Positions 1 to 64,000 of a stretch of DNA of 64,000 nt are shown in pieces. The DNA comes from Candidatus Sericytochromatia bacterium (GTDB lineage: Bacteria; Cyanobacteriota; Sericytochromatia; S15B-MN24; VGJW01), in NCBI GenBank assembly GCA_035285865.1, contig JAYKHS010000017.1, forward strand, positions 1-64,000, written 5' to 3'. A program made the translations under genes and the position numbers. Positions within the stretch are counted from its first letter, which is position 1, and each line of letters starts with the position of its first letter. The notes under the pieces are model-generated. The model made no database searches and had not been told where the DNA came from. It was given only the letters and a program-made list of their open reading frames with translations.

Positions 1-149
1 AGGTGCCCGACGGCTCGGCGCTGGCGCAGCTTCAGGAGCGGGGCTATGCCGAGAAGTACCGCGCCCCCGGCGTCACCGTGACGCAGGTCGGCATCGAATT
101 AAGCCGGGAAGAACGCAACATCGTCGGGTTTGAGGTGGTGGAGGGCTGA
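1..149 (+). CDS. 3' end of an AAA-ATPase-like / PD-(D/E)XK nuclease domain protein (cut by window edge)
   Basis: Frame from nt 3 reads VPDGSALAQLQERGYAEKYRAPGVTVTQVGIELSREERNIVGFEVVEG*, matching the ALxQxxxxxYxxKY...GxxFxxxxRNI tail of PDDEXK_9-type domains. Confidence 0.75.
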   Translation, partial: VPDGSALAQLQERGYAEKYRAPGVTVTQVGIELSREERNIVGFEVVEG

Positions 150-215
150 AGCGGTGAGTCCGTTGGCTCGTGTGCCTTTCATGCTTCGGTCGCGGCCCCG
201 TGCATACCGACTCTG

Positions 216-650
216 CTAGAGCAGCAGAGTCCCGCCGATCACGACCAGCAGGGCACCCAGCACCTGTCGCAGGTTCAGGGGCTCATGCAGGACCAGCATG
301 CCCACCACGATCGTGACCACGGGCGCTGCCGCGAACATGAACGGGAAGGTCCGGGATACGGCCGCATCCTTCAGCAGCGCGTACCAGGCGATTTGGGCCA
401 CGACCAGCGATGCGAGGCCGCTGGCCGCGAACCAGCCCCAGGCGGCAGGCGGTATTCTGCGGAACGCGCTGGTGCCGCCTGCCGCCGAGAAGAGCAGCGG
501 CAGGCCGATCAGGGCTGCTGTCGCCAGCCGTGCCGCCACCCCGACGAGCGGGCTGCCTGCAGCCCGCTCGAGCGCCAGCTTGTCGAAGACCGGCACGAGG
601 CCCCAGAGCAGGGTCGTGACGAGGACCAGCATCCAAGCCTGAGGTGTCAT
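216..650 (-). CDS. EamA/DMT family small transporter
   Basis: About 5 TM segments; tail PVVTIVVGMLVLHEPL...LGALLVVIG. Start moved to the MTPQ ATG at 650. Confidence 0.85.
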   Translation of the reverse strand: MTPQAWMLVLVTTLLWGLVPVFDKLALERAAGSPLVGVAARLATAALIGLPLLFSAAGGTSAFRRIPPAAWGWFAASGLASLVVAQIAWYALLKDAAVSRTFPFMFAAAPVVTIVVGMLVLHEPLNLRQVLGALLVVIGGTLLL

Positions 651-823
651 GCCCCCCATGATGCCCCTGCCGGTCCCCTCGTCGTCCACCCCCGGGCAGG
701 CAGGCGCGGAAGGAACCATTGGCCGCTGCCTCCGATCCAGGTGGTCGGAAGTGCCCATGCGGGCGAGGCTCCGGAGCGGCAGGGTGACCGTGTCGGACAG
801 CGGTCCGGATGGAGGGTCAGGCC

Positions 824-1390
824 GTGGCCAAGCGCAGGTCGGGGTGGATTCTGGGACTGGTGCTCGCGGGTTGTGCGAGCCATCCGGGACAGCCTGCGGC
901 TCCGGGTGCCGAGGGGCGCGCTGCGGAGCGTCGGCTCGTGGTGGATCTTTCCGCCACGACGCCTGGGGCGCGGCAGTTGCAGGCCATCGTGCACCGCTGG
1001 ATCCCTTCGGACGTGGCCCGGTTCCAGGTGCTGCTGGATCAGCGTGGCCCCGACGGTCCCGGTGGCGTGCCCACGTGGCTTTCCCAAGCGAGCGTTGCGG
1101 TGCAACCTGCCTTGGGTCACAGCCAGGCGGTCTTCGGGAACCTTACGGCACAGCGCGCCTATCGGCTGACGGTCCAGGCCTTCACGGCCGATCAACAGCA
1201 CATCAACAGCCAGCGTCCGGTCGTGGTGCCTTTTGATTTCCAGGGTGACAACGACATCGAGGACACACGTGTCCTGGTGGTCGACGTGCCCTTGGACGAC
1301 ATGCCCTTCGCCGGTCAGGCGGGCCTCGCGCTGACACCGCTGGACGGAGCCTTCGTGACGGATGGTCCCGTCACCGGCGGCCCCTTCTGA
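824..1390 (+). CDS. Uncharacterised lipoprotein (candidate pilin-like subunit)
   Basis: Lipobox LAGC; GGAGGG RBS before the GTG at 824; RLVVDL strand then RQLQA. Paralogous to the next gene. Confidence 0.75.
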   Translation: MAKRRSGWILGLVLAGCASHPGQPAAPGAEGRAAERRLVVDLSATTPGARQLQAIVHRWIPSDVARFQVLLDQRGPDGPGGVPTWLSQASVAVQPALGHSQAVFGNLTAQRAYRLTVQAFTADQQHINSQRPVVVPFDFQGDNDIEDTRVLVVDVPLDDMPFAGQAGLALTPLDGAFVTDGPVTGGPF

Positions 1391-1406
1391 GGGTAGGGTG
1401 GCCGTC

Positions 1407-2165
1407 ATGACCTGGACTGCAGGGTTCGCCTGGGTGGCGAGCCTCCTGCTGGCAGGGTGCGGACTGTCCGGGGCGCTCGACGCCGGCCGCGCTCGCGGCC
1501 GCGTCGAGGTCCTCGTGCGCCCGGACGTCGCGAGCGCCCGTCACCAACAGGCGCTCGTCCGCCGTTGGCGTGCCGCCGACGTCGCGACGTGGCGGTTGCG
1601 GGGTGTCTTGGATGGTGCGCCCCTGCCTGAGGTGTTGCTTCCTGCCGCTTCGACAGGCCCGACCACGGGGGGGTGGCGCGGATTGCACCCGGGCGCAAGC
1701 CTCGCCGTCACCGTCGAGGCGCTGGCCTCCGGCAGCCCCGCGCCTGTCATTTCGCAGGCACCGGCCACGGCCACGCTCGTGCTGGGCAGCGGCAACGATC
1801 TGGAGGATCGCCTGGTCTTGCCGCTCGCCGTTGCCCTGGCCGACCAGCCCTTTTCGGGCACGGTCACGTTTCCGATTGTCCCGCCGGCCGGTACGTCCAC
1901 CGTCAGCGTCGCGCTGCTGCGGCAACCGGATGGATTGGTGGACTGGGAGGGCGAACTGACGGTGGTGCCGGATCTGGCTTGTCGGCTCACGGGCTTGCCT
2001 GCGGGCGTCACGTGGCTGGCGCGCGTCCGCAATCGGCCGCTCTTCTGCCGCAAGGGTGGCTGTGCAGGCCCCCTGCGCGAGGCGACGACGGACACCTTCG
2101 GTTTCGATGCCGCGGCGACCCTGCTCGAGGACACCGTGGTCACGGCTCTCGGGAGCTGGAACTGA
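1407..2165 (+). CDS. Uncharacterised lipoprotein, paralog of 824-1390 with an extra C-terminal domain
   Basis: Lipobox LAGC. Shares RxxQAhVxRWxxxDVA, GxNDhED and hxLxDxPFxG with the upstream gene. Confidence 0.75.
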   Translation: MTWTAGFAWVASLLLAGCGLSGALDAGRARGRVEVLVRPDVASARHQQALVRRWRAADVATWRLRGVLDGAPLPEVLLPAASTGPTTGGWRGLHPGASLAVTVEALASGSPAPVISQAPATATLVLGSGNDLEDRLVLPLAVALADQPFSGTVTFPIVPPAGTSTVSVALLRQPDGLVDWEGELTVVPDLACRLTGLPAGVTWLARVRNRPLFCRKGGCAGPLREATTDTFGFDAAATLLEDTVVTALGSWN

Positions 2166-2281
2166 CTCCCTTGAAGTCGACGTTAAAGACAGCACCTAAT
2201 CTCCGCCGTCGGCCCACAATCCCGTAGGGGTGGTGGCGCATCGCTTGCTGCCTTAAGGGTAGGTAAGCGACAGGAATCGAC

Positions 2282-4456
2282 ATGGCGAGCGGTATACGGG
2301 CCATCCGGCCGGCAGCGGGCGTGCTGCTGGGCGTGCTGGTCGCGCTGACTGGCTGTCGGACCGGATTTTCCGGGGATTTTTCCGGGCTCGGCAAGGCCGG
2401 GGTTGTCGTGTCGACTCCGGACGCCGCTCCGAAGTTCGACCTGGTGGGTCGCGTGACGGATGCCGACGGGCAGGGCCTGATTGCGGTGCAGGTTCGTGCC
2501 GTGCGCGTGGGTGAACTGCCCGCCGAGTCTTCGGCGCGCCTCGTGGCCAATGATGTTGCTGCGTTGATAGGCAATCACGCCGCCGGCCTCGTCGCCAACG
2601 CCGCAGGCGCGCTCGTGGCCAACCAGGCGGCTGGCCTCGCGGCTGCCGCTCGGCGGACGCTTTCCGTCGATGCCCTTACGGACGTCGAGGGCCGCTTCCG
2701 TTTGCAGTTGCCCGCCGGGCGTTACAACCTCGAGGCGATCCGTTCGCGAACGGACAAGGGCTGGGCGGCGAACATCCTGGTCGGGGCGGATGTCGTTTCG
2801 GGCGAAGTTCGCCTCAGCGTCAGTCCGGTCGCGGTCCTCGGGGGCAAGGTCACGCTGCCGGGGGCCCCGGGGGATCGGCCGTCGCCTGGCGGTGAAGTGC
2901 TGATTGCGGGCAGTGCCTACGTGGCTCGGGTTGCTGCAGATGGCACGTGGCAACTGCCGGATGTCCCGGCCGGCCAGCACGATCTGGTGTTCTGGCATCC
3001 GGACTTCGGGGCTGCCCGCCTCTTCGGGGATGCGGGCCTTCTCGTCCTGCCGGGGGTGGCGCGCACCCTTCCGACACTTCGCCTGGCACCCAAGGGTCAG
3101 CCGTGGCAACTGGGTGCGTCTCCAGTGCCCGTGGCTTCCCCATCGGTCGCACCGACACCGACAACGGTCCCCACGGTGACTCCGAGCGCCCCTGCGGTGA
3201 CGCCGACACCCGGGTTGCCGTCTCCTGAACCGACTCAGGTCGTCGCCTCGCCGACAGCTTCGCCCTCGCCGCAGCAGACCGCTGCGCCCACGTTCGCGCC
3301 CTCGCCGGTCGTGCCACCCACGGCCCAGCCAACCGTGAGCCCTTCCGCGGCGCCTGCGGCTTCCCCCGCAACGGAACGCACGCCGATCCCGGATGAGTCC
3401 CAGCTGCCCTTCCCGTTGGAGACGCCGACGCCTGCACCTACGCCTTCGACCGCTCCTTCGTCGACTCCTACGGCGGCCCCATCGGTGCCGCCCGATCCAA
3501 CGTTCTTCACCAAGGCGTTCTACGCTCAGGGAGATCGCATCAAGTCCGTCGACTTTTCCGAAGATGCGAAGCTGTTCGTGCTGGGCTACGACGGCGGTGC
3601 CGTGACGGTGGGCGACATGGTGTCGGGCAATCCGATGGTGACCTGGCAGTTGGGCTCGTCCGTACGGGGCGTATCCATCGGCGTGGACGACGCGACCCGC
3701 GATCCGGACACGGGACTTGGGGCAAGCTACATGGTCACCTCGGCCACCGATGGTGGGCGCATCGACCAGCGTCGGGTATCGGGCAACATCCCGCCCGTGC
3801 TCGTCACGCCCGTGGCGAGTCTCTCCACCCGGTTCCAGCTCTATTGGGCCTTTTCGACCGGAGTCGACGGCCGGGTCTGGGCAGGTGGCAACGGCAACAA
3901 GGCCGCCGTGTATGACTTGGCCACGGGTGCGGAGTCGCTTGCGCTGAGTGCGATGGGATGGGTCCGCGCCGGGGATGCACGTGGCGGGCGGCTTGCTTAT
4001 GGGGCCGACGACTGGATGGCCCGCGTGGTCAATCTGGCCGATGGTACGGCGTTCTTCTCGTCACCCTTCCAAAGCGGCCCGGTCACGGCCGTCTCGCTTT
4101 CCGGTGACGGCGGCAGGGTCGCGGTGGGTGGTGGCGATGGCAAGATTCGCGTCTATGATGTCGCGACCGGGGCCGAGTTGCGCAGGTTCACGATTGAGAC
4201 CGGTGGCGGCGGCTCATCTGAAATCCGCGCCGCCGCACTGACTCCTGATGGCCAATGGCTTGCTTATGGCGGAACGGACGGTGTCGTGCATCTGGGCAGC
4301 ATGGCCGACGGCAGGGTCGTGGCCGACTTCCGCCCGGGTGGCACGGTCGTCAATGCCCTGCGCTTCACGACGGACGGAACCCCGACCGGGAAGGGCAATC
4401 AGCTGTTGGTGGGCACCCAGGGTGCCGGAGCCATCCTCTACGAATTCGACTGGTAG
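2282..4456 (+). CDS. Lipoprotein: carboxypeptidase-regulatory-like domains, Pro/Thr linker, C-terminal WD40 propeller
   Basis: Lipobox LTGC; GRVTDADG and TDVEGRF motifs; PT-rich linker; WD40 motifs (VTAVSLSGDG, DGKIRVYD). Confidence 0.85.
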   Translation: MASGIRAIRPAAGVLLGVLVALTGCRTGFSGDFSGLGKAGVVVSTPDAAPKFDLVGRVTDADGQGLIAVQVRAVRVGELPAESSARLVANDVAALIGNHAAGLVANAAGALVANQAAGLAAAARRTLSVDALTDVEGRFRLQLPAGRYNLEAIRSRTDKGWAANILVGADVVSGEVRLSVSPVAVLGGKVTLPGAPGDRPSPGGEVLIAGSAYVARVAADGTWQLPDVPAGQHDLVFWHPDFGAARLFGDAGLLVLPGVARTLPTLRLAPKGQPWQLGASPVPVASPSVAPTPTTVPTVTPSAPAVTPTPGLPSPEPTQVVASPTASPSPQQTAAPTFAPSPVVPPTAQPTVSPSAAPAASPATERTPIPDESQLPFPLETPTPAPTPSTAPSSTPTAAPSVPPDPTFFTKAFYAQGDRIKSVDFSEDAKLFVLGYDGGAVTVGDMVSGNPMVTWQLGSSVRGVSIGVDDATRDPDTGLGASYMVTSATDGGRIDQRRVSGNIPPVLVTPVASLSTRFQLYWAFSTGVDGRVWAGGNGNKAAVYDLATGAESLALSAMGWVRAGDARGGRLAYGADDWMARVVNLADGTAFFSSPFQSGPVTAVSLSGDGGRVAVGGGDGKIRVYDVATGAELRRFTIETGGGGSSEIRAAALTPDGQWLAYGGTDGVVHLGSMADGRVVADFRPGGTVVNALRFTTDGTPTGKGNQLLVGTQGAGAILYEFDW
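2540..2640 (+). repeat. 8-aa coding repeat L(V/I)(A/G)NxxxX, four copies
   Basis: LVANDVAA LIGNHAAG LVANAAGA LVANQAAG; related copies at about 6758-6825 in the 6548 gene. Confidence 0.85.
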
Positions 4457-4581
4457 CCACGGTTCTCGACAAGGCTCGGAGTGGCCGGATCGGGCGGCTT
4501 CGCGGATAATGAGTCTGGAGTCTCCTAAGGCCCCCATATATTCCTTTTTTCTGTTCCGACTTGTCGGGGTGTCCTTACAAC

Positions 4582-6510
4582 ATGAATCCTGAATCGCAGG
4601 CCTCCGTGGCCGCACCCGTCGTGCCGACCGGCTTCATCCCGCTCGGCCTCTCTCAGCCTTTGCTGGATGCGCTTGGCCACATGCAGCTGGTCGACCCGAC
4701 CGAGGTCCAGTCGCGGGCCTTCGGGCCGGCTCGCGAAGGTCGCGACCTGCTCGTCCAGTCCCGTACCGGTACGGGCAAGACCTTGGCGTTCCTGCTGCCG
4801 CTGATGGAGCGGCTGGGTGCGCGTGATCTCGAACAGGCGCCTCCCGGGGCCCTCGTGCTGGTCGTGACGCCCACCCGCGAGCTGGCCATGCAGGTCGGCC
4901 GTGTTGCCGTGCGCGTGGCGCGACCGTTGGACCGTCGGGTGGCCATCCTGACGGGTGGTACACCTTACGGCGATCAGTTCCGGGCGCTGCGCAGCGGTGC
5001 GGAGATTGTCGTCGGCACGCCCGGTCGTCTGGTGGACCATCTCGAGCGGGGTTCGCTCGATCTGTCGGGTTGCGTGGCCGTGGTCCTCGACGAGGCCGAC
5101 GAGATGCTGGACATGGGCTTTGCCGAGGATCTCGAGAAGATCCTGACGGGTGTGCCCGAGACGCGTCAGACGCTGCTGTTCTCGGCCACGATGGCGGATC
5201 AGGTCGAGGCCATCGCTCGGCGTCACCTTCGCAAGCCCGAGCACCTGGCCCTGTCCAGCGGCCTTGAGGCTGCCTCGACCCTGACCCACCGCGTCATCGA
5301 GGTCTTTCCTGACCGTCGCTTCGAGGTGCTTGCCAACCTCTTCAACATCGAGCCGCCCGAGTTGACCATGGTCTTCTGCCACACCAAACTCGAGACGGAG
5401 ACCCTTACGCGGCGCCTCGTCGCCGATGGCTTCAAGGCCGCCTACCTGAATGGCGATTTGCCCCAGGCCGTGCGTACCCGCACGCTGGAAGCCTTCCGGA
5501 CCCGCCAGGTGCCCATCCTCGTCGCGACCGACGTCGCGGCACGGGGTATCGACGTCCGCGGCGTCATGATGGTCGTCAACTACGACATGCCGGGTTCGGG
5601 CGAGACCTACGTCCACCGCTCCGGTCGCACGGGTCGTGCCGGTCGCGAAGGAGTCGTGCTCAATCTGGTCACGCCCAAGGATCGCGGACGCGTGCGGCGT
5701 CTGGCCGGCGAGGCCGGAATCACCTTCGAGACGCGGGCCGTCCCGACGGCCGAGGATGTACGCCAGCGCGTCCAGGACCGCGTGATGGAGGATCTGGCCC
5801 GGCGTTGCGAGGCTGCGGACTTCGGTGGTCTCGAGGTGTTTGCCGACCGGTTGCTCGCCAATCTGGCCCCCGTCCAGCTTGTGGCGGCCTTGCTGCAGGA
5901 CCTCCAGGAGGCAACGGCGATCCTGGCTTCCGGCTATGACGTGCCCATTCCCCCGCCGCCTCGGAGCCGACCGGTTTCCGCCGAGGCGCGTCCGCCCCGT
6001 CCTGTCCGTCAGCATCGCGAGCCCGAAGGCGGCGAGGATCGACTGCGTGCCCGCAGGCCCTTCCGGACCAAGGACGAGGATGGTCCGCCAGAGTCCGGGA
6101 TGGTGCGGGTTTCGGTTCCGCGCGGCAAGGCGCAAGCCGTTCGTCCGGGCTGGCTCGTGCGCTACATCTGTCAGCGCGCCGGCATCACCAGTGCCGAGAT
6201 CGGCTCGATTCGCCTCTATCAGGACTACAGCACCATCGACATCAAGCAGGAAGTCGCCGCTCAGGTCCAGGCCGTACTGGGCGATGGCCCCCGGCCAGGC
6301 AGGGCTCCTCGTGCCGAGAAGCGGGAGGGTGGCTTTGCGCCCCCGCCTCGGCGTCCACGCGAGGCGGGTCGCGAAGGCCCTGGCCGTGATGGCGCCGGTC
6401 GCGAGGGAGCTGGCGGTTGGTCCGGTCCGCCGCGTGCGGCGGGTCCGCGCAAGTCGTTTGGCAGCAAACCCGGTCAGGGCTTCGGGCGACCGCCTCGCGA
6501 TCGTGGCTGA
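4582..6510 (+). CDS. DEAD-box RNA helicase with DbpA-type RNA-binding domain (DeaD/CsdA-like)
   Basis: Motifs TGTGKT, PTRELA, TPGRL, DEAD, SAT, ARGID, HRSGRTGRAG; R/G-rich tail. Confidence 0.95.
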   Translation: MNPESQASVAAPVVPTGFIPLGLSQPLLDALGHMQLVDPTEVQSRAFGPAREGRDLLVQSRTGTGKTLAFLLPLMERLGARDLEQAPPGALVLVVTPTRELAMQVGRVAVRVARPLDRRVAILTGGTPYGDQFRALRSGAEIVVGTPGRLVDHLERGSLDLSGCVAVVLDEADEMLDMGFAEDLEKILTGVPETRQTLLFSATMADQVEAIARRHLRKPEHLALSSGLEAASTLTHRVIEVFPDRRFEVLANLFNIEPPELTMVFCHTKLETETLTRRLVADGFKAAYLNGDLPQAVRTRTLEAFRTRQVPILVATDVAARGIDVRGVMMVVNYDMPGSGETYVHRSGRTGRAGREGVVLNLVTPKDRGRVRRLAGEAGITFETRAVPTAEDVRQRVQDRVMEDLARRCEAADFGGLEVFADRLLANLAPVQLVAALLQDLQEATAILASGYDVPIPPPPRSRPVSAEARPPRPVRQHREPEGGEDRLRARRPFRTKDEDGPPESGMVRVSVPRGKAQAVRPGWLVRYICQRAGITSAEIGSIRLYQDYSTIDIKQEVAAQVQAVLGDGPRPGRAPRAEKREGGFAPPPRRPREAGREGPGRDGAGREGAGGWSGPPRAAGPRKSFGSKPGQGFGRPPRDRG

Positions 6511-6547
6511 CATGCTTTCCCGCCCCTCCGGTGGGTAAGTTGAACAC

Positions 6548-8149
6548 GTGTTGCGTCAGGCATTCGCTTGGCTTCCTGTCGCCTTGGCGGTGGGCAGCCT
6601 TCTGGCTTGTCGCCCGTCGAACCTGACGGCAAGGCGGGTCACGCCGACCCCGGCGGCCAGCGCGGGGGATGCCGCGCTCCCTCTCGCCAACCAGTTCAGT
6701 GGTGTCGTGTACGACGAGGCTGGCCAGCTCGCGGCCGGGGTGCCCGTCAAGTGTTATCTCGTGGCCAACGACGCTGCGGCACTCATCGCCTCGGGGCCTG
6801 CCGGACTCATCGGAAATGCCGCCGCGACCCGACGCTTGGCCGACGTCACGTCGGGCGGCGTGTCGTCGGTGGGCGAGGTTCGCACGGACGAACTGGGCCG
6901 ATTCCGCCTGCCGGTCACGCAGCCGTCGGCCCGCTACACCATCCTGGCCGAGCGCGATGCCCTGACCAAGGCTCTGATCCTCGCCCAGCCCGTCTCGACC
7001 GGGCTGACGCTCAAGCTGGCCCCCACCGGGACTATCTCGGGACGGGTCCGCAGCGTCTCGCCCGTCGTGAAGGACTTCCTGGGCACGACCGTCTTCCTAC
7101 CTGGCACCACCTACGTCGCTGCTGCCGCAGAGGACGGTTCCTTCACCCTTTCCAACATCCCCGAGGGTATCTATCGCCTGGTGGCCCTGCATCCCGACAT
7201 GGGCCGTGCCTATTCCGAGCGTCTTGTCGTCACTTCGGGCGAGACGACAGCCGTGACCGGGATGGTGCTGGACACGCCAGTACCCGAGATTCGTACCCTC
7301 TCGCCGAACCCGGCGGCCATCGGCGAGCGGGTCGTGGTCACGGGCACGGCCTTCGGGGCGTCACGCGGCGCGCGTGCCGAGGTCAGCATCAATGGTGTGA
7401 TTGCCCCGGGTCTGGAGCTGGCGGATGAGTCCATGGCCTTCGTCGTGCCGATGGGTGCCGGCTCCGGTGAGGTCTCGGCCCGCATCGGCAGCCTGACGGG
7501 GCCGGCGAAGCGGATCGACATCATCGACAACCTGCGCCTCGAACTCTCTCGAGCCGTCTCGTCGCAGGCCACGTGGTCCTGGGCAGGTACGTGGCCGTTG
7601 GCCATGGCTGCCACGCGGAGCATCGTGCTGCAAGGTTCCTCTCGCGGCGGGCCTTTTGCCTCGGTGCAGCCCGGTCCGTCGGGCATTCAGGTCCTGCAAG
7701 AGTCCGGTGCCGCGGTCGTGACCGGGGGCGTCATTCAGCCGCAGGGCGTGGGCAGGGTGCAGTTCCGTGCCCGGCGAGGCGAACTCGAGGCACTCCTGCC
7801 CGTGGTGCTGGTTCCGCAAATCGAGCGTGTCGAACGGGCACCGGGTGCCTTGCCTGTGCTTGCGCCCCTTCCGGTCGTCGGTGCTTCGCCCCTCCCGGGC
7901 TTGTCTCATGCTGTCGTCCTCAAGCCCGTCGCCCGCCATGCGGATGGAACGTCCTACGAGGGGCCGTGGGCGTGGGAGGTCCTGTCGGGCCCCGTGAAGG
8001 TCGACGGGAACGGACGTGTCGAGGCGATGGTGGGCAACTTCGACACCACGGCCCGGGTTCGGGCGCGTCCCCTGGCGGACCCTGACCAGATGGTGGATCT
8101 GACGCTCGAGGTGCGCAGCCAGGGAGAGTTGGCGGTGGAGATCCAGTGA
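6548..8149 (+). CDS. Lipoprotein with AN-repeats, carboxypeptidase-regulatory-like, IPT/TIG and Ig-like domains
   Basis: Lipobox LLAC; TDELGRF; IPT motif PEIRTLSP...GERVVVTGTAFG; ends in the strand GELAVEIQ. Confidence 0.8.
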   Translation: MLRQAFAWLPVALAVGSLLACRPSNLTARRVTPTPAASAGDAALPLANQFSGVVYDEAGQLAAGVPVKCYLVANDAAALIASGPAGLIGNAAATRRLADVTSGGVSSVGEVRTDELGRFRLPVTQPSARYTILAERDALTKALILAQPVSTGLTLKLAPTGTISGRVRSVSPVVKDFLGTTVFLPGTTYVAAAAEDGSFTLSNIPEGIYRLVALHPDMGRAYSERLVVTSGETTAVTGMVLDTPVPEIRTLSPNPAAIGERVVVTGTAFGASRGARAEVSINGVIAPGLELADESMAFVVPMGAGSGEVSARIGSLTGPAKRIDIIDNLRLELSRAVSSQATWSWAGTWPLAMAATRSIVLQGSSRGGPFASVQPGPSGIQVLQESGAAVVTGGVIQPQGVGRVQFRARRGELEALLPVVLVPQIERVERAPGALPVLAPLPVVGASPLPGLSHAVVLKPVARHADGTSYEGPWAWEVLSGPVKVDGNGRVEAMVGNFDTTARVRARPLADPDQMVDLTLEVRSQGELAVEIQ

Positions 8150-10392
8150 TGCTCCGGAACCTGCGCACGTTCCTGTCCTGCTTTCTGCTGGCGGCTTGTC
8201 AGGCGGTGCCGGCACCCTTGTCGGCACCGGCGCGGGAAGTGCCCGCGCAGCCGACTGGACCCCTGACGTCCGAAGCTTCCCCCGAGCGGTCCCGGGAACA
8301 GCCGGCGCCGGTTGCCGTGGCGCCTTTGGCGGCCGAGTTGGCCCCGGCGGGTGATGGCCTCCTGGTCGTCCGGGTGAGGTGGCCGGAGCCCGCCCGATCG
8401 GTCTTGCTGCTGCCCTTCAGCACCCAGCGCCTCGAGTTGGTGCTGAAGACCGCGTCCGGGACCGAACGCGGTCGGGTCAGTCTCGTGCGCCAGCCGGGCG
8501 TGGCCGTGGCAGAGGCCACCATGTCCGCAAGAGTCGGTACGGACCTCGTGCTCGAGGCCGAGGCCCGGGATGCCGCCGACGAAGTCGTGGCCACCGGCCG
8601 CGCCGAGGCCATCGCAGTGGCCGCGCATGTCCGCACGCCCGTCCAGTTGCTCCTCGAGCCAAGCTTCCGGCCGGCCCTGACGCGCATTCGGCCGGCCATC
8701 GCGGGACCCGGTGCCCGTGTCGTGCTGGAAGGCACCTTCCCCGTGGCGGCGAGTCGATCCGTCGGCGTCATCTTTGCAGGAGTCCCCGAGCAGGATGTGA
8801 CGCCGGCGACGGGAGCGCTCGAGGTCACGGTTCCCGAGGGCGTTCGCGAAGGATCGGTCGTCGTCCGGGTGGATGGCGTTCCGACGTTGCAGGGCTTGCC
8901 CTTCCGGCCGCTCGCCCGTGTCGGTTTCGTCGCAACCGGGGACGCCGTGCCTTGGTCCATCGACAATCGCCTTTATGGCTGGGCTGGCGGTGCCTTTCCG
9001 TTCATGCCGACGGGCGTGGTCGGAAGCGGTTCGGTCGAGGTCCTTCCCGATGATGCAGCCCGGGTCGTCTTGTCCGGGGAGGGAGCTTCCGAGGATGGGG
9101 TCTGGCGGCCGACATCGTTGGGTGACGGCGAGGTGAAGGTGACCTCCGGTCATCTGGTTGCCACGGCCGACCTTCGCGTCGGTTACGCGGCGCCACCGTT
9201 GTGGACGCTTCCGGACGGCTTTCGCGCGGATCGCGGCGTCACCATGATCGACACGTCCAGCGGATGGCTTGCCGCTTGGCAGCCCTTGTCCGCCAGCGGC
9301 AAGCAAAGCCTGATCCTACAGGGCATCAGCCCGGACGGCTCGCCGAGCGCTTCCGTGGCCTACAGGATGGACGTCTCTCCGGGGGAGGAGGCGATGGGCC
9401 TTGTCCGAGCGGGGAACTTCGTGGTCCTGGCAACCCGGGCGGATCCGGACACCGCAACGGGTTCGATCTCCATCGCCATGCTGGAACCCGATGGTCGGTT
9501 GCCTACCGATACGACGGGACGGGTCGGCCTCATCTCGCTGCCGGGCGAGGATCTGCGTCTCGGCACGCTCGTGGTGCGCGGGTCGCGGGTGCTGTTGGTC
9601 TGCTACAGCAGGTCCGGTCTCGCGTGGCGTCTGCGCACCTATGCCTTCGAGACCTCGGCCGGTCGGTTGGAACTGGCCGGGACCGGAGCCTTCGGATTCA
9701 CGGAGGCCTCGGGACTGACGCTCGATCCGCCCACCAGCGAGCGGGTCACCGCCGTGCCTTGGGGAGCCGGATACATGGTCTGGGCTTATGGCCTTGCCGG
9801 TGCCAGCCAGCGCCTGCTGCTGCGACTTGCGGTATCGGCCACGGGCAGCGTCGCGAACAACTCTGTCGTCGGGTTGACGACGAGTCCGCGCCTCGCGGCC
9901 TTGGCGCCCCGGCCCGACGGTGGTGCGTGGCTGGTGTCCCTGGCTCCCGCTGGGGGCGAGTTCGAGTTGCACGTGCGTGGCTTCGCGCACCCGACCGGCG
10001 CGCCGGCAGACCTCGATCCGGAGTCCTCCGAGGCGTCCGCGTCGCTGGTTCTTGGGGCATTGCCCGGGCCTGTTCCATTGGTCGGCATCGGCGATGCGCT
10101 CGTAGATCCCGTCCTGCACGCTCCATCGGTGCTGCCCGTGGGGGAGAACCTGCTGGTCGCTGCCACCGTGCGTCGACCCGACGGCAATGGTCACCGTCCG
10201 GTTGTCGTCTGGACCCGGCCTTTGCGCCTCGACAACGGCAGCCTGGCCCTCCTCGCGGCGTCGACGAACCCGCTCGCGGACGAGGGTGCCTCGGTTCGCC
10301 TCGCCAGGGACGCCTCCGGGATCCGGGCGATCTGGCGCACGGCTGCCGGTGAGATCCGGACGTGCCGGATCGTGGTGCCAACGGCGCCCTGA
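8146..10392 (+). CDS. Lipoprotein with IPT/TIG domain and a beta-rich C-terminal region
   Basis: Lipobox LAAC; start overlaps the upstream stop (GTGA); GLLVVRVRWP-RSVLLLP; IPT motif PGARVVLEGTF. Confidence 0.8.
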   Translation: MMLRNLRTFLSCFLLAACQAVPAPLSAPAREVPAQPTGPLTSEASPERSREQPAPVAVAPLAAELAPAGDGLLVVRVRWPEPARSVLLLPFSTQRLELVLKTASGTERGRVSLVRQPGVAVAEATMSARVGTDLVLEAEARDAADEVVATGRAEAIAVAAHVRTPVQLLLEPSFRPALTRIRPAIAGPGARVVLEGTFPVAASRSVGVIFAGVPEQDVTPATGALEVTVPEGVREGSVVVRVDGVPTLQGLPFRPLARVGFVATGDAVPWSIDNRLYGWAGGAFPFMPTGVVGSGSVEVLPDDAARVVLSGEGASEDGVWRPTSLGDGEVKVTSGHLVATADLRVGYAAPPLWTLPDGFRADRGVTMIDTSSGWLAAWQPLSASGKQSLILQGISPDGSPSASVAYRMDVSPGEEAMGLVRAGNFVVLATRADPDTATGSISIAMLEPDGRLPTDTTGRVGLISLPGEDLRLGTLVVRGSRVLLVCYSRSGLAWRLRTYAFETSAGRLELAGTGAFGFTEASGLTLDPPTSERVTAVPWGAGYMVWAYGLAGASQRLLLRLAVSATGSVANNSVVGLTTSPRLAALAPRPDGGAWLVSLAPAGGEFELHVRGFAHPTGAPADLDPESSEASASLVLGALPGPVPLVGIGDALVDPVLHAPSVLPVGENLLVAATVRRPDGNGHRPVVVWTRPLRLDNGSLALLAASTNPLADEGASVRLARDASGIRAIWRTAAGEIRTCRIVVPTAP

Positions 10393-12546
10393 TCAGGGCG
10401 TGCGATGGCCGCGGATGGCCGAGTCGATCTCCTTGCGGGGATCGCGCGGGGCCTCGCCGCGCCCGTAGCGCAGGTCCGGAGCCTTGGGGCCAGACAGGCG
10501 CATTTCGGGGACAACGACCGCGTCGGGTCCGGCCACGCGGGCCATCGTCGACAGCTCGCGCGCGAGGTCGGTGTCCATCTCCTTGGCAAAGCTCGCCAGC
10601 AACCGGGCCTTGTCTGCGGGGGAGGCCTCGGCCATGCGTCCGAGCAGCTCCACGAGCCGTTCGCTCTCGCGCCAAGCCTCGGCGTCCTGCCAGAGTGGGC
10701 GGCCCGTCAGATTGCTATAGCGCTGGTCGGGCGTCGGCCCTTCGTTTCCGGGGCCATTGGCCTGAGGGCCCTGACGCAACAGTGCCATGACCTCGCCGTG
10801 GTCCGGGTGCTCGGTGGCCAGCCACGGCGTCCGGCGCCAGATGGAAGCCTTCTGGCTGTCGAAGAGCACCGGTTGGTCCCAGGGGAGGTCGATTTCCTCG
10901 TAAGCCGTGGCGAAGGCCTCGCGGATGCGGTCCGGATCAGCCTTGAAGAGCCGCTCGAGGCCTTCCGCCGTCACATAGGCTTCGATGCGTCGCTCGGACT
11001 TGCCGAAGGCATCCAGCACGTCCTCGTTGTTCTCGAGGCCGTCGGCGGCGCTCCGCAGATCCAGATGGCGCGCCAGCACGAGGAAGCGACGGACCGCACC
11101 TTCGGGGGTGCTCAGATCGACCTTGATCTCCTGCTTGCTGCGCAGCCATGTCTCCCGCGTGCCCCCCGTCTCGGGCGTCACGGCCAGCAGTTGGCGTTCG
11201 GTGCGCTTGCGGCCGGAGAACCAGCGGGTCAAGATGTCTTCATGGGCGTGCAGCAGGTCTGCCCGATCGACGATCATCACGCCTTCCGGGCGATCCAGGC
11301 GACCATGGCCGGTCTCGATCTGCTGTTCATCGTCGACCAGCGTCAGGCCGCCGATGCGCGCATCGACGTCCCTTCGATCGGTGCTTGCCTTCTCGGCAAA
11401 GCGGATGGCGCGCATCGCCGGATCGCCGGTTGCCGCAGCCTGCTGGGCCGGCCTGAGATCGAGCGCGAGCGCCGCTTCATAGGCATGCCGGCCGGTCGGT
11501 GTCTCCAGATCCATGACGTAGGTCTGAATCTCGCGGTTTGCCGTACGTTCGGAGACTGCGATCGAAGCCTCGGCATGAAGCCACCGCTGCGCCTGCTGCG
11601 TCAGGGACTTCCGTGCCAGGTCACCGACCCGACCACCGGTGTCGGGGCCGCTCGGCATCGGGCCAGAAAGGCCTGCCCTTGCCGAAAGGGCCGTGCCCTC
11701 ACTCTTGCCCGTGACCTCTTCGACCGAGACGGCGACCTTGCTGCCGTCCAGGCGCTTCACGCGAAGGGCCAGCTCCATGTCGCGTGAGCGGTAGGTGTCG
11801 ATGCCGACCGAGGCACCCAGCGTCCACGCGCCGGCCAAGGGCACCACGTGATCGGCCAGGCGTGCTCCGGCGCTCACGGCAAGCCTTCCCCGGCCGCGGA
11901 GCTCGACTTCGGTGCCCTCGGCGTAGGCTTTCGCTTCTTCAGCCCGGAAGGGCAAGTGGACACCAAGATCGGCGACGGCCTGCCGAATGGGGTGGCGGTG
12001 GGGAGACAGGACCGAGAGCGCGACCGAGGCATCGGTCGTGAAGCCGATCGTGACACCCGGACCCAGGGCCGGGATCGAGAAAGGGTAGCCAGCCCATGGC
12101 TCGACGGCGCCGCGGACTTCGGCCCACGTGACGGGCGTGCCGGCCTCGGCCATGCGGCGGGACGTCTCGCGGCGGTGCGGATCATCCTGGACGCGGCCAT
12201 CGGTATCGCGCAGCGGCTGGAGCCGCAGGGCAAAGCCGATGCCGCCCGGGCCGCCCAGCGACAGGCTGGGGGGGCGCACGCCGTAGTCACGATAAAGCAC
12301 CTGCTCGCCTAGGCGGCTCGCGGCCTTGTCCATGAGTTCGCCCACGCGGCTGCCGGAGAGCGAAAGGACACCGGAGCGGCCCTCTCCCTCGGCCTTGAGC
12401 CCGTCGCGATTGGCGTTGCCACCGGCTACCCATCGGTCCAATTCGGCCGGGGGCAGGGGACCCGTTCCAGCCGGTCTTCGGACGGCGCCTGAGGTGGGCG
12501 TCGGTGCCGTGGCGGGGCGGATGGGGCCGGCGGGTGTCGGAGACAT
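10393..12546 (-). CDS. Hypothetical protein, 717 aa, low-complexity N-terminus, no signal peptide
   Basis: Long ORF with normal protein composition; the overlapping frames look like shadow ORFs. Confidence 0.75.
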   Translation of the reverse strand: MSPTPAGPIRPATAPTPTSGAVRRPAGTGPLPPAELDRWVAGGNANRDGLKAEGEGRSGVLSLSGSRVGELMDKAASRLGEQVLYRDYGVRPPSLSLGGPGGIGFALRLQPLRDTDGRVQDDPHRRETSRRMAEAGTPVTWAEVRGAVEPWAGYPFSIPALGPGVTIGFTTDASVALSVLSPHRHPIRQAVADLGVHLPFRAEEAKAYAEGTEVELRGRGRLAVSAGARLADHVVPLAGAWTLGASVGIDTYRSRDMELALRVKRLDGSKVAVSVEEVTGKSEGTALSARAGLSGPMPSGPDTGGRVGDLARKSLTQQAQRWLHAEASIAVSERTANREIQTYVMDLETPTGRHAYEAALALDLRPAQQAAATGDPAMRAIRFAEKASTDRRDVDARIGGLTLVDDEQQIETGHGRLDRPEGVMIVDRADLLHAHEDILTRWFSGRKRTERQLLAVTPETGGTRETWLRSKQEIKVDLSTPEGAVRRFLVLARHLDLRSAADGLENNEDVLDAFGKSERRIEAYVTAEGLERLFKADPDRIREAFATAYEEIDLPWDQPVLFDSQKASIWRRTPWLATEHPDHGEVMALLRQGPQANGPGNEGPTPDQRYSNLTGRPLWQDAEAWRESERLVELLGRMAEASPADKARLLASFAKEMDTDLARELSTMARVAGPDAVVVPEMRLSGPKAPDLRYGRGEAPRDPRKEIDSAIRGHRTP

Positions 12547-12616
12547 GGCTTTTTCGTACCCGCAACCTCGGTCTGCGCCACGGAGGCAGGGAACCGTCCG
12601 GATCGTGGGGTAGGAT

Positions 12617-15466
12617 GTGGGAGTGCGGGATGGTACGGATCAGGAGGATCGGGGGAGGGTCGCTCCGTCCGGGGCGGTGGATCCTTCGCGCCGCATCCAC
12701 CGCATGCCTTGCCCGACGTGCGCGGAAGGCCGTGTCGTGGCTTTCGCCCGAGTGCGGCGTCAGGTGGACGGTCCCAAGGCCGAGACCTTGTGGTTGGGTT
12801 CGTGTGTCGGCTGTGCGCGCTGGTGGTTCGGCATCGCGATGCAGCGCCGGGCCTGGCCCCTGCTGGAACATGAAGGCTGGCGTCTCGCGTGGACGGCCGG
12901 GCGGTGTCCGGATCCGGTCGATCCGCTGTGCCGTTGCCTGGCCCACAGGCTGTTCGAACGCTTGCATCTGGACTTCGGGACCGAGATGCGTACTTCGCTG
13001 GGCCTGGCTTCGGGATGGCCTGCGGAGCGCTGGCCCGTGCCGGACATGGGCGAACTCAACGATGTCTGGGGTTGGTGTATCCGGCGACTCGAGTCGGGTC
13101 GGACCTTCTCTGCGGAAATTCTTCAGGATTTGCTCGTCCTCGCCGAACGGGGCCTCTTGCCCTTCGGCCCGGTCAGCGAGGGAGCGCGGGCAGGAGTCTG
13201 GTGCTCGCGCGTGCGTCGCCTGCTCAGCATGCACGCCCAGAAGGTGGGTGAAGCCCGGGATGCCCGTCGCCATGCCCGGCACGCGCTCACGGTGCTCGAA
13301 CGCGTCTGGACCCGCCCCGGAGGTCGACCCGAATGGCGCGCGACGGCGCGCAGGGCGTGGCTCGAAGAGGGCCTCGAGTTGGTCCGCCACCACCTGCTCA
13401 TCGAGGATGCCCTGGGTGCTGCTCGCGTGGCCGACGCCCTTATCGGGGCCCAGATTGCGGATGACGACGAGGATCCTGATCTTCTGGCCCTTCATCGGGA
13501 CCTGCGTTCCCTTCGCCTGAAGCTGCCGGACCCTCTCGACGACGTACGCCCCCCGTCTCCGGGGGATTCCCGACTGCTGGTGCCTCCCGTCGAGCTTCTG
13601 TTGGGTCGCGGACTCTGGGACACCATGCAGGGGCGTCCGGGGCTGGGGGCCTCTGCGGCCCGGGCCATGCGGCTGGCCGGTCTGGCCGTGGCCTCGGTCC
13701 CCTTGGTCGAGTCATCGGACCTCGACCCGTGGGAGGCCGCTTGGGCCGTTCGTGGGCGTCTTGCCTGGCGGGGCCTGATTTCCCGAGAACCGGGCGTACC
13801 GCCCGAGCGGACCTTGCTTGAAGCGTTCGATGCTGTCTGGGCCCGTTCCCCGGGCGCGTTGCTGGACAGCCGGACGCTCCCTGAACTTGCCGGGGACTGG
13901 CTGGGCGAGACGGGTTGGTGGGGTACGGAGTGGCCTTGGCCGTGGCCGTCCGGCGTCGTCGTGCAGGCCTTGCAGCAGGTCCTGCGTCTCGGGGGCACTT
14001 TTCCGCGCGGTGCGGAAGGCTGGAATCTGCTTTTCGAGGTGGCAGCCGGCGGCGAAGCCGATGTACCGGGCCGCCTCGCAGCCTTGCAGGGCCTCACGGA
14101 GGCCAGGCCCTCGGTGTCGCGTGGCAACGTGCCCCTGGAGTCACGGTTGCTCGTGCCCTGGGTCGCCCTCACGCTTACGGTTTCCCGCGATCGTCTGGAT
14201 CGGGGGACCGGTCGGGACATCCGGACGGTGCGGTTGCTGCGCCGGACGGGCGAGTTGTCGTGGCGGCTGTGTCTCGATGACGATGAGGAAGGCCGCGTCA
14301 TGCCGGATCCGTGGATTCCGCCCCTGTTGGAGGCCGTCCACCGTTGCCCGCGTCCGGCGTTGGCGACGTGCGCTTGCCTCGGCCATGAGGTGATGCGTGA
14401 CTTCCTGGAGCAGTCCGGTGTGCCGCGGCGTTCCGAGGGACACGACATGCCGGCGCGCGAGCGCAGGGTCGCGTCGTGGCGGCGCCCCGTCACGGAAATC
14501 GTGTCCAGTCTGGCGGACGCCGCCCGCGATCGGGCAGAGCCGATGCTCGCCGTCGAGGGTGGCGACCTTCTGGTCGCTCGATCGATGTCCTTTGGGGATG
14601 GTCGTCTCGAGGGGGCGGGGCTGGCGCCATGGATTCCCCATCCCGTGTTCACGGGCGAGGGCAAGGGCCTGGGACCACTTGATTTCCGGGTCCGGGTCGG
14701 GGGGCAGCTGGTCCTCGAGGAAACGCTGGGCCGGGACCCTGACGGCTGGTTCTGGGCTGTTCCGCCCAAGGGGCGTACGCCGTCGTCGGTCGGCGAGGCC
14801 GCGGGCCTCTGGGTGGAGACGGCGGATCCCTATCTCGCCGAGCTTCGTGCGCGCGGGTATCGGGTCCAGTCGGTCTGGGGCGTGGTGCATGAGGCTGCGC
14901 GCGAGTCGTGGGAGGCTGTGGCCAGCCACGTCGTGCCCTCAGATGCGCTCAAGGAATGGCTGGGGCTCACGGGTGAGCGAGCCGAGGCGGACCTGGGGCG
15001 GGCCTTTGCTGCTGCCCGTGGACTGCTTGATGCCGGCTTCTGGCTCGGGGATCCCGTCGTGCTGCTGGATACCCTCGACATGGCCCGATGGCACCGCTGG
15101 ACGACGGCCCAACTGCTGGCCGAACTGCAGGCACGGCTGGCGTCCTGGCGCGTGGGTGGGCGCGACCTCGACCCTGGCTGGATAGCCGTGCTGCCGTGGC
15201 CCGGCCGCTGGCGGGACCTTGCAGCCACGAATCTTGCGGAAGCGCCGGCCCCAATGCTGCGCCAGGCGTTGCCTGCCGACGTCCGCGAAGGCATCGAGAC
15301 GGCCCTCTCGGCGTTCGCCGGCCTCGGGCAGCCGCCTTTCGTCGGCCTCGATGGCGCGACGCCGGCCCAAGTGGCGTGGGTCCGACGCTTGCTTCCGGGG
15401 GCACGGGTCGTCGGGCGCAACGATCTGTTGCCCGGCCTGCGCTGGTTCGAATTGGTGCCGGGGTAA
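12617..15466 (+). CDS. Soluble protein with Cys-rich N-terminus and two degenerate FHIPEP (FlhA C-terminal)-like domains
   Basis: CPTC and CVGC; FlhA-C-like segments listed in findings. The start may instead be MPCPTC at about 12704. Confidence 0.6.
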   Translation: MGVRDGTDQEDRGRVAPSGAVDPSRRIHRMPCPTCAEGRVVAFARVRRQVDGPKAETLWLGSCVGCARWWFGIAMQRRAWPLLEHEGWRLAWTAGRCPDPVDPLCRCLAHRLFERLHLDFGTEMRTSLGLASGWPAERWPVPDMGELNDVWGWCIRRLESGRTFSAEILQDLLVLAERGLLPFGPVSEGARAGVWCSRVRRLLSMHAQKVGEARDARRHARHALTVLERVWTRPGGRPEWRATARRAWLEEGLELVRHHLLIEDALGAARVADALIGAQIADDDEDPDLLALHRDLRSLRLKLPDPLDDVRPPSPGDSRLLVPPVELLLGRGLWDTMQGRPGLGASAARAMRLAGLAVASVPLVESSDLDPWEAAWAVRGRLAWRGLISREPGVPPERTLLEAFDAVWARSPGALLDSRTLPELAGDWLGETGWWGTEWPWPWPSGVVVQALQQVLRLGGTFPRGAEGWNLLFEVAAGGEADVPGRLAALQGLTEARPSVSRGNVPLESRLLVPWVALTLTVSRDRLDRGTGRDIRTVRLLRRTGELSWRLCLDDDEEGRVMPDPWIPPLLEAVHRCPRPALATCACLGHEVMRDFLEQSGVPRRSEGHDMPARERRVASWRRPVTEIVSSLADAARDRAEPMLAVEGGDLLVARSMSFGDGRLEGAGLAPWIPHPVFTGEGKGLGPLDFRVRVGGQLVLEETLGRDPDGWFWAVPPKGRTPSSVGEAAGLWVETADPYLAELRARGYRVQSVWGVVHEAARESWEAVASHVVPSDALKEWLGLTGERAEADLGRAFAAARGLLDAGFWLGDPVVLLDTLDMARWHRWTTAQLLAELQARLASWRVGGRDLDPGWIAVLPWPGRWRDLAATNLAEAPAPMLRQALPADVREGIETALSAFAGLGQPPFVGLDGATPAQVAWVRRLLPGARVVGRNDLLPGLRWFELVPG

Positions 15467-15472
15467 GCGCGC

Positions 15473-18136
15473 CTACCAGGCGATTCCGTGGGTCGGTTTC
15501 CAGTTGGCCTGCCACGAGAGGCCGATGCTGGGCGTCACCGTGCTGCCGAGGGTGCGGGTGGCCTCGACCTTGCCTTGGAACAGCAGGCTGTCGATGCCGA
15601 CGCGCAACTCCAGGCCTTCGGCGACGGGTTGGCGATAGGCAAGGCCCAGTTGGCACAGCAGCCCAAGGTCGGCGGCCGTGTCCTGCGGCGTGGGACCGAA
15701 TCCGCGTGCATCGACGTCCAGGGTCACACGCCCGGCGGCCAGAGGCCACTGCAAGGCTAGGCCTGCCTGATAGCCGGGCTCGGGCACGCGGTCCGTCACC
15801 GAGAAGTCCCGGCGGGTGCTGGCCCCGATCCTGGCCTCGCGCACGAGGCCACGGCTGGTCCAGACGATCCCGGCTCCCGCCGTGACATCTTGGCGGCGCG
15901 GGTTCAGCAGGCCGGTGGTGGTGTTGGTGCCGGGGACGAGGTCCGTGGCGTAGCCCCCGTTCACGAAGGGCACCAGACCTCCTTCCGGACCGCCGGGCCG
16001 GCCCCGGAGCTCGCTGCCAAGGCGGGCATCGTTGCTGTCCCGGCGCACCGTGTTCTGCCCTGCCCCCGTGATGGTCGACTGGTCCCAGAGCAACGAGGCC
16101 GTGGTGTCCCACACCAGACGTTCGTCCTCGAAATGGGCTTGGCCCTTGATGCGGGCGCGCAGGGCCTGGGCCTCCGGCGCGGTGACGAGTGCGTTGCGCG
16201 CTCCCGCGAAAGCCTGTCGGTTCTGGCCGGTGAGTTGCTGGCCGTTGAGTTCGATGGGCTGCAGGGACATGGTCCAGCGCGGGGCGACCGACTGGCCGTC
16301 GTCCTGCAGCCAGGTGCGGATACGCCGGAGGTGCTCCGTGCTTCCCCAGCCCGGTGCCGCGGCGGCACGCCATAGGCCGAGGACCACGTCCTGAAGCTCG
16401 GCTTGGCCGTCGCCATCGTCGTCCAGCAGCGCTACGGGCTGGAAGGTCCCCCGGAACAGGCCGCGGAAGGCAGCGCCGTGCGCGAAGCTGTCGGTCGTGA
16501 CGATGGCGTAGGCCTCGTCGTCCAGCAGCGGATGGCCACCGATGCGCGAGGCGAGGGTATCGGCCCCGGCCAAGGCCCAGGTACCGGCCAGGTCGGGCCG
16601 ACGGACCAGAGCGCGCAACTGCCTGCCGGTGATCTGCCCGCGGACCAGTTGCAGGTTGGCAGGTACCCAGTCTTCCGCCACGTAGCCCGGCACGTCGCCC
16701 GAAGTGGTCATGCCGCGGCGGCGGCGAGGGACCAGAGCCAGCTCCGCGCCGGTGGCCGCGCGCACGGTGCCGGCCAGCAGTTGCCCCCAGTCATTCGGGG
16801 TGTAGCGGGCTTCCGTCGGATCGATGCGCCGGCGATCCGGGAGCACCAAGGCGCGTCGGGGTTCGATGAAGGCGCTGCGATGGCGCCACGCCCGCCATGC
16901 CAGTTCGGCATCGGGGGCTGCGACCCTGCTGGTGACGGCCCGATTGCTGCTGCGGACGGAAGCCACGCTGCCGTCGGGATCCAATGCCAAATCAAGCTGC
17001 AGCAGGCGATCCTGATCTGTTCCTGCCTGCAGCCATGCCCCGGTGGGAACCGGACTGTCTTCCTTGCGCGTGGCTTCCCGGACGAGCGTATCGACCGGGG
17101 TTTCGGGCTGGGCCCGCAGGATGGCCGTCAGTCCGGGCACGGAACGGTCCAGTTCTTCGGTCTGGGCATCATCCATGTTGGTCAGCAGCACCACCGGTCC
17201 GGCACCTGCTGCCCGCACATCCGCCACGGCCGTGCGAAGCGCTTCGACCATCGGTCGACTGCGCCACGCCGACACCCCGTCCACCAAGCCGTAGCGTGCC
17301 AGATAGCGTGCATCGGTCATGCCGACGAGGCCGATGCGGCAACCGGCCAGCGAGACGATGCGCCAGGGGTGGATGGGCACTCCTGACGGGGGGTCGAGAT
17401 TGGCGGCGAGCAGGGGCGTGGCTCGGGCCAGTCTCTCGAGGTCACGACGGGCAAGCCGCAGCTCGAACTTGTAGGGAACGAGGGCATCGAGCGGATGTCG
17501 TTCGAGGCGGGCGAGGGTGTCGGCCAGGCCGGCACGACGCCAGTCGTCGTTGGTGTTGTCGACGTGGTTGCCCATGTCGACTCGGATATTGCCCACGGCC
17601 TCGCGGGTGGCCAGTGTCTCCAAAGCCGAGCCGCCCCGCGTCTCCCCGATCTGCGTGGCGCGCTGCCATCGCCCGTCGCGGATGCCTTCGATGCGGGAAG
17701 CCCAGACGGGAGTCCAGGATTCCGGTGGCTGTGTCCAGTCCGGGGCGCTGGCGGAGGCCTGTTCCGTCATGACTTCCCAGACGCCCTGCTCGGCGTCCTC
17801 GAAGACTGCCCAGACAAGCTTGCCGGAATGGGACGAGGTCGGTGCTTCACCCGTGAACCACCACGGGCCTTCCCGGTAGCCGTCCTGTCGCCAGGGGCCC
17901 TGCTGTCGCCACGCACCTTTCCGCAGCGCCAGATGGGCTTCATCGGGTGTCAGGACGCCGTTGCGACGGACCAGCAGCCAGGGACCCGATCGCAGGGCCC
18001 CGATATCCTCCGTGCCGTGACGGACCTCGAATCGCGCTGGCAGGTCCGGTTCATGGCGCGGCGGCAGGTCGTGCAAGCTGCCGTTCGTCGTGGCCGTAGC
18101 AAGGATGCGCACGACCGCGGCCAGAAGTGACGTCAT
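15473..18136 (-). CDS. Degenerate 5'-nucleotidase/metallophosphoesterase-like protein fused to a C-terminal beta-barrel-like domain
   Basis: DMGN, LLAANL, RIGLVGMT, VVLLTNM and 5'-NT C-domain-like ATGAELAL...GQITGRQL, then amphipathic strands ending SIGLSWQANWK. Confidence 0.65.
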   Translation of the reverse strand: MTSLLAAVVRILATATTNGSLHDLPPRHEPDLPARFEVRHGTEDIGALRSGPWLLVRRNGVLTPDEAHLALRKGAWRQQGPWRQDGYREGPWWFTGEAPTSSHSGKLVWAVFEDAEQGVWEVMTEQASASAPDWTQPPESWTPVWASRIEGIRDGRWQRATQIGETRGGSALETLATREAVGNIRVDMGNHVDNTNDDWRRAGLADTLARLERHPLDALVPYKFELRLARRDLERLARATPLLAANLDPPSGVPIHPWRIVSLAGCRIGLVGMTDARYLARYGLVDGVSAWRSRPMVEALRTAVADVRAAGAGPVVLLTNMDDAQTEELDRSVPGLTAILRAQPETPVDTLVREATRKEDSPVPTGAWLQAGTDQDRLLQLDLALDPDGSVASVRSSNRAVTSRVAAPDAELAWRAWRHRSAFIEPRRALVLPDRRRIDPTEARYTPNDWGQLLAGTVRAATGAELALVPRRRRGMTTSGDVPGYVAEDWVPANLQLVRGQITGRQLRALVRRPDLAGTWALAGADTLASRIGGHPLLDDEAYAIVTTDSFAHGAAFRGLFRGTFQPVALLDDDGDGQAELQDVVLGLWRAAAAPGWGSTEHLRRIRTWLQDDGQSVAPRWTMSLQPIELNGQQLTGQNRQAFAGARNALVTAPEAQALRARIKGQAHFEDERLVWDTTASLLWDQSTITGAGQNTVRRDSNDARLGSELRGRPGGPEGGLVPFVNGGYATDLVPGTNTTTGLLNPRRQDVTAGAGIVWTSRGLVREARIGASTRRDFSVTDRVPEPGYQAGLALQWPLAAGRVTLDVDARGFGPTPQDTAADLGLLCQLGLAYRQPVAEGLELRVGIDSLLFQGKVEATRTLGSTVTPSIGLSWQANWKPTHGIAW

Positions 18137-18155
18137 GCTGCCTGCCCGAAGGGCG

Positions 18156-19823
18156 TCAGTAGCGGATGCCCGCCGAGATCCCGGCGGCGTTCAACTGCTG
18201 GAAGGGGACGGAACCCCGCCACATGTGGTCCCACGACTGGAAGAGCCGCAGGACGTACTGATCGCGCATCCACTCGAGGCCCAGCTCGCCGGAGGCCCTG
18301 CGGACATCCGGCAGGCCATCGACCAGCGGATCCACGAGCACGAACGTGTACGGCTGGACAAGCCCGCGTGCATACAGACGCAGGGGCCCCCACGGACGGA
18401 CGGACAGGTCGCCGCGAATGAACGGGCCCTGGAAGACCTGCATGTCCGAGAAGAGGAAGTCCTTCGCGATCGGTGTCAGGCTGTGGGTCACGGTGATGTA
18501 GCGAAGGCCGTATCCTGCGCCGATGCTCTCCCGGACCGGGCCTTGCTGCAGGTCCCAGAGCATCGCACCCTGCACGGAGTAGTCGTTGCGGGTGTGGGTG
18601 GAGTTCGGGATCAGGCGGTCGGCAATCGTGAAGGTCTCGAAGGCCCGGACATCGGCCTCGAGCGACCACCACGGCGCCATCGCGTGACGCGCGTAGAAGC
18701 CGAAAGTATTGATGTCGCGGACCGCGGCATCGGCCACTCCGCCTTCCGGATAGTTCTCGAACAGGCCGGTGCGTCCTAGGGTGCCCAAGGTTCGGGACAG
18801 CGGATCCCAGTCCACGTCCGGGGAAATGGAGGCCGAGGATCCGGGCGGACACGTGCACGCACACCCGGATGCTTCCGGTGTCCGGGCGGGTTCTGCGGCT
18901 GTCGGGGGAACAGGCTCTGATGGTGTTGCCATGGCGTCCGGCAGACGATCGGCCGTACGCGAGATCTCGACCAGCCAGATCTTGCCGGACTTGCGGACGA
19001 CAGTCTGGAAGGATCGGGGATCCCGCAGGCCCATGGTCAGGCGTACGGTGCCCCAGCGCTCCTGACCCATCTTGAGTCGTTCGTAGGGGCCGGTGGGAAG
19101 CAGTTTGTCCGTCGTAGGCTGCTGTGCCTTCGCAGGAATGGGGCCGTCTGCGGGAATCTCGACCCAGGCGTGGAGGGGGCGCTCATGCGCGACACGAACC
19201 GTGGGCTCCAGCGGACTACGAACGGGCACCTGCAGGGTTCCGTCGGGCAGGACCTTGGGCAGGCCCACGCGGAAGGTGCTCTGATGGTAGATCTTCCAGA
19301 AGCGCTCGAGCGCCCGGCGATCGAACGTCACGATCAGGCTTTTGCCCTGCACGCGGGCAATCATGCGCATGTCCGGCACGACGCGCATGACCACTCGGCT
19401 GCGCTTGGCGCTGAGTTGCACGGCCAGGGCCTTCATGATGGGTGAACCGGTCTGGCTGCGGATCAGGACATGTCCCGGGGTCAGGGACCCTTCGAGATCG
19501 AGGATCACCGAATCGGGGGCAACTCTACGCAGACGCCATTTCGGTTTGGCGCCGGTCCAGATCAGCGTGGCGGTGTCGCGGGCGGGATTCAGGCTGATCG
19601 ATTCGTATACCGTGGCTGCTCGGATCGCCGCTGAGGGTAAAGGAGTGGCGCTGGCCACCACGGAGCCTGAAGCCACGGATACCGAGGGTTCAGGCGCAGG
19701 CGTCTGAGCCTGAGGCGTCGGACTGGTCAGGTTCGCGCTGGGCGCGGGGTTCGGCGTGGCGTGGGCCGGTCCGGGTGCTGCCATCAGGACCGCGACGAAC
19801 GCGGTCCGGATCAGTCCTTGCAT
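18156..19823 (-). CDS. Secreted protein: AMIN-like domains plus C-terminal outer-membrane beta-barrel
   Basis: Signal peptide ending AHA; VILDLEG...SRVV AMIN-like pattern; alternating strands ending GISAGIRY. Start moved to MQGL at 19823. Confidence 0.6.
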   Translation of the reverse strand: MQGLIRTAFVAVLMAAPGPAHATPNPAPSANLTSPTPQAQTPAPEPSVSVASGSVVASATPLPSAAIRAATVYESISLNPARDTATLIWTGAKPKWRLRRVAPDSVILDLEGSLTPGHVLIRSQTGSPIMKALAVQLSAKRSRVVMRVVPDMRMIARVQGKSLIVTFDRRALERFWKIYHQSTFRVGLPKVLPDGTLQVPVRSPLEPTVRVAHERPLHAWVEIPADGPIPAKAQQPTTDKLLPTGPYERLKMGQERWGTVRLTMGLRDPRSFQTVVRKSGKIWLVEISRTADRLPDAMATPSEPVPPTAAEPARTPEASGCACTCPPGSSASISPDVDWDPLSRTLGTLGRTGLFENYPEGGVADAAVRDINTFGFYARHAMAPWWSLEADVRAFETFTIADRLIPNSTHTRNDYSVQGAMLWDLQQGPVRESIGAGYGLRYITVTHSLTPIAKDFLFSDMQVFQGPFIRGDLSVRPWGPLRLYARGLVQPYTFVLVDPLVDGLPDVRRASGELGLEWMRDQYVLRLFQSWDHMWRGSVPFQQLNAAGISAGIRY

Positions 19824-20914
19824 AGATTGGAAACCGAGTTGTCGACGATGACGGGCAGGCGTTGAAGGACGCGCTTGCCGCTTGCGGCGTGTCCGATGAA
19901 ATCCAGATTGGTGGGGCCCAGAGGCATGGGCCACGAGTCGAAACGACCCCTCCACGACGTGGGGGCGTCGACGGTGCAGAGCAGTCGCCGCGACGGGATG
20001 ATGGTCCAGACCTCGCAGAGCGTGACGTCGGAGGGCATGCCGGTCAGGGCCACGTCCACCAGGCCCGAGATGCGCTGGGCTTCCTTGGCAACGCCATCAT
20101 TCGTGCCCACGGCCGAGATGCGGAAGACCAGGGACGCGTCGTCCGGCCTCTCGAAGATGTTGTTGTAGTCGTCGGCCACTTGTTCGTCACTGGAACCGAG
20201 CTTGTCCAGAATCGAGCTCGGCGGCGCAGGAGTGGACCCCGGTGCGGGCGTGGTACCCGGCGAGGGAGCGGGGGTGGCCTTGAGCGCTTCGGGGTCGGTG
20301 GGCTTGAGTGTCTCTGGGAGCAAGGGTGCGATCTCTTCGGGGGGCAGCGTGCCGAGGCGCTCGCGCAGATCCTTCTCGAACTCGGCCAGCTTGTCCGGCT
20401 TCACGAGGTCCAGCAGATCGTTGCGGCCCGAAAGTGCCGGATCCGGCTTCAACAGGCCATTTGCTGCGATCTTGTCGACCAGTAGGGACGAGGCCAGGTC
20501 CACGCGGACGCACTCGACGCTGGTCGTGGGGAAGACCAGTTTCTCCACGGTCTGAGGGGTGCTGGTGCCTGTCATGCTGATGCGCAGGATGCTGGCACCG
20601 CCTCTGGGTACGTCATCGATCTGGAAGTTGCCGTCGGCGTCCGCGATCGTCACGGAGACCGTAGTCTTGAAGTCGGTGTCCAGCAGTACCACCCTTGCCC
20701 CGGCCGCGGGCATCTCGCTCAGGGCCTTGCCATCGGCGGAGGCCACCGGGATCCTGGCGCGTCCGATGAGCCGCGCCGTACCGTCCGTCAGGATGGCGGA
20801 GAACTGTTCGTTGACGTTGAGCAGGCTGGGCTTGGGCAAGACGGGCGACGCGCATGCGGCAGCCAAAGCCAAGGCCATCAGGCCCGGAAGGCGCGGCAGG
20901 AACCGGGCGCTCAC
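19811..20914 (-). CDS. Uncharacterised lipoprotein with carboxypeptidase-regulatory-like domain
   Basis: Lipobox AAAC; AGARVVL...ADADGNF; start and stop overlap both neighbours. Confidence 0.75.
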   Translation of the reverse strand: MSARFLPRLPGLMALALAAACASPVLPKPSLLNVNEQFSAILTDGTARLIGRARIPVASADGKALSEMPAAGARVVLLDTDFKTTVSVTIADADGNFQIDDVPRGGASILRISMTGTSTPQTVEKLVFPTTSVECVRVDLASSLLVDKIAANGLLKPDPALSGRNDLLDLVKPDKLAEFEKDLRERLGTLPPEEIAPLLPETLKPTDPEALKATPAPSPGTTPAPGSTPAPPSSILDKLGSSDEQVADDYNNIFERPDDASLVFRISAVGTNDGVAKEAQRISGLVDVALTGMPSDVTLCEVWTIIPSRRLLCTVDAPTSWRGRFDSWPMPLGPTNLDFIGHAASGKRVLQRLPVIVDNSVSNLCKD

Positions 20915-23613
20915 TGAAGCCCTGCCTGTTCCGTCGACCCGAGGGGTGATGCGTTGTTGAGTCCCCCGAACAACTGCAGGAAGTTGCCCACGATAGCGGC
21001 GGCCTGGAAGCCACGGGCCGTACCCAGCGTGACTCCGGGAACAACCGAGAAGGAGCCGAGTGTACCGTCGGCGGCGATCGTTGCGACCTCGACCGAGTTG
21101 ACGCCCGTGTAACTAGAGGTCTGGGTTCCGCCGATCACATAGAGCTTGTTGCCCGACACGACCAGCGCCGGTGCGGCCCGAGCGACGTTCAGGCTGTTGG
21201 CGTAGGTCGAGAAGTTCCCCGTGGCTTCGTCATTCGTGGTGTCGATGGCGCAGCGCTCGATCGAGGCCAAGGCCGATCCGTTGCGGTCCGACTGACCGCC
21301 GATGGCGTAGATGTAGCTGCCCAGAACCACCAGGCCCATCCGTGCACGCGCCGTGACGAGGCCCGGACCGTTGTTGCCGAAGCCGCCGATATCATAGGTG
21401 TTCGAATTGAGCGAGCCGGTGCGGCACGCCGAGACGGCGCTGTTTCCGTCGAGGCCGCCCACCAGGTAGAGGTTTGTGCCTACCGTGACGGCGTTTGCAC
21501 CGGAGACCTGTGCGACCGAGAGGCTGCCGTCGGCAAAGGTGCCGAGCGAGCCGTCCGCATTGACAGGCGCCTTGATGACCTTGGGGGCATTGTTCGGTGC
21601 GCTGCTGGGCAGGCCGCCCGCGAAGACCCACAGGTTGGTTCCGAGGACGCCCGAGCTGAAGTTGACGCGACCGTAATCCAGATTTCCGCTAGAGGAAAAT
21701 GAGCCGAGGGCACCAGCCGAATCGATCGTCGCCCGTTGCACGGTCGAGAGAATGCTGACGTCCGCCGCGCAGCCGCCACCGCTCACGATGCCGGCGCCGC
21801 AGCCGCCAAAGACGTTGACGGATGCGCCCAGCACGGCTGCCCCGTTCCCGAATCGCGGGGTGAAGGTCGCCGTTCCGGCGCCGAACGTGGACAGGTTGCC
21901 TGAACCGTTCACTGAGGTGAACTCGACATTGCCCAGCGTGGTCCCGGCCGCACCTGTGCCACCGACAACGTGCAGACTGTCCCCATTGACCACCGCGGCA
22001 AAATCCGCCCGAGCCGTGGCCAGCGTGACCCCGGCCATGGTGGCGAAGGAACCGGGACCCGAAACGCCGAGCGTGCTGCTCTCGACGCTGGTCACGGGGC
22101 TGTTACCCGTGGTTCGCCCGCCGATGACGACGTATTTGGTGCCCATGAACTGCCCGACGGCACCTTCGCGAGCGGTCTGAAGGGCGACCGTGCTGGTGCT
22201 GAAGGCGCCGAGCGATCCGTCCGCGTTGACGGCAGCCGATTCGATGCTGGACAGCGGACCCGAGGCGCCCTTGCCGCCGATCAGGTAGATGCGCCCCCCG
22301 AAGAGCAGGGGCAGCGTCCGACTGCGTGCCGTGACCAGCGTACCGCTGACGCTTGAGAAGGAGCCCGTCAGGACTCCGGACGAATTGATCGGAGCCCGCT
22401 CGATCGAGTTCCGGGGCGTGCCGCCGGATTCGCCCCCGAAGACGTAGAGGTAGTCGCCGATGACGGCAGCGGCCGGGTAGGCACGTGTCGAGCCCATCGT
22501 CTGGCTGGCCGAGAAGGCTCCGGGAGAGTCGTCTCCCTGCCATGTGCTGGTCTCGGTGCTGGCCAGTGCCGAGCCTGCCGCCTGGCCACCGATGGCCAGG
22601 ATGGAACCACCGTAATTGATCCATGCGGCGCCTTCCCGCGCGGCCACAAGTGTCTGAGCCGTGGTGGCAAAACTCTGCATGGTGCCATCGGCATTGCGCA
22701 GGGCGCGATATACGGTATTGGCCGCGGTCGAGGCATTCGCTCCACCCAACACGTAGGTGAACTGACCCCGCTGCAGCAAGCCGTGGCCTGCCCGAGCGGC
22801 GGGCAGGATCGGAGCGGTTCGGGCCAAGGTTGCCTGGTTGTAGAACTTGGCAAAGGGCAAGCTGAGCGCCTGCGTGTATTCGGCGATCCGGATGGACTGG
22901 CTGTTGGACGTGCCCTCAGGGTCCGTGAAGGAGACTGTACCGGTGGTCGCACTGCACGGCACCACGAAATAGGCCTGACGGGACGACAGGACCACAAGCG
23001 GCGTCGTTGCGTTCGAGGGCACGAACGTGACGGTGGCCGGCGCCTCGAAGTGGCCCTGGACGTAGATGACGCTGCCGCATTCGTAGAGTTCATCCGGGAA
23101 GTTGCGCCAGTCCGACAGGACGGGCGACATCAGCGTCAGCGTTACCTCGTTGTTGCCCGAGAGCAGGGTGATTCCGGCCTGATAGCCCTTGGCCACCTTG
23201 TTGCCCGTCCCGTTCGCGCCGTCGTAGAGTGCGGCGTTGATTGCGTAGCCGGAACCGGACTTGAGGCTGGTGAAGGCCGCCGTGACGGTGCTGCCACCCG
23301 CCTGGTTGACGGTACGGGTGATGGTGCTGGGCAACAGGGTGGTGTCGCCATTGGTCAGCGACATCACGATGCTGGCCCAGCTGCCCGGCAGGGTCTGGCT
23401 GGAACGGGCAGGCAGGCGAACGGAGACCGTGAGGCCCGAAGGCTGGCCGCGGACGATCCTGTAGGGCGTCTCGGCGGAGCCGAGGCGCGTGACCGTTGTC
23501 CCGAGGTGGGGCTGGGGCACCCAGCATCCCACCAGGGACAACACGATCGCGATGAAGGGCCAGAGGACGTACAGTGGTCCTCGCCCCGTCTCCCGGGGCC
23601 GCACTTGGGACAA
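20911..23613 (-). CDS. Lipoprotein with IPT/TIG and about two Kelch beta-propellers
   Basis: Lipobox LVGC; roughly 12 YhhGG Kelch repeats with RAxhNxDGxLGxF spacers. Confidence 0.85.
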   Translation of the reverse strand: MSQVRPRETGRGPLYVLWPFIAIVLSLVGCWVPQPHLGTTVTRLGSAETPYRIVRGQPSGLTVSVRLPARSSQTLPGSWASIVMSLTNGDTTLLPSTITRTVNQAGGSTVTAAFTSLKSGSGYAINAALYDGANGTGNKVAKGYQAGITLLSGNNEVTLTLMSPVLSDWRNFPDELYECGSVIYVQGHFEAPATVTFVPSNATTPLVVLSSRQAYFVVPCSATTGTVSFTDPEGTSNSQSIRIAEYTQALSLPFAKFYNQATLARTAPILPAARAGHGLLQRGQFTYVLGGANASTAANTVYRALRNADGTMQSFATTAQTLVAAREGAAWINYGGSILAIGGQAAGSALASTETSTWQGDDSPGAFSASQTMGSTRAYPAAAVIGDYLYVFGGESGGTPRNSIERAPINSSGVLTGSFSSVSGTLVTARSRTLPLLFGGRIYLIGGKGASGPLSSIESAAVNADGSLGAFSTSTVALQTAREGAVGQFMGTKYVVIGGRTTGNSPVTSVESSTLGVSGPGSFATMAGVTLATARADFAAVVNGDSLHVVGGTGAAGTTLGNVEFTSVNGSGNLSTFGAGTATFTPRFGNGAAVLGASVNVFGGCGAGIVSGGGCAADVSILSTVQRATIDSAGALGSFSSSGNLDYGRVNFSSGVLGTNLWVFAGGLPSSAPNNAPKVIKAPVNADGSLGTFADGSLSVAQVSGANAVTVGTNLYLVGGLDGNSAVSACRTGSLNSNTYDIGGFGNNGPGLVTARARMGLVVLGSYIYAIGGQSDRNGSALASIERCAIDTTNDEATGNFSTYANSLNVARAAPALVVSGNKLYVIGGTQTSSYTGVNSVEVATIAADGTLGSFSVVPGVTLGTARGFQAAAIVGNFLQLFGGLNNASPLGSTEQAGLQ

Positions 23614-23616
23614 ACC

Positions 23617-24516
23617 CTACTGCAGCTTCAGTTCGATGGCGGCGGCGCCACCCACCGAGACCGGCGTCAGGATGCTTTCGCCGACCACCGCGCCCAGATC
23701 GTCCACGATCTGGAATTTGATGCGGCTCTGCTGGGTGCCGGTTTCCGTCAAGCCGGTCATGGGGTTGAAGCCCAGGTTGGTGACGGCCGAGGTGTCCCAA
23801 GTGAAGCTGTCGAAGGGCGCACTCGTGGTCGCCACCAGAGTGTCTGCGGCGGCCGGGTTCGTCAGGTCGTCCGAAGCTCCGTCGCCGATGTAGACCCGCA
23901 TGCTGAGCGAGCGCGAGGCGTTGTCGCCCACAAGGTACTTGGTGTGCTCGTCAGAGGCAAAGCCCGTGTCGAAGGTGACGGTGTCCCCCTTGGAGATGAA
24001 CCAGTTGCCAGACGTACCCACGGTGTTGCCTTGGTTCGAGTTGGTGATAGCGATGTCGCCGCTGGCGCTCATGATGACGTTCACCACGTTGGTGCCCGCC
24101 ACCAGCGTCAGGGCCGAGCGGCGGCCGGTGCTGACGATGCTGCCCGCATTGAAGAGCGAGATGTCCACCCCATAGCCCGGGCCCGTGCGCAGCCTGGTGA
24201 ACGACGTCGAACCCGACGCGATGATCTGTGGCGATGAAGTGGTGGCGAAGTTCACGGTGCGCACGAGGCTGCCGGTCAGCAGGCTGGCGTTGGACAGCGT
24301 TACGGAGGCCGAGGCGTAGTTGGCAGGAAGCTTCTGGACGGTGCGGTACGAGCCAGGGGTGGCCTGCATCAGGTTGACGAACAAACGGGTCCTGGTAAGG
24401 TCCACACCTCGGATGGTGGCTTCGCGGACCTTGGAGAAGACGGTCTGAGAGGCCACGGTGGTGGTCGCGCACGACGCGAGCAGGATGGCGGCGGGAGCCC
24501 ACTTGAGATGGTTCAT
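23617..24516 (-). CDS. Uncharacterised beta-rich lipoprotein (candidate pilin-like subunit)
   Basis: Lipobox LASC; RLFVNL...YRTVQKLP; N-domain resembles the 20911 gene; ends GAAAIELKLQ. Confidence 0.8.
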   Translation of the reverse strand: MNHLKWAPAAILLASCATTTVASQTVFSKVREATIRGVDLTRTRLFVNLMQATPGSYRTVQKLPANYASASVTLSNASLLTGSLVRTVNFATTSSPQIIASGSTSFTRLRTGPGYGVDISLFNAGSIVSTGRRSALTLVAGTNVVNVIMSASGDIAITNSNQGNTVGTSGNWFISKGDTVTFDTGFASDEHTKYLVGDNASRSLSMRVYIGDGASDDLTNPAAADTLVATTSAPFDSFTWDTSAVTNLGFNPMTGLTETGTQQSRIKFQIVDDLGAVVGESILTPVSVGGAAAIELKLQ

Positions 24517-24550
24517 CGGATCAAATCCCTCGAAGGATGGTTGCCAGCAC

Positions 24551-24567
24551 CTTGTCAGTCTGACAAG
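24551..24567. promoter_or_regulatory. Perfect inverted repeat, candidate operator
   Basis: CTTGTCA-GTC-TGACAAG, 35-50 nt upstream of the 24516 start. Confidence 0.35.
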
Positions 24568-24609
24568 CAGCAGTATGACGTGTCAACTACCCTTAGCGGG
24601 TATGGGGTT

Positions 24610-25371
24610 TCAGGTCGCGTCGCCCGTGCCCGTGATGGCCGCGGCGCGCGTGAACTCCCGGTTCAGGCGACCGATCGCCGAGATGCGGATGCCCGCCGGA
24701 CAGACGGCCTCGCACTCGCCATGATTGCTGCAGCCCCCGAATCCCGACTCGTCCATGGCCTGAACCATGCCGAGCACTCGGCTCTCGCGCTCGGCCTGAC
24801 CCTGAGGCAGCAGGGCCAAATGGGAGACCTTGGCCCCGACGAACAGCATGGCCGACGAGTTGGGACACGCCGCGACGCAGGCGCCGCAGCCGATGCAGGC
24901 TGCCGACTCCATGGCGAGGTCCGCGTTCTGCTTGGGCACGGGCAGGGCATTGGCATCCTGCGCCGAGCCGACGCGTGCCGTGATGAATCCGCCCGCCTGC
25001 TGGATGCGGTCCAGGGCCGAGCGGTCCACGACCAAGTCCTTGAGGACGGGAAAGGCTGCCGCACGGAAGGGTTCGACGACGATCGTGTCGCCGTCCTTGA
25101 AGTGGCGCATGTAGAGGCCGCAGGTCGTGACGTTGTTGACCGGGCCGTGGGCCGAGCCGTTGATGACCATCGAGCACGAGCCGCAGATGCCCTCGCGACA
25201 GTCGTGGTCGAAGGCCACGGGCTCTTCGCCCCGCCCGATGAGGTGCTCGTTGACGATGTCCATCATCTCGAGGAACGAGGCGTCGGCCGGGATGTTCTCG
25301 GCCTTGTAGTCGACGAAGCGTCCCTCGGCACGGGGGCCGTCCTGACGCCAGACACGCAGGTTGAAGTTCAT
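24610..25371 (-). CDS. sdhB: Succinate dehydrogenase/fumarate reductase iron-sulfur subunit
   Basis: [34 protein letters not shown]. Confidence 0.96.
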
Positions 25372-25373
25372 GG

Positions 25374-27347
<1,974 letters not shown>

Positions 27348-27363
27348 GGTCTGGGTGTCCGGT

Positions 27364-28110
27364 TCAGAGGGCCTTGAGGTGGCCGGCGAGGACGGCGACG
27401 GGGATGGAGGCGAAGCCCGCGAAGAGCAGCCACGAGACGGTGATGCCGGCCTTGGCCCAGGTCGGCTTCAGCCGGGCGTTCGACAGTCCGAGGGTCTGGA
27501 AGGCGCTTTGGAAGCCGTGGCTCAGGTGGAGGCAAAGGAGGAACATCGACAGGATGTAGAAGAACGAGACGCCCGGGTGGCTGAATCCGGCCACGACCAT
27601 GTTGTAGACGTTCTCGCCGCCGTAGGTCTCGCCCCCGGCAGGCGTCGCGAGCGGGGCCTCGTGGGCCGCGGTCGCCGCTGCGTGTACCGTGCGGGCGGTG
27701 TAGTGCAGCAGGTGGTAGATGATGAACGACAGCAGGGTGAGGCCGCTCAGGATCATGCTGCGGGAAGCCACCGTCGAGCGCTGGGGTGCCGCGACTGCGT
27801 ACTTCTGGGGGCGCGCCGCGCGGTTCTCGCGCGTCAGGCGGGCCGTCGTCGCGACGTGCAGGATCACCGAGGCCAGCAGGATGGCCCGCACCACCCACTT
27901 CGCCGCCCCGTGCCCCAGGTGATCGAGCCATTCGGCGTAGTCGTTGATGGCCTCGGGGCCTTGGAACATCAGCAGATTGCCGGCCAGATGGATGAACAGG
28001 AAGCCGATGAGGATGAAGCCCGTAACGGCCACCACGGCCTTCTTGCCGATGGTGGTGCCGTAGTAGGCGGCAAGGGGGTTCGTGGAGATGAATGCGTTTC
28101 GGGCGGCCAT
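27364..28110 (-). CDS. sdhC: Succinate dehydrogenase cytochrome b subunit (single 5-TM anchor type)
   Basis: GKKxxxAVTG, HLAGN, heme-ligand His residues, [14 protein letters not shown]; adjacent to sdhA. Confidence 0.95.
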
Positions 28111-28200
28111 GGCGGTCCATGCTAATGCCGCCCGGGGAAGGGGTCAAACAGCCGTCATGCCGGCGCAAGTCGCGTGCTCTCCGTGGCGATGACAAGGTTG

Positions 28201-29187
28201 ATGAGTCCCTTTCCCCTGAACTGGGGGCGGCCAGCCGATCGGCATACTTTGCCGAGGCCAGGTGTCCGTCCGACTGCCCCGCAATCTTCGCCAGTGGTTG
28301 CGGCTCCGCCGGTTCCCGTGCGGCCTGCGGCCTCCCGCGTCGACCGCGCCAGCCTGTCGCCGTCCGCCGGAGTGCGCACCGCCGAAGGGCTTCAGGCAGT
28401 GTTGGCCCGGGTGATGGACCAGCACGCATTTCAGGATGCCTCGGTGGTCATTCGTGACGTGACGACCGGGGACATGGGGACCTGGAGGGCCGCATCCATT
28501 CGGCCCAGTGCCTCCATCGCGAAACTCTACGTGATGGTCGAAATGGAACGGCAGCGTGTCGAAGCAGGCCTGGATCCCGAAATGCGCGTTCGCATCCGCC
28601 CCGAGAACATGACCGAGACGTGGTTGCCGGTCCTCAAGGCAGGAGACGAGGTTTCCGTCCAGCGTCTGGTGGACCTGATGATCACCCGGTCCGACAACGT
28701 GGCCACCAACACCCTGATGGATGTGCTGGGCCGTCAGAACATCAACGCCACCATGGCGCGCCTTGGTTGGCCCGATCTGCAACTAAACCGCAAGCTTGGC
28801 GGCGCTGCGCCCATCCCTGATCCCGGCTACGTCGGCGGACGCAATCAGGTGCGTGCGGATCAGGTGTCCGACCTGCTGGCCCGCATCGAGGAGGGCCGTC
28901 TGATCACGCCCGAGGCTTCCGCCCGAATGAAGGAAATCCTGGGTCGGCAGATGGACAACGACAAGATTCCTGCAGCCCTGCCGCCCGATGCGCGGGTCTA
29001 TCACAAGACTGGCGAGACCTCTCGCGTCACGCACGATACCGGCATCGTGGTCCTGGGAGGCCGCAGGCTGGTGCTCTCCATTCTGTCCGAGAGGCCACCG
29101 GGCGGCACCACCTATCGGACCTTCGCCAATGTTGCCCGTGACTTGGTCCTGGAGGCCCGCAGGCAACCGGTTTCTCCCCGCCCCTGA
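28201..29187 (+). CDS. Serine hydrolase, class A beta-lactamase-like family
   Basis: ASIAK (SxxK), SDN, HKTG; Pro-rich N-terminus without a signal peptide. Confidence 0.9.
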   Translation: MSPFPLNWGRPADRHTLPRPGVRPTAPQSSPVVAAPPVPVRPAASRVDRASLSPSAGVRTAEGLQAVLARVMDQHAFQDASVVIRDVTTGDMGTWRAASIRPSASIAKLYVMVEMERQRVEAGLDPEMRVRIRPENMTETWLPVLKAGDEVSVQRLVDLMITRSDNVATNTLMDVLGRQNINATMARLGWPDLQLNRKLGGAAPIPDPGYVGGRNQVRADQVSDLLARIEEGRLITPEASARMKEILGRQMDNDKIPAALPPDARVYHKTGETSRVTHDTGIVVLGGRRLVLSILSERPPGGTTYRTFANVARDLVLEARRQPVSPRP

Positions 29188-29245
29188 GGTCCTTGGCGCG
29201 TTCGCGATCACGGTTCCGGACGCCAACGCATGGCACGATGGCGGC

Positions 29246-30307
29246 ATGACGCTGACCTTGTCCCTGTTGCCGCCCGACATCCAGAACTGGGTGATGGCCG
29301 AAGTGCCCGACATGACGGGTCGTACGGCCCTCGTCACGGGTGCCAGCAGCGGCATCGGTCTTGAAGCGGCGCGCCTGCTGGCCTATCGCGGGGCGCGTGT
29401 CTTCATGGCGTGCCGCAACCCGGACAAGGGCGAGGAGGCCCTTGCGGCCATCCGGGCCGTCGTGCCCGGGGCACTCGTCGAGCTGCTGCCGCTGGATCTG
29501 GCGAGCCTCGGCAGCGTGCGGGCCGCCGCCGAGACGGTCGGTGAGGAGCTTGAGGCTTTGGACCTGCTCATCAACAATGCCGGTGTCATGGCCGTGCCCC
29601 GCGCGACCACGGCCGAGGGCCACGAGTTGCAGTTCGGGACCAACCACCTCGGTCACTTCGCGCTCACGGCCCATCTCTGGCCGCTGCTGATGGCGGCCCC
29701 TGCCGCACGCGTCGTCCAAGTCAGCAGCACGGCTCATCGCGCCGGTCGCATGGCCTTCGACGACCTGATGGGCGTGCGTCGCTACGACAAGTTCCGTGCC
29801 TATGCCCAGAGCAAGTTGGCGAACCTGCTGTTCATGGTCGCCTTGGTGAACAGGCGCGAACGGCAGGAGTTTCCGGTGATTCCGGTGGCATGTCATCCCG
29901 GATTTGCCGCCACCAATCTGATGGGCGGCGGCAAGGGGTCGGCCGTGGCCGATGCCCTTTTCACGATGGGGACGCGCCTGATCGGTCACTCGGCCCTGAT
30001 GGGGGCATTGCCCACGCTCAAGGCAGCGGCAGGCGGTGGCGTCGGGCCTGGGGACTACTTCGGTCCTGCCCTCGGGGGCATGCGGGGATTCCCGCGCCGT
30101 GAGCGACCGGCTGCCCACGCGCTTGTCGCCGAGGATGCGGAACGTCTGTGGCAGGCGTCCGAAGCGCTGTCGGGCGTGGTCTTCGCGACGCGCGCCGCGG
30201 CGGCCGTGGCGCCCCTGATGGTGTCGGGACCGGCGGCGGACGAAACGGTGGCCGAAGAGTGGGCCGCCGGAGATGCCTCCGCTCCGGAGGCGCAGGCCGA
30301 AACCTAG
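29246..30307 (+). CDS. Short-chain dehydrogenase/reductase (retinol-DH/WWOX-like)
   Basis: [23 protein letters not shown]. Confidence 0.93.
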
Positions 30308-31149
30308 TTCGGCGGCGCGAGGAAGGGGAAGGTTCCCTTCAGGGGCTTGTGGCCCGTCCGTCCGTTCGGATAGCTGCCAAGGTTGGGGCCGTCGTAGCTG
30401 ACGCCGTCGCCCGCCGACCAGGTGGCATGGGCCGACCAGTAGCTGAGGCTGATGTCGAAGACGTCGTCCTTGAGGCGGCGGCCGCCGGTCAGGAACGGGG
30501 TTGCCGTCATCTCGTCAAGGGGTGTATTGGTGATCGTGCGGACCTGCGCACCATAGCCGCCGCTCGAGCCGGTCTCGATGCGCAGGACGTCAGGCAGGAA
30601 TGCCGCGAGCAGGGCAGAGCCCGTTGCGTCCAGGCTGCCCGAGGCATCCTTGTGGCCCAGCAGTTTTAGGCTGTCGCCCAGTGCATTGCGGATTCCCAGC
30701 GCGGTGCTGGTGCTTGCGATGTCCTCCGTGGGCGTCATGGTGTTCCAGACATCCTGGTCGGCCCCGTCGCGCAGCAGCAAGGACAGGCCCGGACGACCCG
30801 ACCGATCGACCTGCACCCAGCCGTTGGCGCCGAGCGTTTCCAGGGTCACGGGTGCCGCGGGCAACGGCACCACGCCGGCGTCCTTGCCGGCCGGACCCGT
30901 CTGGCCGCGTGCCCCGGGAGGCCCGGAAGGACCCACGTCCCCGGGTGCACCCGAGGGGCCCACGGGCCCCACGGAGCCCGTCGCTCCGGGAACACCCTGG
31001 GGGCCGGGGCTGCCGGTCGCACCGACGGTGCCGGGCGGCCCGGATGGGCCCGTGGCACCGGGCACACCGTCCTTGCCGGCGACGGTCGTGGCAGGACGGC
31101 AGGCTACCAGAGCGATCAGGGCGAGCCCGAGGGCGAGACCGGCTCTCAT
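30304..31149 (-). CDS. Lipoprotein with collagen-like repeat and the C-terminal half of DUF4331
   Basis: Lipobox LVAC; 22 Gly-X-Y triplets; [32 protein letters not shown]. Confidence 0.8.
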
Positions 31150-31919
31150 CGGGCCACCTCGATGGTCTGCCACGTGTCAAAGACCGTCGTGTTGACGGCC
31201 CCCTTGAGCAGGCTGGGAGGCAACGAGAGGGCGATGGCGAGGACGTTACGGCCAGCAGCCACGTCCGTGCCCTGTCCAGGCGAGGCGAAGGGGGCCGGCG
31301 CGGCACCGCCAGCCTCGAGACCGTCGAGGATCGAGAGGAATTTCGCGCGGTCGTGGAACGAGGGATCCTCCCGGAGGCCGGCAAAGGCCTTGAAGGAAAC
31401 CTTGGCTTGGCTGCCCAGGGTGAGTTCGGCGACGTGCACGAGGGCTCCCGTACCGACAGGCGGCGAAGTCAGCAGGGGTTCACCGTCGGTGTTCACCGTG
31501 ACGGAGGCGGTTGCTGCCGGGGCTGCGTGCTGGATAGCCGTGATGCGCATGGCCTGCTGGGTCCCCGACACGGCTCCGAAGTTGACACTGATCGTCAGGT
31601 CGGCCGTGCCCGGCGGCGTGGTGGTCGGGCCGCCCGTGACCCGGCTGACATGCAGGTTGTAACGCGCGTTGGTCGGGAAGGAGGGGACTCCGTTCAACGT
31701 CGTGCCCGGTGCCACGGTCATGATGGCGTCGATGTCGTTCGTGACGCTGCCGCCCTCGGCCTGTTCCGCGTCGCGGAACACGAAGAGATCCACCAGGTCG
31801 GTTTCGCGCTGGCTGGAGGCAATGGGACCGTCGAAGGCATCGAAGGCATGGGCCCGGTGCGCGGCGAACCCGGCAACCAGGACCCCGACGAGGGCCGTCG
31901 GCAGGGCATGTTGGCGCAT
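31146..31919 (-). CDS. Secreted DUF4331 family protein (N-terminal half)
   Basis: Signal peptide ending [28 protein letters not shown]. Start moved to MRQH at 31919. Confidence 0.8.
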
Positions 31920-32068
31920 GCTGCCAGCATACCCGCTGCATTCGGATACGTCAGGCCATCGTGTGCTCCTGACCGGTCCTGCGCAAGCTGGCGTCCTGTT
32001 CGGTCGATACTCTTCGCAGGGGCTCTCCGGAGTGCTCCTTTGCCCTGCCTCGAAAGGATGCACGTCTC

Positions 32069-32740
32069 GTGCCCGATCGCTTCGTGACCTCCGCGTCGTC
32101 GCGCCTGGCCGCCGTGCCGCAGCTGCCCGTCCGTCCGCGGCCTGCCGATGATCCGGGACCCGAGCTTCCGGCCATGCAGGGAGATGTGCTGTCCTTGGGG
32201 GCCGCTGCCCACGCGCCGCAGGGCGAGCCCGGACCCGAAGCCGACCCGACCGATCCGTCGGCCCCGGCACCTGAGCCTGAGGCAACCGAGCCCGAGATCT
32301 CCGAGCGGGCCAAGGCCCAGATGAAGAAACTGGTGGACGTCGCCCGTCGGGCCGTAGGCGGCCGTCGACCGGGCGGCTACTGCTATCGCGCCGTGCACCT
32401 CTACCTGATGAGGGCGGGCTACGGGCATCTTCGACCGGACAGCATCCCGTGGACCCACACGCGCTATGCCCGACAGTTCGGCGATTATATGAACCAGGGC
32501 GACAACGCCGCCCGCCTTGGCCTGCGCAAGCTGCCCATCGACAATCCCTATGACGCACCGCCCGGGGCGGTCGTGGTGGTGCGTCCCGGCACGCCGGGCA
32601 CCCGCCATCCGAGGGCCGGCGACATCGCGGTTGCGGCCGGCAATGGCAAGTTCTACAACGACGGCAACATGAGTTACGGTGGTCCGGAAAACTTCCCGCC
32701 CGGCAACCGTCACGTCGTCGGCATCTACGTCCCGCAGTAG
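32069..32740 (+). CDS. Hypothetical protein, possible NlpC/P60-CHAP-like amidase
   Basis: GYCYRAV...APPGAVVV...HPRAGDIAV; AAAGGA RBS; disordered N-terminus. Confidence 0.55.
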   Translation: MPDRFVTSASSRLAAVPQLPVRPRPADDPGPELPAMQGDVLSLGAAAHAPQGEPGPEADPTDPSAPAPEPEATEPEISERAKAQMKKLVDVARRAVGGRRPGGYCYRAVHLYLMRAGYGHLRPDSIPWTHTRYARQFGDYMNQGDNAARLGLRKLPIDNPYDAPPGAVVVVRPGTPGTRHPRAGDIAVAAGNGKFYNDGNMSYGGPENFPPGNRHVVGIYVPQ

Positions 32741-32743
32741 GGA

Positions 32744-35700
32744 TCAGCGGACCGGCTGGCTGCCTTCCCGCAAGGCCACGCCCGCACTGCCCTGACCCAG
32801 CACCCCCTGTGCCAGCAGGTCCTGCATGGCGGCGTCGATGGCCGCTTCCAGTTGTGGGCCCGTCCTGCTGAAGCCAAGCGCCCCACGGACTTCCCCAAGC
32901 AGGCGGTCTCGGTTGAAGCCGTGCCCGTCGGCGAGGACCGCAAGAAGGGTGGCTGCGTATTCTTCTTGGGCGATGCGTTCCGCTTTCAGGGCCACGTCCG
33001 CCCGACGACGCGCCACGAGGCGTCCGTTCTCCCGGTGGATGAAGTCGCCACGGCGCATCAGGCCCCCCTCGCGAAGCATCATGGCCAAGGCTTGGTCCAG
33101 GCGTTGCCGGATACGGCTGCCCTGGCGGCGATTCCAGATGGCCAGCAGTCGGGCAACCAGTTCGTCGACGTGGATGGGTGCCTCGATTGCGGCGATCTGG
33201 CGCAGATGTCGGGCCAGAAGCTCAAGGGGGGCCTCGGGAAGATCCCCCGACGGAGCCGGCGTCAGTTCCGTGACGGCGACGTACGGTTGCAGCGTCGGCC
33301 GGCGGTAGGGGCGTTCCCATGCTTGCGGGGCAGAGGGCATCGGTGGCGTTTCCCGGGGGGAAACCAGGGCGCTTGAAGGCGGCGCCGGGGGGCTCTCCGC
33401 CGTGGGCGTCTCCGCAGCGGTGCTGGCTACCAGTTCCTTCAGTCGGGCGTCCAGCCGGGCCAGCTCTCCCGCGCGGTCCTTGAACCAGTCGGTGGACCAG
33501 ACCCGCAGGATGGTCCAGCCCCGGGCCTCGAGCAGTTGTTGACGCAGCCGATCCCTGTCCCGAGCCGTCGGCGCGCTGTGGTAGCTGGCGCCATCGCATT
33601 CGATGCCACACAGGAAGCGTCCCGGGCGGGTCGGGTCCATGACGGCCAGATCGATTCGGAAGCCCGCGACGCCTACTTGGGAGACGACCTCGTGGCCCAT
33701 GCGGGCAATCTCTCCCCGCACACCGGCCTCGAAGGGGTTCTCGGGGAGAGCGTCGGCATGTCCGCCCGGAAGATCGAGATGGCCGGTCTGTGCGAAGTGC
33801 AGGAAGGTCCGCAGCAGGCGGGGGCCATCGGACTGGGAGGGGCCAAGGCGCAGATCCTCGGCCAAGATCGAGGAGTAGACCGCCATGCGCTTGCGGGCAC
33901 GCGAAGCAAGGACGTTGAGCCTCCGCCAGCCTTGGTCCTGGTTGAGCGGTCCGAAGAGCTGATGGATGCGACCTTGGCTGTTGCGGCCGTAGGAGACCGA
34001 GATGAGGATGACGTCGCGTTCGTCTCCCTGGATGGTTTCGAGGTGCTTGACGAAGAAGGGCTCGGGCCGGTCGCGGGCGAAGAGCGGCTCGAGGTCAGGA
34101 TCCTGGCGGCGGAGACGATCGAGCTCGTCCATGATCAGCTGTTGTTGCGCCTGATTGAACGTCCCGACGCCCAGCGAGAGATCGGGATGCTTCCTGAAGT
34201 GGGCGATGACGGCCTCGGCCACGGCTCGGGCTTCGCGGGGGTTGCGGCCCTGGCCCTCGTAGATCCCGTCCGCCACGTGGTGGAAGGCCAGGCCGAGTGT
34301 CTCTGATCGGGGCAGGGGGGAGGGCGGCGTCAGCAATTCGCCGTCGTAGCACCGAACGTTGGAATACTGGATCAGCGAGGGGTGCTGGCTGCGGTAATGC
34401 CACTTCAGGCGGCAGAAGGGGATGCCTGCCGACATGAACTCCTCGAGGACGCTTTCCGTCGTTTCCAGCAGCGGTTCCCCGTCTTCGTCGCGCGGCACCT
34501 CCTCGTCGAGCGCGATTTGGAAGAAGTTGGTAGGCGGCAACTGCCTGGGATCGCCGACCACCACCAGTTGGCGTCCCCGGGCAATGGCGCCGATGGCATC
34601 CTGTGTCGGCAGCTGCGAGGCTTCATCGAAGACCACCAGATCGAAGGGCTCGATGTCCGGGGGCAGGAACTGGGCCACGGTCAAGGGGCTCATCAGCAGG
34701 CAGGGCTTGATGGTCCGGATGGCCCTGCCTGCCTTGCGCATGGTTTCCCGCAGCGGACGATGCGCGCGCAGGCGGTTGACCTCGCGGCGCAGGATCTGCA
34801 GTTCGGCCTGCAGGTCAGGCTGGCGGAAGGCTTCCTGCAGGCGATGGCGATGGGTGGCCACCAGATCGAGGCGGTTGTCCTCGAGCACCTGCCGATCCAG
34901 CTTCTGGAAGGTGGCAATGTCCTGCTCATGGACGGGGCCGTTGAAGCTCGCAAGCACCGGGTTGTCGGCGACCAGGGCATCGAGTCGTTCCACGGCCGCG
35001 GCCCGGCGGAAGGCCTCGGCGGCCTGATTCGGCGCCACGCGCCCTGCATCCACGGCGGGCAGGATGCGCCGACCTTCCGTCGCCAGCACCTGCTGGCGGG
35101 CGCTTTCCCAGGCCGTCCACCTCGGGCCGTCGGCAAGGCGCGCCTGCAGCGCCTCCACACGGCGACCCGCCTCGGCGATATCACCCGTGGCCAGGGTGCC
35201 TTCCGGCCAAGCCACGGCTTCCTCCATATCCTTCATGGCCTTGCGCAGGGCCTCGATGCGGGGCCCCAGTCCGCGCAGATCCGCCACCTCCGGATGACGT
35301 TGTTCCGCGACCCGGGCGAGGGGCTCCCGGGACAGCTGGTGTCGGACGCACAAGGCCCGGAAGGCCACCATCCAGTCCATCGCCTGCCCGAGGGCAGCGG
35401 CATCCGTCGCAGGGCCCTGCCACAATGCCCCGAAGACCTGGCGTCCGTCGGGGTCCTGGGCCTCGACCGCTGCCAGAGCCTCTCGCCAAGCCACGAGGTC
35501 GGTGAGCCGTTCCTCGAGTCGGTGGGTCGCCAGCTTGGTGCCCCCGTCGCCCCACTGGCGGCGCAGGCGGTGTACCCGTCCGTCGAACAGCGCGCCAAGG
35601 CCCCAGAGCCGCAGTCGTGCCTCGCGTACGTGGGCCAGATCCCGGAAGAGTCGGTCGTGCGATGGATTGGTGCACTGTTCCCATCGGCCTTCTGCCCAGT

Positions 35701-37468
35701 TGGCGACGGGCTTGCGTCGCGCCTCCAGCTTCCTGAGTGCCTCGAGTGCCGACGTGGCGGCAGGCGGCGGGGCCTGCCACGCGTCTTCCAGCATCGGCAG
35801 CCCGGGAGCCCTCGCCAGCATTTCCCCGAGGCCTGCCGCCATGGCGAGGTCAGCCAGGGTGCGCAGGGGCGGCAGGCCATAGGCGGCTGCCACGGCTGTG
35901 GCGGCCGTCCCGGCATCGGCCAGGGCCTCGCGCAGGCGTGATGCGGCCTCGTCAATGCGCGCTGTCCGGTCCTCCGTCAGCAGCGTCAGGCGACTGCCGC
36001 GCCAAGGGTGCTCGGCCGGGGCACCCAACTGGATGCCTGTCTGCCCGAGGGCTTCGAGGGCTCGCTGGGCTTCGCGCCACGAGGCTTCGTCCCAGTGCGT
36101 CGGGGCACCCTCGAGGGTCGTGCGTGGTGCCTGGCGCACGGGCTCCAGACGGTCCATCCACATCCGCGCCGATAACCCGTCTTCCGGCGCAATCTGATGC
36201 AAGGCGTCGAGATAGGCCGCGAGGCGCTGCCGGCTGTCCTTCAGTACGGGGCCGGAGCCGGTGCGCGCCGGGACCTGGGCCAGCGAGCGGTCGAGTGCCT
36301 CGCCGATGCTGGCCAGCACCGCACGGCGGGTCGCCTTGGCCGCGTGCAGTTCGAGGCAGCACTCTCCCAGGCCGGCGGCAGCCAACTTGGCGTGGACGAC
36401 GTCGAGGGCGGCCTTCTTTTCGGCCACGAACAGGACGCGACCGCCGCGCGCGAGCACGGAGGCGATCAGGTTGGTGATGGTTTGGGACTTGCCCGTGCCC
36501 GGAGGGCCTTCGAGCACCAGATCGTGTCCCCGGGCCACGGCGGCCACGGCGCGCAGTTGGCTGCCGTCCGCATCGACGATCTGGGCCGTGGCCTCGGGTG
36601 CGTGGTCCCGATCGAGTTCGAGGTCGCGAACGCTGGCCGGCAGGCCGACCATCTCGTCGACCTTGCGCTGGAACAGCCGGCTCGCCAAGGGGTGGGTGGC
36701 GAGGCCCGGGGCCAGCAGTTCGAGGTCCCGATACATCACGTACTTGGCAAACAGCAGCGTCGTCAGGACCACGCGGGACTCGAGCGCGCCCTTGTCCATC
36801 CTGCCCAGCACCTCCGCCGCTTGCGCGAACCAGCCGGCCAGCGGGTCGGGGGCACCCTCCTCCTCGGGTTCGAGGTCATCTGGCAGCGGCGGCAGCTCGA
36901 TGCGATGGTGGTGCCTGAGGGCTTCGGCAAGGGTGGGATTGACCAGCGGGTCTTCCTGACTGGCCTCGAGGCGGTAGGTGGCGCCGACGGCGCGGCGCGT
37001 CAGCACGACGGGCAGAAGCAGCAGCGGGGCCTGGAGGGGCGTGCCCGGTTGGCGCGGATCGACCCAGCGGACCATGCCGAGGCACAGGAACAGGATGCCC
37101 AGCCCCTGGTCTTCCCTTGCCCTGGCGGCCGTGTCGTCCAGTTTGCGCAGGGCGCTGTCCATGGCGTGGCGCGTCAGCGCCACGGCGAGCGTCGCTTCTC
37201 GGGGCGCCGAGCCCTCCGGGGCGAGCAGCGTGTCGGGTGCGTCCGTCCCGGTTTCGCGGGTCGCCCGGAAGCCAAAGGCCTGCTCATCAAGTACCAGGTG
37301 GCGGAAGGCCGACAGGGGCTCGATGCCGTCGCAGGCCAGTGCGCCCGGGCTTCCGGTCTTGAGGTTCAGGGCGCGATTGCGCAGCGACAGGTCCAACAGC
37401 CGGCGTTTCCAGGCCTCGACCGAGGCTTCGGCGCGTGCGGCAATCTCTGGAGTGGAAGAAGCGGCCAT
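32744..37468 (-). CDS. DUF4011 - SF1 helicase - Vsr-like nuclease - DUF3320 protein (Hhe-like anti-phage candidate)
   Basis: WKRRLLDLSLRN, GPPGTGKS, DEASQ, GDPRQLPP, HYRS, QGDERD, RRLNV, IECDGASYH, RVWSTDW. Confidence 0.9.
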   Translation of the reverse strand: MAASSTPEIAARAEASVEAWKRRLLDLSLRNRALNLKTGSPGALACDGIEPLSAFRHLVLDEQAFGFRATRETGTDAPDTLLAPEGSAPREATLAVALTRHAMDSALRKLDDTAARAREDQGLGILFLCLGMVRWVDPRQPGTPLQAPLLLLPVVLTRRAVGATYRLEASQEDPLVNPTLAEALRHHHRIELPPLPDDLEPEEEGAPDPLAGWFAQAAEVLGRMDKGALESRVVLTTLLFAKYVMYRDLELLAPGLATHPLASRLFQRKVDEMVGLPASVRDLELDRDHAPEATAQIVDADGSQLRAVAAVARGHDLVLEGPPGTGKSQTITNLIASVLARGGRVLFVAEKKAALDVVHAKLAAAGLGECCLELHAAKATRRAVLASIGEALDRSLAQVPARTGSGPVLKDSRQRLAAYLDALHQIAPEDGLSARMWMDRLEPVRQAPRTTLEGAPTHWDEASWREAQRALEALGQTGIQLGAPAEHPWRGSRLTLLTEDRTARIDEAASRLREALADAGTAATAVAAAYGLPPLRTLADLAMAAGLGEMLARAPGLPMLEDAWQAPPPAATSALEALRKLEARRKPVANWAEGRWEQCTNPSHDRLFRDLAHVREARLRLWGLGALFDGRVHRLRRQWGDGGTKLATHRLEERLTDLVAWREALAAVEAQDPDGRQVFGALWQGPATDAAALGQAMDWMVAFRALCVRHQLSREPLARVAEQRHPEVADLRGLGPRIEALRKAMKDMEEAVAWPEGTLATGDIAEAGRRVEALQARLADGPRWTAWESARQQVLATEGRRILPAVDAGRVAPNQAAEAFRRAAAVERLDALVADNPVLASFNGPVHEQDIATFQKLDRQVLEDNRLDLVATHRHRLQEAFRQPDLQAELQILRREVNRLRAHRPLRETMRKAGRAIRTIKPCLLMSPLTVAQFLPPDIEPFDLVVFDEASQLPTQDAIGAIARGRQLVVVGDPRQLPPTNFFQIALDEEVPRDEDGEPLLETTESVLEEFMSAGIPFCRLKWHYRSQHPSLIQYSNVRCYDGELLTPPSPLPRSETLGLAFHHVADGIYEGQGRNPREARAVAEAVIAHFRKHPDLSLGVGTFNQAQQQLIMDELDRLRRQDPDLEPLFARDRPEPFFVKHLETIQGDERDVILISVSYGRNSQGRIHQLFGPLNQDQGWRRLNVLASRARKRMAVYSSILAEDLRLGPSQSDGPRLLRTFLHFAQTGHLDLPGGHADALPENPFEAGVRGEIARMGHEVVSQVGVAGFRIDLAVMDPTRPGRFLCGIECDGASYHSAPTARDRDRLRQQLLEARGWTILRVWSTDWFKDRAGELARLDARLKELVASTAAETPTAESPPAPPSSALVSPRETPPMPSAPQAWERPYRRPTLQPYVAVTELTPAPSGDLPEAPLELLARHLRQIAAIEAPIHVDELVARLLAIWNRRQGSRIRQRLDQALAMMLREGGLMRRGDFIHRENGRLVARRRADVALKAERIAQEEYAATLLAVLADGHGFNRDRLLGEVRGALGFSRTGPQLEAAIDAAMQDLLAQGVLGQGSAGVALREGSQPVR

Positions 37469-37541
37469 GGTGCTGTCCCCAACGTACCCCAAGCAGCACC
37501 GAGGGTCGGCACTCTTGGTGCCGACCCTCGGTATGTTGCCG

Positions 37542-39011
37542 CTAGAACGTCAGGCCGGCACCGCCTCGAATGTTCCAGATCGTCTGGGGGCCGGAGCCGA
37601 ACGCATAGGTCCGGGCTCCCGTCTCGACGAAGGAGTCCACTCCCATCAACTTCAGCTGCAGGCCCACCAGACCCCGGGCCGACTGGCCGAGGAAGCCGCT
37701 GGCCGCTTCCGTCGTCGCGCTGTTCCCGACGGTGGCCTCCGTCGTCGTGACCGTTCCGTCCGCGGCCGTGTTGACGGTACGTCGGGTGCCACTCTCGACC
37801 GTCTTCCGACGGCTGTTACCCTGTCCGCCCAGTGCGGGTGCCCAGCCGACCTGCCCATAGAGCGTGGCCAAGCTGCCCAGCATGATGTGGCCTTCGGCGC
37901 CCAGCAGCGGTCCGAACATCACCTCGGTGTTTTCGACCGTGACGCTGCTGGTGGCGTTGAGTCCGTTGACGATAGAGCCCTGGGCGGTACCGTCGGCCGT
38001 CGTCGTAAGGGTCGTGGTCTCGGCCAGTTCGGCATGCTTGCCGGTCTTGTCGACCGTCTGCTGGACAAAGGCATCCGAGCGCATCGACATCGGCATCGTG
38101 AGGCCACCCGTCAGGCTGAGTTGCGCTCCCTCGCGCCGCAGGACGGCAAGGCTGGTGCCCGCCGTCAGGTCGTTGACGAGCACCGAGGATGAGCGCCGAT
38201 AGGCGATGCCGCCGCTGGACGCGAAATTGCTCGTCGTGCCGGCATTGTCCTCGGCACCGTCGCGCACCGCGAAGGCGCCACCCTGAGCGAGGTTGCCGAG
38301 GCCCGAGAACGTCGTCGTGGTCGGGGCCGGGCCGACGGCAGGCTGCGGGTCGGCCACGGGCGCGGGCAGCGTGAGTTGGACCGAGGCACCGGGCACGCCG
38401 CCGATCAGCGAGGAGACGTCCAGGCGATCGCCCACCACGGTGGTGGTGGTGACACCGGCATCCGTTGCCGTCGATCCCGAGCTATCCTTGTCCGTCCGAC
38501 TCAGCTTGCCGAGGGCCGTCGTGGCGTTCCCTGCCGCGAGCCACGCACCGTCCACGCGGAGGCTGCTGCCCCAGCCATCGGCGCTGTGCCAGCGCAGGCC
38601 GAGGCCATAACTGGCGCCAATGCCGCCGCCCAGCGTCGTGCTGGTGACGTCCGACGCGGACGTTGTCTTGGTCTTGGTGTTGGCGGCATCGGCAGTGTCT
38701 GCCACAGTCGTCTCGCTGTTCTTCGACCGGACCGTGAAGGTGCCCGCCTGTCCATGCAGGCCGCCGAGGCCCAGTTCGAGATCGAACGAGAGGCCGGTCT
38801 GTCCCCTCGCCTCGGCCACCTGCCCGGGTACGCCGGCCGACGTCGCGGCCGGTGGCCGCTTCGCGGGGGCTGGCGTGCTCAACGAGGCAGGTCCAGCGAG
38901 GGAAGCCGGACCCCCGCTGCGCTTGACCTGGGCCCGGGCCTCGGTTGCGAGGCCGGTCACGCCCACGGTCACGGCCAGCATGGCCGCTCCATGAAGATTC
39001 AGCCGTCGCAT
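37542..39011 (-). CDS. Putative outer-membrane beta-barrel protein with long Thr-rich loops
   Basis: Signal peptide ending ARA; C-terminal IRGGAGLTF; start overlaps the upstream stop (TGATG). Confidence 0.65.
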   Translation of the reverse strand: MRRLNLHGAAMLAVTVGVTGLATEARAQVKRSGGPASLAGPASLSTPAPAKRPPAATSAGVPGQVAEARGQTGLSFDLELGLGGLHGQAGTFTVRSKNSETTVADTADAANTKTKTTSASDVTSTTLGGGIGASYGLGLRWHSADGWGSSLRVDGAWLAAGNATTALGKLSRTDKDSSGSTATDAGVTTTTVVGDRLDVSSLIGGVPGASVQLTLPAPVADPQPAVGPAPTTTTFSGLGNLAQGGAFAVRDGAEDNAGTTSNFASSGGIAYRRSSSVLVNDLTAGTSLAVLRREGAQLSLTGGLTMPMSMRSDAFVQQTVDKTGKHAELAETTTLTTTADGTAQGSIVNGLNATSSVTVENTEVMFGPLLGAEGHIMLGSLATLYGQVGWAPALGGQGNSRRKTVESGTRRTVNTAADGTVTTTEATVGNSATTEAASGFLGQSARGLVGLQLKLMGVDSFVETGARTYAFGSGPQTIWNIRGGAGLTF

Positions 39012-39814
39012 CAGTCGTCTCCTCCCAGCATGTCGCCGATCATCCCGAGTGCCGAACCCCCGCCGCTGCTGCCGCCCGGTCGAATGCCCGCGGCCGAGAC
39101 CACGGCGCTCGCCATGCGGGAGAAGGGCATCGACTGCAGCCACACCCGGCCGGGGCCGACGAGCGTGGACTGGAAGAGGCCCTCGCCGCTGAAGAACATC
39201 GACTTCAGGCCGCGGACGAGCTCGATGTCGAAGTCCACCGACGTCTCGAAGGCCACGACGCAGCCGGTGTCGACGCGAAGGCGCTCACCATCGCGCAGGT
39301 TCCGCTGGATCAGCGAGCCGCCGGCAGAGAGGAACACCAGGCCGTCACCTTCGAGCTTCTGCATGATGAAGCCCTCGCCTCCGAAGAACCCGGCGCCCAG
39401 CTTGCGCTGCAGGTGCAGGCCGATGCTGACGCCCTTGGCGCCGCAGAGAAAGGCTTCTTTCTGGGCGATCAGGGTGCCTCCGACCGTGTCCAGTGACACG
39501 GGGACGATCTCGCCGGGCTGATGGGCCGAGAAGGCGACCCGACGCTTGCCCGAACCTTGGTTCTGGAAGACCGTGACGAAGAGCGACTCGCCCGTCAGCA
39601 GCCGCTTGCCCGCGCCCAGCAGCGAGCCCAGGAATCCGCCGCTCTTCTGGGACCCGTCCCCGAAGAGTGTCTCCATGACGATGCCGTCCTCTGCCCACAG
39701 CATCGCGCCGGCCTCCGACACGGCTGCCTCGCCCGGATCCAACTCGACTTCGACATAGTGGACGGTTTCACCCTTGATTTCGAAGTCCACCTCGTGCATC
39801 TGAGGCATCGTCAT
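39011..39814 (-). CDS. TIGR00266/AIM24 family protein
   Basis: VEVELDPGE...EAGAM, LTGESLF, GFFGGEGFIMQKLEGDG, GPGRVWLQSMP. Confidence 0.93.
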   Translation of the reverse strand: MTMPQMHEVDFEIKGETVHYVEVELDPGEAAVSEAGAMLWAEDGIVMETLFGDGSQKSGGFLGSLLGAGKRLLTGESLFVTVFQNQGSGKRRVAFSAHQPGEIVPVSLDTVGGTLIAQKEAFLCGAKGVSIGLHLQRKLGAGFFGGEGFIMQKLEGDGLVFLSAGGSLIQRNLRDGERLRVDTGCVVAFETSVDFDIELVRGLKSMFFSGEGLFQSTLVGPGRVWLQSMPFSRMASAVVSAAGIRPGGSSGGGSALGMIGDMLGGDD

Positions 39815-39873
39815 CCCTCCTTCGGGGTCATGCTAGGGTTCATTGTGCCTGATCCGGGCGAGAAGGGGGTTGC

Positions 39874-40506
39874 GTGAAGGTCTGCGTGTTCGGGGCCACG
39901 GGTCCCACGGGTCGGCATCTGGTGCGTCTCGCGCTGGAGGCGGGGCATGACGTGGTCGCCGCCTGCCGGAGGCCCGAAATGCTGGAGATGGCCCACGAGC
40001 GCCTCGAGAAGCGTCGGGCCGACGTCTTCGAGGCGGCATCGGTGGCAGACGCCCTGGCGGGATGCGATGCCGTCCTTTCGGCGCTGGGCATGCGCTCGGG
40101 CGAACGGGATCGACCTGTCTACTCCGAGGGCATGGGCCATATCCTCGCCGCGATGGCCGCGCAAGGCGTGCCGCGCCTGCTGGCCGTGACGGCCGCAGGC
40201 CTCGAACCCTCGCCCGACTACAAGCTGCCATGGATCTTCCGGGCCATCATCGAGCCGCTCTTCCTGAAACCCGTATTCGCCGACATGCGTCGGATGGAAG
40301 CCTTGGTCCGTGAGGCAAACATCGATTGGACGCTGGTGCGGCCGCCCGGCCTGGTAGCGGGTCGCCCCCGGGGGCGGTGGCAGGCGCGCGCCGGCGTCGG
40401 GGTGCCGGGATCGGCGCAGATCGATCGTGCGGACCTGGCGGCCTTCATGGTGCATGAACTGAGCGAGGGTGCCTGGGTGCGGCAGGGCGTGGCTGTTGCC
40501 TGGTAG
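39874..40506 (+). CDS. NAD(P)H-binding atypical SDR / flavin reductase-like protein
   Basis: VFGATGPTG, DWTLVRP, IDRADLA. Confidence 0.9.
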   Translation: MKVCVFGATGPTGRHLVRLALEAGHDVVAACRRPEMLEMAHERLEKRRADVFEAASVADALAGCDAVLSALGMRSGERDRPVYSEGMGHILAAMAAQGVPRLLAVTAAGLEPSPDYKLPWIFRAIIEPLFLKPVFADMRRMEALVREANIDWTLVRPPGLVAGRPRGRWQARAGVGVPGSAQIDRADLAAFMVHELSEGAWVRQGVAVAW

Positions 40507-40529
40507 AACGAGAAGGCGTCAATTAGTCA

Positions 40530-40544
40530 CTGTCTAGTTGACAG
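40530..40544 (+). promoter_or_regulatory. Dyad overlapping a TTGACA -35 box upstream of the MerR-family gene
   Basis: CTGTC-TAGTT-GACAG; TTGACA at 40538-40543. Confidence 0.45.
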
Positions 40545-40572
40545 CATTGGTGTTGCGTGAGAGGTTGGATGC

Positions 40573-41010
40573 ATGGCATCGTCCGACCGGGTTTTCAAAC
40601 TGGCCCAACTGGCACAGGCGGCGGGGGTCTCCCCCCGGACCGTCCGCTACTACATCCAGCGGGGCCTTCTGCCCGCGCCCGGGTTCCGGGGGGCGGACAC
40701 GACCTATGGCGAGGAGCACCTCAGGCGTCTCGGGGTCATTCGTCGTCTGCAGGATCTCTTCTGGCCACTCGACGCCATCGGTCGTGCTCTCGAGGCCCCC
40801 GATCCGCGCTGGCTGGACGAGGTGCTGGCTGGCGGGGAGCCCGGTCCTCCAATTTCCGTGGATGTGCCGGACAAGCCTGTGGTGCCCGACAACGGCGAGG
40901 CCTGGTGGCGTCTGGTGCTGGCACCCGGTGTCGAGTTGCACGTGACGGCGGATGCGCGTGAGCGTCACGCCTCATGGCTGGCCAGGGTCGTGGCCTTGGG
41001 GCCGCCGTGA
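40573..41010 (+). CDS. MerR family HTH regulator
   Basis: LAQAAGVSPRTVRYYIQRGLLP...YGEEHLRRL. Confidence 0.9.
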   Translation: MASSDRVFKLAQLAQAAGVSPRTVRYYIQRGLLPAPGFRGADTTYGEEHLRRLGVIRRLQDLFWPLDAIGRALEAPDPRWLDEVLAGGEPGPPISVDVPDKPVVPDNGEAWWRLVLAPGVELHVTADARERHASWLARVVALGPP

Positions 41011-41069
41011 GCAGGTTCGGGGCAGGGTGAAGAGGCGACGTGCCGGCCGGGAGCCAAGGGAGGTAACGG

Positions 41070-43430
41070 ATGATTGCAGTCGAGGAAGGCGTGTCTCTTC
41101 GGGTCGGGGGCGATTATCGCGTGCCCTTGGCCGCGGTCCGGCTCGGGGGCCGGATCGTGGGGCGCTGGGCGGAGCTGCGCCTCGAGCATGATTTCGAGCC
41201 CGCTCCGCGAGGGACGGCCATGGAGGCCACGTACGTCTTTCCGCTGCCTCCAGGGGCCGTCGTGACGGACTTTGCCTTCTCCGTGGCCGGCGAGGTAACG
41301 CGGGGCAAGGTGGAAGAACGCGAGAAGGCTGCCGCGAACTACCGCAAGGCAGTTCGGAAGGGGCAAAAGGCCGGGCTCGTGGAGGAGGCCCGACCCGAAG
41401 TCTTCACCCTGGTGCTCGGCAATCTCTCACCTGAGGCCGGAACCCGGGTCGAACTCACGCTCCTGGTACCGCTAGAACCGCGGGAGGGCATCCTGCGCTG
41501 GCGCATTCCGACCCTCATGGCCCCGCGCTACGGGGCTGTCGGTGAGGGTGCGGGCTCCGCAGCGGGCGTGCCTGCCCTTCGCCACGAGGCCTCGGTGCCC
41601 TATCGTCTGACGATCGATCTCGCGGTGCCCTGGACGCGCGGACTCGAGGTGGACAGCCCCAGCCACGAGCTCCTGGTGCGGCGCGAGGGCGACGTGGTGC
41701 GCATCGGCTTCGATGGGCCGGGCGTGCCGTTGGACCGGGATCTGGTCCTGGACATCTGCACACCGGACGAACCCGTCATGTCCTGGATGCATGCCGAATC
41801 GACAGCCGGTCAGGGCGTGCTGGCCGTGATGGCCATGCCCGACATGGCCCGGCTGTATCCGGAGACGGCTGCTCGACCGCTCGACGTGGTGTTCCTGCTG
41901 GATCGCTCGGGGTCGATGGGCGGCACGGCGATATCCGAGGCTCGTCGGGCGTTGCGCCTGTGCCTGCGTCAGCTCAGGCCCGGCGATCGCGTGGGCATCC
42001 TGGCCTTCGACGACAGCCTGGAGAGCTTCGCGAAAGAGTTGGTACCCTTCGGCCAGGACTTGCTCGAGCGGGCAGACCGGTGGATCGAGGGCGTCGATGC
42101 ACGCGGCGGCACGGACCTGCACCGTGCGCTCGAGGCTGCCTACAGGCTGGCTCCGGATGCGGTGCACGTCCTGCTTACCGATGCCGAAGTCTGGGGCGAG
42201 GACGAACTGCTCCGTCTCGTGGACGGCTTCCGGTCCGGCGGTGCCAAGGCACGCCTGCACGCCTTCGGGATCGGGACAAATGTCGTGATGGGCCTGCTGG
42301 AGCGTCTGGCTCGGGCGACCGCCGGGGACGCGGTGGGCATCGTGCCTGGCGAATCCATCGACGACAAGGTGGCGGGCCAGTTCGCGTCGATCATGGCCGT
42401 GCGCCTCGAGGAGGTCTCGCTGGTCCTCGAGGGCGGCAAGCTGGCGGAGACCCTGCCGGTCCATCTGCCGCCCCTCATCGACGGCGTGCCTTGGCATGTT
42501 CTGGTCCGCTTCAAGGGCAAGGGACCGATGGTCCTGCACCTGACGGCCCGTGGCGAGGCCGGCGAGATTCGGCAGGCCTTCCCGTTGTCTGCCGGGGATG
42601 ACGAGGATCAGGCGCGTCCGGACCTGATGCGCCTCTGGGCTCGCGAGCGGGTCCTCACGGCGCTTCGCGAACCCTTGGACAAAGCGGCCCGGCGTCAATG
42701 GTCCGCGTTCGCCGTCACGCATCAGGCCATGACGCCGCTGACAAGCTGGATTGCCGTGGATCGCAAGGGCAAGAAGGTCTCGGGCCATTCCGTCCGGGTC
42801 GATGTGCCCCTGGCCTACCCGGCCGAGTGGGAGATGGAAGACGGGAATCCGCCGCCCGTGTATTCCGCCCTGACGAACTCCAGTCTGGATGTGGCCGAGG
42901 ACTCCGGGGACGTCTTGTACTTCGAAACAGGGTCGGTTCCGTATTTCTGGCAGGAACCCCCTGCACCCTCGGCTCAGGCCGCAGCCTCGTCGCGGTCTGC
43001 TGCCGACTGGCAGCCCCTGCTCCTGCGGCAGCAGGCGGACGGCCAGTGGGGCGACGTGCACGCGACCCTCGTCGCACTGGTCGAGCTGGCTCCCTGGGTC
43101 GAGACCGAGGCCCAGATCCGGGCCGCGTTCCGACGTGCCATGCCTGGCCTGCTGGACCGTGTCGAGGCCGGCCTTGAGGCCGTACTGTCGCGCCTCGTGC
43201 TGGCTCTGGCCCGGACGCTCGGCTTGGAGCGCCGAAGGGTGGGGGCTTTGGTGGCACGCTTGCTGCCGCCGGCGGATCACGAAGCGTTGGTGCGTCGCGT
43301 CCTTGCGGATGCCGCGGATCCGGACGCGGTGGCTCTGGCTTCCAGCCTGCCGGGGAAGAAGGATCTCGGCGGCGAGCATCTGGCCGCTCCGCTGCTGGCC
43401 GAGATGGCCCGGTTCCTTCCGTCGACGTGA
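41070..43430 (+). CDS. VIT (vault inter-alpha-trypsin) plus vWA domain protein
   Basis: EATYVFPLP, GKVEEREKA, MIDAS DRSGSM, GGT, LLTD, FGIG. Confidence 0.92.
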   Translation: MIAVEEGVSLRVGGDYRVPLAAVRLGGRIVGRWAELRLEHDFEPAPRGTAMEATYVFPLPPGAVVTDFAFSVAGEVTRGKVEEREKAAANYRKAVRKGQKAGLVEEARPEVFTLVLGNLSPEAGTRVELTLLVPLEPREGILRWRIPTLMAPRYGAVGEGAGSAAGVPALRHEASVPYRLTIDLAVPWTRGLEVDSPSHELLVRREGDVVRIGFDGPGVPLDRDLVLDICTPDEPVMSWMHAESTAGQGVLAVMAMPDMARLYPETAARPLDVVFLLDRSGSMGGTAISEARRALRLCLRQLRPGDRVGILAFDDSLESFAKELVPFGQDLLERADRWIEGVDARGGTDLHRALEAAYRLAPDAVHVLLTDAEVWGEDELLRLVDGFRSGGAKARLHAFGIGTNVVMGLLERLARATAGDAVGIVPGESIDDKVAGQFASIMAVRLEEVSLVLEGGKLAETLPVHLPPLIDGVPWHVLVRFKGKGPMVLHLTARGEAGEIRQAFPLSAGDDEDQARPDLMRLWARERVLTALREPLDKAARRQWSAFAVTHQAMTPLTSWIAVDRKGKKVSGHSVRVDVPLAYPAEWEMEDGNPPPVYSALTNSSLDVAEDSGDVLYFETGSVPYFWQEPPAPSAQAAASSRSAADWQPLLLRQQADGQWGDVHATLVALVELAPWVETEAQIRAAFRRAMPGLLDRVEAGLEAVLSRLVLALARTLGLERRRVGALVARLLPPADHEALVRRVLADAADPDAVALASSLPGKKDLGGEHLAAPLLAEMARFLPST

Positions 43431-44473
43431 TCAAGTACCTGGGGTCCAAGCGTGCCCTGATGCCCGCGGTTCTCGACGCCGTCGTCGGGGACCGCGGCGC
43501 TCCGTGCACGGTGCTGGACCTGTTCTCGGGAACCTCGCGCGTCGGCCACGCCCTCAAGCGCCTCGGACACCGGGTGATCGCCAACGACCACAACGCCTAC
43601 GCCGAGGTGCTGGCACGCTGCTACGTCGGTGCGGATGCCGAGGATCACCTGGCGGACCTGCCCCCCATCATCGCCGAACTGAATGCCTTGCCCGGGGTTC
43701 CCGGCTATTTCACGGAGACGTTCTGCGCGCGCGCGCGGTTCTTCCATCCGCGCAATGGGGCCCGCATCGATGCCATAAGGACGCGCATCCGCACGATGGG
43801 GCTCGCACCCGAGCGTGAGGCCGTGCTGCTCGTGGCCCTGATGGAGGCAGCCGATCGCGTCGACTCCACCACCGGTCTCCAGATGGCCTACCTGAAGCGC
43901 TGGGCTCCGCGGGCGCTCGGAGATCTCGAGCTTCGCCCGCCCGATCTCCTGCCGCGTTCGCCACTGGGCAAGGGCGTGGCCCTGGGGCTCGAGGCGGAGC
44001 AGGCCGCCGCTGCCACCGAGGTGGACGTGGCCTATCTGGATCCGCCCTACAACCAGCATGCGTACCACGCCTACTACCACGTCTGGGAGACGCTGGTGCG
44101 CGACGATGCCCCCGAGGCCTACGGCGTGGCGTGCAAGCGCGTGGACACGCGCCAGCGTCGCAGTGCCTTCAACTCAAGGCCGCGGCACCGCGAAGCCCTC
44201 GAGGCCGCGTTGGCCGCGCTCCGTGTTCGCGATCGGGTGGTCGTGTCCTTCAATGACGAAGGCTACATGGCCCTTGCCGATCTCGAGGCCATGCTGGCGT
44301 GCCTCTGGGGTGGAACGGCCCGGGTCCATGTCCGGACCGTGGAACATGTGCGCTACATCGGAGCGCGCATCGGCATCCACGACCCCAAGGGGCGCAAGGT
44401 CGGCGAGGTCGGTCGCCTGCGCAACCACGAGCATCTCGTGATCGCCGACAGGCCCGGATCCGTCAGGGCGTGA
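43427..44473 (+). CDS. DNA adenine methyltransferase (D12/Dam-like), apparently orphan
   Basis: KYLGSK, DLFSGT, YLDPPYN; GTGA overlap with the VIT gene. Confidence 0.9.
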   Translation: MIKYLGSKRALMPAVLDAVVGDRGAPCTVLDLFSGTSRVGHALKRLGHRVIANDHNAYAEVLARCYVGADAEDHLADLPPIIAELNALPGVPGYFTETFCARARFFHPRNGARIDAIRTRIRTMGLAPEREAVLLVALMEAADRVDSTTGLQMAYLKRWAPRALGDLELRPPDLLPRSPLGKGVALGLEAEQAAAATEVDVAYLDPPYNQHAYHAYYHVWETLVRDDAPEAYGVACKRVDTRQRRSAFNSRPRHREALEAALAALRVRDRVVVSFNDEGYMALADLEAMLACLWGGTARVHVRTVEHVRYIGARIGIHDPKGRKVGEVGRLRNHEHLVIADRPGSVRA

Positions 44474-45869
44474 GGCCGCTGGCCCGGGCGACTGCGTCAG
44501 CGACGATGCGCGTGCCGGAAGCCAACTGATCGACGCCCAGCCACTCGTCGTCCCCGTGGATGGATTCGAGTTGTTCCTGAGCCGCGATGACGGGGATGAG
44601 CCCCACGCACGCGATCCCCAGCGGCCTCAGGCTCGCGGAGTCGGTCGTGCCGGCGGGCGTCAGCATCGGCGTGATGCGGGCTTCGGGAAGATGGGCACGG
44701 ACCGAGGCCGCGAGGCCTTCGTAGAGCGGACCCGAGGCGGGGCTGCGCGTGCCTGGTCTGTCCTGCAGCACGGAGATCTTCAGCGCGTCGTCGCCGAGCG
44801 CTTGCTCGAGCCACGCACGGGCCTCGGCAGTGCCCTGACCCGGCATCGTCCGCATGTCCACGAGGGCACTGGCCTCGCCGGGCACGACATTGACCTTGAT
44901 GCCCGCCTCGAGCACCGTGGGATTGACGGTAGGCCCGAGGGCTGCCGCGAGAGCCGGTTGCCGTGCGATCACCAGCGGTCCCAGCAGGCCGGCCATACCG
45001 GGCCAGCGCAACATCTGGAGAACCCAGGAGGCGGGCCATGCCAAGGTCGGAGCCAAGGCACCGACGAGGGCGTCGGCTTCGGGCACCAGGCCCAGGGGAC
45101 GCGGCGTGCGCTCGAGCCGGTCCAGAGCCCGGAGCAGTCGGCGCGTGGCGCTGTCCGGACGATCGACCGAGCCGTGGCCGGGTTTGCCACGGGCCGTGAC
45201 GCGCACCCAGTACGTGCCGCGCTCGGCCACCGACAGGCCGACCAGTGGCTTGCCATCGGGCGCCACCAGGCCGAAGCCCCCCTCGTTCAGGCACTCGGAG
45301 ACCTGCCGCAGATCGGGCCTGAGATCGAGCAGGCGCCGGATGCCGTGTTCGCCTCCGGCCTCTTCGTCGGCGACGGCCACCAGAAGCAGGTCCCGATCCG
45401 GCATGCGGCCGGCCCGCTTGAGACGCGCCATCGCCAGAAATTCCATGATCGTCAGGCCCTTCATGTCGAGCGTGCCGCGGCCCCATATCCGCCCCTCGCG
45501 GACCACGCCCCCGAAGGGTGGATGGCGCCACCGCCCGGCTTCCGCCGGGACCACGTCCAGATGGCTCAGCAGCATCAGCGGGCGCTGCCTGCCGCTGCCC
45601 GGCAGACGGGCGACAAGGCACGCCCGTTCCGGTGCCGTCTCGATCACCTCGGTCACGAAGCCCTCTGCCCGGCACCAGTTCGCCAGGAGCTGGGCAGCAG
45701 CGCGTTCCCGGCCAGGAGGGTTGCTGGTGTCGAGGCGGACCAGTTCGGCCAGCAGTCGGGTGGCCTCAGGATCTTCGGGTGCGTCTGGCGCAGCGCTGGC
45801 CGGTCCCGGCAGCACCAGGGCCGCCGCAATGAGGGTCGATGCCAGGCGCTTCAGGCGCTGAGGGTCCAT
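44463..45869 (-). CDS. M20/M25/M40 family metallopeptidase, secreted
   Basis: HLDVVP, GRGTLDMKG, DEEAGG, NEGG, TDS, HGDDE. Start moved to MDPQ at 45869. Confidence 0.92.
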   Translation of the reverse strand: MDPQRLKRLASTLIAAALVLPGPASAAPDAPEDPEATRLLAELVRLDTSNPPGRERAAAQLLANWCRAEGFVTEVIETAPERACLVARLPGSGRQRPLMLLSHLDVVPAEAGRWRHPPFGGVVREGRIWGRGTLDMKGLTIMEFLAMARLKRAGRMPDRDLLLVAVADEEAGGEHGIRRLLDLRPDLRQVSECLNEGGFGLVAPDGKPLVGLSVAERGTYWVRVTARGKPGHGSVDRPDSATRRLLRALDRLERTPRPLGLVPEADALVGALAPTLAWPASWVLQMLRWPGMAGLLGPLVIARQPALAAALGPTVNPTVLEAGIKVNVVPGEASALVDMRTMPGQGTAEARAWLEQALGDDALKISVLQDRPGTRSPASGPLYEGLAASVRAHLPEARITPMLTPAGTTDSASLRPLGIACVGLIPVIAAQEQLESIHGDDEWLGVDQLASGTRIVADAVARASGLTP

Positions 45870-46792
45870 TGCTGGAAGTGACGGTTGACGGGGGCGACGG
45901 CCGTGACGGCCAGGGTACGCGGCCACGTGCGGTCTGCCAGAGCCTTGCGGGCCGCGGTCAGGGGCCGGAAGCCCTCTCCCAGCGGGCGGAAGAAATCGTC
46001 GTGATGCATCGGCAACAGCACGCGGGGCGCAAGCACGCCGTGAACCCGCTCCAACAGGCCTGGCGTCGCGGTCCAGCCGGCCATGCAAAGCATCAGCACG
46101 TCTGTCGGGGCCCATTGTCCGGGCATGCCAAGGACCTCGGCACTGCCCGAGTGGTGCAGGATGCGGCCGCGCCAGCGGATGCGCAGACCCAGCACGGCGT
46201 CATGGCGCCAATCCGCGAGGCGAAGCGGGGGCCGCGGTTCCTCGGCGACATCGCCTCCGACCAGCCACTGGGTGGCGATCGGAGCGTGGGCCGAGGGTAC
46301 GAAAGTCACCTCGAGGTCACCGATGACACGGGACTCGCCGGCGGCGACAGGTTCTGCCAGTTGTGCCGGCAGCCCTTGTGCACGTGCCAGCCGCAACATC
46401 CCCGGCGAGGCCAGAAGCGGCGCGCGATGGCGCATGGCGATGGGGGCCGCATCGAGGGCGTGATCGTAGTGCGCGTGACCCACCAGGAGGGCTGTGGGTC
46501 GTGGCAGCCAGCGCGCGACGCGTTCCAGGACCATGGGGTCCGGGGTCAGCGGTGCGCTGATCGTGCGCCAGAGGTTGGGGCGGCTCACGAAGGGATCGAG
46601 CAGCAGGGTGGTGGTCGGGGATTGGACGAGGAAACAGGCCGTGCCCAGCCATGTCAGGCGCAGACAGTCTGCGGGCGGAGGCTCCGGCGGGGCCTCCGGC
46701 ATCGTCTCGCGGCCGGAGTCTGCTTCCTGCCGGATCCAGTGCGGCAGCGCGACCTCTTCCGCCATCGCGGGATCAGATGTCGAGCGAGACAT
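45851..46792 (-). CDS. MBL-fold metallo-hydrolase
   Basis: TWLG, DPF, HAHYDH, PMHHD. Confidence 0.88.
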   Translation of the reverse strand: MSRSTSDPAMAEEVALPHWIRQEADSGRETMPEAPPEPPPADCLRLTWLGTACFLVQSPTTTLLLDPFVSRPNLWRTISAPLTPDPMVLERVARWLPRPTALLVGHAHYDHALDAAPIAMRHRAPLLASPGMLRLARAQGLPAQLAEPVAAGESRVIGDLEVTFVPSAHAPIATQWLVGGDVAEEPRPPLRLADWRHDAVLGLRIRWRGRILHHSGSAEVLGMPGQWAPTDVLMLCMAGWTATPGLLERVHGVLAPRVLLPMHHDDFFRPLGEGFRPLTAARKALADRTWPRTLAVTAVAPVNRHFQQWTLSA

Positions 46793-47522
46793 CGGCCACG
46801 GGCCGGAAGGTCCGAAGCTCCATCCGGAAAACGACCTCGCGCGGGTCGCTCATTTCGATGGTGCGCACGTATCCGGTCCGGGCATCGATGCGAACCACCA
46901 TCGAGACGCATCCGGGAAGCAGGTGGTTGCCGCGCACTTCGAGGTAGCCGAACCCTCCTTGCTCGCCCAGGAAACGCGTCTGCGCCACGGGGTTCGACAA
47001 CATCGCCAACAGGCTCTGCAGGTCGGTCTGCGCCAAGGTGTAGCCCCGGATGGAGACCAGGCGCTTGTCCGTCAGGTCGAGGTCGATGGGGATGGCGCCC
47101 AGCAGGCCGGCTGCGCGGACCTTGATGGTGCTGCCTCCCTGCCAGAGCAGCTTGGCCCCCTTGGAGGCGCCTTCGAGGATGTGGATGCGCAACAGGCGTG
47201 GTTGCTTGCCGCGTAGGTCGTACATGCCGCGAATCTCCTCGCGTCCCGACTTCTGGAAGAAGGCGAGCAGGGACTCGTAGGCGCGGACTGCCTGATGGGT
47301 ACGCAGGACCCGTTCGGTCCACATCCGCGCGGCCGCGGGGTCTGCCGGCAGTTGTCCGGGCAGGGGCATGGGCAGCGGCATGGGCAGCGGTGCCTGGGTG
47401 GGCGTGGTCGCCGGCGGCCTGGTGGGGCTGCCGCCACCGCAGGCGCTCAGGAAGGTCAGGAGCGACAGCGCGATGGCCGCGTACCACTGGCGGGGCGCGG
47501 GCAACGGGATGGCGGGCTGCAT
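46773..47522 (-). CDS. Lipoprotein, LolA-like/DUF1571-like fold candidate
   Basis: Lipobox LSAC; QPRLLRI...IDARTGY strand pattern; overlaps the MBL gene start. Confidence 0.55.
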   Translation of the reverse strand: MQPAIPLPAPRQWYAAIALSLLTFLSACGGGSPTRPPATTPTQAPLPMPLPMPLPGQLPADPAAARMWTERVLRTHQAVRAYESLLAFFQKSGREEIRGMYDLRGKQPRLLRIHILEGASKGAKLLWQGGSTIKVRAAGLLGAIPIDLDLTDKRLVSIRGYTLAQTDLQSLLAMLSNPVAQTRFLGEQGGFGYLEVRGNHLLPGCVSMVVRIDARTGYVRTIEMSDPREVVFRMELRTFRPVADVSLDI

Positions 47523-47674
47523 GGGTGTTAAGGGACCGTTTGCGAGTCTCTGGCCTTACCTTAGCAGAACATCAGGGACTGGAGAAGTGTTTCTTATCCC
47601 TTTCTTGTCCTCGTCTTGAGGGTTTCTTGGTACCCAATGCGTACGTCTGGAGACAGCTCGGTCGACAATCCGGC

Positions 47675-48343
47675 ATGAACATCCAAGGTCTCGCCAGCTC
47701 CATCTCGCGCAGCTTCGGGATTGGAAAGCCCGCCGCTGCGCCTGCTTCCAGTGGGCCGGATGCCGTGGCTCAGTCCGCCCGGGACCGCCTCCACCTGTCG
47801 CCGGGGGCCCGGGCGCAGAATCCGGTGCGCGTCCAGCGGCTGAAGGAGTGGGAGGATCTGGCCCAGTTGGTCACCGTGCTGGTCGGCACGCCCGTCACGG
47901 CCGCCATTGGCAGTGTGATCGGCGGCCTGATCGGTGGACCGCCGGGAGCCGCCGTCGGTGCCGTCATCGGTGGCAGCCTGCCGGGTGTCGGTTTTGGTGC
48001 GTACGACATCATCCAGAACGTGGTCGACCGGGTGCGCGGTGACGTGCCGGATTGGCGCCAGGCCAAGCTTGGTGCCAAGCTGATGCTCCTCGGGCCCGGG
48101 CCGGTCCTGCTGGGTGCAGCCATCGGCACGGCCGTGGGCGGTCCCTTGGGCACGGCCATCGGAGCTTTTCTGGGTGGTGGTGCCTATGTCGGGGCAATAC
48201 TCGTCGGCAACCTGTTCGGGCGCTTCTTCCGCCCCAGCCCCCCGCCGGTCGAGACGCCCGGAGAGCCCCTGCCCGTGCCGCCGCCGGACAAGGTCGAGCC
48301 CAAGCCGGAACCCCTGCCCGAGCCGCCGGCACCCGCTCCTTGA
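47675..48343 (+). CDS. Double glycine-zipper membrane protein
   Basis: IGSVIGGLIGGPPGAAVGAVIGG and LGAAIGTAVGGPLGTAIGAFLGG. Start moved to MNIQ at 47675. Confidence 0.75.
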   Translation: MNIQGLASSISRSFGIGKPAAAPASSGPDAVAQSARDRLHLSPGARAQNPVRVQRLKEWEDLAQLVTVLVGTPVTAAIGSVIGGLIGGPPGAAVGAVIGGSLPGVGFGAYDIIQNVVDRVRGDVPDWRQAKLGAKLMLLGPGPVLLGAAIGTAVGGPLGTAIGAFLGGGAYVGAILVGNLFGRFFRPSPPPVETPGEPLPVPPPDKVEPKPEPLPEPPAPAP

Positions 48344-48350
48344 TTCTGGC

Positions 48351-48956
48351 TCAGGAGCGCGGCAGCACGCCCTGCAGTTCCATGGCCTTGGTGAAGACCG
48401 ACCACGGTTGGGCACCAGCGAGGGCGCGGTTGTCCGGAAAGACGAAGGTCGGCACAGCCGTGATGCCCCAGTTCCGGGCCTGTTCGAGCGCGGCGTCCAC
48501 CTCCGCAGCCCTGCTGCCCTGATCCAGTTCCTCGGAGAGCGCGGCCGGGTCGAGGCCGATGCTTATGGCGATGTCCAGCAAGGCCTGACGTTCGCCAATG
48601 GGTCGCCCCTCGCCGAAGTAGGCCGTCAGCACCGCCCTGTGGAAGGCATCCCCCAGGCCGTGGGCTTCGGCATGAGCCGCAGCCTCATGGGCGAGGCGCG
48701 TGTTGGGCACGAGATCCGGAGGTGCATACGGCATGCCGAGGCTTTGCGTTGCTTCCTCGAGGCGAGCGCGGGCCTGCGCCAGATAAGCCGGGGGCAGGAT
48801 CTGCGACAAGGGGACGCCCTCGAGCGGGGTATCCGGTCGCAACTGGAAGGGATGCCACCTCAGGGTAACGGGGTAGCGCTGCACCAGCCGGGTCAGCCGA
48901 TCCAGGCTGACATAACACCACGGTCAGACGAAGTCCGACCAGACATCGATGATCAT
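48351..48956 (-). CDS. DsbA/FrnE family thiol-disulfide oxidoreductase, predicted selenoprotein (UxxC), 201 aa
   Basis: MIIDVWSDFV-TGA(48926-48924)-PWCY continues in frame into the 48351-48884 ORF (WHPFQLRP, PNT, GITAVPTF, GAQP). Confidence 0.9.
48892..48911 (-). promoter_or_regulatory. Bacterial SECIS-like hairpin
   Basis: GUCAGCC-UGGAUC-GGCUGAC: perfect 7-bp stem with a G-containing loop, 12 nt downstream of the in-frame UGA. Confidence 0.8.
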
Positions 48957-49029
48957 GGCCCCACGTGTACCGCATCATGCAAACACCCTGCAACATGCTG
49001 CTGGCAAGCTGACTCCACGGAGGTAAGCC

Positions 49030-49728
49030 ATGAGGCGTCTCCTCGTGGTCGATGACGACCCCGATCTGGCCGGGTTGCTGTCCACATTCCTCGAGCGGCA
49101 CGGTTACGCCGTCGAGGTCCGCGGTCATGGTCACGGCCTTGAGGATATCGTCGCGGCAGGCGATGCGGCGCCTGACCTGTTGTTGCTCGATGTCATGCTG
49201 CCGGGACGGGATGGCTTCACGTTGTGTCGTGACCTGCGTGAGCGGGGGTTGTCCGTGCCGATCGTGATGCTCACGGGTCGGGGCGATGACCTGGATCGCA
49301 TCCGGGGCCTCAGGCTCGGTGCCGACGACTACCTGCCCAAGCCCTTCAATCCGCACGAGTTGCTGGCACGTATCGAGGCCGTGCTGCGTCGGACGGCGTC
49401 CCCTGCCTCGGTGGCCGTCCATCCGGCTCCGGATGCACCGCAGGGCAATCGCTTCGAGGGCGATGAGCGGACCTTGTGGCTCGAGGGGAGATCCTACGTC
49501 CTGACCCCGACCGAGGCCCGCCTGATCGAAGTGATGACGGCCTCTCCAGGTCGGACCTTCACCCGGGATCAGTTGCTGGATGCTCTGGATGTCGCGGGCG
49601 CGCACGATGTCTTCGACCGGGCGATCGATGTCCAGATCAGCCGCCTCAGGGCCAAGATCGAGGACAACCCGCGCCGCCCACGGCACCTGCATACCGTGCG
49701 GGGCCTCGGCTACAGGTTCACCTGGTGA
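49030..49728 (+). CDS. OmpR-family response regulator
   Basis: VVDDD, LLDVMLP, GADDYLPKPF, HTVRGLGY. Confidence 0.95.
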   Translation: MRRLLVVDDDPDLAGLLSTFLERHGYAVEVRGHGHGLEDIVAAGDAAPDLLLLDVMLPGRDGFTLCRDLRERGLSVPIVMLTGRGDDLDRIRGLRLGADDYLPKPFNPHELLARIEAVLRRTASPASVAVHPAPDAPQGNRFEGDERTLWLEGRSYVLTPTEARLIEVMTASPGRTFTRDQLLDALDVAGAHDVFDRAIDVQISRLRAKIEDNPRRPRHLHTVRGLGYRFTW

Positions 49729-51125
49729 TCCGCTCCGTTGTCCTGCGCCTGTACGGCGTCGTGGCTGCGGCCCTGTTGCTGCTCGTGGCCGTCGTGGTCG
49801 GGTTGGTGACGTGGTCCATCCGTCGGGACGAGGCCAGCTTGCGGGCCATGGACCGCATGATGTTGGCCCAGGGGCGCTGGGTGTCCGAGCGTCTGATGCA
49901 CGGCGAGGGGGATGCGCGGTTGCCTGGCGCCGATGCCGTGGCCCGTGCCCGGGACGAGATGGGGATGGGCATCGAGATTGTTCCTTGGGAGGCCGTGCCG
50001 GAGGCCTTGCGTCGGGAGCGCCCGGAGGTTGCCATCGACGTCAAGGAGCGCCTGCCAGGTCTGGCATGGCTCAAGCCGACCTCGCGCTTGCCCCGGGTGG
50101 AAGGTTCCGGGGATCAGTGGCCCGTGGCCCCCGGGCCGGGGGGACTCACGGTCAAGGGACCGGGCTACTGGGTTCGCCTCGGAACGTCACAGCAACCCTT
50201 GGGCGCGGCACATGTCATCGTGCCTGCACCGGTTCCTGATCCACCGCCGCTGGTCCGATTCCCGTGGCTGGGCCCTGTCGTGCTGGGATTCGTCTTGATT
50301 CCCCCATTGTGGTTGTGGGTCGTGATTCCCTTGAGACGCATTCAGGAGCGGGCGCATCAGTTGGCTTTGGGTGACCTCGAGACGCCCGTGCCGCGGACGC
50401 GGCACGATGAGTTCGGCGACCTCGAGGAGACGCTCGAGGGCATGCGGGCGAGACTGGCCGAGTTGATGGCCAGCAAGGACCGCCTGCTTTCGGATGTCTC
50501 CCACGAGCTCAGGGCACCCCTTTCACGAGCCTTCCTCGCGATCTCGCTGGTGCAGGCTGAAGGGGACTCGGCACCTTATGTGGCAAGGGTCCGTCAGGAT
50601 CTGGAAGAGATCGAGCGCCTGGTGAGCGAACTGCTGGAGGCTGCCCGAGCACAGCGGCTTTCGGGCGACGTGCGGACCGAGGTGGACTTGGCAGAGGTCG
50701 CTCGGACGCTGGTGCATGAACGCGCGTTGCTGCCCGCCGAGATGGCGGTGCGTTTCTCCATGGCCATCGGTCCGTGCCGGGTTCTGGGTGACGCACGCCT
50801 GCTGGCGCGCGCCATGCGCAACCTGCTGGACAATGCGTGGCGTTATACGCCAAGCGGTGGGCACATCCTCTTCGAGGTCCGCACCGAGGGTGGCGAGGCA
50901 AGAGTCTGTATCGTGGATGACGGTCCCGGCATCCCTGCCGAGCATCTGGACAAGGTCACGGAGCCGTTCTACCGGGCAGATGCCTCGCGGGCCCGCACCA
51001 GCGGTGGGGTGGGTCTGGGCCTTGCCATCGTCAAGGGCATCGCCGAACGCCATGGCGGACGGCTCGAGCTGTCGTCTCCCGCCTCAGGCGGGACCCGAGC
51101 CAGCCTGATCCTGCCCGCCCTCTGA
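49725..51125 (+). CDS. HAMP-domain sensor histidine kinase
   Basis: Two TM segments; SHELRAPL, NLLDNA, DDGPGI, GGVGLGL; GTGA overlap with the regulator. Confidence 0.93.
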   Translation: MIRSVVLRLYGVVAAALLLLVAVVVGLVTWSIRRDEASLRAMDRMMLAQGRWVSERLMHGEGDARLPGADAVARARDEMGMGIEIVPWEAVPEALRRERPEVAIDVKERLPGLAWLKPTSRLPRVEGSGDQWPVAPGPGGLTVKGPGYWVRLGTSQQPLGAAHVIVPAPVPDPPPLVRFPWLGPVVLGFVLIPPLWLWVVIPLRRIQERAHQLALGDLETPVPRTRHDEFGDLEETLEGMRARLAELMASKDRLLSDVSHELRAPLSRAFLAISLVQAEGDSAPYVARVRQDLEEIERLVSELLEAARAQRLSGDVRTEVDLAEVARTLVHERALLPAEMAVRFSMAIGPCRVLGDARLLARAMRNLLDNAWRYTPSGGHILFEVRTEGGEARVCIVDDGPGIPAEHLDKVTEPFYRADASRARTSGGVGLGLAIVKGIAERHGGRLELSSPASGGTRASLILPAL

Positions 51126-52016
51126 CGTCGCGGCGGGTGAGAGCCCCATCACGTGATAGCCGCGGTCCACATGCAGGACCGTGCCGGTGATGCCCGAGGC
51201 AAGCGAGCTGCACAGGAACGCTGCGGCGTGGGCCACCTCGTCGGCTTGCAGCGGTCCGGATATCGGCGTGGTCTCGGCGGCGTGGGCGATCATGCGGTCG
51301 ATGATGCCGATGGCCGAGGCAGCCCGACTGGCAAGGGGGCCTGCCGAGATCGCGTTGACCCGCAAGCCCCAGCGTCTGCCTGCGTCCCACGCGAGGGTGC
51401 GCGTGTCGCTCTCGAGGGCGGCCTTGGCGGAGGACATCCCCCCGCCGTACCCGGGCACTGCACGTTCCGCAGCGAGGTACGAGAGGGTCAGCAGTGCACC
51501 GCCTTCCGGCATGTGCTCCCCGAAGGCGCGCGCCATCGCGACGAAGGAATAGGCGCTGACGCCGAGGGCCGTGAGGTAGCCTTGCCGACTGGTGTCCAGG
51601 AGGGCGTTGCGGACCTCGGGACCGTTGGCGAGCGCGTGGACCAGGATGTCCGGGCCTGCACCGTCGTTCGCTGCGCGCCATGCCTGCACGAGGCCGTCGA
51701 TGGTGAAATCGCCGTGCTCCCGGTAGCGACGGTCCTCGCGGACCTGCTCGGGCACGTCCTCCCAGCGGTCCCAGGCGGCGTCGAGGGGATGGATGCCCGC
51801 GAAGGTCAGCAACGAACCATCGGGCAAGGTCCGGGAGGCGTCCAGCTTGCCCCGTTCGATCAGCTTGCGGAAGATACCGAGGGCAGGTGGCCAGGTGGCG
51901 ACGGAGACGGTGGCCCCGGCAGCTGCCAGAGCCTTCGCGATGGCGAAACCGTAGCCGTGGTCGTCGGCGACGCCGGCCACCAAGGCGCGTCGCCCCCGCA
52001 GGTCGAGGGATAGCAT
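51084..52016 (-). CDS. fabI: Enoyl-ACP reductase, plant/chlamydial-type
   Basis: GVADDHGYG, WPPAL, LANGPEV, YGGGMSSAKAALES, ISAGPLASRAA. Confidence 0.92.
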   Translation of the reverse strand: MLSLDLRGRRALVAGVADDHGYGFAIAKALAAAGATVSVATWPPALGIFRKLIERGKLDASRTLPDGSLLTFAGIHPLDAAWDRWEDVPEQVREDRRYREHGDFTIDGLVQAWRAANDGAGPDILVHALANGPEVRNALLDTSRQGYLTALGVSAYSFVAMARAFGEHMPEGGALLTLSYLAAERAVPGYGGGMSSAKAALESDTRTLAWDAGRRWGLRVNAISAGPLASRAASAIGIIDRMIAHAAETTPISGPLQADEVAHAAAFLCSSLASGITGTVLHVDRGYHVMGLSPAATSEGGQDQAGSGPA

Positions 52017-52065
52017 CCCTGCATCCTACGGGGGCGGTCGCGATGACGCCAGACGGCTGCCGGAA

Positions 52066-53493
52066 TCAGGCCGCCTTGCTGCCGGGGGCCACGGCGTTGA
52101 CCGGGGTGGTCGCGGCGGGCTTGAGCGGGTACTTGGTGGCGGCATCGATGCGGGCCTTCTCGGCGGCAGCTTCCTGCTGCTTCCGGTTGCGATCCGCGAT
52201 CTCGGCCTCGAGCGCCGCGATCCGCTGCAGGGTCCGTTCGTAACCCTGCATCCAGATGGTGTCGGCACCCGTGATGGCCAGCGGGTTGGTCGAGGAAGAG
52301 GCCTGGAGGGTGTTGTACCGGGCAGCACCGGCAATCTTCTCCTCGAGGGCCTTGACCCGCTCCGTGCCAGCCGTCTGCTCGGCGGCGAACTCCGTCTTCA
52401 TCACGCCGTCCAGCTTCTCCATCTGCGTCAGGCCTTCGAGACGCTTGTCGATGAGACCCTGCTTCTCGTTGAGCGTGGCGATCTCGGCCTCGAGGGCAGC
52501 GACCTTGCTCTTGGCTGCGTCGTACTTGGCGAGGAGGTCCTTGTCGGTTTCGGTGACCTTGTCGGCCGGCAGAGCACGCAGGTATTCCGCGACGCCATCC
52601 TTGAGCGGCATGTTGCCGACGATCTCGAGACGCTCCTTGCCCTTGGCCTGTTCCTGATCGTAGAGGGCCTTCTTTTCGGCCTCGAGTGCCTTGCGTTCGC
52701 CGGCGTAGGGGCTCATCTCGGCCTGGGCGGCCTTGACGATGTCCGCTGCTGCATTCTTGAACATGTCCTTGGCCTGGGTGGTGTTCCAGGCGTTGTTGAA
52801 CTCTTCGACGGACTTGGCCATCGTGCCGTCCGGCATCACGAGATCGTTGTCCGCGTTGGTGTCGGCGTCGAAGCGTCCCAGGGCGCCGGTGACCTCGCCG
52901 TCTTCGCGGGTGGCGGACAGGGAACCCGAGAGGTCCATGTACTTGCCCTTGTCCTCGAATCGGATGAGGTCGCCCTTGGGGCTGGTGACCTCGAGGTTGG
53001 CCCCCTTGCGCTCGATCTGGCCGCCGCCGGGCAGGTCGAAGGCCTTGCCTTCCGCAACCGAGACTTCCTTGTCGTTGACGAAGAGCTTGTCGGCCTGGGC
53101 GTCGTACCGGACGACGTTCTCGCCGACACGCAGCGCGGCGCCGACATTGACGGTGGAGCCGACGGCGCCGAGGCCCTCGACCTTCTGCTGGTTGCTCTGC
53201 AGCTCGAGGTCACCCTTGTCGCTCTTGAACAGGCTGACGGTGCCGATGTTCATGTTGTCCCACTTGCGGCCATCGCCCGACACGAAGTGCGGATCGCCCC
53301 AGCTGCGGAAATCGAGACCGGAGGCCTGGCCCCGGGCCGGAGTCATGGCATTGTCCAGAGCAGGCAGGCTGGGCTGGTTGCCCGAGCCGAAGTCGGCTGC
53401 CGGAGCATCGGCGGCAGCCTTGACCGTCGGCGCAGCCGTGCTGGCGATCTGAGCGCCGGCGATGGTCGGCTTGCTGGTGATTGCGTCAGCCAT
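52066..53493 (-). CDS. VWD-like (GDPH) domain plus coiled-coil protein
   Basis: SWGDPHFVSGDG...GALGRFD...DL...W; long helical C-terminal half. Start moved to MADA at 53493, which has a G-rich RBS. Confidence 0.75.
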   Translation of the reverse strand: MADAITSKPTIAGAQIASTAAPTVKAAADAPAADFGSGNQPSLPALDNAMTPARGQASGLDFRSWGDPHFVSGDGRKWDNMNIGTVSLFKSDKGDLELQSNQQKVEGLGAVGSTVNVGAALRVGENVVRYDAQADKLFVNDKEVSVAEGKAFDLPGGGQIERKGANLEVTSPKGDLIRFEDKGKYMDLSGSLSATREDGEVTGALGRFDADTNADNDLVMPDGTMAKSVEEFNNAWNTTQAKDMFKNAAADIVKAAQAEMSPYAGERKALEAEKKALYDQEQAKGKERLEIVGNMPLKDGVAEYLRALPADKVTETDKDLLAKYDAAKSKVAALEAEIATLNEKQGLIDKRLEGLTQMEKLDGVMKTEFAAEQTAGTERVKALEEKIAGAARYNTLQASSSTNPLAITGADTIWMQGYERTLQRIAALEAEIADRNRKQQEAAAEKARIDAATKYPLKPAATTPVNAVAPGSKAA

Positions 53494-53496
53494 GGT

Positions 53497-53608
53497 TTCA
53501 TCCCCCCTTGATGAAGCACGCGGTTGCGAAGGCCGTTCGACGAGGGTCGGTGTCCATCCCCCCCGGGATGTCCCGCCGCGTCTGCACCTGTTTCCAGGTG
53601 GCCTTCGC
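53497..53608 (-). ncRNA. Candidate structured 5' leader RNA
   Basis: A 9-bp outer stem enclosing three hairpins, plus an RBS-covering hairpin (see findings). Confidence 0.45.
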
Positions 53609-53708
53609 TTGAGGGGGTTATCCGGAGAATCCCAGACCAGGCTGTCTGCGGTAACAGGAATTTCAAGAAGGCCGAACAATCTGCCGTTCTGGACCCCCAA
53701 GAGGGAAA

Positions 53709-53735
53709 CCCCCCGCGTGGTGGGCACGCGGGGGG
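53709..53735 (-). terminator. Intrinsic terminator-like hairpin after the lipoprotein operon
   Basis: CCCCCCGCGTG-n5-CACGCGGGGGG followed by TTT on the minus strand. Confidence 0.75.
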
Positions 53736-53750
53736 CGGGGAGTCCAAGAT

Positions 53751-54887
53751 TCAGGGCGAGACGACGATTGTAGCCGTGGCCACGACGTTACCCGTCTTGA
53801 CCTCGATCGTGCCTGTGCCGGCATCCGTGAAGGCGATGCTGCTGGTTGCGACTGGTGTTGAGGATCCGCCCCCGCCCCCGCCTCCACCTTGCCCACCCGC
53901 AACGCTACCTGTAACTGTCGTGGTTGTCAGGAACGGTTCGAAGTTTCCGATGCTGCCGGCGGTCGGCAGGCCTGATGGGCCCTGACCTCCGGCGGCCCCG
54001 CCGCCGCTGCCGCCGGCTGTCGCTGCCTGGACATTGGTCATGTTCCAGAAGAGGTTGACACCAGACAGGGCTGAACCGTTGCTGCCCTTGGCCACGACCT
54101 GAAAACTTGCCGTGCCGTTTTTGGCGAGGGTGCCGCCGGTCTGAGTCAACTCCAGAGCCGTGACGGTCTGGAACATGTCTCCGCTTCTGACGGTGCGCGG
54201 GCCATAGGTCAGGATGACGGAGTCGCTGGTGGCTCCCTCGGGCACCGGGAACTCCAGAGATGTGCCGGATTGCGAGACCTGCAACAAGGCGCTGGAGACC
54301 GGTATGCCGCCGATGCTGACGCTGAGCCCGTCCTTGCTGGTCGGCAGATTCACGCCCGTGACCTTGATGTAGGCACCTGCCCCTGCGGCTGGGGGGTTGA
54401 TGAGCGTGATGGCCGGAACCTTGGTTTCCTGCATCGTCAGGCGGAGGGCGATTTTCTGATTTGGGACCAGCTTGGCCGTTGCCGTCCCGATGCCGACCTC
54501 GGTGTTGTTCGCGTCGAATGCCTGAACGTTGACCGTGACGTTTCCGGTGACGGGAACCGTGAGGTCTGCGATCGTGAGCATCGAGGTCGGAGCACCATCG
54601 CGATTCACGGAACCCTGTCCGAGGGTATTGCCCGAGCTGTCCTTCACCACCGCATCGATCCGGACGGCCTCGACAGGGATGGCCGCCACGGTTCGGTCGG
54701 GCCAACGAATGGTAAGGGTCAGGCTTGCCTTTTCGGTCGGTGTTGCCTGTTCGATCTCATTGCCAATGCCAGTCACTTCAGCAGGCGGAGCGTGCAGGGG
54801 GATACCGCCGGCGCAAGCCGAGAGGCCGGCCGCAAGAATCGCAGAGGCCGTGAAGGCTGCAGGATGTTGAAGGTTGCGCACGGTCAT
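53751..54887 (-). CDS. Lipoprotein with IPT/TIG and Ig-like domains
   Basis: Lipobox LSAC; SLTLTIRWPDRTVAAIP; IPT motif PAITLINP...IKVTGVNL. Start MTVR overlaps the upstream stop. Confidence 0.8.
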   Translation of the reverse strand: MTVRNLQHPAAFTASAILAAGLSACAGGIPLHAPPAEVTGIGNEIEQATPTEKASLTLTIRWPDRTVAAIPVEAVRIDAVVKDSSGNTLGQGSVNRDGAPTSMLTIADLTVPVTGNVTVNVQAFDANNTEVGIGTATAKLVPNQKIALRLTMQETKVPAITLINPPAAGAGAYIKVTGVNLPTSKDGLSVSIGGIPVSSALLQVSQSGTSLEFPVPEGATSDSVILTYGPRTVRSGDMFQTVTALELTQTGGTLAKNGTASFQVVAKGSNGSALSGVNLFWNMTNVQAATAGGSGGGAAGGQGPSGLPTAGSIGNFEPFLTTTTVTGSVAGGQGGGGGGGGSSTPVATSSIAFTDAGTGTIEVKTGNVVATATIVVSP

Positions 54888-55663
54888 TCCACCACCAGAT
54901 CGATGCCGCCGACTGCCTTGACCTCGATATTGGCAGTCGCCGAGGGGACTGTCAGATCGGCCGGGTAGGCCAGATCGTCTGCCGGGATGGCGATGATCTC
55001 GGTGGCACCACGGCCTACCGCAGTCACCAGACCGTTGGCGTCCACGGTGGCGACCAGCGTGTTGCGGCTGCGCCACTTTGCGCGGCTGTCCTTGAGGCCG
55101 TTGTTGAGCGTGACCTCAGCGGTGAGCTTGAGGGTTGTCGGCTTGCCCAAGCTGTTCACGCCATCGGGTGCCGGCTCGTAGATGACCCTCGGTAGGTTGC
55201 CAACTGGGCCATTGCCGACCAGAAGGCCGATGCCCATGGACTCGAAGGGGGCGTAAGGGTTGTTGTTGGACACAGGGGCAACGGTCGGTGAAGGTCCGCT
55301 CGCCCCCGGACTGGCTGGCGTGCTCGTGGCCGTCGGCGTCGCATTCGATCCGGGGATCGGCGTAACGTTGGTCGCGGGTGACGCGGTGGGCTGGGTGCCG
55401 TTGCTGCCACCGTTCGTGTTGCTATCAGGGTTGCCTGGCGTTGGCGTCGCGGTCGGGGCAGGACTCCGGTCCGTGATGCCGCCATTGACGGTGTCCTGGC
55501 CTGCGGGTCTCGGGGTCGGGCTCTTGGTGGCTGTCGTCGTAGGCTTGCGTGTTGCAACTGCACCCGTTGTCGGGGAAGTGGTGGCGCCCGTGCATCCTGG
55601 GACGTGGACGGCCAATATGAGCCCGCCCACGGCCAAGCTCAACGCGAGTCTTGATGAGGTCAC
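54884..55663 (-). CDS. Lipoprotein with Pro/Thr linker and Big_2 Ig-like domain (candidate anchor subunit)
   Basis: Lipobox-like VPGC; KWRSRNTLVATVDANGLVTAVGRG; ends GGIDLVVE. Confidence 0.8.
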   Translation of the reverse strand: MTSSRLALSLAVGGLILAVHVPGCTGATTSPTTGAVATRKPTTTATKSPTPRPAGQDTVNGGITDRSPAPTATPTPGNPDSNTNGGSNGTQPTASPATNVTPIPGSNATPTATSTPASPGASGPSPTVAPVSNNNPYAPFESMGIGLLVGNGPVGNLPRVIYEPAPDGVNSLGKPTTLKLTAEVTLNNGLKDSRAKWRSRNTLVATVDANGLVTAVGRGATEIIAIPADDLAYPADLTVPSATANIEVKAVGGIDLVVE

Positions 55664-55681
55664 TGCTGTTGCTTTCGGGAT

Positions 55682-58228
55682 TCAGTTGAGGGTGGCGGTC
55701 TGCACGATGTTTCGATAGTTGCCGTCGTAGTAGGAGAACATGTGGATCTTGCTCCCTACGACCACAAGGTTGGCATAGATGCTGCCCGAGGGCGCAGTGG
55801 GCATCTGCTCCCAGTTGCCAATGTTGTCGTTTGCATCGATTGGGGCGCGGTACACGAGCCGGGTTTGCCAGCTGTTGTAGCTCGAACTGTAGCTGTAGAA
55901 GATGTAGACATAGTTGCCTATGACAGCACAGTTCGAGGCATACATGTCATATGGAAGGGTGCGATTTAGGTAGCTGAACGAACTTGTTAATGCACCGCTA
56001 CTATCGACGCTAGCTCGGTGCATGTATCCGTGATGGCTCCAGCAATTGCTGCTGTATCCCCCCAGCTTGTAAACGTATTGGCCCACATGCACCAACTGCG
56101 TGCCATAGTCGAGGCACGGCAGACGGCCGACGACTTGGAACTGCTGGAGGGTTCCATCGGCGTTGATTCGGGCCGACTGAACGGCGTCTGTGTTCCAGTG
56201 GCCACCAAAGATGTAGACATATTCCTTGATGCGCATCGCATAGGTCACGTAATAGACCTGCTGTGCCATGGTGATGGGCGCGGCAGAAAAGTTCTGGGCG
56301 ATTGATCCATCGGCGTTGACTTGTGCTCGAATTACCTGATTGTATGGGTAGCTTCCGCCATTCGACGGATATCCGGCGTAGTTATAAAGAAATCCGCCGA
56401 TGAAGTGGGGGTTGTGGCTTGGGTTGTCGCCGTTATGCATGTTCCAAGTCCAGGGTTGTGAGATGCCATTCATTGTCGTAAAGGCACCAAGGCTACCATC
56501 GTCACCCAGTTGCGTGCGTTCGACATCGTAGTTGTAGCCTTGGCTATTGTCGTATCCGCCCATCGCGTACAGGAATCGATCCTTCACGGCCAGAATGCCG
56601 GTCATGTGGGACTTCGCTGTCACGGCAGAGGTTGTCCAGTTGGTGATGGTGCCGCTCAGGACAGCAAAGTTACCCGGATTGGCTGACCCACCGGACTTGC
56701 GAGCAATACTGAGCGCTCCGGTTGTTGTCGTCGGCACGACGGCTTCAATCCGGGTGTCCGACCAGAGGTTCACGGGACAGTCGACATTATTGATTCGAAT
56801 GGTGCCCTGAGATGAACCGAAATTCGTTCCTGTCACGACAAATTCGGCCCTGGGTGCACCGGTCCGTGGGAACCAGTCCTTGATGACTGGCCGGAACTCC
56901 ACGGTCACATTCAGCTCGTTGCTGCTGCCCGCGCTGGTCCGGACGCTGATGGGGCCCTTGGTCGCGTTTTCAGGCACCTTGAAGACCAGAAACTGCTCGT
57001 CGCAAGTGGAAGGCGTGGTCGTCACGTCGCCGACGACCACCGTATTGCCCGAGGGGACGTTCGAGAAGCCGAAGCCCAGCAAGGTCACTTCCTCACCCGG
57101 CTGGTAGAAACTGCTTGCCGGGAACCAGCGCGAAATCTTGAACACCGGATTGGCGCGTCCAGCATAGAAGGTCATGCCCGTGACCGCGCCACGCGGCGTA
57201 GTCACGACCAACGAACCCGTCGCGGCGTCATTGGGCACGATGACGTAGAGGCGTTCGGTGCCACCGGCCACGATGGCACCCGGGGAGCTGCCCCCGAAGG
57301 TGACCAGATTCTGTGAGGGTGTGGGGCTGAAGCCCTTGCCCCGGATTTCGAGCGTCTGGCCGGGGCGAGCCGAGTCCGTGCTCTGGTAGGTGATTGAGGG
57401 GGCGACGTCCGACAGGGATCCGACAGGATCGAGATTGGCTGTGAGGTAGGCCAGCACGTCGGTGGCCATACCCAGGATCTGGGCGTCGGTGAAGCCCGTC
57501 GGCGCGGCCGGGGAGCGATTCAGGATGGGCGGCTTGACCGAGGCGTTGATCTTGTTCATCAAGGTAGCCGGGTCGAAGGTGGAAGGTGCCAGCTGGGCCG
57601 CGATGCAGACGGCCGTCGTCAAGGAGCTGATGCTGATGGTGCCGCCCGAGAGCGACTCCCAGGTCGAGCCGTTCCAGCGGACCAGCGTCCGGAAGCGCAC
57701 CACCGGGCTACCGGGCATGTGACCGTTGAGCCCCTTGGATGCCTCGAGGTAGTACGCTCTGCCTGTGTCGGGAATGAAGCCGTTCATCGAGAGGGTGAAC
57801 TGTCCTCGGCCGTTCGATATGGTGCTGGCTGCCGCCGAATTGCTCTCGGCGTCGATGAGCGAGATGGTGGCGAACGAGACCACTTCGGCGACGGACGCCT
57901 GGATCTTGCGGCTGACCTCGGCCGTGACGTCCACGCCGCCTTCCAGATCGGCAATCTTCTGGGACCGCCATTGCTTCAGGAACTCGGCCGACGTCAGTTG
58001 TCCCGGTTGGACGGGCTTTGGAGCCAAGGCAGCCGCCTGGACGTCCGGGGCCTCGCCGGCAGTGGTCGGGTTGCCGGTGTTGACGGGTTCGCCCCGCTGG
58101 ACCATCTGTTGGCAGCCAAGCACCAGCGCGAGCGCACCGGCGACGGCCACCCGCAGGATGCGCGCTGCGCCGTGGGTCGCCTTGGAGGAGTCGTTCACGA
58201 TGCGGTCTCCTGATTCCTGGGTGGTCAA
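55682..58228 (-). CDS. Lipoprotein with three IPT/TIG domains and a C-terminal Kelch propeller
   Basis: Lipobox VLGC; IPT motifs (GKGFS, GFGFS, GTNFG); YxxGG Kelch repeats. Confidence 0.85.
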   Translation of the reverse strand: MTTQESGDRIVNDSSKATHGAARILRVAVAGALALVLGCQQMVQRGEPVNTGNPTTAGEAPDVQAAALAPKPVQPGQLTSAEFLKQWRSQKIADLEGGVDVTAEVSRKIQASVAEVVSFATISLIDAESNSAAASTISNGRGQFTLSMNGFIPDTGRAYYLEASKGLNGHMPGSPVVRFRTLVRWNGSTWESLSGGTISISSLTTAVCIAAQLAPSTFDPATLMNKINASVKPPILNRSPAAPTGFTDAQILGMATDVLAYLTANLDPVGSLSDVAPSITYQSTDSARPGQTLEIRGKGFSPTPSQNLVTFGGSSPGAIVAGGTERLYVIVPNDAATGSLVVTTPRGAVTGMTFYAGRANPVFKISRWFPASSFYQPGEEVTLLGFGFSNVPSGNTVVVGDVTTTPSTCDEQFLVFKVPENATKGPISVRTSAGSSNELNVTVEFRPVIKDWFPRTGAPRAEFVVTGTNFGSSQGTIRINNVDCPVNLWSDTRIEAVVPTTTTGALSIARKSGGSANPGNFAVLSGTITNWTTSAVTAKSHMTGILAVKDRFLYAMGGYDNSQGYNYDVERTQLGDDGSLGAFTTMNGISQPWTWNMHNGDNPSHNPHFIGGFLYNYAGYPSNGGSYPYNQVIRAQVNADGSIAQNFSAAPITMAQQVYYVTYAMRIKEYVYIFGGHWNTDAVQSARINADGTLQQFQVVGRLPCLDYGTQLVHVGQYVYKLGGYSSNCWSHHGYMHRASVDSSGALTSSFSYLNRTLPYDMYASNCAVIGNYVYIFYSYSSSYNSWQTRLVYRAPIDANDNIGNWEQMPTAPSGSIYANLVVVGSKIHMFSYYDGNYRNIVQTATLN

Positions 58229-59286
58229 GGTTCGAAAGCCCCGCCTACGGCGGAAGGCACGTTGCCGGACAGTTGGCCGCCGGGAAGCCGGCTGCCGTCT
58301 CCGGTCGGCGTGTTCTGACCGCTCACGGGAGGGATGATGTTGATGCTCATGGTCGCGTTGCCAGACGCGTTTATGGCGGAAAGGGTCCCCGAGGTGGCTC
58401 CGACCGGCACGCGCACCTTGATGCCATTGGCGACGGTTTCCAGCACTGGAGTCACCAGCGTGCCGAACTTGACTGTCGTCTGGAAGCCGTTTTCCTGCAA
58501 CTTGGTGCCCAGCAGCGTCACGATGCCGCCTTCGGGCGCCGGGTTGGGGGACATGGCCAGCAGGCGCAGCTCGTTGATGGCCGAGGCCGCGCCACCCTTG
58601 AGCTTGTAGACGCCGGCGTCAAGGATGATCGCTTCCACCGGGTCCCGGTCTTCGCCCATGGCCTGTCGCGCCAAGGCATTGACCGTGTCGTACTTCGCCT
58701 GCGTGACGCCGATGTCGGGGTTCGGGACCAGGATCAGGTTGTAGCCGTCGTCCAGGAAGATGTCGATCAGCAGCCGACCGTCGATTCCCTCGAAGCCCGC
58801 GATGATGGAAAGGGCCGTCGTGCCGGGGGTGATGGCGAGCGCGCCCTGGCTCATGGAGTAGAAGCCTGTGCTTGCCTTCAGGAAGACGGTTCTTACGCGG
58901 ACGGCAGCCACCCCGGGTGCATTCGAGGAAAGCCCTTTCACGGCCTCGAGGATGTAGGGCGTTTCGAGGGCCAGCTTGTTGGTGACCTCCGCGGTGAAGT
59001 TGAATTCGCCCTGACTGTTCGTCAGCGTGGTGGCAATCGTTTCGCTGGACCCCATGTCGATGATGGACACGGTGGCGGCCAGTGCCACGTCGCGGATGCC
59101 GTATGCCTGAGCTTGTCGCTCCTGAGGGAATCGAACCTGCCCTGACAAGGCTGTAGAGGCCATGTGGTCACGATCGTTCGCGGATGCTGGCCCGACCGTG
59201 GCGCAGGCCGGTTGCAGGAGCGACAGCATCAACACCGCCACCATCGCCAGCATGCGCTGGACGGGGGGCGGGCGAACAGGGGTCAT
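58225..59286 (-). CDS. Lipoprotein with one IPT/TIG domain; N-domain paralogous to 55682-58228
   Basis: Lipobox-like QPAC; shared AThShID, YhLEAxKGL, PG...VRxRT, TTA and DPV motifs. Confidence 0.8.
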   Translation of the reverse strand: MTPVRPPPVQRMLAMVAVLMLSLLQPACATVGPASANDRDHMASTALSGQVRFPQERQAQAYGIRDVALAATVSIIDMGSSETIATTLTNSQGEFNFTAEVTNKLALETPYILEAVKGLSSNAPGVAAVRVRTVFLKASTGFYSMSQGALAITPGTTALSIIAGFEGIDGRLLIDIFLDDGYNLILVPNPDIGVTQAKYDTVNALARQAMGEDRDPVEAIILDAGVYKLKGGAASAINELRLLAMSPNPAPEGGIVTLLGTKLQENGFQTTVKFGTLVTPVLETVANGIKVRVPVGATSGTLSAINASGNATMSINIIPPVSGQNTPTGDGSRLPGGQLSGNVPSAVGGAFEP

Positions 59287-59346
59287 GTTGTAACCGTACC
59301 CCCCATGCTGAAATTGTTTCAGTATTTCTCCGACTGCTTGGAGAGA

Positions 59347-60342
59347 TCAGGTCGCGGGCGGCGTGCGCGTTCCCATGATCTGGCCGATGCCTCCGAGCGC
59401 GCCCAGCATGGCCGTGGCTTCGTAGGGCATGTAGATGGTCTTGGTGTCGCTGCCGGCGTTCAGTTCGCGGAAGGCGTCGATGTACCGGATGGCCAGCAGG
59501 TAGCTGGCAGGATCGCCGCCGGCCACGCGTACGGCTTCGGCGATGCGCAGGATGGCCTGGCCCTCTGCCTCGGCGACGCGCAATCTGGCCTGCGCCTCGG
59601 CTTCGGCGGCCATGATGCGCGCCTGCTTGTCGCCTTCCGCCTGGTTGATCTGGGCGTCCTTGATGCCTTCGGATTCGAGGATGCGGGCACTCTTCTGGCC
59701 TTCGGCCTCGAGAATGGCCGCACGACGGTCCCGTTCGGCGCGCATCTGCTTCTCCATCGCGCCCTTGATCTCGAGGGGGGGCGTGATGTCCTGAAGTTCG
59801 ACCCGGGTGACCTTGATGCCCCACTTGTGGGTGGCTTGGTCCAGGATCGAGCGCAGCTTGCTGTTGATCGTGTCGCGGCTCGTCAGCGTCTCGTCGAGGT
59901 CCAGTTCGCCGATGACGTTGCGCAGCGAGGTCTGCGTCAGCTTCTCGATGGCGTCGGGGAGATTGGCAATCTCGTAGATGACCTTGACGGGTTCCGTGAC
60001 CTGGAAATAGAGGAGGGCACTGATGTCCACGACGACGTTGTCCCGGGTGATGACGTTCTGGCGGGGAAAGTCGAAGACCGTCTCGCGCAGGTCGATGCGC
60101 AGGACCCGCTGCTGGATCGTGGTTTGCTTGCCCTTGCCCGTCTCGACGTTGTAGCGCCACTCGACTTCGCGCGGGATGTCGATGATCGGCCAGATGATGT
60201 TGGGACCCGAGCTCAGCGTGCGGTGGTAGGAGCCGAGACGTTCCACCACGATGGCCTCGCTTTGCTTGACGATGATGATCGCCTTGCTGATGAGGGCGAT
60301 GGCCAGCAAGGCCAACAGGATCAGGGGCAACATGCTTTCCAA
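59347..60342 (-). CDS. SPFH/band 7 (paraslipin/QmcA-like) protein
   Basis: VVERLGSY, QNVITRDNV, LRNVIG, QMRAERDRRA. Confidence 0.95.
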   Translation of the reverse strand: MESMLPLILLALLAIALISKAIIIVKQSEAIVVERLGSYHRTLSSGPNIIWPIIDIPREVEWRYNVETGKGKQTTIQQRVLRIDLRETVFDFPRQNVITRDNVVVDISALLYFQVTEPVKVIYEIANLPDAIEKLTQTSLRNVIGELDLDETLTSRDTINSKLRSILDQATHKWGIKVTRVELQDITPPLEIKGAMEKQMRAERDRRAAILEAEGQKSARILESEGIKDAQINQAEGDKQARIMAAEAEAQARLRVAEAEGQAILRIAEAVRVAGGDPASYLLAIRYIDAFRELNAGSDTKTIYMPYEATAMLGALGGIGQIMGTRTPPAT

Positions 60343-60358
60343 GACAAAGGCTCCTTCC

Positions 60359-60832
60359 CTATGGGGTGGCGAGAGTTGCCGTCGGTTCCTCCGACGGACA
60401 GACGGTCAGTTTGCTGCCATCGACGGCCAGGACCACGATGCGGACGTCCGCATCGATGGGCTCGCCGTTCGCCGAGATGGCCCACCAATCTTCTCCGCCG
60501 ACCTGGACGCGTCCTTCGTCGACTTCGGGGCGGATGGGGACGACAACCCGGCCTTCCTTGCCGATGATGGCGGCCACGTTGGTGAGCACCTCGCCCGGGG
60601 GGCCAAGCATCCGCAGCAGGAAGGGACGCAGGGCAGCCATCGACAGCACGCTTGCGACGGAAAAGGCAATCAGGGCTTCCGTCCCTGCGTCGCCGAGGGC
60701 AATGGATCCGGCGGCCGCAAGGGCACCGATGGCGAGGCACGCGAGGAAGAATGTCGTGGTCAGGACTTCCGCAAGCAGCAGGACCACGGCGAGGGCAAGC
60801 CACGCCTGAGCGTTGTGCAGCCAATCGATCAT
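60359..60832 (-). CDS. NfeD family (C-terminal type) protein
   Basis: TM helices, IIGKEG, GRVQVGGEDWWA; adjacent to the SPFH gene. Confidence 0.92.
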   Translation of the reverse strand: MIDWLHNAQAWLALAVVLLLAEVLTTTFFLACLAIGALAAAGSIALGDAGTEALIAFSVASVLSMAALRPFLLRMLGPPGEVLTNVAAIIGKEGRVVVPIRPEVDEGRVQVGGEDWWAISANGEPIDADVRIVVLAVDGSKLTVCPSEEPTATLATP

Positions 60833-60985
60833 CGCGCGGTCGCCTTCATGAATCGGAACATACCCTGCAGTCGCTCAAGGGGAACCTCGGGCCAAGGATA
60901 TTTTAAACGCGTGTGAAATCAATCTTTGGCATGCGTGAAGTCGACGATGGTCTCCATGTACCCACATGACATCCGGGAGGTCGCC

Positions 60986-61621
60986 ATGCAGGTCCGCATC
61001 GCCAAGGGAGACACGCTCTACAGTCTGGCCCGTCGTCATGGCACGACGGTCGAACAGTTGCGGGCTGCCAATCCGCAGATTCGGAACCACCACCTCATCC
61101 ATGCGGGCGACGTACTGAACCTGAGGACGGTGCCGGGGGTAGCCGGGGCCACGCCGCGGGTTCGGTCCGCAGCCGCTGCAACTGCCGCTGCGTCCGGACA
61201 GGCAGCACCCTCTTCGCGTCCGCCCGCGGGCCTGCGCCCGGCCGTGCGGCGCTGGTGGCCGATGATCGAGAAGGCCGCCCGGGCCACCGGCGTCTCCCCG
61301 AAGGTGCTCGGGGCCCTGGTCCAGGCGGAGTCCGAGGGCAATCCCGGTGCGCGCTCGAGCGTGGGCGCCCGGGGCTTGACGCAACTCATGCCGGCCACCG
61401 CCCGATCCGTCGGGGTGACGAACATCCGCGATCCCTGGCAGCAGCTGCTGGGAGGCGCCCGCTACCTGAAGCAGCAGCTGGATACTTTCGGCGGGGACCT
61501 TCGCAAGGCGCTTGCTGCCTACAACGCCGGGCCCGGTGCGGTTCGCGAGCATCGGGGCGTTCCCCCTTATGCCGAGACCAGACAGTATATCCGCAAGATC
61601 ATGACCACGTTGCAAGCCTGA
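60986..61621 (+). CDS. LysM plus SLT lytic transglycosylase
   Basis: GDTLYSLARRHG; AES, GLTQLMP, AYNAG; GGGAGG RBS. Confidence 0.93.
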   Translation: MQVRIAKGDTLYSLARRHGTTVEQLRAANPQIRNHHLIHAGDVLNLRTVPGVAGATPRVRSAAAATAAASGQAAPSSRPPAGLRPAVRRWWPMIEKAARATGVSPKVLGALVQAESEGNPGARSSVGARGLTQLMPATARSVGVTNIRDPWQQLLGGARYLKQQLDTFGGDLRKALAAYNAGPGAVREHRGVPPYAETRQYIRKIMTTLQA

Positions 61622-61692
61622 AGCAGCAAGAAAATCCTTGAACTGGTGATAATCTTTCTGGCTGGTTCTTAACCTCCTGGAAGGTGGTCCCC

Positions 61693-62778
61693 GTGATTCG
61701 CTTGTCGTCTCGCTTCCTGCTGTTGGCGGCTGCCCTGTCGGTGACGGCCTGCGGAGCCTTGGCGCCTTCTGTCCGGACGACCTCCGCAACCGTCGAGGCG
61801 GCGGCCCGGGCGCGCGACACCCGCCTGCTGGTCTGGCCCGAGGCGGGCGTGGCACCGATCCTCGAGGCCATTGCCTCGGCCCGCCGGACCTTGGACGTGC
61901 AGGTCTACATCCTGTCGAACGACGACATCATCAAGGCACTCGCTGCGGCTGCCGACCGGGGCGTCAGGGTGCGCGTGATGCTGGATCCCGCACCTTACAA
62001 TCCCTCCAACCCCAATAGCCCCCTGCCCATCAACAAGGAAACGCTCAAGAAACTCACGGGCAGCAAAGTCATGCTGGCGTGGACCGATCCGAGTTTTCGT
62101 TTCACCCACAGCAAGTTCATGATCGTGGACCGCGCCAAGGCATGGATCCTGACCGCCAACATGTCCAAGTCGGGCATGACGCGCAACCGCGAGTTCGGCG
62201 TTGTCGACACCCGACCGGAGGACGTTCGGGACATGAACGCGCTCTTCGATGCGGACTGGGCGCACAAGCCCTGGGCGCCGACCTCTCCCCGCCTCGTCGT
62301 CAGTCCGGTGAACGCCGAGGCCCGCCTGCAGGACCTGATTAGCAGCGCACGGCAGGCCATCGAGGTCTACGACGAAGTCATGTATGACGAGGCCACCTTT
62401 GCTGCTCTGGGCGAGCGGGCCAAGGCCGGCGTGAAGGTCCGGGTGCTGATGGGCGATCCGGAGCACATCCCGGGCAACGCCTCGGCGGCCGCCCGCTTGA
62501 AGGAGATGGGCATCGAGTCTCGCTGGATTGCCGAACCGGTCATCCACGCCAAGATGGTCTCGGCAGACAACCGGTTCTACGTCGGGTCCGTCAATCTGAC
62601 GACCAACTCGATCAAGAACAACCGCGAAGTCGGCCTGATCCTGGACGAGGCGGATCTGCTCGGCTCGGTCCGCGGAACCTTCGAGAAGGACTGGGCGGCG
62701 TCCACCGCATTCGCGCCCGTGCCTCCCACGACTGCATGGACGTGGATGCCGCCCGGAGTGTCCTGGATCAGCGACTGA
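61693..62778 (+). CDS. Phospholipase D family lipoprotein with two HKD motifs
   Basis: Lipobox VTAC; HSKFMIVD and HAKMVSAD; NRE motifs. Confidence 0.9.
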   Translation: MIRLSSRFLLLAAALSVTACGALAPSVRTTSATVEAAARARDTRLLVWPEAGVAPILEAIASARRTLDVQVYILSNDDIIKALAAAADRGVRVRVMLDPAPYNPSNPNSPLPINKETLKKLTGSKVMLAWTDPSFRFTHSKFMIVDRAKAWILTANMSKSGMTRNREFGVVDTRPEDVRDMNALFDADWAHKPWAPTSPRLVVSPVNAEARLQDLISSARQAIEVYDEVMYDEATFAALGERAKAGVKVRVLMGDPEHIPGNASAAARLKEMGIESRWIAEPVIHAKMVSADNRFYVGSVNLTTNSIKNNREVGLILDEADLLGSVRGTFEKDWAASTAFAPVPPTTAWTWMPPGVSWISD

Positions 62779-62785
62779 AGATACT

Positions 62786-62816
62786 AGCGCCCGCCCTGCA
62801 ACGCAGGACGGGCGCT
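62786..62816. terminator. Hairpin between convergent genes
   Basis: AGCGCCCG-C-CCTGC-AAC-GCAGG-A-CGGGCGCT. Confidence 0.65.
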
Positions 62817-62836
62817 GACGTCTTGGAAGGTTACCG

Positions 62837-64000
62837 TCAGAGGCCGCCCAGGTTGCCGGACACCGTCGCAAAGGCCTTCTGGTCGGCTTCTGTGACGACG
62901 TTGTCGCGGGCCTCCTGCAGCGCGCCCTTGTCCGTGGTCCAGAACGTGCCGCCGCCGATGGCCTTGTAGAGGTTCTCGCGGACGCCCTCGGACGTGGCTT
63001 CCGAGGCTGCCTTCACATTGGCAGCGAAGGCCGTCTGGCCGCGGGCCGTCGCGATGCCGGCGACCGCCTCGGCGTCGGCCGGATTGCGAATCTCCTTGAC
63101 GGCATCCCGCAGATCCTTGGCCGTGTTGCGGTTGTCCTCGACGGCCTGCATCAGTTCGTCCCGGACATCCTTGGAGAGGGCGGGGTTGGCGAGCGTGTCC
63201 AGCATGCCGGCCAAGGCGGGCTGATCCTTGCGGATCTGGTCGGCCAACGCCTTGAACTGCTCGGGCTTGCCGGGGTCCAGCTCGCGGACGGCAGTCTTCA
63301 CGGCATCCCCGTCTCCTGCCTTGACCTTGAGGCTCTCGGCCAGCTTGCCCGCCGCATCCTTGTCGAGGACACCCTTGAGTTCCTCGGCCAGATCGTAGTT
63401 ACCGCTGCGGTTGGCGATGCCCAGCATGTCGTCCGCCAGCTTGATGGCGTCCTGAGTCGCTTTCAGGCGGTCCTTGGCCGGCTTGGTCTCGTCGTTGGCC
63501 ACCTTCATCAGGCCGTCGACCTGCGCCTTGACCGAGTCAAGCACCTGCTTCTGCTCGGTCAGCGTCCATTTGCCGGCTACGCTGGGCTTCTTGAGCGCCG
63601 CGTCGACCAAAGCATCGCCCGGTAGACAAACTTTGGGCTCTTCCTTCTCCTCGGGCTTTTTCGGGTCTTCGCCGGAGACAGGGGGCTTGGGTGCGTCACC
63701 AGTGGCAGGTGGCTTATCGGCAGGCTTGTCGGCAGGCTTCTCGGCGGGCTTGTCCGCGGGGGCGCTGCCCTTCTTGGCGGGCAGCTTTATGCTGTCACCG
63801 GGATAGATGAGGCCGCCCGAGGCGGAACGGCGCTTGCCCGAAGCATCCTTGCCATCTTTGAAGAGGTCAGGGTTCAGTTGCTTCAGGTCTGCCAAGGAAA
63901 CGCCGTTGGCCTTGGCAATGGCGCCGAGGGTGTCTCCCTGCTTGACGGTGTAGGAGGCTCCGGCTTCCTGCGTTGTGGATGAGGTGGCCTCGCTGGCTTG
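62837..64000 (-). CDS. LysM domain protein with PADK repeats and helical C-terminus (5' end outside the window)
   Basis: Frame stays open to the window edge: SYTVKQGDTLGAIAKANGVSLADLKQLNP...LIYPGDSIKLP. Confidence 0.85.
   Translation of the reverse strand, partial: QASEATSSTTQEAGASYTVKQGDTLGAIAKANGVSLADLKQLNPDLFKDGKDASGKRRSASGGLIYPGDSIKLPAKKGSAPADKPAEKPADKPADKPPATGDAPKPPVSGEDPKKPEEKEEPKVCLPGDALVDAALKKPSVAGKWTLTEQKQVLDSVKAQVDGLMKVANDETKPAKDRLKATQDAIKLADDMLGIANRSGNYDLAEELKGVLDKDAAGKLAESLKVKAGDGDAVKTAVRELDPGKPEQFKALADQIRKDQPALAGMLDTLANPALSKDVRDELMQAVEDNRNTAKDLRDAVKEIRNPADAEAVAGIATARGQTAFAANVKAASEATSEGVRENLYKAIGGGTFWTTDKGALQEARDNVVTEADQKAFATVSGNLGGL

Follow-up and report, generated by a model that had tools for sequence, protein, structure and literature searches.

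A lineage-specific donor-strand/acceptor-domain module suggested by paired lipoprotein genes of Candidatus Sericytochromatia, type V pilus-like in its logic yet outside the type V family

Type V pili of Bacteroidia are described, in the available part of the source (PMC13655056), as having a FimA or Mfa1 stalk, a FimB or Mfa2 anchor and the accessory pilins Mfa3-5 and FimC-E, with FimA cut at Arg46. In chaperone-usher, TasA, archaeal thread and cannula filaments, as far as the excerpts available for them go, a strand of the neighbouring subunit completes or extends a beta-sandwich. PDZ-like domains recognise C-terminal peptides by beta-augmentation. The window analysed here (the whole stretch of 64,000 nucleotides, positions 1..64,000 of the forward strand of contig JAYKHS010000017.1, GCA_035285865.1) belongs to a Candidatus Sericytochromatia genome, an uncultured, non-photosynthetic cyanobacterial relative. 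Many of its lipoprotein genes are paired, and a short, predicted free beta-strand at the C-terminus of the first protein copies the first strand of the N-terminal domain of the next one, which suggests a coupling by strand donation resembling that of Bacteroides type V pili. We read it as a lineage-specific module of donor strand and acceptor domain whose logic is type V-like, yet it lies outside the type V family, and strand donation would probably lead to pairs, not fibres. A sequence-only reading of the window had proposed four clusters with ten proteins; three clusters (six proteins) stand, because the pairs p58225 to p55682 and p809 to p1362 are not confirmed.

Acceptors start with a beta-sandwich of ~110 aa, family A, with a strongly conserved opening, G-x-L-x-V-x-[VI]-[RK]-W-P-x-R-x-x-Q-x-[IL]-P. 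The single strand-then-Arg motif proposed for ten members is split by blastp into three families of N-terminal domains: A (p8146 and p53751, E 1e-12; p20911 and p23617, 5e-8), B, which is CarboxypepD_reg-like (p58225 and p55682, 3e-11), and C (p809 and p1362, 1e-8). The loose sites RRTLS (2282) and RRLAD (6548) do not represent this motif, and are located inside a LIxNxAAxL-repeat region common to p2282 and p6548 (E 1e-15). WP is present in 31 of 59 family-A domains, all 31 with an Arg within the next 4 residues; R-x(1-9)-[QA]-x-[ILVM]-P fits 51/59, and the remaining 8 have a loop Arg by eye. This loop Arg is near-invariant among homologues, with Tyr in its place in 4 of 53 global members, and the W-P-x-R-x-x-Q-x-I-P loop seems to us more conserved than a bare cleavage site would need. 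Within the class, 44 of the 46 other genomes yielded family A, and none of the 254 genomes that represent the phylum's other families did. The lipoprotein families involved are expanded paralogues, duplicated as blocks.

Table 1. Features of the lipoprotein clusters (positions in the window; lipoboxes read from the sequence)
Feature	Position	Strand	Description	Lipobox	Support
p809 (809/824)				LAGC	
p1362 (1362/1407)				LAGC	
p2282				LTGC	
p6548	6548..8149	+	donor-only lipoprotein, 533 aa	LLAC	Pfam
Donor tail GELAVEIQ of p6548	8123..8146	+	stop codon immediately after		
p8146	8146..10392	+	acceptor lipoprotein, 748 aa	LAAC	blastp, AF2 of N-domain
First strand and Arg loop of p8146, GLLVVRVRWPEPARSVLLLP	8356..8415	+	residues 71-90		
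p18156	18156..19823	-	fourth gene of operon; signal-peptide protein with C-terminus ...GIRY		
p19811	19811..20914	-	third lipoprotein of operon		CarboxypepD_reg-like match below Pfam cut-off
p20911	20911..23613	-	acceptor lipoprotein, 900 aa	LVGC	Pfam Kelch_1 E 5e-24
First strand and Arg loop of p20911, SGLTVSVRLPARSSQTLP	23386..23439	-	residues 59-76		
p23617	23617..24516	-	first gene of operon, 299 aa	LASC	
Donor tail AAIELKLQ-stop of p23617	23620..23643	-			
p53751	53751..54887	-	acceptor lipoprotein, 378 aa from ATG at 54887	LSAC	
First strand and Arg loop of p53751, ASLTLTIRWPDRTVAAIP	54675..54728	-	residues 54-71		
p54884	54884..55663	-	donor-only lipoprotein, 259 aa	VPGC	Pfam Big_2 E 5e-9
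Donor tail GGIDLVVE-stop of p54884	54887..54910	-			
p55682				VLGC	
p58225				QPAC	

Both partners of the family-A pairs are predicted lipoprotein precursors; all the lipoproteins first named have a lipobox, and p19811 has one too. The donor p6548 shows LIxNxAAxL repeats after its lipobox, followed by CarboxypepD_reg, a Big_2-like C-terminal domain and the free tail, and its stop codon TGA overlaps the GTGATG start of p8146. In relatives, all C-terminal domains of p6548 type (17/17) end in a donor tail. In p8146, the lipobox (Cys18), a Pro/Ala linker and the family-A domain (~residues 66-178) precede a large stretch that matches nothing in Pfam. The donor p54884 contains a lipobox, a Pro/Thr/Ser/Asn-rich spacer of ~120 aa, a Big_2 domain and a free tail, which is AAIDLVVE or GAVDLVVE in orthologues. 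Its acceptor p53751, whose true start is at 54887 and not at 55076, has family-A, TIG and C-terminal Ig-like domains. In the operon p23617-p20911-p19811-p18156, the first protein opens with a family-A-like N-domain that lacks WP, continues with another sandwich domain and ends in the free tail; 12 of 41 related genomes yielded homologues, which keep the L-x-L-Q ending. The p20911 gene, starting 3 nt downstream, encodes a family-A domain and then Kelch beta-propellers, and its stop overlaps the start of p19811. The order p23617-p20911-p19811 is retained at three loci and the p19811-p18156 adjacency at five more, the others being rearranged.

The second conserved motif is the donor tail, [GA]-x-[LIV]-x-[LIV]-x-[VI]-[EQD]-stop, an 8-residue strand exactly at the C-terminus of the upstream lipoprotein. 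Of the 9104 ORFs in the genome that reach 150 aa, 11 end in [GA]-x-[LIVMAW]-x-[LIVMF]-x-[LIV]-[EQDR]-stop, and seven of these 11 are directly upstream of one of the 10 strong family-A genes. Counting the window and the loci of relatives, such a tail stands upstream of 35 of the 58 distinct family-A genes; the 23 without it are 13 first-in-operon genes of p23617 type, four at locus edges and six others. Gene pairing is strict: the acceptor gene is translationally coupled to the donor, and junctions overlap or abut (TGATG in p6548/p8146, ATGA in p54884/p53751, or the 3-nt gap). Donor families are mutually unrelated, all of them tail-bearing, and homology between a donor and its own acceptor is the exception. 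As had been proposed for p54884, it and p6548 are donor-only, anchor-like proteins without the Arg-motif domain, and the acceptor-only proteins bear Kelch or TIG heads like those of tip adhesins.

Mimicry was scored by comparing the last 8 residues of each donor with every 8-mer of the acceptor. For GELAVEIQ the first strand of p8146 ranks 1 of 393; for GGIDLVVE that of p53751 ranks 8 of 336 (3 and 2 in orthologous pairs), and for AAIELKLQ that of p20911 ranks 8 of 393 (2, 2, 3 and 2 in orthologous pairs). Over 30 unique pairs, the first strand is the best 8-mer for the cognate tail in 11 and within the top three in 20, with a median rank of 2 of about 240-393 windows; shuffled tails give rank 1 in 0.6%, top three in 1.8% and a median rank of 158. 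The BLOSUM score is 12.5 for cognate and 9.0 for non-cognate combinations, a difference reached by none of 10000 permutations (n=30); in a non-redundant set of 16 the cognate excess is reached by 82/10000. The pairs are related by phylogeny, and in a non-redundant set of 13 the excess is reached by 424/10000. Charges are complementary, the tail having its terminal E, Q or D at the position of the R or K in the strand. Some counted tails (e.g. ...ATVSIEVQ and ...ATVSVTVD) rank poorly, at 12-14, and could be no more than the closing strand of a Big_2 domain. Of the five tail-strand pairs proposed, p6548 to p8146, p23617 to p20911 and p54884 to p53751 are non-random. Neither of the other two, p58225 to p55682 and p809 to p1362 (824 to 1407), has a terminal strand; conservation of their C-termini does not reach beyond the genus, and the best local matches miss the first strand of the partner; two of the ten proposed motifs and two of the five pairs are chance or paralogy.

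In the AF2 model of p23617, the sole donor modelled, the tail is unfolded and does not fold back in cis, with residues 291-299 at pLDDT <50 immediately after the last modelled strand (277-289). The model of p8146 residues 51-188 (pLDDT 84.6) places the first strand at model residues 20-28 (p8146 70-78), with pLDDT ~87 there and ~73 in the WPxR loop; the acceptor's own first strand is held confidently in place, so no empty groove is evident. Complex prediction with untruncated p8146 residues 51-188 and the last 110 aa of p6548 weakly supports a complex: ipSAE is 0.39, 0.43 and 0.51 (median 0.43; best of three controls 0.00), a score without contact map in a weak band where the tool is wrong more often than right unless the guess is likely beforehand. 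At least 55% of contacts agree between runs, and partner pLDDT is at least 78. Of 157 solved complexes, 116 passed the tool's mark, as did 2 of 215 mismatched pairs, with passing scores of 0.60 or lower in only 18 of the 157 and in both passing mismatches. In fold, the acceptor domain best matches secretin pilotin lipoproteins (ExsB 2yjl; 5wec; Z 9.2, rmsd 2.6, 94 residues aligned), also small lipoprotein sandwiches; the likeness is of fold only, with a paired donor gene, the WPxR motif and a neighbouring secretin all absent. The proposed likeness to FimA/Mfa1 holds in that pilin N-domains match at Z 7.1-8.6 (4qdg 8.5, 3up6 8.5, Mfa3 5nf4 8.3-8.6, FimA prepilins 7.2-7.5), the alignments beginning at pilin residues 30-39 and including the anchor strand; it is not specific, as generic FN3 and GH2 sandwiches tie with them (Z 7.4-8.1).

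We consider it fairly probable that these genes form two-gene, occasionally three-gene, donor-strand/acceptor-domain modules coupling envelope lipoproteins, and we infer physical binding. The donor would be a stalk- or tether-like lipoprotein (Big_2, TIG, CarboxypepD_reg or a Pro/Thr spacer) ending in an unsatisfied amphipathic strand of 8 residues. The co-translated acceptor would bear a large head (Kelch, NHL-like or TIG) and, after a flexible linker, the sandwich whose first strand and W-P-x-R-x-x-Q-x-I-P loop are the putative docking site. Binding of the tail in trans would give a 1:1 anchor-head complex, and proteins with both tail and acceptor domain a short chain. Two binding modes are conceivable, each of them doubtful on its own: the tail could replace the first strand after Arg cleavage, as in type V pili, so that the head would come free of the acceptor's own lipid anchor, or it could add in register beside the first strand, pinned by the WPxR loop, with its terminal E, Q or D and carboxylate facing the R/K of the strand and the loop Arg.

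In the available accounts of type V pili, as in the family-A pairs, subunits are made as lipoproteins, a loop containing a conserved Arg comes right after the acceptor's first beta-strand, the donor strand forms the very C-terminal end, and there are anchor-like donors without Arg site and tip-like acceptors with adhesin-like heads. Unlike type V pilins, which have NTD and CTD and belong to Bacteroidia, the Sericytochromatia acceptor is a single domain without detectable sequence homology to pilins, a linker of 20-65 aa separates its lipidated Cys from the first strand, and donor and acceptor mostly come from different protein families. No type V pilin Pfam family matched in the scan, nor even at E<=1 when p8146, p53751 and p23617 were rescanned. 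The chaperone-usher, TasA, archaeal thread and cannula subunits, as far as their available descriptions go, are not lipoprotein pairs, and their donor strand is N-terminal or they form filaments from identical subunits; the scan of 37 window ORFs detected neither a chaperone nor an usher family. As in PDZ-type recognition, the strand is exactly C-terminal, so a free carboxylate could be read, and a conserved Arg is in the adjacent acceptor loop with complementary charges; the fold differs from PDZ and has no evident carboxylate-binding loop.

It is unlikely that there is no interaction in trans and that the C-terminal strand is a sorting, quality-control or cis-folding element (e.g. a hairpin on the last Ig domain of the donor, or a signal for an export or protease system), the pairing being inherited with duplicated operons. 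Amphipathic C-terminal strands act as signals in other systems, the paralogues duplicate in blocks, the complex prediction is weak and the acceptor model is complete without donor. Against this, at least three unrelated donor architectures are tailed only where a family-A gene follows (the seven of 11 ORFs), the tail copies the cognate acceptor's first strand over other strands and over the donor's own, the p23617 tail is not folded back, and all three complex controls score 0.00.

Quite improbable is the fibre of the sequence-only reading, in which Arg-cut subunits lose the lipidated first strand and polymerise head-to-tail by strand exchange into filaments that also include an anchor bearing lipid and an adhesin at the tip. 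The type V-like features of the coupling model hold equally for it, pilin N-domains are among the top fold matches, and p23617 and some ~330-aa relatives (L021, L023) combine a family-A N-domain with a terminal strand. Nevertheless, no subunit tail matches its own first strand: by sequence comparison, tails of p23617 type are no copies of their own (rank 9-52 of 233-256 in 11/11 orthologues) and resemble the one in the Kelch protein encoded downstream (ranks 2-8). Without a stalk subunit that matches itself, there is no evidence of polymerisation; donors p6548 and p54884 lack an acceptor domain and acceptors p8146, p20911 and p53751 lack a tail, and therefore the window encodes pairs. The lack of pilin architecture and Pfam match, the tie with FN3 and GH2, the absence of a protease gene from the clusters scanned and the Tyr substitutions also speak against the fibre. 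Chance similarity between generic beta-strand patterns of Ig-rich proteins, which accounts for the two rejected pairs and the loose Arg sites of p2282 and p6548, is hardly credible for the three family-A pairs because of the genome-wide enrichment and the shuffled-tail control, together with the class-wide conservation.

The fourth gene of the p23617 operon offers a lead: p18156 probably contains one or more AMIN domains and a small outer-membrane beta-barrel, with an Atlas feature hit of 0.94 (190 of 256 features common) to a cluster annotated as AMIN in 100% and OMP_b-brl in 44%.

The starts made of one strand followed by an Arg, which the sequence-only reading had taken as a single motif of ten lipoproteins, are separated by all-against-all blastp into three N-domain families, each of them shared between neighbouring genes: family A (p8146 with p53751 and p20911 with p23617, proteins being named after the window position of their ORF), family B (p58225 with p55682, CarboxypepD_reg-like, with 8 members in the source genome) and family C (p809 with p1362). 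All the proteins named in that reading show a signal peptide ending in a lipobox Cys, as it had claimed. The loose Arg sites attributed to p2282 and p6548 lie within a common LIxNxAAxL-repeat region and do not belong to this motif.

A crude lipoprotein caller misses 7 of the 12 candidates and was kept out of all statistics. Family A is always located after a lipobox (read by eye in 6/6 module proteins) and a linker of 20-65 residues, and opens with the motif G-x-L-x-V-x-[VI]-[RK]-W-P-x-R-x-x-Q-x-[IL]-P. Proteins p8146, p53751 and p20911 fit this definition and p23617 is a variant without WP. A profile whose first version came from the four window copies and whose second came from 55 sequences identifies 59 distinct N-domains when the window and the loci fetched from relatives are taken together, and 13 matches in the source genome, ten of them strong. 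The loop Arg, whose conservation had been proposed as a check, is present in 59/59 domains (51 by regular expression and eight by eye), and in the 31/31 WP-bearing domains it is located four residues or fewer after WP. The AF2 model of the domain, from a 50-sequence alignment, is a confident sandwich (pLDDT 84.6) with the first strand within the fold and an irregular WPxR loop. By profile search, 44 of the 46 other class genomes show family A, frequently with 10-14 scored copies apiece, and none of the 254 phylum genomes belonging to other families does. Among the 50%-identity representatives of a library of 1.8 billion proteins the matches number 2634 with a threshold of E≤1e-3, of which 520 pass E≤1e-10; they include giant tandem-Ig proteins which align only to the core of the profile (positions ~36 onwards) and not to the N-terminal motif. 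From the best 150 of these matches, 60 representatives were taken as a global sample, on the criterion of having a single matched stretch or two close to the N-terminus: the lipobox regular expression fits 52 of them, and the misses are four variant lipoboxes (by eye) and four truncated gene calls. In this sample, 47 of the 53 WP-bearing representatives show the loop Arg and four show Tyr in its place (W-P-x-Y-x-x-Q; P0016, P0059, P0074 and P0080, of 300-355 aa, the last one being an N-terminally truncated gene call), so that an Arg-specific protease could not cut there. Three long representatives were inspected as possible donor-acceptor fusions and, in this very small sample, no natural fusion was found: P0049 and P0052 are generic tandem-Ig proteins with internal family-A-like matches, and P0107 has its family-A domain at the N-terminus like any ordinary lipoprotein of the family.

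Genes immediately upstream of a family-A gene repeatedly end in [GA]-x-[LIV]-x-[LIV]-x-[VI]-[EQD]-stop, a tail which is preceded by a Gly/Ala turn and, before that, by the last strand of the final Ig-like domain. We call the tail-bearing protein the donor and the downstream family-A protein the acceptor. The stop codons of the donors p6548, p23617 and p54884 overlap or abut the acceptor starts, that of p53751 being the ATG at 54887 and not the start of the longer ORF. Only 11 of the 9104 ORFs of at least 150 aa in the source genome end in such a tail, and seven of these 11 directly precede strong family-A genes (seven of the ten); four of these pairs are additional to those of the window and lie on contigs C28 and C30. 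Of the 58 distinct family-A genes in the pooled loci, 35 show an upstream tail; the other 23 comprise 13 p23617-type genes which are first in their operon, four genes at locus edges and six other cases. Donor architectures are mutually unrelated: p6548-type, p54884-type, small proteins of C28 and C30, and p23617-type. The tail is carried by 17/17 p6548-type C-terminal domains found. In the AF2 model of p23617, the one donor modelled, residues 291-299 are unfolded (pLDDT <50), which speaks against a tail folded back into its own domain. Contig C28 shows a second donor/acceptor array (L043, see the table), in which one acceptor has a Pro-ended C-terminus whose penultimate 8-mer, ASATVSII, best matches (rank 1) the first strand of the next gene, ASLTLSVR, so that Pro-terminated ends such as ATATIVVSP of p53751 may be a second kind of donor.

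Each tail was scored against every 8-mer of its cognate acceptor. Of the 30 unique pairs, 11 have the acceptor first strand as the best match and 20 have it among the three best (median rank 2), whereas with shuffled tails these outcomes occur in 0.6% and 1.8% of trials, respectively. Cognate pairs score 12.5 versus 9.0 for non-cognate pairs, a value equalled in 0/10000 permutations; in this comparison the first strand was set by WP or [RK]LP, and five pairs having neither were left out. When near-duplicates are removed, the observed cognate value is reached in 82/10000 (n=16) and 424/10000 (n=13) permutations, so the cognate excess is real for the family and modest for the individual pair. 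The last position shows inverted charge, with E, Q or D in the tail and R or K in the strand, and in five pairs, four of them orthologues, E at tail position 6 goes with R at strand position 6 by eye, a covariation which is not counted as evidence. Conserved tails and mimicry of the acceptor first strand bear out the C-terminal strand, similar to the pre-Arg strand of the next protein, which had been pointed out in p6548, p23617 and p54884. The pairs proposed for p58225 and p809 gained nothing from a scan of every 8-mer in the last 25 residues, which is too permissive, as even true pairs do not show the first strand on top. As an internal control, the p23617-type tail matches the first strand of the downstream Kelch protein, and against its own family-A-like first strand it ranks 9-52 of 233-256 in 11/11 orthologues; this proxy argues against the fibre assembly of the sequence-only reading.

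A complex was predicted for a single pair, the untruncated N-domain of p8146 (50 alignment rows) with the last 110 residues of p6548 (17 rows). The three runs show an ipSAE of 0.39, 0.43 and 0.51 (median 0.43, versus 0.00 for the best of three controls), share at least 55% of contacts and have a partner pLDDT of at least 78; the verdict of the tool is 'weak support'. The mark it applies is attained by 116 of 157 solved complexes and by 2 of 215 mismatched pairs; with an ipSAE of 0.60 or lower, those attaining it are just 18 of the 157 solved complexes together with both of the mismatches that passed. This complex prediction separates the pair from its controls, in the weak band and with an acceptor that retains its first strand. 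The model gives mild support to the predicted binding, and is counted as such because gene pairing and mimicry had made binding likely beforehand.

Two modes of binding were considered. The tail could take the place of the acceptor first strand after cleavage at the Arg, a tentative reading to which the mimicry of that strand, the conserved loop Arg and the stalk-like donors with long spacers point. No protease gene was found in the clusters scanned. Alternatively, and just as tentatively, the tail could add beside the first strand. In favour of this mode, AF2 leaves this strand in place, the complex score was obtained with an acceptor that was not truncated, the last position shows inverted charge, some members have Tyr in place of Arg, and the loop seems, from the family-A sequences, conserved beyond the needs of a cut site. 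If the strand is replaced, Sericytochromatia might possess a protease-mediated strand exchange like that of type V pili, independent or from a very remote ancestor, in which heads are handed over and no fibres are made; we hold this possible rather than probable. The cut site would be the conserved Arg after the first strand, the C-terminal strand of the upstream gene product would enter the vacated first-strand slot, and large beta-propeller heads would pass from their own lipid anchor to a dedicated lipoprotein stalk, with no fibre built.

The p23617 cluster contains five genes: p23617 and p20911 first, followed by p19811 (a lipoprotein), p18156 and p15473. The starts of p19811 and p18156 lie inside the preceding gene, and p15473 starts ~20 nt downstream of the p18156 stop. 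Six genomes of the order have, in a total of eight loci, homologues of the first four genes grouped together: three loci keep the order p23617-p20911-p19811 (two of them with p18156 next), and five more show p19811 and p18156 adjacent. A p18156 homologue is within the cluster in 7/8 of these loci, and a partial p15473 match adjoins it in one. Protein p18156 has an Atlas feature match of 0.94 (cluster members with AMIN, 100%, and OMP_b-brl, 44%), which suggests the fusion of a peptidoglycan-binding AMIN domain with a small outer-membrane barrel. The Atlas features of p15473 match (score 0.97-0.98) a hypothetical family which is widespread and has a 5'-nucleotidase C-terminal domain; this match is without bearing on the donor/acceptor module. 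The content of the cluster places the putative complex at the outer membrane or wall.

The best fold match of the acceptor domain is 2yjl, a secretin pilotin lipoprotein (Z 9.2), followed by 4qdg (Z 8.5), 3up6 (Z 8.3-8.5), Mfa3 5nf4 (Z 8.3-8.6), 3gf8 (Z 7.7), Mfa2 5nfi (Z 7.3) and the FimA prepilins 6jzk/6jzj (Z 7.2-7.5). From 4qdg onwards we take these to be type V pilin family members of Bacteroidales, and their PDB titles read adhesin, cell-adhesion or fimbrial protein. Overall, the single acceptor domain matches type V pilin NTDs at Z 7.1-8.6, in alignments which begin at pilin residues 30-39 and hence include the anchor strand. The proposed fold comparison with FimA/Mfa1 recovers the pilins, but tied with FN3, GH2 and CBM sandwiches of the same lists (Z 7.2-8.1), and Foldseek reaches an E of 9e-3 at best; the resemblance of the modelled domain to pilins is suggestive, not diagnostic. 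The two-domain model of p23617 (pLDDT 67.8) does not discriminate: Foldseek shows FimA 4q98 at TM 0.21 alongside scFvs, and otherwise generic tandem-Ig matches at TM ~0.2.

PMC13655056 describes type V pili as unique to the class Bacteroidia and their pilins as lipoproteins with two transthyretin-like domains, an N-terminal anchor strand and, in the loop which follows it, an Arg cleavage site; C-terminal donor strands substitute for the acceptor's anchor strand, anchors have no cleavage site and tips have no donor strands. Like the system described there, the Sericytochromatia module shows lipoproteins with a first strand, an Arg loop and a putative C-terminal donor strand, as well as donor-only anchor-like proteins and acceptor-only heads. 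It differs from type V pilins in sequence family and apparently also in domain architecture and the self-polymerising stalk. Pfam scans of 12 candidates show no fimbrillin/Mfa family at E≤0.01, nor do p8146, p53751 and p23617 even at E≤1; the family-A acceptor domain is single, whereas type V pilins have an NTD and a CTD; and, by the sequence proxy, proteins with both parts have tails that do not match their own first strand. Unlike chaperone-usher pili, which have an N-terminal donor extension, the donor strand here is C-terminal, and the scan of 37 window ORFs shows neither a PapD- nor an usher-type family. We would best describe the module as one that functions in the manner of a minimal pairwise type V system without belonging to the family. 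It spans the class with many copies per genome, and would follow type V logic in minimal pairwise form with unrelated sequences. Among the papers listed by literature searches, no title or abstract reports a lipoprotein donor-strand system in Sericytochromatia or other Cyanobacteriota, nor such a system outside Bacteroidia. If confirmed, the module would be a second, independent case of envelope protein assembly by means of a C-terminal strand that is donated, lipoprotein partners could be predicted by a simple rule on sequence, namely tail plus WPxR domain, and a first handle would be gained on how the cell surface is built in an uncultured lineage, sister to the photosynthetic cyanobacteria. 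Should the exchange be protease-mediated, lipoprotein strand exchange would be a general principle of envelope assembly outside Bacteroidia.

Features of the window and of the second array on contig C28
Feature	Coordinates	Strand	Content
p2282	2282-4456	+	N-terminal LIxNxAAxL repeats, then CarboxypepD_reg; WD40 (Pfam)
p6548	6548-8149	+	N-terminal LIxNxAAxL repeats, then CarboxypepD_reg (Pfam); tail GELAVEIQ
p15473	15473-18136	-	887 aa; C-terminus HGIAW; last cluster gene
p18156	18156-19823	-	signal peptide; C-terminus GIRY
p20911			Kelch (Pfam)
p23617			tail AAIELKLQ
ORF	30304-31173	-	lipoprotein; collagen-like G-x-y repeats and C-terminal part of DUF4331
ORF	32744-37492	-	1582 aa; DUF4011, AAA_11/AAA_12 helicase, MTES_1575 restriction-endonuclease-like, DUF3320
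ORF	41070-44473	+	VIT and VWA protein, 786 aa; stop overlaps start of D12-class N6-adenine methyltransferase gene
ORF after p53751	52066-53496	-	sub-threshold VWD match (E 1.5e-3, 19.3 bits vs cut-off 22.9); GDPHF motif, then long coiled-coil-like Ala/Glu/Lys repeats; no lipobox seen
p53751			TIG (Pfam)
p54884			Big_2 (Pfam); tail GGIDLVVE
p55682	55682-58228	-	family B; TIG (Pfam)
p58225	58225-59286	-	family B
L043	G000:C28:188000-207900	-	donor 261 aa (VTVEVR end), acceptor 448 aa (ASATVSIIP end), acceptor 449 aa, donor 241 aa (AAMDVVVE end), acceptor 674 aa

The source genome, whose contig C17 holds the window (1-64000), has 2.8 Mb in 32 contigs and is 83% complete, and the window shows a GC content of 63-70%. 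The candidate genes form separate clusters with housekeeping genes between them: a DEAD-box helicase, sdhCAB, short-chain dehydrogenases and a response regulator. Pfam assigns only generic beta domains to the candidates, and p809, p8146, p23617 and p58225 have no Pfam match. Proteins with the LIxNxAAxL repeats and CarboxypepD_reg number roughly 1-16 per relative genome and are mostly of 700-900 aa. A huge expansion is seen in family B (L048-L052 among the loci), which reaches up to 61 matches in a single related genome. Its small members (~320-400 aa), which are often located just upstream of a large family-B gene, end shortly past P-x-[VI]-[SG]-G, which we take to be the usual start of a CarboxypepD_reg strand; their ends could be a second class of tail.
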